From positions 1 to 38,334 of IMG/VR virus record IMGVR_UViG_3300012942_000085: DNA of 38,334 nt; one strand, written 5' to 3'. Positions 1 through 38,334 of the stretch are shown here, one piece after another. Both the position numbers and the translations under genes were made by a program. The stretch is from a virus (lineage: Duplodnaviria > Caudoviricetes). Each line of letters begins with the position of its first letter. Position 1 is the stretch's first letter. The notes beneath the pieces are model-generated. The model saw only the letters and a list, made by a program, of their open reading frames with translations, was not told the DNA's origin and ran no database searches.

Positions 1-2
1 CG

Positions 3-59
3 CTGTCCGCGACCAACACTGGCGGAGGCACCGTCGAGTGCGTGGTGACGCACAATTAA
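3..59 (+). CDS. 3' end of an incoming plus-strand gene (…LSATNTGGGTVECVVTHN*), partial
   Basis: Open frame from 3 to TAA at 57-59, followed directly by a hairpin; converges on the minus-strand arm. Confidence 0.55.
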   Translation: MSATNTGGGTVECVVTHN

Positions 60-68
60 ACGCAGTAC

Positions 69-113
69 AAAGACCCTCGTTCCTGAGCCTTCGGGCCAGG
101 GGGTGGGGTCTTT
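69..113 (+). terminator. Intrinsic terminator between convergent genes (possibly bidirectional)
   Basis: AAAGACCC…GCC-TTCG-GGC…GGGTCTTT stem with cUUCGg tetraloop; G-U pairs favour the + strand. Confidence 0.75.
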
Positions 114-119
114 CACCGT

Positions 120-710
120 TTAAGGCATCCGCTCGGCGTACACGTCGAACGACGGCCCGGCCGGCGACCACGCCTCGGCGTGCGCCTCCTTCAGCGCCTC
201 GTACACCGTCGCCGCCCGCAGCGCCAGGTCCAGCGAGCCTTGCAGGTCGGTGGTCGTCGACTCCAGCCGCGCGCAGGCCCGCCGCCACACCAGCATGGCG
301 TTCCTGTTGCCGAGCGCGGCCTCGCGGACGCACCACAGCAGGCAGTCGAACTGGTCGGCCAGGCGGAGCGTCAGCGCCTCCTCCGCCGTCAGCGCGCCGG
401 CGTAGTCCAGGCCCCACTCCGCCAGCTTCCGCCGCTCGAACCTTTCGAGCGCGGCGCCGAGGCCGAGCGCCTCCTTGGCGCCGGCGGACACGTCGCTGGC
501 CCACTGCTCCGCCAGGTCGTGCGTGAGCGCGGCCATCAGCAGCGACGCCGACGCCTTGGTGCGCCCGTCGGGCCCGGCGCCGGCCAGGACGGAGCACAGC
601 ATCGCCACCCCGTGGCTGTGGCGCCCGTCGGTGTCCGGCTTGAGGCCGGGCCGCGCGTGGTAGCGCTCGACGCTCGAGCCCTCCGATATGAATTGCAGCA
701 GTTCCTTCAT
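120..710 (-). CDS. HD-domain 5'-deoxynucleotidase / dNTP phosphohydrolase (YfbR-like)
   Basis: RY…HSHGVA…ALTHDLAE…SDV…ADQFD pattern; ATG at 710 with AGGTGAG RBS. Confidence 0.8.
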   Translation of the reverse strand: MKELLQFISEGSSVERYHARPGLKPDTDGRHSHGVAMLCSVLAGAGPDGRTKASASLLMAALTHDLAEQWASDVSAGAKEALGLGAALERFERRKLAEWGLDYAGALTAEEALTLRLADQFDCLLWCVREAALGNRNAMLVWRRACARLESTTTDLQGSLDLALRAATVYEALKEAHAEAWSPAGPSFDVYAERMP

Positions 711-859
711 GGTCTCACCTCGTGCCGAAGCCAGCCTCGCTTCTTGATTATGTTCCACGCCTTCCGCGCCCGTCCGACCCGGTCGACGACGGCCCAAAGC
801 GCCAGCACCTCCCGCCTGCGCCTCCGCTGCTTCACAGCCGCGCCCCGCAGTCCTGTCAC
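707..859 (-). CDS. Small basic hypothetical protein (start uncertain: 859 or 835)
   Basis: Fills the gap, with stop/start overlaps on both neighbours. Confidence 0.4.
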   Translation of the reverse strand: MTGLRGAAVKQRRRRREVLALWAVVDRVGRARKAWNIIKKRGWLRHEVRP

Positions 860-1494
860 ACGTCGACGGGCGGCGCGGAGTCCGTCGTCGCGACGTTCGC
901 GTGCCGGCACGGTCCCCACCCCGCGGCCTCGAGCGTCCCAAGGATGTCGGGCGGCGAATACGACGGCCCTTTGCCGCCGCCCGGCCCGTATTTGGCGGCG
1001 CCGATGTGGTAACCCGGCTCCTTCGTCATGTTGCTGCGGTGCACCTCCGCGAACAACTCCAGCAGCGGCAGGCCGAGCGCCGCGGCCTCCATCGACAAGG
1101 CCACGTCGAGGGCGCGCAGCGCGGCGCCAAGGTCCTCGCGGCCGGCCAGCGCCCAGGCCATGTCCCGCAGCGGGCCGGCGCACGCCAGCATCAGCGAGGC
1201 CGCGGCGACGGCGTCCGGCGCGTCGCGCGCCGGCGACGGCGCGTAGAAGAAGTCCGCCATCGGCAGCCCGTACGCCACGGCGCACCCTACCACCACGTAC
1301 TTCAGGTCCGCGAGCCCGTCCGCGGCCTCCACGACGTCGCCCGCCGCCATGGCCCTGTGGGCCTCGAGCAACTCCTCGAGGACGAGCTGCCACCGCACCG
1401 CCGCCACCTCGGGCGGCCTGTCCGTCTCCGCGCCCGGGACCTCCGACCCGATCCGCGCCATGAACTCCGCCACCATCTCCCTGCTGCTTTTCAT
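856..1494 (-). CDS. MazG-like all-alpha NTP pyrophosphatase (PRA-PH/DR2231-like, possible dUTPase)
   Basis: V.EF, LEELLE…EAADGLADLKYV, EVHRSNMTK, KGPSYSPPDI motifs. Confidence 0.8.
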   Translation of the reverse strand: MKSSREMVAEFMARIGSEVPGAETDRPPEVAAVRWQLVLEELLEAHRAMAAGDVVEAADGLADLKYVVVGCAVAYGLPMADFFYAPSPARDAPDAVAAASLMLACAGPLRDMAWALAGREDLGAALRALDVALSMEAAALGLPLLELFAEVHRSNMTKEPGYHIGAAKYGPGGGKGPSYSPPDILGTLEAAGWGPCRHANVATTDSAPPVDV

Positions 1495-1769
1495 CCCTTG
1501 CCCTCCGTTGCCGCGTTCGCCGTGCCGCCGCGTCCCTCCGCGGCCCTCTGGGCCCTCTCGGCCCACCTCACCATGCGCCACAATTCCACGTCCAAGCCGG
1601 CGGCGACGGCCTGCAGCGTCTCCAGCCTCGGCTGCGCCACGCCGCCCCGCTCCAGCCGCGAGAGCGTGTTCCGCGAGTCCATACCGCACGCCGCCGCCAG
1701 CGCCGACTGCGACAGCCCCGCCCGCAGGCGCAGCGCCTTGACCACCGGACCGAACTCTAGGTCGGCCAT
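1491..1769 (-). CDS. XRE/Cro-type HTH transcriptional regulator
   Basis: LRLRAGLSQSALA…TLSRLERG…PRLETLQAVA. Confidence 0.85.
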   Translation of the reverse strand: MADLEFGPVVKALRLRAGLSQSALAAACGMDSRNTLSRLERGGVAQPRLETLQAVAAGLDVELWRMVRWAERAQRAAEGRGGTANAATEGKG

Positions 1770-2203
1770 TTTTGGCCGTGGACCTCCAGCTCCACGCCCG
1801 CCTTCGCCAGCAGCGCCGCGCCGCGGTCGTCGTGCTTGTACTTCTCCAGGGCCACCACGCGCTTCACGCCCACGGACAGCAGCGCCGCGGCGCACGGGCG
1901 GCATGGCGTTAGCGAACAGTAGGCCGTGACCGGTTCCCTGCGCGACGCCCCCGCCTGGATGACCGCGTTCAATTCCGCGTGTATGGCTTCGCACGCCGTC
2001 CTGTTGCCGCTGACTGCCGGGGATCCAGGACACGGTGTCAAGTCGCAATGGGCCGCACCCGTCGGATTTCCATTGTAACCACTTGCTACGAGCCGACCTT
2101 TGGCATCTACCAAAATGCAGCTGACTAGCCTTCTTGGACACGTACCTCGAGCTGCTACTAGCGGCAACATCGCGAGGTAGTACGAATCAATGTCAGGCCT
2201 CAT
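1757..2203 (-). CDS. dCMP deaminase
   Basis: TCPRR.V, SGYNG, HAE and PCxxC zinc motifs. Confidence 0.9.
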   Translation of the reverse strand: MRPDIDSYYLAMLPLVAARGTCPRRLVSCILVDAKGRLVASGYNGNPTGAAHCDLTPCPGSPAVSGNRTACEAIHAELNAVIQAGASRREPVTAYCSLTPCRPCAAALLSVGVKRVVALEKYKHDDRGAALLAKAGVELEVHGQKWPT

Positions 2204-2433
2204 ACGCGCTCCTCCCGTCCTACCCAAAACGAATCGTCGCCGGCTCTGGTGGTGGACGCGGCCACTACAAGGCCGTTGGTAAAAGTGGTGACGGCGCAAT
2301 ACTCCCTGTCGCCGCCGGACAAGCGCCCTTGCTCCACCACTTTTAGGACGCACACCAGTGCCGTCACATCCGATATGTCCGTCGAATGCACCCTGATGTG
2401 TATCTTCCTTTTGCCGTGCTTGGTCGGTATCAT
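2200..2433 (-). CDS. Hypothetical protein
   Basis: ATGA-coupled to both neighbours. Confidence 0.6.
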   Translation of the reverse strand: MIPTKHGKRKIHIRVHSTDISDVTALVCVLKVVEQGRLSGGDREYCAVTTFTNGLVVAASTTRAGDDSFWVGREERV

Positions 2434-2537
2434 CTCGCGATGAAGACACCGAGTATAGACAACCCGGCCATGTCAACCAGCACAAGCATGCCCAGCAACA
2501 CCTTGGTCGGCGTGTTGTAGTAGTCGTAGAATCTCAT
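2430..2537 (-). CDS. 35-aa membrane peptide (MRFYDYYNTPTKVLLGMLVLVDMAGLSILGVFIAR)
   Basis: Translated by hand; ATGA overlaps at both ends; one hydrophobic helix. Confidence 0.55.
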   Translation of the reverse strand: MRFYDYYNTPTKVLLGMLVLVDMAGLSILGVFIAR

Positions 2538-2824
2538 TTGACCTCCAGCTCGTCGGCCACCAGTTTGGCGTACCCGGCGATGTCCACGAAGTTGTCGGCG
2601 TAGGTCGGGTCCCCATTCAGCACTCTGGCAATTTTATGCTGCACCATTTGCAGACACTCCTTTTGCGGAGCGGTCAACCGGGCCCAGCCTGGCGCGGCCC
2701 GCATGACATCCTGCAGGCCCTGTGATATGGCCGCGTGGTTCTTGAACGCCCCGTAGAGATTTTCACGCTCGACGAGGAGTGCGGCTACGTCTGTACCATT
2801 ATGCGGCTTTTTTCTTGGTGCCAT
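2534..2824 (-). CDS. DUF6378-like protein, common in phage nucleotide-metabolism clusters
   Basis: ER..YG.F…KIAR..NGDP.Y.DNFVDIAGYA. Confidence 0.75.
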   Translation of the reverse strand: MAPRKKPHNGTDVAALLVERENLYGAFKNHAAISQGLQDVMRAAPGWARLTAPQKECLQMVQHKIARVLNGDPTYADNFVDIAGYAKLVADELEVK

Positions 2825-3311
2825 TCTTCTTCTCCTTTTGCCTTAGTTTGTCATTGTCAAGATAATCTGCCAACTTGCGCAGTATTTTTGGCGAGTCTTT
2901 TGCGTAACCGAGCGCGGCATTGCATTGCGCGCATATCCAGCCTCTAAAATGGCCTTTCTTGTGGCAATGGTCAAAGCAAATGACAACACCAGACTTTCTA
3001 CACACATCGCATCGTTTGGGGCGCTTACGCCCGGCTTGGAGCTCTTTCTTTGCAAGGGTCCATCGTCTAGACTTTGTGCGCACTTTTTCTGGATTCATCC
3101 TTGCCTATGCGGCATTCATTGCCTTATTCGCGCTAGCATTTTTCGCCTTCCAAGCTTTAGTTCGTACCTTGTGTGTCTCTTTGTGCTTGGCATAGTAAGC
3201 ACGGCTTTTCGTAACATAGGCGTCTTTATGCCTCGCATAAGTGGTCCTGCTTGCTGCAGCTTTTTCTAATTGTTGCGGGGTATTAGAAGAGCCTTTGATA
3301 CCGCGTGCCAT
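2799..3311 (-). pseudogene. Endonuclease VII-family homing endonuclease split by an in-frame TAG (3105-3107)
   Basis: CxxC…DHCH…RGWICxxCN; ORFs 3105-3311 and 2799-3098 share a frame and are separated by one stop; AT-rich. Confidence 0.7.
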
Positions 3312-3314
3312 TTA

Positions 3315-4100
3315 CTACACCTTAGAAGCGGCAAAGGTTATCTCATCGAAGCCCTCGATGGACTCCACCTTAGCATCTGCATACAATGCCGGATAACGCC
3401 TAGACTGCTCAGTGTAAAGCAGCCCAGCCACGATTCTTACTTCTTCATCATTGAAATGAGATGACCTCTGTTCAATAATCCAGCGCAGTGTCCTGTGATT
3501 GGCTGTGATGCCAAGCATGGTCTGCAGGCCTATCGGAGCCAGTCTGCGCATGGCCGTCGTCAATTTTTTCTTGGCTGCGAATGTCTGTGAGTCGATGTCC
3601 ACCAACTTCGCCAGTTCCAGCTGAGCCGACTCCAAGTCTTCAAATTTTTCCTTATACAACGCGCGGATCTCGTCGGCGCGTGGGTGCGCCTCGAATACTG
3701 CAGGGAACCAACTTTTTAGTGCGTCTATTCGTATGAAGTGAAGTGAGGCTTGGGAATACGCGATTCCGACTCTTGCACGCACTAACTGATGCGTGCAAGC
3801 CCTGCTGCAGAAGATCATGTAAGAGTCGGTGGCATGCTCCAACACCGAGCCGTGGCCTGATTTGATGATGTTCTCAAGGTAGACGGCCGAGCCCTCCCGC
3901 ACGCGGGTCACATTGGGGTTCAAGCCCACCTTGTACGCGTTGTAGCAGCCCCGCCCCATGAGCTCAATCAAAGTTTCTGCGCCGGTGGCCGCGTCCGTCT
4001 TCCATTCTGGCGCGCCGATTTCGGCGAGGTACGCTCGCAAGCCTGCATCGTCCGATGTGGTCTGCGCCACGTGAAATACTTTTGGTTCGGTAAATTCCAT
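3315..4100 (-). CDS. thyX: Flavin-dependent thymidylate synthase (divergent)
   Basis: GHGSVLEH, SRACTHQLVR.R…SQ.S, N.R.L…R..EEVR. Confidence 0.85.
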   Translation of the reverse strand: MEFTEPKVFHVAQTTSDDAGLRAYLAEIGAPEWKTDAATGAETLIELMGRGCYNAYKVGLNPNVTRVREGSAVYLENIIKSGHGSVLEHATDSYMIFCSRACTHQLVRARVGIAYSQASLHFIRIDALKSWFPAVFEAHPRADEIRALYKEKFEDLESAQLELAKLVDIDSQTFAAKKKLTTAMRRLAPIGLQTMLGITANHRTLRWIIEQRSSHFNDEEVRIVAGLLYTEQSRRYPALYADAKVESIEGFDEITFAASKV

Positions 4101-4400
4101 TTATGCCATCTCCTTTGCCGCATGATGCGCGTCCAGCGCCGCCACGGCCTTCAGCAGGACGGCGCGCAGGTCCCTCTTGCCCCAGAACGTCACCGCGGCC
4201 GAGTCGTCGTCCCCCGGGCGGTGGATGAAGGGGCCCCTCTCTTGCCGCGGCGTCCCGTATGCCTCGCCCTCGTCGTTGGCCACCCGTGTGACTGGCAGCT
4301 CCAAGTATATCCTGAGGCCGGTGAACTCCCCGTCCTCCGTCGTCTTGCTGATTACCTCCACGCGGTCGGTCATCTCCTCCGCGTACACGTTTACCCTCAT
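4101..4400 (-). CDS. Hypothetical protein
   Basis: MRVNVYAEE start with AAGGAG RBS. Confidence 0.7.
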   Translation of the reverse strand: MRVNVYAEEMTDRVEVISKTTEDGEFTGLRIYLELPVTRVANDEGEAYGTPRQERGPFIHRPGDDDSAAVTFWGKRDLRAVLLKAVAALDAHHAAKEMA

Positions 4401-4630
4401 CTGCTCTCCTTTGCGTTGGTTCCGTTGAAATATCCCGGGTTGCTCCAGATCAAAAACCTGTTCCACAGCGACGGTCGACAGTGGCCTTCCTTCACCTTAC
4501 CATACAGGCCGCCGATAGGGCAGTCATGGTAGGTGCCGCCGGCCTGGTCGATCCAAGGCGCGCCGTAGCTCTGACGATGCCTTTCGCCAATTGCGGCCCC
4601 GCATGCCAGACAATGCTTCTCACGATCCAT
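4397..4630 (-). CDS. Hypothetical protein (CxxC, HxC)
   Basis: Overlap-coupled ORF. Confidence 0.55.
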   Translation of the reverse strand: MDREKHCLACGAAIGERHRQSYGAPWIDQAGGTYHDCPIGGLYGKVKEGHCRPSLWNRFLIWSNPGYFNGTNAKESR

Positions 4631-5030
4631 TCAAAAACCTCCCCAGCCGTTCTTGCAGCGCCGCCGCGTCCTTGGTCTCGCACTCCCACACCGTCAGCAC
4701 CCTCCAGCCCATCGCCCTCAGCCCCCTCGCCGCCCTGCGGTCCCGCGCCCTGTTGGCCGCGAACTTCGCCGCCCAGAACGCCTTGTTGGATTTCGGCGTC
4801 CGCGCCTTCTGGCACCCGCGGTGCTGGTGCCAAAAGCACCCGTGGACGAACACCGCGGCCTTGGACCTCGGGAAGGCCATGTCCGGCCTGCCGGGGAGCG
4901 AGCGGTCGTGCGTCGCCGGCCTCCTGCGCAGGCGCCTCGCGGCCTCCTCCGCCCTCAGCTCCGGAGACGTTCCGGTCGACCGGATCCGGCCCATGAGCTC
5001 GGACCTGGCCTCCCTCGTCAAGGTGTCCAT
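4620..5030 (-). CDS. vsr: Very short patch repair endonuclease
   Basis: RS..M.RI.S..T.PE, LPGRPD, FVHGCFWH, FW..K…N..RD, GW.VL.VWECE. Confidence 0.92.
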   Translation of the reverse strand: MDTLTREARSELMGRIRSTGTSPELRAEEAARRLRRRPATHDRSLPGRPDMAFPRSKAAVFVHGCFWHQHRGCQKARTPKSNKAFWAAKFAANRARDRRAARGLRAMGWRVLTVWECETKDAAALQERLGRFLNGS

Positions 5031-5269
5031 TCAATCGCCCTCCAAAAGGCGTCGGAAAGGCCGTTCGGGCCTCCGTGGCGGGGTTTCGGGCGCGCCGGGC
5101 GTGGAAAGGCCCTCGCGGGTTCTCGAGGGCCTTCTTGGCGCGCCTGGCGTCCGTGGTTGCGGCGCCTTTCCGACGCGCCGGCTGGTCTGTGGTCCCAGGT
5201 TTTGGTTTCGACCGGCAAGCCGCCGGGGCGGCCGTCTTGTCGCGGCGGTCCTGGGAACCGCCCGGGCGG

Positions 5270-6583
5270 CTATTCGGCGGCGGGGAGCTTCTCCACGACG
5301 CCGATGGGCTGCCACTTGCTCAGGTAGAAGGAGATGTTCTTGTCCCCCACGTTAGGCAGCGCCTCGATGAGCTGGGCGCGGGTGCAGCCGGCCGCGGTCT
5401 TGCCGACGGCGCCGAGCTTGACGAACGCCGCGACGATCTCGCCCTTCTGGGTGGTGAACGCCGACCACGTCGCCTTGGTGTCGTTGAGCAGGCGGAACAG
5501 CGAGCTCTTGCGGGCGCCGCCCTCGGACTTCGCGGCCTTCGCCGGCTTGTCGGCCTTGACGGCCTTCTTCGACGCCGATGCGGGCGCCGCGAACTTCTTG
5601 GTCTTCGCGGCCGTCTCGGCCGCCTTTGCTGCCTTCTTGTTTGCCATTTCGATGCTCTCCTTGCAGTGCTCTAGCACCGCGGTTAGGTGGCGCTCCGCCG
5701 CCGTCGTCACCGTCACCCCCGCCGTGATGGGGTGCAGCAACTGGTTGACGTCCCTTACGATGTCCTCGGAGGACTTGGGACGCAGTGTTTTCAGAACTTC
5801 CGTCGGCACGACTCCGGCCGCCACGCGGCTACCGTTATTATACACGCAAATGGCGCCTTGCGAGTTGGGTTTCTCCAAACGCATCAAAACCACGCCGTTG
5901 GAGGCGTCCTCGAGCAGGCAGACGGCGTCCATGTCCACCTCCACCGCGGCGTCCGGGCGGGGCTTGGCGATGCCGGCCCGCGCCTCGTCCTCCATGGCCC
6001 TCCGCGTCTCGCGGGCGACGGCGGCGCGCTGCTCGGCGTCCTTGGCCGCGCGCTGCTTCTTGGTCAGGCGGGGCGGGGCGGGCAGGATGGGCCTGCCGTC
6101 GTGGATCGGCGCCGCCCGCATGGCCCTCAGCCGCTCGCGGTCGGACCTCTCCTTGTCGGCCTTGGCCTCGGCGGCGTTCCGCTTGTCGGCGGCCTTCACC
6201 ATCGCCACGCACTTCAGCGCGAGGTCGCCGGCGTTCTTGGCGCCGAGGGCGGCGAGCAGGGCCTTCTTGAGCCGCGCCGGCTCGGCGTCCTTGACGAGGA
6301 CCTTGTCGGTGCCCATCAAGGCCTTCAGCGTCCGCAGCCGCCCGCCGTAGCCGGGTCCGTCGTCGGATATCGCCTCCATGTCGCACGCGCCGGCGGTCTC
6401 CTTGTGGAACTTGCGGACCGCCGCGAGGATGCCCGCGGGGGTGATGGCCGGGGCTGGCGTCGCCTTGGCCTCCGTCTTCTTGGCGGCCGGTTTTGGCTTG
6501 GGCGCCTCGACGACGTGGACCGCGGGGGTTTTGCGGCCTTTGGCCGCGGTGGATGCGCTTGCGTCTGTCTTTTTGATCGTCAT
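5270..6583 (-). CDS. Lys/Ala-rich multidomain hypothetical protein; probable in-frame internal start at 5647 (histone-like tail plus possible DNA-binding C-domain)
   Basis: MTIKK start with GAAAGGGG RBS; AAGGAGAG-N7-ATG at 5647. Confidence 0.7.
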   Translation of the reverse strand: MTIKKTDASASTAAKGRKTPAVHVVEAPKPKPAAKKTEAKATPAPAITPAGILAAVRKFHKETAGACDMEAISDDGPGYGGRLRTLKALMGTDKVLVKDAEPARLKKALLAALGAKNAGDLALKCVAMVKAADKRNAAEAKADKERSDRERLRAMRAAPIHDGRPILPAPPRLTKKQRAAKDAEQRAAVARETRRAMEDEARAGIAKPRPDAAVEVDMDAVCLLEDASNGVVLMRLEKPNSQGAICVYNNGSRVAAGVVPTEVLKTLRPKSSEDIVRDVNQLLHPITAGVTVTTAAERHLTAVLEHCKESIEMANKKAAKAAETAAKTKKFAAPASASKKAVKADKPAKAAKSEGGARKSSLFRLLNDTKATWSAFTTQKGEIVAAFVKLGAVGKTAAGCTRAQLIEALPNVGDKNISFYLSKWQPIGVVEKLPAAE

Positions 6584-6639
6584 TTCGGTGGCGCCCCTTT
6601 CGGCGCTGGTGGTCCTTTTCAGGCTGGTGGAGCGGTTGG

Positions 6640-6882
6640 CTACTTGGCGGCCTTGCGGACTTCGCGCCTCATCTTGGCCTCGGTGCGCAGCAGGGCTGCG
6701 AGGCGGCCGCGCTCCTCGTCGGTCATGTCGCGGTCGCGGTGGCGCGTCGGGACCTTCTTCGTATGGGTGACGACCGTCTCGGCGCCGGCCGGGTCGCGGC
6801 CGAGGGTCTCGGTCTTGACCGTGCGGTACGTTGTCGGCAGGAGGCCGATGCGGCGGATGCGTCTTGCTAGCGTGGTGGGCAT
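6640..6882 (-). CDS. Basic hypothetical protein
   Basis: AAAAGGAG RBS. Confidence 0.65.
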   Translation of the reverse strand: MPTTLARRIRRIGLLPTTYRTVKTETLGRDPAGAETVVTHTKKVPTRHRDRDMTDEERGRLAALLRTEAKMRREVRKAAK

Positions 6883-6945
6883 TGCGTGTTCTCCTTTTCA
6901 GGCTGGCGGTGCGCTGGGGTTGACGCCGCGGACGGCGTGGCTGTC

Positions 6946-7056
6946 TTAGAGGTTGGACTTCGCGGGCCCGGCGAGCTCGGCGCGGACCTGCAGGACGGCG
7001 CCGACCAGCATGGCCGCGGCGGCGGGGGCGAACATCAAGGCGAGGAATGCGTTCAT
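6946..7056 (-). CDS. 36-aa membrane peptide (MNAFLALMFAPAAAAMLVGAVLQV…)
   Basis: Directly follows a promoter and AAAGGAG RBS. Confidence 0.55.
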   Translation of the reverse strand: MNAFLALMFAPAAAAMLVGAVLQVRAELAGPAKSNL

Positions 7057-7085
7057 TTTGTGGCCGCTCCTTTGCGGCTAGGATC

Positions 7086-7125
7086 AATATACCGTGGTTT
7101 CAAGTGTTTCAAACATTTATTTTCT
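7086..7125 (-). promoter_or_regulatory. Repeated early promoter, copy 1
   Basis: AGAAAATAAAT-GTTTGA-N17-TATATT. Confidence 0.75.
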
Positions 7126-7189
7126 GGCTGTTTTCGGCTGGCGCCAAACTCGACAACGGCCGGCCGGATCATTATACCGCGCCCGCTGC

Positions 7190-7873
7190 TTAGAAGCAGG
7201 GTCGGCGCTCCAGCCAGCCCTTCTTGGCCCAGTCGCAGAGGTAGAACGCCGCGATCCGCGCCGGTTTGGTGGACGTCTTGAGGCCGGCGGCGACCATGCC
7301 GTCGGCGGCCTGCGCCGTGGTGGCCGGCGCGAACCGCGTGGACTTGAAGAACGCCAGCAGCGACCTCGCCTGCCCCCTCACCTTCTGCCTCGCCAGCGCC
7401 TTGGTGGGCGCGTAGGCGGCCTGCGCCTTGGCCGCCTTGTACGCGGGGCGCCTGCCGACCGCCGCGACGACGTCCCCGGCCTCGGCGTCCCCGGCCTCGC
7501 AGGCCGCGGCGTACTTCGCGCGGGCCTCGGCGTCGCGGGCGTCCATGCGGGCCGAGGCGCCGTCGGACAGCGCCGGCTCGAACGCCCCGATCCAAAGGCG
7601 CTGCACGAACCGCTTCACCACCCACTGCGCCCGGGTCCTGTCGACGGACGCGGCGGGCAGGCCGAGGTGGGAGAGGACCGCGGCCCACGCGGCGTCCGCC
7701 CAGCCGTCGACCAGCCCCTCGCCGGCCCACATGCCGGACCCGATGGTGCGGGCGAGGTCGCCGCAGTCCACGGGGTAGGAGGCGCCCTCGGCGACGAGGT
7801 AGCAATCGGTGGTGGCCGGGATGCGCACGATGCGCGGCGCGGAGGTCTTCGTCTTCGTCTTTTTCAAGCTCAT
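7190..7873 (-). CDS. Hypothetical early protein
   Basis: Promoter plus GAAGGGG leader; GC3-rich coding pattern. Confidence 0.75.
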   Translation of the reverse strand: MSLKKTKTKTSAPRIVRIPATTDCYLVAEGASYPVDCGDLARTIGSGMWAGEGLVDGWADAAWAAVLSHLGLPAASVDRTRAQWVVKRFVQRLWIGAFEPALSDGASARMDARDAEARAKYAAACEAGDAEAGDVVAAVGRRPAYKAAKAQAAYAPTKALARQKVRGQARSLLAFFKSTRFAPATTAQAADGMVAAGLKTSTKPARIAAFYLCDWAKKGWLERRPCF

Positions 7874-7876
7874 ATT

Positions 7877-7945
7877 TGCGGCCCCTTCAGTCCGCTAGAA
7901 TCAATATACCGCGGATACTAGAGTTTCAAACATTTATTTTCTAGC
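7877..7945 (-). promoter_or_regulatory. Repeated early promoter and leader, copy 2
   Basis: GTTTGA(7931)-N17-TATATT(7903); 7877-7910 is identical to 8254-8287. Confidence 0.8.
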
Positions 7946-8248
7946 TATTTTCGACGCGTCGAACCCGGCCGCCTTGGCGGCGTCCCACGCCTTGTTCCAA
8001 AGATCAACGGCGGCGGCGTACTCGGGACCTTCGGACTCTTCGGGTGAGCAGTCGACGAACGTATTGACGCCGCAGGCGGTGAAGGCCTCGGCCATGACCT
8101 CGTTGGCGTCGCAGAAGTCGTGCGACGCGCAGCAACCCGCGTATTCGGGTGTCGCGTTCAGGCGGATGGCGCGGGCCACGCCCTCCGCGCCGATGGCCGT
8201 ATTTAGCAGCTCTGAGAATTTACTGGCGATCTCGTTCGTCTTGTCCAT
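7934..8248 (-). CDS. Acidic hypothetical early protein (CCASHDFCDAN motif)
   Basis: Own promoter and leader. Confidence 0.75.
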   Translation of the reverse strand: MDKTNEIASKFSELLNTAIGAEGVARAIRLNATPEYAGCCASHDFCDANEVMAEAFTACGVNTFVDCSPEESEGPEYAAAVDLWNKAWDAAKAAGFDASKIARK

Positions 8249-8253
8249 GTCGA

Positions 8254-8287
8254 TGCGGCCCCTTCAGTCCGCTAGAATCAATATACC
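8254..8287 (-). promoter_or_regulatory. Promoter -10 and leader repeat, copy 3
   Basis: 34-bp exact repeat of 7877-7910; TGG-TATATT extended -10. Confidence 0.75.
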
Positions 8288-8317
8288 ATAGTTTCAGCCG
8301 CCCGCGACGGCTGTTTT

Positions 8318-9367
8318 CTAGCTATTTTCTGGCAGGCCCTTGGCCGCCTTCCCGCCGCCCACCTGCTGGTCGATGCCGATGGATCCGCCCACCTGCTGGT
8401 CGATGCCGATGGATCCGCCGGCCGCGCGGCCGGACCTGTAGGCGCTGGACGACCGCCGCGCCTCGTCCCTGCGCGACTTCTCGTATTGGCGGTCCCAGTA
8501 TTTGCGGGCCCATTCCGCGTCCTTGGCCGCCTGTCGCTCCTCGGCCTTCACGCGCTTGGCGCGCTCGGACGGCGTCTCGGCCGCCAGCCGCGCGTCATTT
8601 TCGGCGGCCGCCCTTGCGAGGCGCTCCTCGCGCCCGGCGTCCCAAACCTTCATGTCCTCCGCGTATTTGGCGTCGCGCGCCAGCTTGCGCGCCCACGACC
8701 CGGCCCCGTGCTCGGCGTCGTAGTTTCCGGCCTCCTCGGCCTCGGCCATCGACCGCATGGCGAGCGCGGTGGAGTAGCCGGCCTCGCCTTGCGAGGCGTA
8801 GTCCGGCGTGCGCATGGCCTCGGCCCTAGCCGCGATCCGCTCGGCAAGCCGCTCCACGCACCCGTCGCACCACGCCAGCGCGTCGGCGGACAGCCACGAC
8901 GACTTGTCGTACGGCAGCAGGCGCATCACCGTGGCGTAGAGGTAGTCGCCCATCATCAAGACGACCGTCGTGTTCTCGACCCGCCCGAGCACCTTGTGGC
9001 GCTTCACCCATCGGACGCGGCCGGTGCTAGCCGACTCGACGCGGACGTCCGCGGTCCAATACTTGCAATAGTTGGCCTCGGCCACGGCGCGGTACAAGCC
9101 GCGCGTCCATGCGTACGTCGCATTGCGCTTGGCCTCCCGCTTCTCGCGGGCAGCCTCCGCCTTGGCGGCGTTCGTCCCGCCGGCCACCACCGCGTCCTGC
9201 ACGGTGGCGAGGTCGAGGTTGTACTTGGCGAGGATGTCCTGCGCCTTGGCCATCGCGGCGGAGGCCTCGGCCTCGTTGCCAGCGGCGCGCTCGGCGAGGT
9301 TCAGCAGCAGTTGGATCTTGCGGACGACGTCGTCGGTGGGGGGACCGGCCTGGTTTCTGTCGGTCAT
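8318..9367 (-). CDS. DUF2786-domain protein
   Basis: KIQLLLNLA…NEAEA.AA..KAQ.IL.KYNL N-terminal signature. Confidence 0.75.
   Translation of the reverse strand: MTDRNQAGPPTDDVVRKIQLLLNLAERAAGNEAEASAAMAKAQDILAKYNLDLATVQDAVVAGGTNAAKAEAAREKREAKRNATYAWTRGLYRAVAEANYCKYWTADVRVESASTGRVRWVKRHKVLGRVENTTVVLMMGDYLYATVMRLLPYDKSSWLSADALAWCDGCVERLAERIAARAEAMRTPDYASQGEAGYSTALAMRSMAEAEEAGNYDAEHGAGSWARKLARDAKYAEDMKVWDAGREERLARAAAENDARLAAETPSERAKRVKAEERQAAKDAEWARKYWDRQYEKSRRDEARRSSSAYRSGRAAGGSIGIDQQVGGSIGIDQQVGGGKAAKGLPENS
8355..8419. repeat. 30-bp perfect tandem duplication (GGSIGIDQQV x2)
   Basis: ccgcccacctgctggtcgatgccgatggat twice. Confidence 0.95.
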
Positions 9368-9639
9368 CGCGACACCTCCGTGGGGTTACGCTCGCGCCAC
9401 TCTGTCACCGTGACGCCGTTACCGAGTGACGGAAAATAGCCTAGGTCATAGTCGACGTGGCTGCCATGGGCTATGTTGCGCAGCCTGTTCAGCGTGACGC
9501 GCGCCTCGTTGATGGCCGACTTTTGGTGCGCGCCCTTGATGGTGGCGTCGTCGAACTGGCGCAAGTACAGCTCCAAGGCTATCTCCAGCACCGTGCGTTC
9601 CGGACTGTCATGCGTGATGGTGAGGTGGTCTACCTTCAT
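9364..9639 (-). CDS. Hypothetical early protein
   Basis: First gene after promoter copy 4. Confidence 0.65.
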   Translation of the reverse strand: MKVDHLTITHDSPERTVLEIALELYLRQFDDATIKGAHQKSAINEARVTLNRLRNIAHGSHVDYDLGYFPSLGNGVTVTEWRERNPTEVSR

Positions 9640-9646
9640 GTCTTCG

Positions 9647-9713
9647 CGGCCCCTTCGATCCGCTAGAAACATTCTACCGCTGATACTATAGTTTCAAACA
9701 TTTATTTTCTAGC
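9647..9713 (-). promoter_or_regulatory. Repeated early promoter and leader, copy 4
   Basis: CTAGAAAATAAAT-GTTTGA(9699)-N17-TAGAAT(9671). Confidence 0.8.
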
Positions 9714-9720
9714 AAATTTT

Positions 9721-9769
9721 GGCCCCGCCGGCTGCCTGTCTACCAGGCAACCGGCGGGGCCTTTATTTT
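9721..9769. terminator. Strong hairpin, terminator-like
   Basis: ggccccgccgg-c-tgcctg/caggca-a-ccggcggggcc; T-run follows on the + strand. Confidence 0.65.
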
Positions 9770-9790
9770 CTAGTGTTTAGGCGCCGTCTC

Positions 9791-10036
9791 TCACCAAAAG
9801 AAGCGGTGCGGCCCGCGATCGACCAAGTCTGGCGGCGCCACGATGGCCGCGGGCGCGCCCTTGACGAGGCGCGCCTGCCTCAAATCCTTTGCGCGCCGCC
9901 GCGCCAGCACTTGGCGCGACGAATCCGGCCGGTGGCCGCCCTTCCAGCAAAGCGCCTCGCGCACCGCCTCCAATACGATCCGGTTCAGCGGCCAGCGCCT
10001 GAACTCGCGGTCGCACGGGTGCCTATGCCGCGCCAA
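9791..10036 (-). CDS. Arg-rich hypothetical protein
   Basis: Overlap-coupled ORF. Confidence 0.45.
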   Translation of the reverse strand: MARHRHPCDREFRRWPLNRIVLEAVREALCWKGGHRPDSSRQVLARRRAKDLRQARLVKGAPAAIVAPPDLVDRGPHRFFW

Positions 10037-10211
10037 GACGGCTGCCCCTGCCGGCGCCTAGCCCGACGCCGTAGATCTTGTGGCAGGCGGCGCACATGTC
10101 GGCCCATGGGCCCATGCGCGTCTTGCCGTCGACCTCCGCGTCCCTCGCCCCGCACAGCTGGCACTTGCGGACCGCCGACGGCCGCGGCGGTCCGTCACTA
10201 GGCCTCGTCAT
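10023..10211 (-). CDS. Small zinc-finger protein (CxxC…DGKT..GPWA.MCxxC…GVGLG)
   Basis: Two CxxC motifs. Confidence 0.7.
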   Translation of the reverse strand: MTRPSDGPPRPSAVRKCQLCGARDAEVDGKTRMGPWADMCAACHKIYGVGLGAGRGSRLGAA

Positions 10212-10368
10212 CGTCGTCCCCTTCCTCGTCGGCGTCGCCGTCCTCGTCGCACGCGGCCTCCAAGGCGTCGTAGTCGATGGGGTGCGCCGCCAGTCGCGCC
10301 TCGCGGCGCCGCTCCCAGTAGTCAAGCTCTTCTTGAGCGACGACGGGTTGCGGCCAAGGCGCGTTCAC
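10198..10368 (-). CDS. Very acidic 56-aa protein
   Basis: GTG start with GGAGG; tail DEDGDADEEGDDDDEA. Confidence 0.6.
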   Translation of the reverse strand: MNAPWPQPVVAQEELDYWERRREARLAAHPIDYDALEAACDEDGDADEEGDDDDEA

Positions 10369-10499
10369 GCCCGCCTCCCGAGGAGGCAGTATTGGCGCCC
10401 GTCGGCGTCGGCCGCGTTGAGGGCGCGCATGTGGTCCAGCGCCGCGATGGTCTCGGTCGGTTCCAGGAAAGACTTCAGTTTCCTCATCAGTGTTTTCAT
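10365..10499 (-). CDS. 44-aa hypothetical protein (MKTLMRKLK…)
   Basis: GGTATAAT -10 at 10530-10537 and GAAGGGG leader. Confidence 0.55.
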   Translation of the reverse strand: MKTLMRKLKSFLEPTETIAALDHMRALNAADADGRQYCLLGRRA

Positions 10500-10530
10500 T
10501 TCGGGCGGCCCCTTCGTTCCGCTGAAACAA

Positions 10531-10704
10531 TTATACCTCGGAATGTAGCTTGACGATGAGAAGCCTGTACCGTTTCAAAAGGCGGCCAATGTCTTTCTTG
10601 CCAATATCATCCACCATGCCCAGCAAACCGACCTCGCGCTCTATCAGAAGCCGCAGGCCGGCGATCAGCATCGTGATCTCTTGTTCTGAATAAGTTCGTT
10701 CCAT
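10531..10704 (-). CDS. 57-aa hypothetical protein (MERTYSEQE…)
   Basis: GGAGGG RBS. Confidence 0.55.
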   Translation of the reverse strand: MERTYSEQEITMLIAGLRLLIEREVGLLGMVDDIGKKDIGRLLKRYRLLIVKLHSEV

Positions 10705-10719
10705 ACTGGCCCCTCCCCA

Positions 10720-10956
10720 TCAAATGTCTTTCCAATGCTCTTTACATTCTTGTTCAATAGTCTGCGCGCACCGCTTTAGTTCTCTGGCAAATGTCTCTTG
10801 GTCTTTTTGCTGCGGAGAACCAAGCTCTTCGCTGTTGGCTACGTTCCAAAGCGCAGTCTCAGCTAGCAGCAACAAGTGGTCCCGCAACTGCGCTGGCGTC
10901 AGCCGCACGACGACTTCCGTGCCGCAAGATAATTGGGCAAATCGTCTGTTCTTCAC
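10720..10956 (-). CDS. Hypothetical protein
   Basis: GTGA-coupled start. Confidence 0.55.
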   Translation of the reverse strand: MKNRRFAQLSCGTEVVVRLTPAQLRDHLLLLAETALWNVANSEELGSPQQKDQETFARELKRCAQTIEQECKEHWKDI

Positions 10957-11444
10957 GCCGCCATCCTTCCCGCGCACTCGGGGCCCAGCCCCGCCGCGAT
11001 CGACTCCGGCACGGTGAGCTTGCGCCCGCACCGCCCGCACCGCCCCTCGTGCCACACCTCCAGCGACGACCCGAGCACGTCGCGCCTGCCGTTCATCTGG
11101 TCGATGAACCAGACCAGCGCCTTGTACGCCGCGCACGCGCGCCCCACCTTGCCCGACTTCTCCGTCCAAAAGTAGCGCGCCGGACTTCGCCGCAGCACCC
11201 CCATGTAGGCGAAGTCGGCGGTGTTGTCCGGCCCGCGCAGCAGGTTTACGAAGTAGACGACTTCCGATGCGCGCATGCCCGAGCCGCCCTCGAACGCGTC
11301 TCTGTCCCGTTCCAACTTTTCCTTGTCCTCCTTCTTCACGCGCACGAGGTACGTGAACCGCACTCCGGTCTTCAGGCTAACCAGCGTTAATGTGGCGGCG
11401 CCAGCGAATATGAACTCCTCAACTGCGTCCCAGGTCGAGAGCAA
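10953..11444 (-). CDS. DUF6011-like zinc-finger protein
   Basis: FIFAG.A..T..S..TG.RFTY…CGRCGRKLTVPESI..G.GPEC; start uncertain. Confidence 0.75.
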   Translation of the reverse strand: MLSTWDAVEEFIFAGAATLTLVSLKTGVRFTYLVRVKKEDKEKLERDRDAFEGGSGMRASEVVYFVNLLRGPDNTADFAYMGVLRRSPARYFWTEKSGKVGRACAAYKALVWFIDQMNGRRDVLGSSLEVWHEGRCGRCGRKLTVPESIAAGLGPECAGRMAA

Positions 11445-11454
11445 GCCAGGTGTC

Positions 11455-11727
11455 TTACTTCCTTTCGTATGGCTGGTGGCAGACGAGACAGTCGTCATGA
11501 GCTGGGTCCTCCATGTCATCGTAGATGCAAGTGCCGTACTTTCCCGTGCATATGCCGATAGCAAGCTCTAGGTTGTAAATATCTTGCGGCAAGTTCAGGT
11601 CAACGGCAACTTTAATCTTCAAGTCTCTGAAGACTGTCTCTTCCAACGCTGCGGCTTCGCCGCGCAACTTTCTTGCTTTGTCCAGGATGACCTGCAAGGC
11701 AGGCTCTAACGACGTGTACTCTATCAT
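11455..11727 (-). CDS. Hypothetical protein with C-terminal Cys cluster
   Basis: C..G.C.YD…D.CLVCHQP.ERK. Confidence 0.65.
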   Translation of the reverse strand: MIEYTSLEPALQVILDKARKLRGEAAALEETVFRDLKIKVAVDLNLPQDIYNLELAIGICTGKYGTCIYDDMEDPAHDDCLVCHQPYERK

Positions 11728-11945
11728 TTCGCCGCCTCCTTCTTGCTGACCTGCACGGCGGCGTAGGCCTCGCGCCGCATGGACTTCAGGCCGCGCACGG
11801 TGACGCCGTACTCGCACGCGCATTTCTGCGCGTCGGCGGCGTGGTCCTCGCCGGTGATGGAGCCGTGCATGGACTCGGCGTGCCCGATGGCGGCGTTCAA
11901 GACGGAGACGCGCTGGCGCGGGGTGAGCGGCGGCTTGCGCTTCAT
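11724..11945 (-). CDS. Hypothetical protein
   Basis: ATGA-coupled. Confidence 0.6.
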   Translation of the reverse strand: MKRKPPLTPRQRVSVLNAAIGHAESMHGSITGEDHAADAQKCACEYGVTVRGLKSMRREAYAAVQVSKKEAAK

Positions 11946-12136
11946 AGCAAGTCCTGCTCGCTGCCAGATGTGGCGTACAGCTCGGCTATCAGGTCCCTAT
12001 TCGCCGCCTCCAACGCGATGGCGGCGAATAGAAATTCCGACAAACTAATGCAGCCCTCCGTGAATTGCCAACAAAATGATTTAGCCTGCCGTGCAACTTT
12101 CTTCGCTGTTTCTTGCTTTTCTTGATTTAGAGGCAT
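11942..12136 (-). CDS. Hypothetical protein
   Basis: Overlap-coupled. Confidence 0.5.
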   Translation of the reverse strand: MPLNQEKQETAKKVARQAKSFCWQFTEGCISLSEFLFAAIALEAANRDLIAELYATSGSEQDLL

Positions 12137-12282
12137 TTCGCCGCCTTCCGCGCGTCGGCGCGCCGCTGCTCCACGGCCATCCCGGCCTTGGTCAGCGCCA
12201 AGGTGTCCCACGTGCCGAACACCTTGCCGTCCACGATGCAGTAAAATCCGTCCCTCAACGCGAATGCTTGATCTTTCACCAT
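12127..12282 (-). CDS. 51-aa hypothetical protein (MVKDQAFALRDGFYC…)
   Basis: GAAGGGG leader and upstream TATAAT. Confidence 0.55.
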   Translation of the reverse strand: MVKDQAFALRDGFYCIVDGKVFGTWDTLALTKAGMAVEQRRADARKAAKCL

Positions 12283-12312
12283 AATCTGGCGACCCCTTCG
12301 GCGCCTAGATGA

Positions 12313-13023
12313 TTATAGCGCGGCCGATCCGCTTTTGTCTGCTTCTAGGTAATTTGCTAAATTTCTCAGCACTTTTGATGAATCAGACGCAAGACCCAAT
12401 ACCACATTGCATTGATGGCAAAGCCAGCCACGAAAAGAATTTGACTTATGACAGTGATCAAAGCAAATGCGTCTGCCAGTTTTATGACACACACCGCATA
12501 CTTTCGGTTTATTGCCGCCGGATATACGGTCACGCAGATCCAAATAATCCGCCAGCTTGCGCAGCAGTTTTGGTGAGTCTCCTACGTGGCCTAATATAGT
12601 ATTGCATTGAAGACATAGCCATCCACGAAATTTGCCGGATGTATGACAATGATCAAAGCAAATACGTCGACCATTTCTTCGACACACCTTGCATCGTTTC
12701 TGTCTCTTACACCCGGCGGCTTTCTCTCGACTGGCCCTGTGATATGCAGTAGAACTGAGTGGAGCTACGTAGGCCGTATTTGCCGCCCTCCATTTCGCCG
12801 TCGCTGCCGTGGCAACTTCTTTGGATTTTTCTGGGTGAGCTTTCTTCCACTTTATTGTTGCCGCAACATCATACCCTGGGTGTGCCATGCGCCAAGCTTT
12901 TTTGTAGCTTGCATCCTGCTTTTTCAATCTGTCAGGATGCTCTGCTCTATATTTTCTTGAAGCCGCGGCGGCGTAGCCAGGATGCGCCGCAAACCAAGTT
13001 TTCGTATACACGGCATTTGTCAT
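12313..13023 (-). CDS. Homing endonuclease with two tandem EndoVII domains
   Basis: CxxC…ICFDHCH…FRGWLCxxCN twice; N-terminal W…HP repeats; AT-rich. Confidence 0.85.
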   Translation of the reverse strand: MTNAVYTKTWFAAHPGYAAAASRKYRAEHPDRLKKQDASYKKAWRMAHPGYDVAATIKWKKAHPEKSKEVATAATAKWRAANTAYVAPLSSTAYHRASREKAAGCKRQKRCKVCRRNGRRICFDHCHTSGKFRGWLCLQCNTILGHVGDSPKLLRKLADYLDLRDRISGGNKPKVCGVCHKTGRRICFDHCHKSNSFRGWLCHQCNVVLGLASDSSKVLRNLANYLEADKSGSAAL

Positions 13024-13031
13024 GGTTAGCT

Positions 13032-14504
13032 CTACCTGCCGCGTTCCTCTGAATACCGTTTCATCGCGTCAAGAAATGCCTTTTGGCCGGTGTACTTGGC
13101 GCGCAGATTCCGCATTTTTGGCACATCGACGGTGTCGCGCGCCACGAAATGGTGCTTCATGACGAATGCCGCTTTATTCCCTTGCCTAGCAACCCTTTGA
13201 TAGAACTGATCGTAGGTATCGTAGTTATCGTCTATATTAAAAAAAGCCACATTCTGCGCGTTGAACTTCTGCAGGTTCAACCCGTGGCCCATTGATGCGG
13301 GGTGGCCGAGCAGCACCGGGATGAGCCCCCTGTTCCACCGGTCGATGTAGTCCGCGGCCTGCCCGCGGGTGGTGTCGCCGTTGATGCACGGGACATCGTA
13401 CCCCAGCCCCTTGCGTATGGCCGCGACGTCGTGGTGGTAGCCGATGCCGACCAGGATCGGGTCGCCCTGCAGCTCGGACACCAGGTCGGCCAGCGCCTCC
13501 ACCTTCGCCGCGTGCAGCTCCTTGAACGGACGGTTGGTCGACCGGATCCGCTCCTCTGGGTCGGAGTCGAGGTAGACGGAGCCGTTGGCGATCTGGCAGC
13601 ACTTGGAGCGGGCCGACGCCGACGAGGTGAACGGCGCGGTGAACAGCGTGCTCATGAGGCTGCCCTCGATCGCGTCGTACTCCTTGCGCGCGGCCGGCGG
13701 CAGCTCCACCAGGTGGGTGCGCTCCATCTCCTTCGGCAGCTTGAGGTAGTCCCTGGCGTCGAGCCGCATCACCATCGGCGCCACGAGCGCGTCGATCCTC
13801 TCGGCCGACCCCGGCAGGATCTCCCACTCCCGCATCTGGAACCCCGTCGGGAAGAAGAACTGGTTCCTGTAGTGCGACAGGTACTCGCCGAGCGCCGCGC
13901 CGAGGTCCATGATGAACACCTGCCCGTGCAGGTCGAGGTAGTTGCGCGGGCGCGGGCTGCCGGTGAGGATGTGGCGGCGCCCGAACCCCCTCAGGTGCTT
14001 GCGCAGCGCGCGGAACCGCACGGTGACGGAGCTCTTCCAAAGGGACGACTCGTCGATAACGAGCATGTCGGCGCCGAGCGCCCTCACGCGCGCCTTGCTG
14101 GCCGTCAGCCATGGCACGCCCTCGGGGTTGATGACGCACACGTTGTGCTCCGGCCGCAGCGCGCGCAGCACGGCGTCCTTGCCCGGCCCGTGGAGCAGCG
14201 CCACCCGCATGTCCTTGAAGTCCGTCCAGTCGCACACCTCGGCCGGCCACACGTCGTAGCAGGCGCGCAGCGGCGCCACGACGAGCAGGCGCTTGACCAG
14301 CCGCTTCTTCAGCAGCACCTTGAGCGTCCCGAGCGTGACGCTCGTCTTGCCCATCCCCGGCGGCAGCAGCAGCCCCGACTGCGGGTTCTCCAGGACGAAG
14401 CGCATGGCGCGGCCCTGGTACTCGTGCGGCTTCCACGGCTTGGACGCGGCGCGCCACTCGGCCATCTTCGCCGCCAGGCCCTTCGGCACCAGATCATGAG
14501 GCAT
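13032..14504 (-). CDS. SNF2-family DNA helicase
   Basis: PHEYQ, GMGKT, IDESS, LTGSP, GHGLNLQ, Q…RV.RQG. Confidence 0.9.
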   Translation of the reverse strand: MPHDLVPKGLAAKMAEWRAASKPWKPHEYQGRAMRFVLENPQSGLLLPPGMGKTSVTLGTLKVLLKKRLVKRLLVVAPLRACYDVWPAEVCDWTDFKDMRVALLHGPGKDAVLRALRPEHNVCVINPEGVPWLTASKARVRALGADMLVIDESSLWKSSVTVRFRALRKHLRGFGRRHILTGSPRPRNYLDLHGQVFIMDLGAALGEYLSHYRNQFFFPTGFQMREWEILPGSAERIDALVAPMVMRLDARDYLKLPKEMERTHLVELPPAARKEYDAIEGSLMSTLFTAPFTSSASARSKCCQIANGSVYLDSDPEERIRSTNRPFKELHAAKVEALADLVSELQGDPILVGIGYHHDVAAIRKGLGYDVPCINGDTTRGQAADYIDRWNRGLIPVLLGHPASMGHGLNLQKFNAQNVAFFNIDDNYDTYDQFYQRVARQGNKAAFVMKHHFVARDTVDVPKMRNLRAKYTGQKAFLDAMKRYSEERGR

Positions 14505-14862
14505 CGTCCACCTTCTCCCACAGGGTCGCGTTGGCGGCGGTTACCTTGACGCCGTTGGACGGCGTGCAGTCTAGCTCCGCCGCGCCGCCTTCGACGGCGA
14601 CGACGGTCCTGACCGGCGCCACGACGAGCAGCCGCCGCGCCAGCCGCTTCTTCGACAGCACCTTGAACGCGCCGAGCGCGGTGCTCGTCTTGCCCATGCC
14701 GGGCGGCAGCAGCAGCCCCGATTGCGGGTTCTCCAGCATGAACCGCATGGCGCGGCCCTGGTAGTCGTGCGGGGTCCATGGCCGCGCCGCCGCGCGCCAC
14801 TCCGCCATCTTGGCGGCGAGCGCCTTCGGCACCAGGTCCGCCGCGTCGTTTTTTCTAGGCAT
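14494..14862 (-). CDS. Truncated paralogue of the helicase N-terminus fused to a 'VT…WEK' tail
   Basis: About 75 residues closely match the helicase N-terminus through LVVAP. Confidence 0.8.
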   Translation of the reverse strand: MPRKNDAADLVPKALAAKMAEWRAAARPWTPHDYQGRAMRFMLENPQSGLLLPPGMGKTSTALGAFKVLSKKRLARRLLVVAPVRTVVAVEGGAAELDCTPSNGVKVTAANATLWEKVDDAS

Positions 14863-15094
14863 CGGTCTTCTCCCACAAGCGCGCCGTCGAGGCCGTCACC
14901 GTCGCGGCCTCGCGCGCCTTCTCCCAGTTCCCGGCCGTCGCGGCCGTCACCGTCGCGGCCTCGCGGCGCCTGCCGACGGCGCGCTCCAGCCACAGGTCGC
15001 CGCTGGCCGTGTGGAACCCGGCCACCGTCCACGGCGTCCCGTCGCCCTTCTTGTACAACTCGTCGCCCACCTTGCAGTCAAGCAGCCCCGTCAC
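14855..15094 (-). CDS. Hypothetical protein with a 17-aa internal repeat (REAATVTA…WEK x2)
   Basis: 51-bp-period repeat at ~14867-14965. Confidence 0.65.
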   Translation of the reverse strand: MTGLLDCKVGDELYKKGDGTPWTVAGFHTASGDLWLERAVGRRREAATVTAATAGNWEKAREAATVTASTARLWEKTDA

Positions 15095-15390
15095 TTCCCC
15101 GTCCTCGCCCATCTCCCCATGTCCTCCATGAATTTCTCCCAAGTGTCCCACCTGCGCGCCTCGTAGCCGTCGGCCGCCAGCTTGGCCAGGTACCACGGCT
15201 GCGTCGCGGCGCGGGTCCCGCGCGACCCGGCGCCCTCGGCCTTGAACTCCCCGACCACCGGCCTGCCACCCGGGACGAAGAACACCCTGTCGGGTATCCC
15301 GTCGCATCCGCCCAGCTTGGCCGTGACGATGTCGTGGAAGCGCGCCCATTTGACGGCCCGCGCCTCCAGCGGCGACTCGCGCCTACCCAC
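15091..15390 (-). CDS. VRR-NUC domain nuclease
   Basis: E..LE…GIPDR…EFK…Q. Confidence 0.8.
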   Translation of the reverse strand: MGRRESPLEARAVKWARFHDIVTAKLGGCDGIPDRVFFVPGGRPVVGEFKAEGAGSRGTRAATQPWYLAKLAADGYEARRWDTWEKFMEDMGRWARTGK

Positions 15391-15946
15391 GCAGTTCTGC
15401 CTTGCGTATTGGTGCGAATTTTCCGTAGTACAATTTTTCAGCGGTGCGACGTGCTTTTACGGCCTTGTCAAAGTCGTTCTTGGCGAAATAGCCAAGACTA
15501 ATTCGCCTACCATCAACACGTATCAATACTTGCCATTTATTAAAGCGTGTTGCCCATGACACTCCAGTGACTCCACTTGTATTGTCCCTACTAGGCTTTG
15601 GTTTGTTGTGGCGGTTTTGGCTATGAGTGGCCGGCCGCAAATTTGTCCACTTGTTGTTCCAGCCATCGCCGTCTTTATGGTCTATTAGATTTAATGGCCA
15701 ACTGCCAGTCATGAAGAGGTGGGCCAATCTATGCGCGTAGTAAAGCCTGCCGCCAAAGCCTATTACAACAAGCTTATTTCCGTCTTTTCTTTTGGCGCAG
15801 TGCCCGGCTACGGCGCCTTTTTTGTTTCTACCGCCGTTTATACGCCATATGAAAAGGCCCTTGCGGGGCAGGTAGTTTAATGCCGCACGAAGCTTTTCTA
15901 ATATGATAGGCGTCGATTCCAAAGATTTTATTGATTTTCTTGGCAC
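15383..15946 (-). CDS. HNH homing endonuclease with AP2-like C-terminus
   Basis: YAHRLA…IDHKDGD..NN.W.NLR.AT..QN; NTSG.TGV; AT-rich. Confidence 0.9.
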   Translation of the reverse strand: MPRKSIKSLESTPIILEKLRAALNYLPRKGLFIWRINGGRNKKGAVAGHCAKRKDGNKLVVIGFGGRLYYAHRLAHLFMTGSWPLNLIDHKDGDGWNNKWTNLRPATHSQNRHNKPKPSRDNTSGVTGVSWATRFNKWQVLIRVDGRRISLGYFAKNDFDKAVKARRTAEKLYYGKFAPIRKAELRG

Positions 15947-16683
15947 GGTCCTCCATTGGACTTCCTAAAGCGGCACCATTTGCAGTGGAAGCCAGGTTTC
16001 GCGGGGTAGCGGGTGTCCGACATCATGGTCTCGATGCGCCTGGCCCACTCGCGCTTGAGCGGCTTGAGGTCCTTCATGGCGTACTCCTCCGTCGCCTCGA
16101 ACCCGGTGTCGGTGTAGACGTGCTCCGCCACCAGCCTGACGCCCTTGTCGCCGCCGGCCACGAGCCCCAGCTCGACCAGCTGCAGCCCGCCGAGCGCGTA
16201 CAGGCTCCGCTGCTGCTTATGGTCGTCGTACACCTTGCCCGTCTTCCAGTCTGTGATCTGCACCAGGCCCGGCGACTCCGCGCAGACGTCGACCTTGATG
16301 CGCAGCCACGCGTCCTGGCCGAACCAGGACGTCGGCAAGTACTGCCGCGTGAACGCCCACTCGAGTTCTGCCTTGGCCTTCAGCTTGCGGAAGGCGTCGA
16401 GCTTGCCCTTGACCGGTTTCAGCTCCGGGATGAGCGCCGCCGCGCGGCCGGCCCCGGCGATGTGCGCCTCGGCCGCCTTGTGCACCCTGGTGCCCTTCTC
16501 GAAGTGCGGGTTGGGCGGCTCCGGGATGCGGATCCGCTTCACCTTGTCGAAGCACACGGCCAGCGGGCACTTGACGTACGCGGTGTACACGCTGTAGCTC
16601 CACGACGCCAGGTTGGCCAGCTTGGGCGTCGGTTGGATCGGCCGTCTAGTCGGCGGCGTTGTCTTCTTGCTCGGTGTGGTCAT
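15928..16683 (-). CDS. PD-(D/E)XK exonuclease (Cas4/RecB-like)
   Basis: WSYS…CP, G.RVH, KVD…DWKTG, Q..LY, CKWC…C. Confidence 0.85.
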   Translation of the reverse strand: MTTPSKKTTPPTRRPIQPTPKLANLASWSYSVYTAYVKCPLAVCFDKVKRIRIPEPPNPHFEKGTRVHKAAEAHIAGAGRAAALIPELKPVKGKLDAFRKLKAKAELEWAFTRQYLPTSWFGQDAWLRIKVDVCAESPGLVQITDWKTGKVYDDHKQQRSLYALGGLQLVELGLVAGGDKGVRLVAEHVYTDTGFEATEEYAMKDLKPLKREWARRIETMMSDTRYPAKPGFHCKWCRFRKSNGGPCQENQ

Positions 16684-16852
16684 CGTGTCTTACGGCCTCT
16701 CTCGCTTCGTTGTGGCAGCCGCAGCCGCAGTTGATCTTTTGGCCGTGGTTCATGTTGACGAACCCCCGGCATCCGGCGTGCTTGCCCTCCCAGCATTTCC
16801 AGCTCTGGCCGCGCGGCTTCGGCCTCCTCGGCGCGTCAGGCACCTTGCGCAT
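16646..16852 (-). CDS. Small Cys/His protein
   Basis: C..G.H..C…CGCGCH. Confidence 0.55.
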   Translation of the reverse strand: MRKVPDAPRRPKPRGQSWKCWEGKHAGCRGFVNMNHGQKINCGCGCHNEAREAVRHDDHTEQEDNAAD

Positions 16853-17573
16853 CGGCCCCCTCCGACGGCAGGTGGAAAATGTGCTGCGGGTCCTGCTGCG
16901 GGTCCACCTCGTGGAGCAGCGCCGTCAGCGCCTCCGCCACCGCGGCCTCCCGGTACGTGGCGCCGTCGAGCTCCACCAGGTCGATGTCCTTGACGGAGCC
17001 CACCAGCCTTGCGACGACGGCACCCATCGAGTCCAACGGGATGCGGTAGCCGCGCTGGTAGAACTTCAGCACGCGCAGCAGCGACCCGCCGGCGTCCTCG
17101 TTGCGCTTGGGGCTGGTGTACACCAGGCGCCTCGCGGCCAGGTCGGCGTAGAAGTCGGGGTGCGCCGTCGACATCCACTCCGCCCGGTGCGTCGCGGCGT
17201 CGCGGCCCGATCCGCACCACACCACCGACTTGGCCACGGTGAAGTCGAAGCTCTCCGCCAGCTCCTCCGCCGTCGAGTAGGCCCAGCGGTGGATCACCTG
17301 GATGGGGAGCGCCGCGTCCGGCCTGCGCACGGTGTGCGCGTTGGCGCTGGTCCAAACCGTCCCCTTGTCGCCGGCCAGCAGCCTGGCGTACAGCCCGGCG
17401 GTGTCGGCGTCCGGCGCGAACAAGTCGACGTCTTGTGGCTCCTCGTTCGCCACGCACGCCCTGATGAACCCGCCGGCCAGCATCGCGCGCTTGTCCGATT
17501 CCATCAGTTGCACGACGCACTTCGGCGCCCTGCGCAGCACCCAATAAACGTCCCTCTTGCTCAGCTCGCTCAT
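16836..17573 (-). CDS. Pol-beta-superfamily nucleotidyltransferase (CCA/polyA-polymerase head-like)
   Basis: LAGGFIR…DVDLF…IQVI…FDFT. Confidence 0.75.
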   Translation of the reverse strand: MSELSKRDVYWVLRRAPKCVVQLMESDKRAMLAGGFIRACVANEEPQDVDLFAPDADTAGLYARLLAGDKGTVWTSANAHTVRRPDAALPIQVIHRWAYSTAEELAESFDFTVAKSVVWCGSGRDAATHRAEWMSTAHPDFYADLAARRLVYTSPKRNEDAGGSLLRVLKFYQRGYRIPLDSMGAVVARLVGSVKDIDLVELDGATYREAAVAEALTALLHEVDPQQDPQHIFHLPSEGADAQGA

Positions 17574-18100
17574 TTATTTCCTTTCTTCTTTTCAGTTTTC
17601 AGTTTGGTTTTAAGGGCATTGGCGGCTTTCTTTGCCGCGTATTGTTTCTGGGCATTAGCTTTATGGCCCTTGACTTTTGGCTTGGTCTTATAGGCCACCA
17701 GGTAAGCCGCCAATGCCGACAGTATTTTGGGTGAATCGGCCGCGCCGCCGAGGGCTATATTGCAGCCATGGCAGAGCCATCCACGGAACAGGCCACTCTT
17801 ATGGCAATGGTCGTAATGCAGTGAACGGCCCTCATTTGGCTTGCGTTTGCAAACTTCGCAACGACTAGGACGCTTGCGATCCGCCAAGGATTCGTGAACA
17901 CCATCCCGCCATTTCTTATGGTCTACTCTACGTTTTTCCTTGTCTGAAGCAAGGTACAACTTGGCCATTTGTATTTTCCGTTTTTCAGAGTTGGCGCGCG
18001 ACCATTTATTGGCTATGTCGCGCGATGCTTGGCGGTTAGAGGCTACCCAGGCATTGTGGCTGTCGCGTGATTTCTGCTCTTTTGGTGTGAGAGTTTTCAT
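17570..18100 (-). CDS. Endonuclease VII-family homing endonuclease
   Basis: CEVC…DHCH..G.FRGWLCHGCN; AT-rich. Confidence 0.85.
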   Translation of the reverse strand: MKTLTPKEQKSRDSHNAWVASNRQASRDIANKWSRANSEKRKIQMAKLYLASDKEKRRVDHKKWRDGVHESLADRKRPSRCEVCKRKPNEGRSLHYDHCHKSGLFRGWLCHGCNIALGGAADSPKILSALAAYLVAYKTKPKVKGHKANAQKQYAAKKAANALKTKLKTEKKKGNK

Positions 18101-20013
18101 ACTGTGAACTTTTCCAATTGCCCCCATGATGGTCCGATCTCACTGTCAGACTTCATAACGAGCGGTTTGATATCCACCGAGGCGATGCACTCTTTTAGCA
18201 CCTTCATCTCTTGTCTGGCGCCTTTGTCGGACATGGGCAGGTTGACATCTACCTCATCGTATACCGTGGTAATCATGTTCTCGGTCCGCTTAGGATGGTC
18301 GTTGTACCGACACAATACTTCCTTCGTAAAATCAGCTCCGCTCCCCTGGCAAAGATAGTTTATGAGCCGGTATGTGAAGGTCATATTGCGCCCGAACTTC
18401 TCCATATACCGCGGGGGTTCCACGTAGTACAGGCGGCCTCCCAACGTCCGCATGGGTTCACCGTTATTTGACAGCTCCTTCAGCGCATTGTCGAGCTCCT
18501 TGATGGACGGCAGGGCGGTGTTGAGGCCGCGCTGGATGATTTGTGCCACGTTCTTCTCATCCTCCGCGAGGTTGAGCAACTGCATCAGGCCGGTCAGGCC
18601 TTGGCCATAGAGCCGCGCGAACACGACGCCCTTGGCGCTGTCTCGGTCGAATGAGTCCCGCAGGCCGGCCTCCCGCAATTGACGCTCGACCTCTGCCCGC
18701 ACTAGTTCATGCATGTCGAATTTGGGATCATCAAGGAATCCCTGCATCACGACGGAGTCTTCAAAGTATGCGAACAGCATGACTTCCTGCTGTGTTAAGT
18801 CGGCGCGACCCCACCTTTTGCCAGTCTCCGGCAAGGCGTAGGTGCGCACGAATGGCAGCTCCGGAACCTTCAAAAAAGAAGGATGCTTGTAGCCAAGCGC
18901 CGCCGCTTTCTTGAACTTCTTTGGAAGGTTCAATAAGTTGGGCTTGGTGCAGATAATCCGACCTGACCGCGCGCCGTTCATATCGGCGCCTCCTCCGCCC
19001 GCCTTCACTTGGCGCCATACCGGAAAGATGTGGTCACCCTCTCCCGCCAGCTCCAACCAAGGCTCCATAAATGTCTCGGTGCACGTACCCAGCTGAGCCT
19101 TGTAGGTCATTACTTGGTATACTTGCTTGTCGCTGAAAAGATCGATGGTAAGCTGCTTCTTGCCGACGCCGCGCTGACCCTTGGCGGTCAGTTTGAAGTT
19201 TGAGACGATGCCTTTGTCGAACAAGGCATCCCCCAATTGCTTGGGACTGTTCATGTTGATGTCGCCAAGCCTCCTCCGCAGCCAGGCATCGGCCCGCTCC
19301 ATGGCGGCTTTGAATACGGGAATGTCTTTCTCTAATCTGTCGACATCTACCCGCATGCCGCGCCGAGAGTTGGCCAAGAGTACCGGCATGAGCCGCTGCT
19401 CGCGCTGGTAGGCCTCCTCCATGCCAACCTCCACGACGCGCGGCCACAGCCAGTTGAACAGTCCAATGGTGCGCGTCAGGTCGCCCTTGTGGTAGGGGCG
19501 CACGATCTGGTACGGCGCCTTCCAGATGTAGGCACTGGCCGTCGACGGCTTGCGCTTTGCCTCAGGCACGTTGGCCACAATCCACTCATGCATCTTGTCT
19601 TGTTCTTCAGGCGGCGTTCCGAGCAGTTCTTCGGCAGCCGACTTCAATGCAAGTGATTGCGAGTGCGGATCATTGAGAAACAAGAGAAACATGGTATCAT
19701 GGGTGTCGCGCGGGTCGTCCTTCAAGGGAATTTCCCAGTGCGTCTCGGCGACATCGGTATCAAACATAGCATTGTGGAACAAAAGACCGTACCTGCTGTC
19801 GCGCGCCTTTTTATACTCGGCGCGTGCCTCCTTCTCTGTGCAGTTGTTGCCGAATGCTTTGGTGCCGTCCCCATGGCCCCATGCGAGCAGCTGGTAGTCC
19901 TTGCGGTCCGGCCACTTGAGGGCCAGGCTGACCGGTTTCGGCGGGAACTTTGGCCGCGCTTCTATGCCGTGCGTCTCAAAGTCGATCGTGATGACAGGCG
20001 GTGCTTTCTTCAA
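18097..20013 (-). CDS. polA: Family A DNA polymerase with 3'-5' exonuclease
   Basis: DFET, HNAMFD, YHKGD; motif A DLTQQE, motif B R..AK…F..LYG, motif C VYDE; TTG start with GGAG RBS. Confidence 0.92.
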   Translation of the reverse strand: MKKAPPVITIDFETHGIEARPKFPPKPVSLALKWPDRKDYQLLAWGHGDGTKAFGNNCTEKEARAEYKKARDSRYGLLFHNAMFDTDVAETHWEIPLKDDPRDTHDTMFLLFLNDPHSQSLALKSAAEELLGTPPEEQDKMHEWIVANVPEAKRKPSTASAYIWKAPYQIVRPYHKGDLTRTIGLFNWLWPRVVEVGMEEAYQREQRLMPVLLANSRRGMRVDVDRLEKDIPVFKAAMERADAWLRRRLGDINMNSPKQLGDALFDKGIVSNFKLTAKGQRGVGKKQLTIDLFSDKQVYQVMTYKAQLGTCTETFMEPWLELAGEGDHIFPVWRQVKAGGGGADMNGARSGRIICTKPNLLNLPKKFKKAAALGYKHPSFLKVPELPFVRTYALPETGKRWGRADLTQQEVMLFAYFEDSVVMQGFLDDPKFDMHELVRAEVERQLREAGLRDSFDRDSAKGVVFARLYGQGLTGLMQLLNLAEDEKNVAQIIQRGLNTALPSIKELDNALKELSNNGEPMRTLGGRLYYVEPPRYMEKFGRNMTFTYRLINYLCQGSGADFTKEVLCRYNDHPKRTENMITTVYDEVDVNLPMSDKGARQEMKVLKECIASVDIKPLVMKSDSEIGPSWGQLEKFTV

Positions 20014-20117
20014 CGTGGTCTCCGCGTGAGAACTGTGAATGGGAGGAGGATGACCGCCGCGGCGCCAAGACAGCACCACATGAACACTTTTGGTAAAGCT
20101 AGTATGAATCTCGCCAC
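20010..20117 (-). CDS. 35-aa hydrophobic peptide coupled to the polymerase start
   Basis: GGAG-GTG start; TTGA overlap. Confidence 0.4.
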   Translation of the reverse strand: MARFILALPKVFMWCCLGAAAVILLPFTVLTRRPR

Positions 20118-20214
20118 GTCGCGCTCCAAATTACGGCATGCGCTCGCGCACGGCATGCCAGCGTGCTGAAGCCGCGGTCCCAGCTTCTATCCGGGCCGCG
20201 GTGCGATTCAAGGT

Positions 20215-20247
20215 AAAAAGTAGGGCCGGTGAGACTTCGCCGGCCCT
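20215..20247 (-). terminator. Intrinsic terminator
   Basis: agggccgg…ccggccct stem followed by ACTTTTT on the minus strand. Confidence 0.75.
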
Positions 20248-20259
20248 TTGCAGAAAGGC

Positions 20260-21087
20260 CTACCGCTTGCCGGCCGCCTTCTTGCCGGCGAACCGTTGCG
20301 ACCCTCCGGCCTTCGCCTTGCTGGCCGGCGCCTTGGCGCGCTCGATCGGCGCCGAGAACGGCTTTTGCAGGAAATCCTGTACCTTGAGGAACCGCTTCTC
20401 GAGCGCCGTCAGCACGTCATCATCCTCGATGAGCGACACCATGCGGAACTCGAGCCTGATCTGCGTCTTGTCGTCGTGGTGGCTCTGCACCTCGGTCACG
20501 ACGGCCCAGGGCGGGCGCCCGTGCTCCTCGAGCAGCGTGTCGACGTACTCGGAGTAATACTTGCGGTTGGTGGGGCTGACGCTCGCGGTGGCCAGCTCCG
20601 CCGCGGCCACCGACTCGGCGTCGGATGCGTCCTCGCCGGTGAGCAGCGCCAGCCGGATGGTGTTGCCGCACGCCTTGCCGCGCCCGGTATTGGCCGTGCC
20701 GAACTGGTTCTTCTCGCAGTCGGCGCACTTCGCCGACTGCTTGTCGGAGGCCTGCGCGTGCGGCGCCATGTCGGGGTCGTCGCTGATGACGGCGAGCGCG
20801 TAGCAGTCCGGCGGCTGCCGGTCGTCCGGGTTGTACTGGGTCTTGTACCACTTGTTCAGCGCGCAGCTGCCGACCACCACGCACTCCATCTTGCCGCTCT
20901 TGATGACGCTGCCGGCCACGGTGATGGTGCCGTGGCCGAAGCTCACGCTCACGCCGCCGCCGGTGCCGACGTTGGCCACCTGCTCCTTCGACTCCTTCGC
21001 GTACTTCGAGAACTTCTCGTCCCACCGCACGATCGCGGTGCCCGCCTTGCCCGCCGACTTCGCGGGCGCCTTCTTCGCCGTTGCCAT
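20260..21087 (-). CDS. Conserved phage replication protein, putative ssDNA-binding/annealing
   Basis: PDCY…CADC..NQFG…GKAC; position next to the polymerase; followed by its own terminator. Confidence 0.55.
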   Translation of the reverse strand: MATAKKAPAKSAGKAGTAIVRWDEKFSKYAKESKEQVANVGTGGGVSVSFGHGTITVAGSVIKSGKMECVVVGSCALNKWYKTQYNPDDRQPPDCYALAVISDDPDMAPHAQASDKQSAKCADCEKNQFGTANTGRGKACGNTIRLALLTGEDASDAESVAAAELATASVSPTNRKYYSEYVDTLLEEHGRPPWAVVTEVQSHHDDKTQIRLEFRMVSLIEDDDVLTALEKRFLKVQDFLQKPFSAPIERAKAPASKAKAGGSQRFAGKKAAGKR

Positions 21088-21161
21088 TTTATTCGTCTCC
21101 TCGCGGTTTCAAACTTCGTTGCGGTCATGGACCCGGGACGACTCCCCTGGCCCGCCTAGAT

Positions 21162-21416
21162 TCAATCCCCTCCGGCCGCCAGCCTGCGCGCGGCATAGGC
21201 CTTCCGGCTGTCCGGCCCCTCCATGGCGGCCATGCGCTCCAGCAGCAGGCGCCTCCCCCCCGCCGTGGCGGCCGCGACCAGCTCGCAGTCGGCGACCTTG
21301 GCCGAGCTTTCAGGCCAGCCGCAGCAGACGAGGTGCTCGCCGCCGGCCGCCACGTACGCCACCAGCCACGTCTCGCCCGTGGGCCTGTGCAGGACGGCGT
21401 CCCCGGTGTCGATCAC
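21162..21416 (-). CDS. Hypothetical protein
   Basis: GD.VLHRPTGETW…CGWP; GTGA-coupled. Confidence 0.65.
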   Translation of the reverse strand: MIDTGDAVLHRPTGETWLVAYVAAGGEHLVCCGWPESSAKVADCELVAAATAGGRRLLLERMAAMEGPDSRKAYAARRLAAGGD

Positions 21417-21922
21417 CGGCCGGCCAGCTTCGTCACGCTCACCTTCTTTTGGTGGAACCTGCCGATTCCCGGCACCTGCTTTTTGGAGTCCCAGCGCTCT
21501 TGGATGGACAGCCGGTTGGGCGCGCGGTTGAGCAGCTCGAACTCCTTGGTCTTGGCGATGTGCGCGTAGAACTTGGCCCAATCCTCCACCACCGGCACCA
21601 CGCTCTCCGTCACCTGCACGCGGGACCTCCCGCCCTGCACCCCGCTGGCCTCCCCGACGGCGAGCTTCTGCACGAAGAACTCCTCGGTGGACTTCACGGA
21701 CGGCAGCAGCAGGTCGTCGAACGGCGCGGTCAGCGCGTTGAGCACCTTGGTGAGCTGCTTGAGGTCGTAGAGCGAGTCGGCCACCGCCCCGATGGGCAGC
21801 GACTCGGCGCTGAACTTCTCCAGTATCCTGCCCAGCCGCTTGACGGCCGGGGCGAGCGCCTTGGACGCGGCCGCGACCTCGGCGGAGACGCCCAGGTCGG
21901 GCGCTGACTTCTTGGTTGCCAT
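21413..21922 (-). CDS. Conserved phage hypothetical protein
   Basis: PVVEDWAKFY..I…LL…VPGI; GCGGTACAAT -10 at ~21948-21957. Confidence 0.7.
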   Translation of the reverse strand: MATKKSAPDLGVSAEVAAASKALAPAVKRLGRILEKFSAESLPIGAVADSLYDLKQLTKVLNALTAPFDDLLLPSVKSTEEFFVQKLAVGEASGVQGGRSRVQVTESVVPVVEDWAKFYAHIAKTKEFELLNRAPNRLSIQERWDSKKQVPGIGRFHQKKVSVTKLAGR

Positions 21923-21986
21923 ATTTTCTCCCGTTTCAAAACCTGGTATTGTACCGCAATTTTGTCATTTTCCGTATGGTTTAATT

Positions 21987-22196
21987 TTACGACGGACGCG
22001 CCGGCCCCGTAAGCCCCGGTTGCGGGGCCTTCCACGCCCTTCCGATGCGCGTGTTCGGGCTGCGCTCGTCCTTGACCACCTGGGCCTGGTGGACGCCCGC
22101 CAGCCTGTCCAGCGTCGGGCCGACTACCAGCAGCACGTCCGCCGCCGGGACCTCCCACGGCACCTCCACCTCCAAGGTGACGCGGCGCACCCTCAC
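21987..22196 (-). CDS. Hypothetical protein
   Basis: GTGA-coupled to the ligase stop. Confidence 0.45.
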   Translation of the reverse strand: MRVRRVTLEVEVPWEVPAADVLLVVGPTLDRLAGVHQAQVVKDERSPNTRIGRAWKAPQPGLTGPARPS

Positions 22197-23152
22197 AGGT
22201 CCCTCTCGTCGCGGAACCCCAAGAATATTGGTATGCGGGGCCTCTCCATGGTGCCCACCTTTTGGTAGCGCAATTTTATGACCTTGCCGGTAAGCGATTT
22301 GCGGCGCGCCCACAGTTCGGCGCGCACGGCATCGGTGAGGCCCATTCCGGTGCCGATGTTGAACTGCCTCAGGCAGTGGCCGGTCCGGTCGCGGAGGCAC
22401 GCCTCGCAGGCGCAGGCGAGTGGTCTGACGGTGAACCCGCCCAGCGTCCCCTTGCCGACCTTGCCGGCCTTGTGGGAGCTGCGCCTCATCTTGCCAAGCT
22501 CGTTCAATTCCTTGGCGTTGGTGTTCTCCTCTTGTTCATATGTGTCGAGAATGACAGCCTCGGCGTCCACGAAGCGTTTCACCGCAATGAGGCCGCCCTC
22601 CTTCAGCGTAGAGCGGCCTTGCTTATACCGACCTTCAGGGTCACGACGCATCACGCCTTCGTAGCCCAGCTTGATCTTCTTTGTCTCGTACTTCAACGCC
22701 GCCGTGTTAGTAGTCATCAAAGAGTGCTTCACCAACTCCACCTTGCAGTCGCACAACGCCGCGGCGATGCAGGCCTCCGCATCCTCCAGACGCAGATAAA
22801 ACGACGTACCCTCCAGCAGCCGGTCGAACACGTGGAACACCGCGTCCTTCATGGGCTTGTCGCGGCTCATGACCACACTGGTGGAGCGGTTGAAGCAGTC
22901 CGCCGCTGTCGGCGAACCGACGATGATCTCGCCATCCAGCCCCTCTAGCTCTGGTCTTCCCCACAGTGCCTGCATTTCCTTGTTTGGGATGAGTTTCAAT
23001 GAACGGCTGTACAGTCTTCCATTCTGCACCATAGCGCGTATGCCGTCCAGCTTAGGGGAATACAGCGCCGGATATGGTAGCACCGCGAGCACGGCGTCCA
23101 GGTCCTCCGGTTTCGGCTTGGCGGCCAGCATGGGCTTCCAGAGTTTGCTCAT
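22193..23152 (-). CDS. lig: ATP-dependent DNA ligase
   Basis: PMLA, KLDGIR, DGEI, FD, EGVM, K; C-terminal OB domain GTG…RIPIF. Confidence 0.93.
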   Translation of the reverse strand: MSKLWKPMLAAKPKPEDLDAVLAVLPYPALYSPKLDGIRAMVQNGRLYSRSLKLIPNKEMQALWGRPELEGLDGEIIVGSPTAADCFNRSTSVVMSRDKPMKDAVFHVFDRLLEGTSFYLRLEDAEACIAAALCDCKVELVKHSLMTTNTAALKYETKKIKLGYEGVMRRDPEGRYKQGRSTLKEGGLIAVKRFVDAEAVILDTYEQEENTNAKELNELGKMRRSSHKAGKVGKGTLGGFTVRPLACACEACLRDRTGHCLRQFNIGTGMGLTDAVRAELWARRKSLTGKVIKLRYQKVGTMERPRIPIFLGFRDERDL

Positions 23153-23299
23153 AGTGCCACCGCCTCCCTCTTTAGAATCCACACCACGCCCTCGCCTGGC
23201 ACGGCAACCGCGTACTCCGTGGCCGTAATGGCCAGGATGCGACCGTGGACCACGCCATCCACCAAGCTCTCGAATAGCACGCGGCCTCCCACCTTAAAT

Positions 23300-23644
23300 T
23301 TAGGCATTCGGCGCCGCCTCCACCGCTTCTCCGGTAGACATCTTCACCGCCCCGCCCGACTCGGCGAACGCGGCGTTGAGCTCGCACTTGTCGAGCAGCC
23401 GGTCGCGGAACTCGATGGGAGGCAGCAGGCCTTCTTCGATCCGCATGGCGAGCATCTCGCCCTTCGGGGCGAGACCCAGGTCGCCCACGCGGATGCGCGC
23501 CGTGATCGGGCCGAACGCCCGCACGACGATCGCGCCGTGGAAGACGGAGTCGGCGAACGACAGGTACCACCAAGCCTCCTCGCCGCTCTCGCGCTCCTCT
23601 TGGGCCTTCAGCGCCAGCTTCAACAAAAACTCAAGATCTTGCAT
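23300..23644 (-). CDS. Hypothetical protein
   Basis: GGAGGCGGAG RBS. Confidence 0.65.
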   Translation of the reverse strand: MQDLEFLLKLALKAQEERESGEEAWWYLSFADSVFHGAIVVRAFGPITARIRVGDLGLAPKGEMLAMRIEEGLLPPIEFRDRLLDKCELNAAFAESGGAVKMSTGEAVEAAPNA

Positions 23645-23798
23645 TCTCCGCCTCCAGGATGCGTAGTTCGACCGCCGCGTAGTCGGCCGTGAGATAGCTA
23701 CGCGCCGTTTCCAGACTTCGCCGGTGCTCCGCCACCAGCTGCGTGATCTGCTCGTGGAATGCGCTCTTGGGCACTGGTATGTTTTGTAGGTCAGGCAT
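23631..23798 (-). CDS. 55-aa mini-protein made of PolA motifs (PDLQNIP … LTADYAAVELRIL)
   Basis: Translated by hand (below the ORF-track cutoff); GGAGG RBS 6 nt upstream; overlaps both neighbours. Confidence 0.75.
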   Translation of the reverse strand: MPDLQNIPVPKSAFHEQITQLVAEHRRSLETARSYLTADYAAVELRILEAENARS

Positions 23799-23967
23799 TC
23801 ACCGCCTCCGTGTGTCCGTAAAACTCCGCCTCGTCTGGTCTCACAATGACGCCGCCGTAGCCGCGCGCGGCGCCGCACTCACATGTCAGTATAAGAAATT
23901 GAACACCCTGCACTACGGTGTGTCCGTGAGAAATATCGCTGTCAAACACGTGCCTATGCGCCTCCAT
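23791..23967 (-). CDS. 58-aa hypothetical protein (HRH…CECG)
   Basis: Translated by hand. Confidence 0.5.
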   Translation of the reverse strand: MEAHRHVFDSDISHGHTVVQGVQFLILTCECGAARGYGGVIVRPDEAEFYGHTEAVNA

Positions 23968-24117
23968 CTTTACCGCCCTTCTTCGTAAGGGCCACCAGGA
24001 CGGCCTTGGCCAAGGTAAGCGCCTGCGCGTCGGTGATGGTCCCGACGCGGCCCGCCCCGAAAATCCAACCTGAACCCGCCGCGAATCTTCGCGAACATGA
24101 ACGCATCCTCCTTCATG

Positions 24118-24306
24118 TCATTCCCCTTTCTTCTTGCCCGGCCTGAACTTCCGCGGCTTCTTGCCGAGCGTCCACTTGAACCGCGCGCCCTTGACGTCGT
24201 GGCGCTTGTGGCGCGCGAGCACCTTGCGCCGCATGTCCGGCGCCGCCTGCGCCACGAACTCCCAGTCGTCCTTCGCGGGGTACCATCGCCACAGGGTCTG
24301 GTTCAT
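24118..24306 (-). CDS. Basic hypothetical protein
   Basis: GGAGG RBS. Confidence 0.6.
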   Translation of the reverse strand: MNQTLWRWYPAKDDWEFVAQAAPDMRRKVLARHKRHDVKGARFKWTLGKKPRKFRPGKKKGE

Positions 24307-24500
24307 CCGCGCCTCCCGGCCCACCAGGCCGCCATTCTCGCGCCGTACCGCGTCCGGGTGCGCGGGCCGGCGGGGTAGTACGACGTCGCCCCGTCGCGCC
24401 AGTCGAGGTAGTCGGTGGCGCGGCAGAGCACCACCCAGCCCAGCGAACCGATGGGCACCCGCAGCCTGAGACGGCGCAGCAGCTTCGCGTCCTCCCTCAC
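24303..24500 (-). CDS. Hypothetical protein
   Basis: GTGA-coupled. Confidence 0.5.
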   Translation of the reverse strand: MREDAKLLRRLRLRVPIGSLGWVVLCRATDYLDWRDGATSYYPAGPRTRTRYGARMAAWWAGRRG

Positions 24501-24652
24501 ATTGCCTCCGCGTATACGATCATACATAAGCACCAAACCAATACGAAAAATCCGCACACAAGTCTCAACGGCAGGTCCCAACCGTCGTTCAAGCTGAGCG
24601 CCAGCAGCCCGCAAAAAATTGCTCCGACCACCAATCGATAAACGTGTTTCAC
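24497..24652 (-). CDS. Small two-helix membrane protein
   Basis: Two hydrophobic segments; GGAGGAG RBS. Confidence 0.55.
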   Translation of the reverse strand: MKHVYRLVVGAIFCGLLALSLNDGWDLPLRLVCGFFVLVWCLCMIVYAEAM

Positions 24653-25500
24653 AGCTCCTCCAGACTCTTCACCCGGAATCCGGCCGCATTGCGGTGACCT
24701 CCGCCGCCGTAGCACTTGGCCACCTCGCTCACGTCCGCGCCAGCGCCACGGCTACGCAGGCTGAACACGAACCAGCCGTCCGCGTCCTGGTAGTACGTGG
24801 CGGCGAACGAAGCATCCTCCGCCATGAACCCGGCGGCGTCGCTGGCCAGCATGTACGGCAAGTTGGCGCACGGCGTGAAGTACGGGTGCTCCGCCCAGCA
24901 CTTGGTAAACGCCCTGCGGTGCTTGAGCTTCCCAACCAGCTCCTTGACGTCTTTGGCCTGCTTGCGCTCGATGGCCTCGCCAGCGGCCTCGTACTCTTCA
25001 CGCACGCCAGGACTTTCCAGGTCGAACCGCAATCGGCTCCAAGTATGGAAATCGTAATCATAGCTGAACAATACGGCATTGATCTCCTTACTGTAAGGCA
25101 CCGCAAAGCGCCACAGGTCGCGGTCCTCCACGTAGCGCACCAGTTGCGGCACCGTCTCGCCTGGATGGAACCACTCCCACGCCAGCCTCGCGCCGGACTT
25201 CTCCATGTCGAACTTGCCTTCAATGCCAGATTCAGTACTGGTCAGCAGGTCGCCCAGCTCGGCCGCGGCGGTTTTGTGGTGATCCAGCACCGTGATGCTC
25301 TTGGCTATGTCCGCCATATCGCGCAGCACGTCGCGCTTGTAGCTGAAATCCAGCAGGTAGACGTCGCGGCCAAGGCAGTCGGGCGGCTCCTGGCCGTACA
25401 CTCCGGGCACGAACTCGGCGTCGGGGTGCTTGAGCCAACAGGCCCACGCAGCAGTAAATCCATCTAAACATGGGCTATGAAATATGACTAGAGGATGCAT
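24649..25500 (-). CDS. DHH/DHHA1 phosphoesterase (NrnB-like)
   Basis: H..C.DG, LDFS, DHH, DRDLW, SLRS, GGGH..AAG. Confidence 0.9.
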   Translation of the reverse strand: MHPLVIFHSPCLDGFTAAWACWLKHPDAEFVPGVYGQEPPDCLGRDVYLLDFSYKRDVLRDMADIAKSITVLDHHKTAAAELGDLLTSTESGIEGKFDMEKSGARLAWEWFHPGETVPQLVRYVEDRDLWRFAVPYSKEINAVLFSYDYDFHTWSRLRFDLESPGVREEYEAAGEAIERKQAKDVKELVGKLKHRRAFTKCWAEHPYFTPCANLPYMLASDAAGFMAEDASFAATYYQDADGWFVFSLRSRGAGADVSEVAKCYGGGGHRNAAGFRVKSLEEL

Positions 25501-25563
25501 TCTTCACCTTTTGTTTTCTAGCTTTAAGAGCTTTTACTGCCGTGCCAAAATCAGTAAAATATG

Positions 25564-25592
25564 TTCGATATGCTCAGGCGTTTGCTTATAAC
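25564..25592 (+). promoter_or_regulatory. Putative plus-strand (antisense) promoter
   Basis: AAAATATG-TTCGAT-N17-TATAAC; resembles the early promoter repeat. Confidence 0.45.
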
Positions 25593-25599
25593 CTTTCTT

Positions 25600-25775
25600 C
25601 TGCCCCAATAGGGTTTCTCCTGTACAGCCATCCCCGCGCCTTTCCAGTCACTCGGACGGGAAAGGGACCGCCTGCGGTCCGATTCGTCTCTCAAGAATCG
25701 GCAGAACAGGAAAGGCGCGGGGATGGGCGTGCAGAAGCTTCAAGGCGCCAAGCCCTTGCTTCTTGGCGCCTTCTT
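25600..25775 (+). ncRNA. Candidate structured non-coding RNA
   Basis: Perfect 18-bp stem (25628-25645/25709-25726) enclosing several hairpins, then an 11-bp hairpin; no credible ORF. Confidence 0.5.
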
Positions 25776-25776
25776 G

Positions 25777-25968
25777 CTACAAAAACTCGTACTGACCGGT
25801 CAGCTCAGCTTCTTCGTACATGTTGTATACTGCGTTGGCGCGCGCCTCTTCTATCAGTTCCAGCATGGGCCGCTCGTCGCCGCGGAGCCACAAGCCTTCC
25901 GTGAGTTTCAAGGCAGGAATCGCCGCCATCGCGGCGAAGCAAATAATGCAAGTCGCTCCTACAAGCAT
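25777..25968 (-). CDS. Small protein with an N-terminal hydrophobic helix
   Basis: GGAGG RBS. Confidence 0.5.
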   Translation of the reverse strand: MLVGATCIICFAAMAAIPALKLTEGLWLRGDERPMLELIEEARANAVYNMYEEAELTGQYEFL

Positions 25969-25981
25969 GGTATTCCTCCGT

Positions 25982-26200
25982 TCAGTGCACCGCCACCACG
26001 CGCATGTCCCTCACCTCTACGTGCGCCGTCCAGCCCCGCTCCCGTCCTCGCCACATCGGCGCGTGCCACGGGCCAGTGACCGTCTCTCGGCCGTTGATCG
26101 CCGGCGTGCCCAACTCCGGTGAATACACCACGATCGGCAGGCCCTGCTTCACCGCCCTGCAAAAATCCCTCTTGGAGCGAAAATCCATCGATGCGTACAT
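25982..26200 (-). CDS. Hypothetical protein
   Basis: AAAGGA RBS; MYAS..F..K…GPW…W.A.V. Confidence 0.65.
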   Translation of the reverse strand: MYASMDFRSKRDFCRAVKQGLPIVVYSPELGTPAINGRETVTGPWHAPMWRGRERGWTAHVEVRDMRVVAVH

Positions 26201-26279
26201 GCCGCAGTCCTTTCTGACCAACGAGCAGTTGATGCCGCGCCATGGTTGGCGGCCGTCGATTCGCTGGCGGCCGGTGGTG

Positions 26280-26732
26280 CTATGCGGCGAGCTCCTCGGA
26301 GAAATACTCCGGCGGATCGTGCTCGAGCAGCCACTTGGCCAGCTCGGGAATGTAGAGGTCCTCCCACGCCACGAACTCCGTGAGCCCGCGGATGATGAAG
26401 TCGGCCACGTTGCGGTGGGTCTGGTCGAACGTGCGGCACGTCCATTGCGGGTCCCGCCACGCCTCGTCGGTCCTACGCAGCAGCGCCTGGAAGTCGTCCA
26501 CCACCTCGGCCTCGCAATAGACCCGGGCCGCGGACGCCAGCACCACGGCGTCGAGCAGCGACGCCGCCGGCAGCCTCTCAACCTCCAGCATCCGCCCCGC
26601 CATGAGCGCCGTCACCACCTGGCTGCGCAACAGCGGCGCGCGCTGGTCGCGGAAGAAGAACTCCCAGTACGGCGCCGCGTCGACGGCCGGTTTTGGCGCC
26701 GTGGATTCTTTGGTTCTAGAATTTTTTCGCAT
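26280..26732 (-). CDS. Hypothetical protein
   Basis: GCGGTATAAT -10 at ~26752-26761; GAGGG RBS. Confidence 0.65.
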   Translation of the reverse strand: MRKNSRTKESTAPKPAVDAAPYWEFFFRDQRAPLLRSQVVTALMAGRMLEVERLPAASLLDAVVLASAARVYCEAEVVDDFQALLRRTDEAWRDPQWTCRTFDQTHRNVADFIIRGLTEFVAWEDLYIPELAKWLLEHDPPEYFSEELAA

Positions 26733-26794
26733 GGTTCCCTCCTCTCGCTTTATTATACCGCAGGGCGCCGCACTGGTCTGAATCCGGCTGCCGC

Positions 26795-26947
26795 TCATTG
26801 CAGCGGGTCTCCCTTGTCGTCGTCCAACTTCGCTAGAAAAACGTCGATCATCACCTGAACATCCCTGATGGCCTGCACCGCGTGATCCAGGCCGACGCGC
26901 ACGACTTGCATGCCGAGCCGCAAACCCTTCACCTGTTCGTTCGTCAT
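26795..26947 (-). CDS. 50-aa hypothetical protein
   Basis: ATGA-coupled. Confidence 0.5.
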   Translation of the reverse strand: MTNEQVKGLRLGMQVVRVGLDHAVQAIRDVQVMIDVFLAKLDDDKGDPLQ

Positions 26948-27252
26948 ACGCGCCCCTCCCCCCCGCACTCCTCGCACCTCCGTACCCTGCCCTTGAACAT
27001 GCGCGTGCCGCGCACCCCGCTGCCTTCGCACCCGCCGCAAAGGCCGGAAAGCGCCGCCTGTCTCTTCGCCCACTCGTCGCGCTTCTCCGCCGTCTTGACG
27101 GCGGTGTACGCCATGGTGTAGACGTGCCAGCCGTCGCCGACGGCCCCGCCGACCTTGTCGGGATGGATCTTTTTCGCCACGTCGTGGTACGCCTTGCGTA
27201 TGACCTCGTCCGCGTCCGTCGGCTTCACGAGGAGGACCGCGTAGGGTGTCAT
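26944..27252 (-). CDS. Mini DnaJ: J-domain plus two CxxCxGxG repeats
   Basis: PY.VL…IRKAY…HPDK; CGGCEGSG, CEECGGEG. Confidence 0.85.
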   Translation of the reverse strand: MTPYAVLLVKPTDADEVIRKAYHDVAKKIHPDKVGGAVGDGWHVYTMAYTAVKTAEKRDEWAKRQAALSGLCGGCEGSGVRGTRMFKGRVRRCEECGGEGRV

Positions 27253-27371
27253 TTGAGCTCGCCTCCGCAGTCCTGGCAGAACGCCCTGAACCATTCACTA
27301 AGCCACATGCGCCTGTCCCAGAGCATGCCGCACTTCACGCACCGCCTCGTCTCTCCGCAGCAATTCTTCAT
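27249..27371 (-). CDS. 40-aa zinc-ribbon peptide
   Basis: CVKCG…CQDCG; ATGA-coupled. Confidence 0.5.
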   Translation of the reverse strand: MKNCCGETRRCVKCGMLWDRRMWLSEWFRAFCQDCGGELK

Positions 27372-27585
27372 CCCACCCTCCTAAACATGCCCCGCACGAA
27401 CGCCCTGTGCTCCCGCCTTGCGGGCGTGTCGTACCGATCCTCCGGCCTGTCGCCTTCCGCGCCATCCAGGGCCTCGTCCATCCGCCTGCGCCACGCGGCC
27501 ACCGCGTCGGCCGACCGCACCGTCTCGTTGTCGAACCTGCGCGCCTCCAGCAGCAGGCCGATGAGCGCCTCTTTCCTCGCGCCCC

Positions 27586-27972
27586 TCACCGAGCCTCCAA
27601 GTGCATTTTCGTCATCGCGCAAAGCGCCGCCATGCGGTCGACGGCGGCGGCGCGGTCACATCCAGTGCGCTCCATAATGATACCGAGCAATGTCATCACC
27701 AGTACTGGAACATCCGCCGCCGTGTCCACGGCCTTCCTTATGGCCTCATGCGCCTCCATGCCGCATTCTTGCTTGATGACGCGCTCGTAAACATTCATGT
27801 GGTGCTGCGCGGTGGTGTGCCCGCCCTCGCAGCCCACCGGATTCGCCGCCGTCTTCTTGAACTTGCAGTCTTCCATTATAAATTCCTCCAAACCAATGCA
27901 CGTTTCGATTGCTACATCTGGCGAGAACTTCTTTTGCGCGGCCATCGACGCGCCCTCGTAGTCGTATTCCAC
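27586..27972 (-). CDS. Hypothetical protein
   Basis: ORF with AAGGAGG RBS. Confidence 0.6.
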   Translation of the reverse strand: MEYDYEGASMAAQKKFSPDVAIETCIGLEEFIMEDCKFKKTAANPVGCEGGHTTAQHHMNVYERVIKQECGMEAHEAIRKAVDTAADVPVLVMTLLGIIMERTGCDRAAAVDRMAALCAMTKMHLEAR

Positions 27973-28210
27973 TCAGGAGACCTCCTTGGCTCATCTCAAG
28001 GAAGGCGCGTCGATGGACACGCAACCTGCAGCCCATCGTTGGAGCTAGAAAAGCCTACTTGCAGTTTCCAAGTACTGCGTAGTCTCTGGATGTGTTTCAA
28101 TGTGCTCGATGAACGCTTCCAAGTCACGTAGCTCACTACGCATCTTGTCGCGTCGTTCTACAGCGCGCTGCTTGATGGACTTCCTTGGTTTCGACTCTGT
28201 TTCGCACGAA

Positions 28211-28414
28211 TCATCGCACATTTCTTGAATCCCTCCCCCACGACTTCCATACGGCCGGCATGCGGGTGATGCCCCATCCGCGCTGGTAGGCGCCGCCGAG
28301 CGCCTCCAACGCCCTCACGACCTTGGCCGGCAGCTTGGCGTTCCACCTGCTGACCATGTGCTCGCGCGTTCCGAACTCCTTCTCTAATACATCCTCCGCC
28401 TCTTTCTTGTTCAT
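28211..28414 (-). CDS. Hypothetical protein
   Basis: AAGGAGG RBS. Confidence 0.65.
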   Translation of the reverse strand: MNKKEAEDVLEKEFGTREHMVSRWNAKLPAKVVRALEALGGAYQRGWGITRMPAVWKSWGRDSRNVR

Positions 28415-28462
28415 CTTGTCCTCCTTGATTCGGCCGGTTGGCCGTGGGCCGTCCCGGCGCGG

Positions 28463-28759
28463 TCAAACGCCGACGGCCGCGTCGCCCGCCGCCGCCTCGC
28501 ACGCGGGTTCTGGGTTCATCTTCAGCACGCAGCCAGTGTCCAGCCAGCGGTGGAACGCCGTGCCGACGCACTTGTGGGAGCAGTGGTCCGTGCGGAGCAA
28601 TATCCTGCGCTCCGACTTGGCCTGGCGCGTGTGGACGTCGGCCGCCTCCGCCGTCAGGAACTGCGGGGCCTTCGGGTCGCCAATGACGGCCCACCAATTG
28701 TTGACCGCGCCGTGCAGCGCTCCGCACTCGTCGCATTGCCGCACCGTTATCTCGCTCAT
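28463..28759 (-). CDS. Zinc-finger hypothetical protein
   Basis: CDECG…HCS..C; GAGGAGG RBS. Confidence 0.7.
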   Translation of the reverse strand: MSEITVRQCDECGALHGAVNNWWAVIGDPKAPQFLTAEAADVHTRQAKSERRILLRTDHCSHKCVGTAFHRWLDTGCVLKMNPEPACEAAAGDAAVGV

Positions 28760-28861
28760 AAAGCTACCTCCTCACCAGCCGCCATGAAATCGCCGTGGTG
28801 GTCGCGCCGAGAATAAACGACGCGACCGCCACGGCGACCAGCTCAACCTTGTCGACGCATA

Positions 28862-29269
28862 TCACAGCGCCTCGACCAGGGCGGCGATCTCCTCGCGGGA
28901 CTTGCCGCGCAGCTCTTCCTTGTCCTTGTCCGCGAGGATGGCGAGCAGTTCCTGCTTCTTCTCGCGGTTGGCGGCGCGCGTCTTCGCCTCGTCGCGCTCG
29001 GCCAGCTTGACGTCGATGACGTGCTTCACGACGTCGAACGCGAGCTCCAATTTGGCGTTGGACGCGGTGGTCTTGACGACGAAGCTGACCTCCTCTGAGT
29101 CCTTCACCTGCCGGTGAAGCTCTCGCGCCAAACTGTCAAGGTCGAAGCCGTCGTTGGAGGTAAGCGGCATGTGCCAGATATCCTCCACGCTGAGCAGGCC
29201 GCGCGTGGTTTCGAAACGGAGGCGGGCGCGCAGCGCGCGCTCGAAGATGTTGACGTTGTTTTCTGCCAT
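28862..29269 (-). CDS. Conserved phage coiled-coil protein
   Basis: FE.A.R.RLRF.T.RG.LSVED.W…LD..A…F.VVK.VI; own -10 at 29331-29336. Confidence 0.75.
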   Translation of the reverse strand: MAENNVNIFERALRARLRFETTRGLLSVEDIWHMPLTSNDGFDLDSLARELHRQVKDSEEVSFVVKTTASNAKLELAFDVVKHVIDVKLAERDEAKTRAANREKKQELLAILADKDKEELRGKSREEIAALVEAL

Positions 29270-29379
29270 GGTGGTTCTCCCTTTATTTGATGGTTCTGGA
29301 TTTACTGCCGCGATTTGTTCGCTTGTAAGTATTATACGGCCCCACTGCAATTCCAGGCCAGATTCGGTTTCAGTGCCTT

Positions 29380-29550
29380 TCACAGCGTGATCGACGATCC
29401 ACGCATTATGGTGCGCCTGCCGCAAGCGGGGCAAACATGCTCCCAGACTTCTCCTGGCGGTATGTACAACATGTTTGGCGGCTCATGATCGCGGTCCACG
29501 CATGGCGTCAGCGTCCAAGGTATGTCTGTGTCGATTCTTCTTACTGGCAT
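29380..29550 (-). CDS. Small zinc-binding protein (C…H.PP..LY…H.CPACG)
   Basis: AAAGGAG RBS. Confidence 0.65.
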   Translation of the reverse strand: MPVRRIDTDIPWTLTPCVDRDHEPPNMLYIPPGEVWEHVCPACGRRTIMRGSSITL

Positions 29551-29561
29551 GATCGCTCCTT

Positions 29562-30224
29562 TCAACGTACTGGGTATTTCTTGCCGCCGTGCACCGGGCA
29601 CTTTGCCCTCTGCTCCAGCAGCTTGGTGGTCATGCGCACGTTGCCAGGCCTTCCGGCCCAGCATGCGCACTTCTTGCCGTACGGCGCGGCGAAGACCGCC
29701 GACATCGTGTTCGACCGCTCGGCCTTCTCCGACAGGTCGATGCCGCGTGCCTCGGCCACCTTCACCATGACGTGGTAGACTGGACGGTCGAGGCATTGCT
29801 CCCGCGTCAGTTCATAAAACGGCACGTCTGGATCAACGGTTCGTTGCGCGCTGTTGCCGCACTTGGCCCTCGCTTCCGCGTTCCGCTCCAGCATGCGTAT
29901 GGCGCAATAGAGGTGGTGGTCGTCCATGTCCTTCACGAGTATGAGCGTGCCGTCGCGTTGTTTCCAGACGATGTACGGCACCTCCACAGGCTCGGATTCA
30001 GAAAGCGTCTGCCTCTCCTCGAACCGCACCGCGACGATCTTGTCGCTCCAGCCCTTGGCCACGGCCTCCTCCAGCAGCCCCAAAAACGTGCTCTTGCCGC
30101 AGCCTTGCGGGCCGGAAACGGTTACAGTCATCGTGCATTTCTTCGACTCCATCCTCTTGGCCAGCATTTCACGAGCCTCGCGATTGCTCAGCGGTTCTCC
30201 GTTGCGGTCGTCTGTGCGTTCCAT
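29562..30224 (-). CDS. Mosaic protein with an isolated N-terminal Walker A
   Basis: VSGPQGCGKST followed by unrelated small domains. Confidence 0.7.
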   Translation of the reverse strand: MERTDDRNGEPLSNREAREMLAKRMESKKCTMTVTVSGPQGCGKSTFLGLLEEAVAKGWSDKIVAVRFEERQTLSESEPVEVPYIVWKQRDGTLILVKDMDDHHLYCAIRMLERNAEARAKCGNSAQRTVDPDVPFYELTREQCLDRPVYHVMVKVAEARGIDLSEKAERSNTMSAVFAAPYGKKCACWAGRPGNVRMTTKLLEQRAKCPVHGGKKYPVR

Positions 30225-30321
30225 TTCGTTCTCCTTTCACTTGAGCAACCATCCGAGGGCCACGCACCGACAGCGCTAACTTACCGAATTTTTCGATGAC
30301 TACAGACCTTTCTTTCTTCTT

Positions 30322-30846
30322 TTATTTGGAAGGCGCATACGCGCCAAAATAGCGCACTTCAGCAGCGCGTCTAACTTCAACCGCCGTCTTAAAATCTTCT
30401 TTCCTAAACCTACCAAGATGTATGATACGCCCATTTACAGTTATTCTAGCCCACCATTTGTTGTACTTGGAGTCCCACCCTACTCCAGTGATACCGCTTG
30501 TATTATCAGAGCGCCGCCGGTGCTTATTGCAGATATTTTGACTGCGAGTGGCCATGCGAAGATTTTTCCACTTGTTGTTCCAACCGTCACCATCTTTATG
30601 ATCTACGTCTAATTTCACTGAGGGCCACTTCCCCGTCATAAAGACAAAAGCAAGCCTGTGAGCTAGGTAACGCTGTCCATTGATACCGATGACAATTCTT
30701 TTCTTGCCTTTCTTATCCAAACTTTTTGTGCCGGCTGTATCGCCTTTACGCACTCTTTTAAGTGCATTAGTGCGCCATACAAAAACACCTTTATGAGACT
30801 GGTATGTCAATATGCCGCGCAAATAGGCGATATTCGGCCGTTTCAA
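30322..30846 (-). CDS. HNH homing endonuclease with AP2-like C-terminus
   Basis: Paralogue of 15383-15946 (DHKDGDGWNNKW.NLR shared); AT-rich. Confidence 0.9.
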   Translation of the reverse strand: MKRPNIAYLRGILTYQSHKGVFVWRTNALKRVRKGDTAGTKSLDKKGKKRIVIGINGQRYLAHRLAFVFMTGKWPSVKLDVDHKDGDGWNNKWKNLRMATRSQNICNKHRRRSDNTSGITGVGWDSKYNKWWARITVNGRIIHLGRFRKEDFKTAVEVRRAAEVRYFGAYAPSK

Positions 30847-33302
30847 AACTTGACTTTCAGCACGCGCTCGAACGCGCCCTTGACGCGCACGGTGACGGAG
30901 TCGCGCTTGGTGGAGGAGAAGCCCAGGCCCGACAGCTGCCGCTCCGATGCCTCCGTCTTCATCTTGGCCCCGACCATCTCCATGGTCTTGCGGTGGGGCT
31001 CCAGCTCCGCACGCAGGAACTCGTTGTAGAAGGGCCGAGCGGTGCCGTCGTTGACGCAGCCTTCCAGCATGAAGAACCAGTGCTTGTTGCCGACTCCCGC
31101 AAAGCCGCGAAATCCTACTTCCAAGTCATCTTGAGTGATGTCCCAGTAATTGGGCGACAGCATGGCCATGCTTGCCTTGTGAAACCGCTGCGTCTCGAGG
31201 CCCCAGACCGTCTTCACGGACTGCATCGAAGGCAGCGACTCGACAATCTCGAATCCGGCGGCCCGCGTGTACTTGATCTTGGCCACCATGACGGTATCCC
31301 CAGTGCGTAGCGCCTTCTCGTATGCGAAACTATGCGTAGCGCCGTCGAACTCCACCTGTGCCTCGAAGCCCTTGCCGTCCGAGCGCCGCGAGTAGTTGTT
31401 CACGGACAGCTCGTACACGCCCTCCACCATCTTGGCCTTGTCCGCGTAGAAGATGTTCTCCGCCGGTTCGGACTTCATGCCATCGCAGCCGTTGGCGTCC
31501 AGGTCCAGCATGCCGCCGTTGGCCGACAGGCGGCGCACGTTGCCGTAATAGATGTGGTTACCTTGCGAAGAAAGTCGTCCACCAAGTGCCTTAGTCGCCC
31601 CCGGCTCCTGCATGTGGAAATCCAGGTCGTCCTCATAGTCCCACGCCAGGCGGCAGCAGAGATCGCCCGTTACCGAGCCGCCCGCCCGCTTCACGCGCTC
31701 CTTGATGGCGTCGGCGAAGTCGCCTGCGTAGCTCCACGAGAAGGCGTTGGGCCACTTGAACATGCCCTTCGCGCCCGGATCGACGGGCGCCACCAGCGAG
31801 ACGAGGCTGCCGACGTGCCGGTTCTCGAACAGAACCTCCAGCGACGTGGCCTTCGGCAGCACGTCCTTGATAAATTTCTCGACGGAGACCTCCTCCACCT
31901 TGTCGTACGAGCGCGGCTTCTCTGGCAGCGACTCGGCCAGTGCGGTCAGCGCTTGCTCGGCGCTCAGCGTCTTGCCTCCGCCGCGCGAACCAGTATGCAA
32001 CTTCGCCGAGCGGTCGGCGAACAGCACGTTGTTGACCGTGACGTCCTCCGGCACGGCGTAGCGCCGCTCCAGCGCGGACGTGTACCCCAGCTCGTTGATG
32101 GCCTTGCGCGCCTTCTCCACCATGGCCTTCGTCACCAGCGCCGTGGGCCGCTTGTAGTTGGACGGCGCCACCATCGCCTCGAACTTTTTGACGGCGTCCT
32201 CCATCTCCAGCGGTCCGCTGCCCTCGTGCGCGTGCCGGAAAGCTCGCTGCGGGCAGATGGTCGAGACGCATTCACCGGCCTCGTAGGTTCTCGACGGGGA
32301 ACCGCTCAGATCTTGCAGCAGCGTGCCGATGGCCGTGTTGCGGATGCGCGAGACGGACGGCGGAAGTGTCTGGGACGCTTGCCAGCAAAATACGTCGCGC
32401 TGCGCGGCCCACATCCTGGCTACTTCAGATACAGCCGGATCAGCGGTAGGCACGTCCAGTTTCGCGTATTCCTTCTTCAGCTTGCGGAACTCCGACACGG
32501 CGAACTTGTTCTCCTCGCCCTTGTACAGCGAGTTCTGCGCGATGAGCTCCAGCACCGTGTCGACGGCGTCGAGCGTGAGCTCCTCCAGGCCGCGCTTGAG
32601 CACGTCGAACGCGGCGCGGGCGTCCGACTGCCTCGGCCCCACCTGCTCTTTGATAACGACGGCCTCGTTCGGCAGCCGCAGGTGGAAGTGCTCCCATGTG
32701 TTGACCGCGCCCGGCTCCGGTTTGCCATCCGCGCCGAGCAACTGCTGAAACGACTTCTCCGTCCCCACCGTCTTCTCGGTATGCAGGAAGATGTTGTCGA
32801 TCGCGGCGGTCCGAACGAACTCCGCCATCGCCTCGCCCACGTCGTCGTAGAAGGTGTCCGTAGCCCTGAAATCCCAGATACTCTCCAATTTGCCGTCCAC
32901 GACGACCACGACGCCGCCCATGGTGCGCACGAAGTGGCGGCAGCAGGAGCAGTCATGGTCGGTGCGCTCCTTGTAGAGCGGGTTGGTGCCCTCGGGGAAC
33001 GACGCCAGGTACTTCTCCCACAAACGGTCGCCCGTGGCCGCCGCGCGCTGCTCGGGGGAGCCGAGAAGCTCGCCCTGCGGCCCACTCAGGTCCACGCGGT
33101 AAAGCTGGTGGCCCTTCATCAGCTCGAACTGCTTGGCCACGGCGTGCTTGACGACGCTGAACGGCGCGTCCTTCTCCACGTTCTCGAAGCTGGGCTTGCC
33201 CATGGTGGCCCTCCCGGTGCGCGCGCCTTCCGGCGTCTTGAGGTTCGACTTGCGCGAAGACAAACGTCCCGTGGCCGTTCCTACCTGCTTGAATTCTGTC
33301 AT
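30843..33302 (-). CDS. Large conserved phage protein with a YfaP/DUF2135-like domain; frame stays open upstream to 33602
   Basis: HDCSCCR.F; LAW…DLD.H..EP…LDLD.N…ENI…G.Y…VNNY; -10 at 33331-33336 and AAAGGGG RBS before ATG 33302. Confidence 0.75.
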   Translation of the reverse strand: MTEFKQVGTATGRLSSRKSNLKTPEGARTGRATMGKPSFENVEKDAPFSVVKHAVAKQFELMKGHQLYRVDLSGPQGELLGSPEQRAAATGDRLWEKYLASFPEGTNPLYKERTDHDCSCCRHFVRTMGGVVVVVDGKLESIWDFRATDTFYDDVGEAMAEFVRTAAIDNIFLHTEKTVGTEKSFQQLLGADGKPEPGAVNTWEHFHLRLPNEAVVIKEQVGPRQSDARAAFDVLKRGLEELTLDAVDTVLELIAQNSLYKGEENKFAVSEFRKLKKEYAKLDVPTADPAVSEVARMWAAQRDVFCWQASQTLPPSVSRIRNTAIGTLLQDLSGSPSRTYEAGECVSTICPQRAFRHAHEGSGPLEMEDAVKKFEAMVAPSNYKRPTALVTKAMVEKARKAINELGYTSALERRYAVPEDVTVNNVLFADRSAKLHTGSRGGGKTLSAEQALTALAESLPEKPRSYDKVEEVSVEKFIKDVLPKATSLEVLFENRHVGSLVSLVAPVDPGAKGMFKWPNAFSWSYAGDFADAIKERVKRAGGSVTGDLCCRLAWDYEDDLDFHMQEPGATKALGGRLSSQGNHIYYGNVRRLSANGGMLDLDANGCDGMKSEPAENIFYADKAKMVEGVYELSVNNYSRRSDGKGFEAQVEFDGATHSFAYEKALRTGDTVMVAKIKYTRAAGFEIVESLPSMQSVKTVWGLETQRFHKASMAMLSPNYWDITQDDLEVGFRGFAGVGNKHWFFMLEGCVNDGTARPFYNEFLRAELEPHRKTMEMVGAKMKTEASERQLSGLGFSSTKRDSVTVRVKGAFERVLKVKF

Positions 33303-33562
33303 TGTGTGGTCCCCTTTCAGGACTGGTTCAATTATACCGCCGCGGCGGCCCTTCTTCCCAAGCACGCTTCTGAATTCAGGTTTATCAGGCGCCTCGCGCC
33401 GCATTACCCATGCGAGCGCCAATTCCATGGCTTCTTCCTTCTTCTCTAGCGGAAATACGACGCTGGTCTGCGTCAGTGAGTGTGGGTGCAATACAATCTC
33501 TATGCTTGTTTCGCTCTTTCGTCGTACGAGCGCCGATGGCTCGCGGTCAGGTGCGTCTAGTT

Positions 33563-33934
33563 TCATAAAGTTCCTTTCTGTTTCGGCTGGCGCACCATCC
33601 ATGTTCGTTTCTTTGCGAATCCGTTCCTACCGTACCATTCGCGCAGCTGCGCCGTGGAAAGCGTTTGGTGCTCGTTGGCCTTGGCGAACAGGTAGACCAC
33701 GAAGCCGTGCTTGTCCGCCAGCCCGCACAGCCACCGCAACGCCCTGGAAGCGCTTCCGCGGCCGGTCCTACTCCGAAGCGTGTGGATTCCGGCCAGATAA
33801 ATCTCATCCGCCAAATCCACAAGAAGCACCGTGTCACCGACCCACCCTACCATACTGCCTGGAGCGTGCGGCGTGCCCTTCGGATACGGCGAACGACGCG
33901 ACCCTGCCATAAAATCTTCAATAAATGTCTTCAT
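33563..33934 (-). CDS. GNAT-like acetyltransferase
   Basis: RTGRGSAS motif A; L..WY.R.GF. Confidence 0.65.
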   Translation of the reverse strand: MKTFIEDFMAGSRRSPYPKGTPHAPGSMVGWVGDTVLLVDLADEIYLAGIHTLRSRTGRGSASRALRWLCGLADKHGFVVYLFAKANEHQTLSTAQLREWYGRNGFAKKRTWMVRQPKQKGTL

Positions 33935-34085
33935 CCGCCCTTTCTTCCTCACCGAACCACACCCATACCAAGAACCACAATACCCATGCCGCAAGAAGCC
34001 AAATCGGGACATGCGCCGCCAGCCACACCAACGTGGCCAGCTTCAAAGTGGCCTTGGACAAGTCGAACCAGTTCTTGCGCGTCAT
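33918..34085 (-). CDS. Small membrane protein
   Basis: Trp-rich hydrophobic stretch. Confidence 0.55.
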   Translation of the reverse strand: MTRKNWFDLSKATLKLATLVWLAAHVPIWLLAAWVLWFLVWVWFGEEERADEDIY

Positions 34086-34210
34086 TTCTTGCCTCCCGCG
34101 CAGAACAGGCACTTCTTGAGCACGACCGCGCCGTTGTGCGCCACGCTTATCTTCCCGCTTCCGCCGCACACGACGCACGCCGCGCTCAGCACCCCTCGAA
34201 CCTTTGCCAT
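34082..34210 (-). CDS. CxxCxGxG zinc-finger peptide
   Basis: CVVCGGSG…CLFC. Confidence 0.5.
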   Translation of the reverse strand: MAKVRGVLSAACVVCGGSGKISVAHNGAVVLKKCLFCAGGKK

Positions 34211-34328
34211 AACCTGTCGGCTCCCTCCATCGCCTCTTCCAATGTTTCTGCCCCGGCCAGCCCGACTCCGCTCGGCGTGGTCACCAAGAATTTGCCGCGC
34301 CAAAGTTCACGCAGCCATGGGTCGAGCC

Positions 34329-34499
34329 TCATGCCGCCATCCACAACAGCAGCACCGGCCACAGCACGGCACTTCCGGCCAGGAACAGGTAGGCCTGCCA
34401 ATCCATCCACCATTTCTCCTCCGTTCCCCTGCTGGTGTGCAGCAGGAAGCAAAGACCGATCAACAGTCCAATCAGCAGGTAGGGAGCGATTAGCGTCAT
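34329..34499 (-). CDS. Small membrane protein
   Basis: Two hydrophobic helices; YL.IG…LWP. Confidence 0.55.
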   Translation of the reverse strand: MTLIAPYLLIGLLIGLCFLLHTSRGTEEKWWMDWQAYLFLAGSAVLWPVLLLWMAA

Positions 34500-34909
34500 C
34501 GCGGCAGCTCTTGAACGCTGACGGGCGACTTGTCGTGCCCAAACGTTGTGTATCCAATGCTGACGTCGCTCCCCGCGATGCGCTTCAGCATATCTTGGTC
34601 GGCTCGTACGATTATCTCGGCGGAGAAGCCGTCGTGGTTGACGTACGCCTCGCCAACCTGCTCGCCCTTTTGGTTCAGAAACGGCACTCTTTTCACGGCT
34701 TCCTCCTTTAGGAACCATTCTTTGTCGACTGCGTCCTTCAATGCCGATTGGATAAACCGCGCCGTATCCGCCGCGTCTTCCGCCAACTGAAAGTCGCCTT
34801 CTCCCAAACTTCTTGTATGCATTGCGTGGCCGCACCACCTACCGCAAATGGTAGTCTCTTCTGGGTCGATGGCAAGGCATGTATTGTCGTGCCCCTTAAA
34901 CTCGTGCAT
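34496..34909 (-). CDS. Hypothetical protein; C-terminus resembles a DUF2213 prohead-protease fragment
   Basis: VG…DG..AEI.V..D.D.LKRI.G..VSIGY. Confidence 0.55.
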   Translation of the reverse strand: MHEFKGHDNTCLAIDPEETTICGRWCGHAMHTRSLGEGDFQLAEDAADTARFIQSALKDAVDKEWFLKEEAVKRVPFLNQKGEQVGEAYVNHDGFSAEIIVRADQDMLKRIAGSDVSIGYTTFGHDKSPVSVQELPR

Positions 34910-34917
34910 CTTCGCTC

Positions 34918-35127
34918 CTATCTGTGCATCAACGCGTTCGCGAAGCTCGGCCTGCGGCGCGGCTTCTTCGAAAGCATGGCCACGATCCTGCCGCGCATCA
35001 GCCAGCGGTACGTGTCGTACGGCAGCCACAAGCGATCAACCTCAGTTATTGGCGCAGCGTAGACCTCCCTAAGCAGTGCCGAAAAGTCCGCCATGATGTC
35101 TTGCGGGGTCTTGTCGTCCCAGCTCAA
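34918..35127 (-). CDS. 69-aa protein resembling a DUF2184-type major capsid protein segment
   Basis: W..KTP..I..D…L…D.L.LP…Y..L; TTG start overlapping the upstream TGA. Confidence 0.55.
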   Translation of the reverse strand: MSWDDKTPQDIMADFSALLREVYAAPITEVDRLWLPYDTYRWLMRGRIVAMLSKKPRRRPSFANALMHR

Positions 35128-35291
35128 CTCCACACCCCCATGAAGCCCGTGAACAATATGACCATGAGCACGAAGAACAGCAGCAGGCCGACCGCCGCCG
35201 TCAAATGCTCCTTCTTGACCCAGACGCAAAGCGCCGCCAGCAGCATCCCGGCCAGCGCCAACGCCGCCCCGACCTCCTCCGCAATCCTCAT
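35124..35291 (-). CDS. Small two-helix membrane protein
   Basis: Hydrophobic; GGAGGG RBS. Confidence 0.55.
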   Translation of the reverse strand: MRIAEEVGAALALAGMLLAALCVWVKKEHLTAAVGLLLFFVLMVILFTGFMGVWS

Positions 35292-35423
35292 CGCAACCCT
35301 CCCTTGTGGCACGCGCACGAGCAGCGCAGCGTGAAGCATTGACAATGCCTGCCGCGCAGGCAACTGCCGCCAGTGTAGCGCTCATCCGGCCTCCTCCTCA
35401 CACCGTCCATCACGGTGGGCTTC

Positions 35424-35621
35424 CTAGGCCTGCGTATCGTCGGTTCCAGCGCCCTTGTCATGTTGCGCATCCAGCCTCCTTTGCAGCATTTCTCCGATGG
35501 CCTTCTTGTTGGCATTGATTCGGCTGAGGAAGTCATTAAGCTCCACAGTGCGACGGTTGATTTCCGTCATTTCCTTCCACGTCGGCTCGCGAAGAAGCTC
35601 TTTTACTCGCGCTTTGTCCAT
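35424..35621 (-). CDS. Small coiled-coil protein
   Basis: GGAGGG RBS. Confidence 0.55.
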   Translation of the reverse strand: MDKARVKELLREPTWKEMTEINRRTVELNDFLSRINANKKAIGEMLQRRLDAQHDKGAGTDDTQA

Positions 35622-36042
35622 TCTTTTCCCTCCACTTCTCGTTCGCCACGGCGAGGCACCTTCTGCACCCCGACGCAAGCCAAAATTCCCTCTATCATTG
35701 CTTCTCCTTTTCTTTCGGCAGCACGTAGCAGCCGACCCACACGCCCAACGCGAACCACGTCAACTCAACACCGTGTATTCTAAGGCCGACGAATTGAAGG
35801 CCAAGACCGAAAAAGTAACCCGAGAGAAGCAACGACCTGCGCGACCTCCACCAAGTCATTTTCCCTCCAATTTTCCCGACGTCCACTCGATAAACTCTCC
35901 ATACTTGCTTTAACCTGATGCCGCTGTTTGCACCTTGCGGCCCTGATCGATGCTGTCGGCGTGGAGGGCGTCAATCCTGTCCATATCGGCGCTGAGGGCG
36001 ATAGCCGACTCTTTCCACTGCTCGGGAGTTACCACATACGGT

Positions 36043-36345
36043 TTACTGGCCATTGTTCTGTCCTTTCGCTGCGTTCCATCCTGCTTCAAATAAATCTCGG
36101 TCGGCACCGCTATAGAAATCAGGATTAGCGAGTTTGTGTTGATTCCAAGATTCTTGGCACGTCTGCTCTGTGCTATGTGGGCAGTCCTTATTGGCCTCTA
36201 CGGATGCGGGTCGATAACGTGAGCACACCTGATCCATCGTTCGTTTTCCCAATCCATACTCATTGCAGCAAATTCCGCAGGATTGAGTGCCGTTTACGCT
36301 GATATGCTTTGGGTGCCCACATTCGCAAGTCTCTTTCGCTGTCAT
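36043..36345 (-). CDS. Cys-rich hypothetical protein
   Basis: CECGH…C..C…C; ATGA-coupled. Confidence 0.55.
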   Translation of the reverse strand: MTAKETCECGHPKHISVNGTQSCGICCNEYGLGKRTMDQVCSRYRPASVEANKDCPHSTEQTCQESWNQHKLANPDFYSGADRDLFEAGWNAAKGQNNGQ

Positions 36346-37052
36346 ATTCCCTCACTCGATTTCGTTCGCGCCGTCCTGCGACGAAACAGCAGCCCGCACG
36401 CCCCGCACGCCGTCAGCAAAAGCGGCCACGGCTCCGGCACGGGCGCCACGACGGGCGGTGGCGGCTCCTTGCACTTCTTGCAGTGCTTGGGCGGCAACGG
36501 CTCACCCACGAAGAACAGGTACGGCGACTGGTACGGGTAGGACGCGGCGGGGTACGCGCCGACCGCCACGTCCTCCGAAGTTTCTGGCACGGGCGCCGCG
36601 ACGGGCGGCGCGAAGTCGTCCTCGTCCAGCGCGAATTCCATGGGCGGCGGCTCGTCTAGCGGCAGCAGGCCGTCGTCCACCGCGTCCAGCGTCGGAACGG
36701 GCGCGCACGCGAATTCCAGCGCGGCCAGCGCCTCCAGGCGGGTCTTCGGAGCGGCCAACTTGGGCTTGAGTTTGGGCCTCCAACCCGGATGGTTGACCCG
36801 GTACAATTTCCATGCCAGCAGCGTGGCCGCGCTGTGGTAGGCGCGCGATGCGTTCTCGGCCACCTGCTCGGACACGCGGCAGACCTGCGGCATGTCCTCC
36901 GCTCCCAGTGCGAGGCACACACCGAGGATGGAAAAGGCGAGCCAAACCCGCCGCCGTTTCTTTGGCCGTCTCGCCTCCGGCTCCGGGTCGCAGACGGGGC
37001 ATACGTCGGGCATGCGGACCCCGTGCCCGCACCAGTTCGCGTATTCGCTCAT
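36342..37052 (-). CDS. Putative exported protein with a C-terminal PEP-CTERM sorting signal
   Basis: Basic plus hydrophobic segment near the N-terminus; C-terminal VPEP-hydrophobic-RRR. Confidence 0.7.
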   Translation of the reverse strand: MSEYANWCGHGVRMPDVCPVCDPEPEARRPKKRRRVWLAFSILGVCLALGAEDMPQVCRVSEQVAENASRAYHSAATLLAWKLYRVNHPGWRPKLKPKLAAPKTRLEALAALEFACAPVPTLDAVDDGLLPLDEPPPMEFALDEDDFAPPVAAPVPETSEDVAVGAYPAASYPYQSPYLFFVGEPLPPKHCKKCKEPPPPVVAPVPEPWPLLLTACGACGLLFRRRTARTKSSEGI

Positions 37053-37687
37053 TTGTCTTTCTCCTCTTCCAAGAATCTTGCGGCGCGCGTCAGGTGGAAC
37101 ACGTCGTCGTGCGGCTCCGGCCCCCACTCGCAGCCCCGCCCGACGACGGCACCGCAGTAGTCACAGGGCACGTCCAACTCGGTGCGCGAGGGGTCTGGGA
37201 CGTTGCGCGGTTCCTCTGGGCGCCAGTCCACGCATTCGGCCGCCTGCAGCGGGTGGGGCACCGAGGACTTGCGGCACGTGCCCAGCGGTTTCGTCGGCCG
37301 CGCCGCCTCGAACGCCCTCTTCTCCACCGCGTCCAACCGCGCTTGCAGCTGGTCGGCGCGCTGCTCGGTCATGCGCAGCCGCTCGAGCAGCGCCTCCAAT
37401 CCCTTCACGTCGAATCCGCCGACGCTCCTCAACAGGAGGTAGTGTCGCTTCAACGCCTCCCACATATCGACGACCTCGTCCGCCGACGCCTCCTCGGCGA
37501 TTTCATGCGGCGTCGTGGACAGGCTTGGCACCTCGTCCACATGGGCCACGTAGATGGCGGACATGGCCAGCACCGCCGCGACGCCCTCCCGCAATCCGGC
37601 GGGGTCCAGATCCCTCGCCGCGAATACGACCGAACCGTACGCCTCCGTGAACTTGCGCGCGGCCTCTTGAATCCTAGGGTCTTCCAT
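37049..37687 (-). CDS. Hypothetical protein with C-terminal zinc finger (C.YC.A..G..C…H..R)
   Basis: AAAGGAG RBS; TATAAT at 37720-37725. Confidence 0.7.
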   Translation of the reverse strand: MEDPRIQEAARKFTEAYGSVVFAARDLDPAGLREGVAAVLAMSAIYVAHVDEVPSLSTTPHEIAEEASADEVVDMWEALKRHYLLLRSVGGFDVKGLEALLERLRMTEQRADQLQARLDAVEKRAFEAARPTKPLGTCRKSSVPHPLQAAECVDWRPEEPRNVPDPSRTELDVPCDYCGAVVGRGCEWGPEPHDDVFHLTRAARFLEEEKDK

Positions 37688-37747
37688 ATCGCTCTCCTTT
37701 GGTTGGTGCGTGTCACTTAATTATAGACGGCCCGCGCGTCGGGGCCG

Positions 37748-37894
37748 CTACGATTCATCTTTTCTCCGCTTCTCCGACCTGTAGACCAGCCACGCCACAG
37801 CCAAGAACCCGGCCAGCAGCGAGGCGATCTGCGCCATGCAATTGAATATGCAGAACCACGCAAATCCGCTGGCGAAGTACGGGAGTGCCTTCAT
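37748..37894 (-). CDS. Small membrane protein
   Basis: Hydrophobic with a basic tail. Confidence 0.5.
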   Translation of the reverse strand: MKALPYFASGFAWFCIFNCMAQIASLLAGFLAVAWLVYRSEKRRKDES

Positions 37895-38136
37895 TCCAAC
37901 ACTTCTCCAAATCCGCCACACAACAGACAGTTCATCGTGGTCTCTGACAAAGCGCTCTCGAACAATCCCCTGCCCTTGCATGCGTCGCACGTCACCAGCC
38001 TCACTACGGCGCCGCAGCACTTGCCGCACACGCCCTTGACGCGGCTTTCAAGCGGGTTCTCGCACCAGCATCGAGGGAGCTCCGCCGTGTGCGGTTCGCC
38101 GTCGGCGTCCACGTGGCACCTCGGGAAGAGCCTCAT
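37891..38136 (-). CDS. CxxCxGxG zinc-finger protein
   Basis: CDACKGRG, CLLCGGFG. Confidence 0.55.
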   Translation of the reverse strand: MRLFPRCHVDADGEPHTAELPRCWCENPLESRVKGVCGKCCGAVVRLVTCDACKGRGLFESALSETTMNCLLCGGFGEVLE

Positions 38137-38333
38137 TCCTTGGCCCCGCAAGCCGCGCACCGACCGTCCCGCATGCAGTGGTGCCCCGTAGCGCACATCG
38201 CGTCGCCGCCAGCGCCCCACGGCGGTGGGTACATGCTGGAGCCGTTGGCGCGCAGGACTAGGTACGCGGCGGACACCTGCCGCTTGCCCTCGTCCGTGAG
38301 GATTTCGGAGCCGAACGCCTCGGCGAACGCGTA
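38133..38333 (-). CDS. 3' end of a hypothetical gene (partial)
   Basis: Open frame running to a TGA that overlaps the next ATG. Confidence 0.45.
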   Translation of the reverse strand, partial: YAFAEAFGSEILTDEGKRQVSAAYLVLRANGSSMYPPPWGAGGDAMCATGHHCMRDGRCAACGAKE

Positions 38334-38334
38334 C

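Follow-up and report, generated by a model that had tools for sequence, protein, structure and literature searches.

Results

Core-protein excerpts on the minus strand

The window, the whole 38,334-nucleotide stretch of DNA from an uncultured virus of the Caudoviricetes, carries two very small genes, one encoding an excerpt of a family-A DNA polymerase (the mini-polymerase gene) and the other an excerpt of a major capsid protein (the mini-capsid gene), together with intact replication genes, chimeric open reading frames (ORFs) and homing-type endonucleases (Table 1). An earlier note had proposed that six pieces here are isolated fragments of core phage proteins acting as a decoy system. The positions, minus-strand orientation and open frames reported for all six were confirmed, as were their translational signals (overlaps or purine-rich leaders). 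Core-protein parentage held for the mini-polymerase, the mini-capsid, the first of two TGR peptides and a helicase N-terminus; it was not confirmed for a protease-like segment, and the description of a lone Walker A motif was only partly right.

Table 1. Features at the locus (window positions; residue numbers for parts of the mini-capsid protein)
Feature	Position	Strand	Description
SNF2-type helicase	13032..14504	-	intact
Recombination scar	14494..14862	-	helicase N-terminus (~86 codons) fused to tail of unrelated small gene
Second HNH endonuclease	15383-15946		
Endonuclease VII-family gene	17570..18127	-	directly after polymerase; candidate free-standing homing endonuclease
Phage's own family-A DNA polymerase	18097..20079	-	intact; motifs clearly unlike those of the mini-polymerase
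Mini-polymerase gene	23631..23798	-	55 aa; overlaps both neighbours; PolA PNLQNIP-type motif, own linker, motif A segment
Chimeric ORF, 220 aa	29562..30224	-	Walker A at 30090-30113, N-terminal part
HNH endonuclease	30322..30846	-	directly after tagged protein
Tag-carrying protein, 820 aa	30843..33302	-	phrog_1735/PF26675; no assigned function
Variable loop of 820-aa protein	~31938-32009	-	short P-loop-like insert
PolA TGR-motif tag	33231..33299	-	begins the PF26675/phrog_1735 protein; PF00476 match over residues 2-24
Chimeric ORF, 137 aa	34496..34909	-	contains module, residues 69-121 (34547-34705)
Mini-capsid gene	34918..35127	-	69 aa; TTG start overlaps upstream stop
Mini-capsid, parent-derived part	residues ~2-46		counterpart in the DUF2184 major capsid protein of the clade: residues 175-228
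Mini-capsid, basic tail	residues ~47-69		conserved; no capsid counterpart

The helicase piece matches phrog_62 (E=1e-11), confirming its parentage, but it is a recent recombination scar: contigs of close strains from three other studies lack a 343-bp block (14271-14613). The Walker A motif described as lone does give generic P-loop matches (best Pfam E ~4e-3), but it belongs to a larger ORF, and the orthologue of this ORF in the complete relative G001 lacks the motif-bearing N-terminal part. The segment likened to a prohead protease found no Pfam or PHROG protease match. Its module is conserved in G001 (43% over 53 aa), and hhalign placed it against the clade's DUF2213 protease in the expected register at E=0.13 and a probability of 0.45%; no significant profile match supported assignment to the DUF2213 prohead proteases (PF09979).

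Only the first of the two TGR peptides (33174-33302) matches PF00476 (E=2.2e-4), the second lying outside the match, and the peptide is the N-terminus of the 820-aa protein rather than a small accessory ORF. The tag is found on 7 of 120 PF26675 proteins, decayed to varying degrees, and its tree did not separate a single gain with losses from several gains. Loop inserts of PF26675 proteins were considered as terminase Walker A or polymerase motif B and set aside, the likeness being one by eye with no profile support; our home-made motif-B profile is weak even on true polymerases. A home-made PolA-motif profile matched full polymerases and the flagged pieces only (21,508 frames, 15 records) and found nothing in the reversed frames of the 15 records. 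Atlas searches returned no family name.

In relatives the pieces are not found together as a set, and their reading as one system is thus unsupported. They are a mixed group: two mini-genes, a scar, two peptides carried as passengers by larger proteins and one unconfirmed module. Many accessory ORFs in the window are chimeras of exchangeable modules, and for the four pieces other than the mini-genes a decoy-type function is unnecessary as an explanation. Stand-alone conservation with protein-level selection was found for two of the six: the contention that the pieces are not debris survives for the mini-polymerase and the mini-capsid (profile matches, stand-alone orthologues, pN/pS well below 1) and not for the helicase scar, the Walker A segment or, as to its parentage, the protease-like piece.

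The mini-polymerase is under protein-level selection

The mini-polymerase matches PF00476 with E=1.2e-4 and 21.6 bits, below the curated cut-off of 34.3, over profile positions 126-168 of 381 (~43 positions); its G001 counterpart matches with E=4.8e-5, also under the curated cut-off. It is too short to be a complete family-A enzyme, lacking a complete palm, fingers, thumb and motifs A/B/C, and it is not half of a split polymerase, as the phage's own enzyme is intact and the neighbouring genes are unrelated. The mini-polymerase and the phage's own enzyme do not align at the homologous place, and the mini-polymerase is closer to cellular Pol I-type motifs than to the phage's own polymerase.

The G001 orthologue is syntenic, 59 aa long and 71% identical. 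Differences between the two genes fall 12/9/29 across the codon positions, with a pN/pS of 0.30 (p=3e-7) beside 0.26 for the ligase and 0.27 for the helicase. A contig from another study spans the gene with 39 differing letters and 0 gaps, and the linker is conserved together with the motifs. The catalytic Asp is gone from P0002, a third copy; therefore catalysis is not the retained feature.

At least three separate lineages have this polymerase segment. In phiCbK-like phages it forms a separate small gene, gp221 (81 aa, phrog_12116), which stands alone, is conserved across genera (pN/pS of 0.38 against CcrBL10) and occurs in phages that, like the window phage, have their own full polymerase. 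Its boundaries and linker differ from those of the mini-polymerase, so gp221 is likely a separate capture. The GenBank label of gp221, 'putative Pol I DNA polymerase, palm domain', is annotation only, and the main text of PMC3556154 does not mention the gene. In L087 the segment is likewise a small gene of its own, 45 aa long and with a coupled start.

Searches with tblastn in cultured phages returned only full polymerases or unannotated records, plus one match in phage Trina that we judged to be chance; two viral-contig and three further cultured matches were likewise full polymerases. Another 22 short PolA-like proteins were left uncounted because most of them are partial or run on into ordinary Pol I sequence. 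A scan for start-proximal TGR patterns yielded one stand-alone mini-ORF in 120 matches (77 distinct); the others comprised full or split polymerases plus a single match out of frame. Among 13 ORFs beginning at the PNLQNIP motif the G001 copy was alone, and in a metagenome scan the only matches besides the window were two weak ones of 21 residues.

Since the excerpt belongs to the cellular Pol I type, and since in phiCbK a GcrA-like host-takeover gene is coupled to gp221, the mini-polymerase might target host Pol I or partners of that enzyme, as a competitor or scaffold, rather than immunity. This would leave the capsid excerpt unexplained, and we regard it as very improbable.

The mini-capsid combines a capsid excerpt with a conserved tail

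The capsid-like segment matches PF09950 (E=6e-4) and phrog_264 (E=7e-5), and hhalign against a relative's DUF2184 capsid gave 96.5% (E=7.6e-10). A phmmer search of 1.84 billion representatives returned 11 matches at E<=0.001, nine of them proteins of 67-103 aa with 35-60% identity in alignments running from start to tail; the remaining two are long unrelated proteins. Seven of ten family members match PF09950 (E<=0.1).

While its parent-derived part is like the DUF2184/PF09950 capsids (HK97 fold; Pam3 gp7, PDB 8hdt), the mini-capsid has one seventh of their length, lacks the N-arm, E-loop, P-domain and most of the A-domain, and bears a new basic tail. Neither its size nor its model (three helices, pTM 0.31) is that of a full HK97-fold capsid, and it lies outside the head module, among accessory or replication genes. 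The matched segment maps into 8hdt_A 136-271 (E=0.009), the model of the capsid itself being poor (pLDDT 33). With HK97 topology as the guide, the excerpt may correspond to the first helix-strand-helix of the A-domain. Fold searches with the mini-capsid and capsid models gave no matches, short-pattern scans found no mini-capsid loci, none was found in cultured phages, and no other small protein of the clade has the tail.

Mini-capsid genes are also present in G005 and in the complete genome G019, each alongside an intact capsid gene and at a position that varies between carriers. Against G005 the pN/pS is 0.50 (p=1e-4); against G019 it is 0.82 (p=0.18) and selection is not significant. Across the family, conservation is no lower in the tail than in the capsid part (majority fraction 0.58 vs 0.50), with W42, R45, R59 and P60 of the tail among the most conserved columns. 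Together with the conserved linker of the mini-polymerase and the many chimeric accessory ORFs nearby, this is what would be expected if foldable captured pieces had been domesticated for jobs unrelated to their parents, the basic tail and helical linker doing the work. However, capsid signature residues are retained even between members less than 50% identical (the parent-derived residues include W3, I11, L19 and P36), and it is one polymerase segment that recurs in separate lineages. Such recycling of scaffolds is possible if doubtful, and a parent-unrelated function is nearly as likely as the binding mimicry discussed below.

The excerpt is of the clade's own capsid type, and both mini-genes are patchy, each in one of three complete relatives, a pattern consistent with competition between phages. 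They could thus act as dominant-negative inhibitors of co-infecting related phages, one poisoning capsid assembly and the other competing at the replisome. Small proteins of mobile elements are known to inhibit assembly: the Tai tail-assembly inhibitors, in the sections available of PMC11364771, are likewise small accessory proteins that disturb the virion assembly of other phages, but they are encoded by prophages or satellites, act on tails and have no sequence relation that we could see. Because capsids of carriers and non-carriers are near-identical (91-93% among the closest), self-poisoning would be expected; moreover, there is no evident immunity partner, and a search of genome_contigs turned up no prophage relative. 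We consider dominant-negative action unlikely.

Homing endonucleases and the origin of the excerpts

The window holds five HNH or Endonuclease VII genes. Phage polymerase genes contain introns at Pol I positions 674 and 676 (PMC3428280, in the part available), a site that coincides with the start of the mini-polymerase and is about where most tags end; in L234 an intein ends at the same place. Given also that the helicase piece is demonstrably a scar and that the tags are unevenly decayed, all pieces might be by-products of homing-endonuclease cutting and illegitimate recombination, either neutral or serving only as DNA decoy sites. Several excerpts (L087, gp221, P0005 and P0120) nevertheless span the intron site instead of stopping there, and in the mini-polymerase silent sites are near saturation while the protein is kept (pS 0.66, pN 0.20). 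A DNA decoy site for a homing endonuclease was rejected as silent sites are not kept (pS 0.66-0.70 vs pN 0.20-0.35), and pN/pS contradicts both the DNA-target and the neutral-decay readings for the two mini-genes. By-product formation accounts for the origin of the excerpts and for the helicase piece, not for maintenance; as an explanation of every piece it is quite unlikely.

Discussion

Both mini-genes descend from core proteins, stand alone in several phages that keep the intact parent gene, and are under purifying selection. Of the readings considered, we tentatively favour the one in which the two mini-proteins may be binding mimics, occupying host sensors of capsid or polymerase without triggering them. 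Sensors are documented for both parent proteins: in the available sections of the respective papers, the capsid A-domain is the binding site of Avs7, Avs8 and Avs10, family-A polymerases are sensed by Avs19 (PMC13581612), and aRES binds T7 polymerase (PMC13728456). Against mimicry, CapRel contacts are described as mainly with the P-domain and other A-domain loops (PMC9712102, in part). The same Avs source reports that these sensors recognise entire core folds through extensive interfaces and that minimal parts, a tape-measure segment and a polymerase core, activate them (PMC13581612), so that an excerpt of 45-55 residues might be ignored or might trigger.

Under binding mimicry, excerpts would arise by illegitimate recombination, a process seen in the helicase scar of the same genome, with the polymerase excerpt beginning at a conserved site of intron or intron-endonuclease action. 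Early expression would follow from the accessory or replication-module position and the coupled starts, and the partner would be the host sensor of the parent core protein. Several observations speak against mimicry: the polymerase excerpt is Pol I-like, yet a sensor must tolerate host Pol I; the new tail of the mini-capsid is conserved as much as the capsid part; and the G019 comparison is not significant, with both genes patchy.

Mutational escape from sensors of conserved phage folds is thought to be hard. If the mimicry proposal is true, a fragment pseudo-ligand would be a general counter-measure and would offer a sequence-based route to predicting anti-defence genes. It is conceivable, though we hold it with some doubt, that lytic phages more generally keep mobile mini-genes and tags taken from receptor-detected core proteins, and that these, when expressed early, jam the receptors as pseudo-ligands. 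Sources of such a repertoire would be the capsid A-domain, the family-A polymerase and the baseplate wedge, the capsid and polymerase excerpts forming two families. We note that recognisable excerpts are limited to conserved motifs; the apparent preference for such motifs may be an ascertainment effect, because only these can be recognised.

We found no paper describing such a gene class in phages, and no trigger-fragment inhibitor was found in the available sections of the literature on Avs7/8/10/19, CapRel triggers and anti-defence proteins (EVADES). The closest precedent is Bodo saltans virus (2018, PMC5871332, in part), which likewise has a homing-endonuclease-rich genome and accessory genes carrying core-enzyme excerpts, including one of DNA polymerase, and for which a decoy role was hypothesised. 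It is, however, a eukaryotic giant virus whose excerpts are fused to ankyrin repeats, whereas those of the window stand alone or are short-tailed and include a capsid excerpt.

Even without a decoy function, some annotations of the 'truncated polymerase' or 'capsid fragment' kind, phrog_12116 for example, denote selected mini-genes. For the polymerase excerpt, phiCbK gp221 provides a cultured test case in which a pseudo-ligand class, if it exists, could be tested at once.

Genome setting and relatives

The whole virus record, 38,334 bases long, covers the arm of a high-GC phage that holds its accessory and replication genes; polymerase, ligase, helicase, exonuclease and ThyX are encoded on the minus strand of the window, and head genes are absent from the record. 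The ligase gave access to G001, a complete relative of 100 kb whose ligase is 72% identical to that of the window, and the capsid of G001 then led to 30 loci; the complete relatives are G001, G009 and G019. Each of the five HNH or Endonuclease VII genes lies in a low-GC patch or adjoins a replication gene. Throughout the clade of G001 and its relatives, a single ~65-residue domain recurs on several proteins of the head-tail and baseplate.

Coordinates of the excerpts and associated features
Feature	Record	Position	Strand	Remark
HNH or Endonuclease VII gene	window	2799-3098		
HNH or Endonuclease VII gene	window	12313-13023		
Helicase piece	window	14494-14862		
Repeat in small gene before helicase	window	14861-14910		
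HNH or Endonuclease VII gene	window	15383-15946		
HNH or Endonuclease VII gene	window	17570-18127		
Mini-polymerase	window	23631-23798		
Walker A ORF	window	29562-30224		
Seven-residue peptide in Walker A ORF	window	about 29680-29700	-	
HNH or Endonuclease VII gene	window	30322-30846		
PF26675 variable loop	window	31938-32009	-	
TGR tag	window	33174-33302		
Protease-like ORF	window	34496-34909		
Mini-capsid	window	34918-35127		TTG start overlaps stop of upstream gene
Mini-capsid with N-terminal extension	G019	26003-26329	-	
Flp/Fap pilin	L196	5361-5558	-	same as G019:24361-24558
Stand-alone frame L011	G001	19239-19742	+	167 aa

A conserved mini-capsid gene

The mini-capsid is matched weakly by both PF09950 and phrog_264, and its family profile aligns to residues 175-228 of the G001 capsid with a probability of 96.5%. 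The segment lies inside the stretch of the clade capsid matching Pam3 gp7 residues 136-271 (E=0.009) and, going by HK97 topology since the capsid model was poor, may open the capsid A-domain. Among 1.84 billion representatives, phmmer found 11 proteins at E<=0.001. Nine of these have lengths of 67-103 aa and can be aligned from their first residues through the tail; the remaining two are long, unrelated proteins. Because several homologues lie on 50-100 kb contigs, they are not contig-end stubs. The copy in the relative G005 is coupled downstream of an exonuclease, that in G019 sits in an accessory region with a longer N-terminus, and both genomes also hold an intact capsid gene; the complete genomes G001 and G009 lack the mini-capsid. 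Values of pN/pS were 0.50 for window against G005 (p=1e-4), 0.71 for G005 against G019 (p=0.007) and 0.82 for window against G019 (p=0.18), and lean upward since silent sites are almost saturated. In conservation the tail equals the capsid-derived part, and it was not found on other proteins of the 15 records.

The N-terminal extension in G019 shares an identical seven-residue peptide with the Walker A ORF of the window, these being the only two matches to a loose pattern among 21,508 frames. A phage-borne Flp/Fap pilin (PF04964, E=1.2e-7) lies 1.5 kb from the G019 mini-capsid and may be relevant to host range or to exclusion.

A mini-polymerase of cellular type

The mini-polymerase matches positions 126-167 of PF00476; it carries motifs of cellular Pol I type that differ from those of the phage's full polymerase. 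Its G001 orthologue (59 aa, 71% identical) has the same neighbours, and a contig of another study covers the gene gap-free; a third copy, P0002, is missing the catalytic Asp, and the complete genomes G009 and G019 lack the gene. Between window and G001 its pN/pS is 0.30 (p=3e-7), compared with 0.26 for the ligase, 0.27 for the helicase and 0.18-0.48 for three neighbours.

The same polymerase region stands alone in phiCbK gp221 (phrog_12116), a separate 81-aa excerpt matched in 26 Caulobacter phage records, duplicates included, with a pN/pS of 0.38 against CcrBL10; it has a GenBank label and is not mentioned by name in the accessible portion of the main text of PMC3556154. Another stand-alone excerpt, 45 aa long with a ribosome site and stop-start overlap, occurs at locus L087 and was the single such case among 120 pattern matches. 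By alignment numbering and the Klenow offset, we take the proline at which the mini-polymerase begins to be Pol I position 674. Introns of SPO1, SP82, Bastille and Pf-WMP3 occupy position 674, and that of the phiL7 polymerase position 676 (PMC3428280). As the start of the mini-polymerase coincides with this intron site, endonuclease-aided capture is its likely origin, which speaks to how the gene arose and not to why it was retained.

Possible roles of the mini-genes

Both mini-genes are under selection at the level of protein and not of DNA, which rules out debris as well as DNA decoys and upholds, for these two, the earlier note's view that the pieces are not debris. Because their parents, the capsid and family-A polymerase, are documented sensor targets (PMC13581612, PMC13728456, PMC9712102), we tentatively prefer to read them as putative mimics: the excerpts would serve as pseudo-ligands for sensors that target the parent proteins. 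Against this, those sensors read whole folds and can be activated by minimal parts, the excerpt of the polymerase resembles the host type, and function may sit in the new tail. A reading of the excerpts as recycled scaffolds comes close behind in probability, and interference with related phages seems improbable. The literature covered, mostly non-subscription main texts, did not describe phage mini-genes that are under selection and derive as excerpts from core proteins, and passages of anti-defence papers, of PMC11702601 and of PMC11364771 gave none either. The nearest precedent is a decoy proposal for Bodo saltans virus (PMC5871332).

The six pieces had been proposed to form a system; since they do not travel together, we withhold that label.

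The helicase piece is a recent scar

The helicase N-terminus, previously put forward as a possible mimic, is instead a recent scar. Its first part agrees at 190/225 bases (84%) with the 5' end of the helicase beside it, and its last ~36 residues match a small gene preceding the helicase in G001 (E=5e-5), a genome with only one helicase start. In contigs from three other studies, position 14270 is followed directly by 14614, so that 343 bases are absent, with 18 shared letters; the possible source run spans this region unchanged. One of these contigs differs from the window at 4/248 letters upstream and 31/352 downstream, an imbalance consistent with crossing over of two related genomes. In the window, the small gene preceding the helicase also contains a short tandem repeat that contigs of two other studies lack (48 bases).

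Tags and further pieces

The TGR tag is the N-terminal end of a phrog_1735/PF26675 protein of 820 aa; of the two PolA TGR peptides suggested there, Pfam matches the first and leaves the second unmatched. Among the best 120 of 5,911 homologues, seven score 10.7-39.4 bits for an N-terminal PolA motif and an eighth 5.9, the best reversed control reaching 1.4. The motif is nearly intact in homologue P0005 and worn to differing extents in other tags. Six tagged rows are scattered through one weakly resolved group of 32 in the tree, with one outside. Over 26 codons, pN/pS of the tag is 0.42 between window and G001.

In the PF26675 protein, exchangeable short inserts occupy a variable loop (homologues P0009, P0018, P0022, P0005, P0020 and P0021): four of the best 120 homologues have a GxxxxGKT peptide there, and four of the top 23 rows have a peptide containing APYG/MPYG; no profile supports a parent for them. 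Many phage polymerase genes (L022, L041, L021 and other loci) end 26-38 codons past the TGR motif, as split polymerases, and L234 has an intein-like end immediately upstream of it.

The segment described as prohead-protease-like gave no significant match to protease profiles; residues 69-121 of its ORF are kept in G001, where the flanks differ (43% over 53 aa; pN/pS 0.51). The Walker A drew generic P-loop matches only; the G001 orthologue lacks it, and it had no match in the other records. Outside the tail module of G001, the stand-alone frame L011 matches positions 49-139 of 548 in the baseplate wedge subunit profile phrog_6 (E=1.3e-6), which makes it another excerpt of a structural protein among the relatives.

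Follow-up and report, generated by a model that had tools for sequence, protein, structure and literature searches.

In a 38,334-nucleotide stretch of phage DNA (the window, whose record represents a 38%-complete virus), we identified a 55-residue protein that joins two short segments of a family A DNA polymerase through a rebuilt linker. Judged from comparison with its relatives, the gene encoding it is real, conserved and under purifying selection. Tentatively, we favour a role of its product as a non-catalytic bait for host proteins that sense or target polymerases, with reuse of the fragment as a small helical protein as a close rival.

Location and ancestry of the mini-gene

The ORF proposed in the initial annotation was recovered with the sequence quoted there, running on the minus strand from 23798 to 23631, as was the strong GGAGG ribosome-binding site ascribed to it. 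The relevant features of the window are:

23631..23798, minus strand: gene for the 55-aa PolA-derived mini-protein (identified by its ORF, PF00476 match, selection and a shuffle test)
23805..23809, minus strand: GGAGG ribosome-binding site, 6 nt 5' of the ATG and within the end of the upstream ORF
23775..23795, minus strand: PDLQNIP, residues 2-8, the second half of PolA motif 2
23688..23774, minus strand: rebuilt linker, residues 9-37, a predicted amphipathic helix (dN/dS 0.18)
23655..23687, minus strand: ADYAAVELRIL, residues 38-48, the motif A segment
23791..23967, minus strand: upstream 58-aa ORF, its stop overlapping the mini-gene start
23300..23644, minus strand: downstream 114-aa ORF, phrog_13485 (unknown function), overlapping the mini-gene stop
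18097..20079, minus strand: full-length family A polymerase of the window phage (PF00476; motifs PNLLNLP, DLTQQE and VYDE)
2799-3098, 12313-13023, 17570-18127, 15383-15946 and 30322-30846, minus strand: endonuclease VII-type or HNH-like ORFs, a pair of which we take to be HNH-like
33234..33305, minus strand: second PolA excerpt, TATGRLSS..NL, the first half of motif 2 (PF00476 108-130), at the N-terminus of an 820-aa protein

The mini-gene overlaps both of its neighbours, its ATG sharing 8 nt with the stop end of the 58-aa ORF and its stop sharing 14 nt with the start of the 114-aa ORF (ATG at 23644). Its frame has the best codon-usage score among the six, if weakly so (0.06), with GC by codon position of 0.67/0.42/0.69, and a search for promoters and terminators around it returned nothing above chance. 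The same arm of the window codes for a DHH phosphoesterase, a DNA ligase, the family A polymerase and an exonuclease. Taken together, the overlaps, the ribosome-binding site and the selection described below suggest that the mini-gene is translated.

The initial annotation had proposed a check against the PF00476 profile and, rather than the missing match that it named as grounds for rejection, a match was found: residues 2-48 align with profile positions 126-167 (E 1.2e-4), at 21.6 bits and below the gathering cut-off of 34.3 bits for membership of the family. All five members of alignment A2 match PF00476, the best with an E of 1.3e-8. Against a PolA motif profile built from 12 full-length PolA segments, several of them close kin of each other, and from no mini-proteins, the window protein scored 17.8 bits, compared with a maximum of 7.1 among 2,000 shuffles (1,836 scored). 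A PDB search with a profile of five family members placed Pol I large fragments on top with both motifs aligned (best E 0.024). Furthermore, the longer relatives P0005 and P0006 carry TGR at their start followed by PELQNIP, and these two settle the ancestry.

Summed over the 18 motif residues of the mini-protein, BLOSUM scores were 72 for chromosomal Acinetobacter polA, 73 for the polymerase of Streptomyces phage LuckySocke, 60 and 54 for a further two phage enzymes, and 38 for the window phage's own PolA. Because the motifs score 72 and 73 with the first two of these as against 38 with the last, we consider the donor to be a cellular or phage gene of Pol I type rather than that of the resident polymerase. 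This bears out the earlier view that the motifs lie nearer to canonical Pol I than to the phage's own enzyme. That the gene is no simple local duplication, as had also been claimed, agrees with the lack of any blastn or tblastn match between the mini-gene and the phage's own polA motifs. Of the motifs being in the right order and at similar spacing, the order stood and the spacing did not: from Pro to Asp the mini-protein counts 37 residues, where Pol I-type enzymes have 31-32 and the phage's own polymerase has 47, and the linker of the mini-protein is not Pol I-like.

The window phage's own polymerase, for which the best cultured match is Stenotrophomonas phage AXL3 and kin (35-36% identical), possesses deviant motifs yet retains the acidic residues of motifs A and C. 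Genes for a YfbR-like HD nucleotidase and a PRA-PH-type pyrophosphohydrolase are also present (120-1494, minus strand); taken together with the unusual motifs of the polymerase, they may be a sign that the nucleotide pool is altered. Elsewhere in the window, a 122-aa ORF (14494-14862, minus strand) repeats the first ~85 residues of the adjacent helicase (13032-14504), including Walker A, and ends in a motif common to the upstream ORF; on this pattern, it looks like a recent duplication. Two further loci (L113 and L140) hold polymerase frames with a stop 29 residues on from where motif 2 begins, corresponding to split or intron-interrupted polA genes.

Conservation, selection and predicted structure

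Seven further close homologues of the mini-protein were identified, and all eight aligned members fall within 55-68 aa. The two alignment-based searches were restricted to 30-119 aa, and a length-free search with the single mini-protein returned two proteins, both short. The homologues are intact short ORFs and not the frameshifted polA remnants that the initial annotation had raised as the opposite outcome; P0014, one residue off P0006, is present on 26 contigs. A complete relative of 100,317 bases (G001) carries the mini-gene intact and in synteny, at 66% identity and with an SD site of its own, AAGGAG where the window has GGAGG. Flanks were inspected for these two of the eight members: the overlap with the downstream gene is identical in kind, and both phages place the mini-gene before ligase and polymerase, while the upstream gene differs, the window's two ORFs 5' of the mini-gene (including the 58-aa ORF) being unmatched at the G001 site. 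G001 also encodes a permuted tmRNA and a tRNA (L006 13016-13395 and 13717-13790, minus strand), a possible clue to its host.

Over 55 codons, the comparison of the two mini-genes gave a dN of 0.23 and a dS of 1.55, the latter nearly saturated and from this single genome pair, for a ratio of about 0.15. Synonymous-only changes affect 19 of the 55 codons and non-synonymous changes 16, and differences by codon position number 12/9/29. Ratios for four neighbouring genes span 0.10-0.22 (e.g. ligase 0.11, DHH phosphoesterase 0.19, downstream gene 0.22), two further genes being saturated. Given that the mini-gene is intact and syntenic in G001, with a dN/dS like that of its neighbours, we do not regard it as a decaying remnant. 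Nor is it an exon of a split polA, since Rfam detected no intron family in the window or in G001 and the intact, selected ORF is flanked by other genes. A 27.8-kb contig from another study spans the ORF with no listed gap inside, and the seven listed differences common to this contig's run and a second run comprise three synonymous and four non-synonymous changes.

Additional searches added little to the family. No locus was listed when viral contigs were queried with the single sequence of the mini-protein, of the downstream protein or of the polymerase, a ligase-based scan for further relatives returned G001 again and nothing else, and the mini-protein found no match in Foldseek against viral structures or in PADLOC. 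The ESM Atlas offered unnamed short clusters only, weak leads of which one has PF00476 in 25% of its members. The three metagenome loci reduced to the window's own contig and a pair of chance matches lying between stops (L003, L004); two genome-contig loci (L049, L050) were dropped for lack of the family helix and motif A, and a match in Rhodococcus phage Trina proved to be a chance likeness within a phosphoesterase. A search for the pattern [EK]P[DE][LF]QNIP yielded 21 viral loci, of which 15 represent a single recurring EPEFQNIP frame from low-GC phages, with one full polymerase, two unrelated long frames and three short frames making up the rest. The short frames stop soon past the motif (L017, L031, L032), and only L031 resembles a motif 2 excerpt: near position 330 (plus strand) its frame stops 22 residues past a near-complete motif 2, with a Met just before TGR, and is possibly a 32-aa gene.

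Within the alignment, LQNIP, Glu44 and Arg46 are invariant in all eight members, and the residue after the first Pro is always Asp or Glu, compared with the usual Asn in PolA. The catalytic Asp of motif A (Asp39) is found in six of the eight, including the window protein; P0002 has Ala in its place and P0006 has Asn. Identity to the window protein averages 0.88 in motif 2, the best-kept part, versus 0.57 in the linker. From the eight-sequence alignment, AlphaFold2 predicted a single helix spanning residues 11-54 (mean pLDDT 85.7), with the palm strand absent and no Asp at a strand end of the kind that marks a palm fold. LQNIP falls outside this long predicted helix, one face of which presents F14, I18, L21, H25, L29 and L36 of the linker in a hydrophobic stripe that runs on through Asp39, Tyr40, Val43 and Ile47. 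Between motif 2 and motif A, Pol I itself has a segment made up of one short helix and a pair of strands that end at the Asp. By all indications this segment is replaced in the mini-protein and the replacement is itself under selection, the linker being as constrained as the motif A part (dN 0.24 versus 0.20). In sequence, P0009 (48 aa, a spacing of 31, a Pol I-like linker and DYAAVELR as in the window protein) looks like an intermediate form.

Motifs B (the O helix) and C are absent from the mini-ORF and from the other small ORFs of the window and G001. With these motifs missing, the Asp lost in two of eight members and one predicted helix in place of the palm strand, the label "mini-PolA" had to be given up in any enzymatic or structural sense; as its sequence reads, the mini-protein cannot be a polymerase or copy DNA.

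Polymerase excerpts in other phage proteins

The second excerpt of the window lies on an unrelated protein of 820 aa (33305-30843, minus strand) and occurs at the same N-terminal position on its counterpart in G001 (32228-34630). These 800-820-aa proteins are related to phiCbK gp273 and RSL1 ORF057, and that of the window carries a second, degenerate repeat of the excerpt. The homologues of phiCbK, RSL1 and 2050H1 start after the excerpt (three of three read), and an apparent N-terminal motif alignment in those of phiCbK and 2050H1 was rejected because their genes begin after the motif. Of the 2,834 frames in the window and G001 to which the PolA motif profile was applied, the two mini-genes and the two large-protein N-termini gave the top four matches, all of which outscore the two phages' own polymerases. 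In each phage the two excerpts span neighbouring PF00476 positions (108-135 and 125-168), and this stretch of the polymerase, and no other, recurs outside the polymerase gene in the window and G001. Only three places in G001 match PF00476, and a separate piece with the fingers or motif C is absent.

Just 5' of the large-protein gene, a TATAAT is followed by a 17-base element that is nearly identical in both phages (window about 33310-33345, minus strand; G001 before 32228), possibly a promoter or operator. Among ten other records searched with PF00476, picked as leads and not randomly, a second match in the same stretch was found in four (phiCbK with gp221, CcrRogue with the orthologue of gp221, RSL1 and a 224-kb phage) and was absent from six (AXL3, LuckySocke, 2050H1 and three uncultured records). 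RSL1 ORF056 (L037 1-567, plus strand) contains a motif 2 excerpt within a low-complexity protein directly 5' of the large-protein homologue. In the 224-kb phage, a 151-aa protein (L012 9980-10435, plus strand) combines motif 2 and motif A with a run of ~80 Asp/Glu residues, an acidic tail that could mimic DNA. A scan of 9 of 64 parts of the viral contigs for an SD-ATG start with T.TGR gave 121 matches, 32 of them in frame, with no clear new excerpt, and in a tblastn search the N-terminal 80 residues of the large protein from G001 recovered two polymerase genes only.

The nearest known counterpart is phiCbK gp221 (AFU87053.1; L048 1678-1923, minus strand), annotated in GenBank as "putative Pol I DNA polymerase, palm domain". 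This protein of 81 aa comprises motif 2, motif A and a motif C-like VHDE without fingers, adjoins a GcrA homologue, and is matched at 70-100% by 24 Caulobacter phage records among the matches listed; its family has a dN/dS of about 0.3 among three phages. The polymerase of phiCbK itself is T7-like, and the motifs of the gp221 family lie nearer to cellular Pol I than to it. The window protein resembles gp221 in being a stand-alone ORF of <100 aa, with motif 2 followed by motif A and a cellular Pol I flavour, in a phage that has a full polymerase of another type, and also in its helix-like linker and purifying selection. The two differ in that gp221 keeps the RLS and IR..F parts, whereas in the window protein the sequence sets in with the Pro, the rebuilt linker is longer and motif C is lacking; a C-terminal motif C-like HDE is present in three of three CbK-like proteins read and in none of the eight window-family members. 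Since the window protein matches the profile of gp221, PHROG 12116, only at E 0.14 (a weak match over profile positions 10-53 of 81) and tblastn did not link the two proteins, the families may be independent captures.

Other known systems are more distant. Like family A polymerases (PF00476; the large fragments of Bacillus and E. coli Pol I), the mini-protein has residues of motif 2 followed by those of motif A, but it covers ~42 of 381 profile positions and lacks the thumb, fingers, motif B, motif C and predicted palm strand. The divPolA1 and divPolA2 genes of tailed phages, as presented in the available text, are likewise extra PolA-derived genes beside the main polymerase, but keep a whole palm with catalytic residues, in contrast to two short motifs only (PMC11348598). 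In Bodo saltans virus, fragments of catalytic domains in ankyrin proteins have been proposed to act as decoys; the available account, in which catalytic excerpts occupy the 5' ends of viral genes unrelated to them, recalls our 820-aa protein, although it concerns a eukaryotic giant virus, an ankyrin scaffold and recent duplications of the virus's own genes, whereas the excerpt here does not derive from the phage's own polymerase (PMC5871332). The accessible main text of the phiCbK paper contains neither "221" nor "palm" (PMC3556154), the EVADES preprint, as far as its text was available, names no polymerase-fragment decoy (10.1101/2025.06.06.658234), and in literature outside subscription journals we found no study of such polymerase-excerpt genes. 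The class is therefore catalogued in databases, and not new there, but apparently unstudied, and the window protein is a new helical variant of it.

Possible roles of the excerpts

Our preferred, though still tentative, interpretation is that the mini-protein serves as a non-catalytic bait. A piece of a Pol I-type polymerase gene would have been captured and given rise to the 55-residue protein, whose predicted helix would display motif 2 and motif A residues. The bait would then bind to and tie up some host recogniser of family A polymerases, for which a defence sensor or effector is the most plausible candidate, and so protect the phage, while the phage's polymerase may have drifted from the sensed consensus that the bait retained. 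This fits the data because the same cleft-lining residues have repeatedly been kept in different scaffolds with catalysis lost; we infer that the motifs are the working surface and that the partner is a host protein. An anti-defence role, at which the initial annotation hinted, is plausible. According to the available text of a recent paper, Avs19 does not depend on the catalytic Asp to sense family A polymerases; recognition is at the level of the fold and requires the core domain, and a structural model of it was not obtained (PMC13581612); escapers of Borvo and AbiQ also map to polymerases, as reported in the part of the source available (PMC11348598). Against the bait interpretation, the mini-protein lacks the fold that Avs19 recognises, and its motifs resemble cellular Pol I and not the phage polymerase that would need the shield; the sensor would have to ignore host Pol I. 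In addition, a non-Pol linker as constrained as the motif A part, with Asp39 lost in two of eight members, may favour the helix over the motifs. A wider version is rather doubtful: that phages keep dispersed excerpts of the polymerase active site, as free mini-proteins and N-terminal tags, to bait receptors such as Avs19, with the window phage bearing complementary halves of motif 2 on two proteins and a real polymerase drifted at the same residues.

The close rival, itself somewhat unlikely, is that a reused polA fragment was turned into a small helical protein whose function has nothing to do with polymerases, such as that of a partner to the coupled downstream protein; the motifs would then be retained only for packing or as ends that favour translation. 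The new and selected linker, the extension of the hydrophobic stripe by four motif A residues, the variation at the motif A Asp and the coupling of the downstream gene in both phages are all in keeping with this, whereas the invariance of LQNIP outside the long helix is not, and the same excerpt in different scaffolds of unrelated phage proteins would be unexpected from chance capture. An unlikely explanation is interference with the polymerase pathway, the mini-protein either mimicking cellular Pol I in competition for a Pol I partner or wedging into the PolA of the host or a rival phage, biasing replication and repair phage-ward. The nearness of the motifs to cellular Pol I in both the window and phiCbK families and the position of the mini-gene in a replication operon with ligase and polymerase speak for it, but PolA motif 2 and motif A line the DNA-binding cleft, and to our knowledge this segment of Pol I has no host partner.

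Readings that turn on the DNA itself or on catalysis are less probable still. The window contains several free-standing endonuclease genes, including three related endonuclease VII-type ORFs (two Pfam-confirmed), and one lies directly after polA, a place where it is missing in G001; the mini-gene might accordingly be a DNA-level decoy for, or by-product of, homing endonucleases that cut polA at the motif 2 codons, its ORF preserving target-like sequence. This is improbable, given DNA identity to the phage's own polA motifs of just 13/21 and 15/33 bases, changes mostly at third positions, a non-Pol linker selected as protein and the lack of Rfam introns in both phages, and it may explain the origin of the mini-gene but not its upkeep. 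Even less probable is a subunit of a split polymerase, or a piece to be swapped into the phage's deviant one: the two excerpts do cover neighbouring profile positions and the phage's polymerase does deviate at exactly these motifs, but the complete G001 has a whole polymerase and no further pieces, the Asp is dispensable in the mini-protein family, and AXL3, the closest cultured polymerase relative, lacks the mini-gene. That the mini-gene is the decaying residue of a polA since displaced, or resembles one by chance, is already largely refuted and barely credible, despite the single-sequence Pfam score under the cut-off and the frequency of polymerase swapping in tailed phages, as described in the available text (PMC11348598). 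The low dN/dS without a frameshift at saturated synonymous distance, the fixed start and end, flanks free of polA sequence, the far lower scores of the shuffles and the gap-free coverage by the contig from another study all weigh against it.

Returning to the bait interpretation, bacterial receptors for family A polymerases have been described only recently, as the accessible text on Avs19 relates (PMC13581612). If the excerpts are baits, they would mark the surface by which polymerases are recognised and would constitute inhibitors of 55-80 residues that are easy to test, with phiCbK gp221 as a cultured model. Even if they do not act as baits, they illustrate how phages make new small genes out of the best-conserved portion of an enzyme, and they caution that a short "DNA polymerase I" annotation in a phage genome need not be debris.
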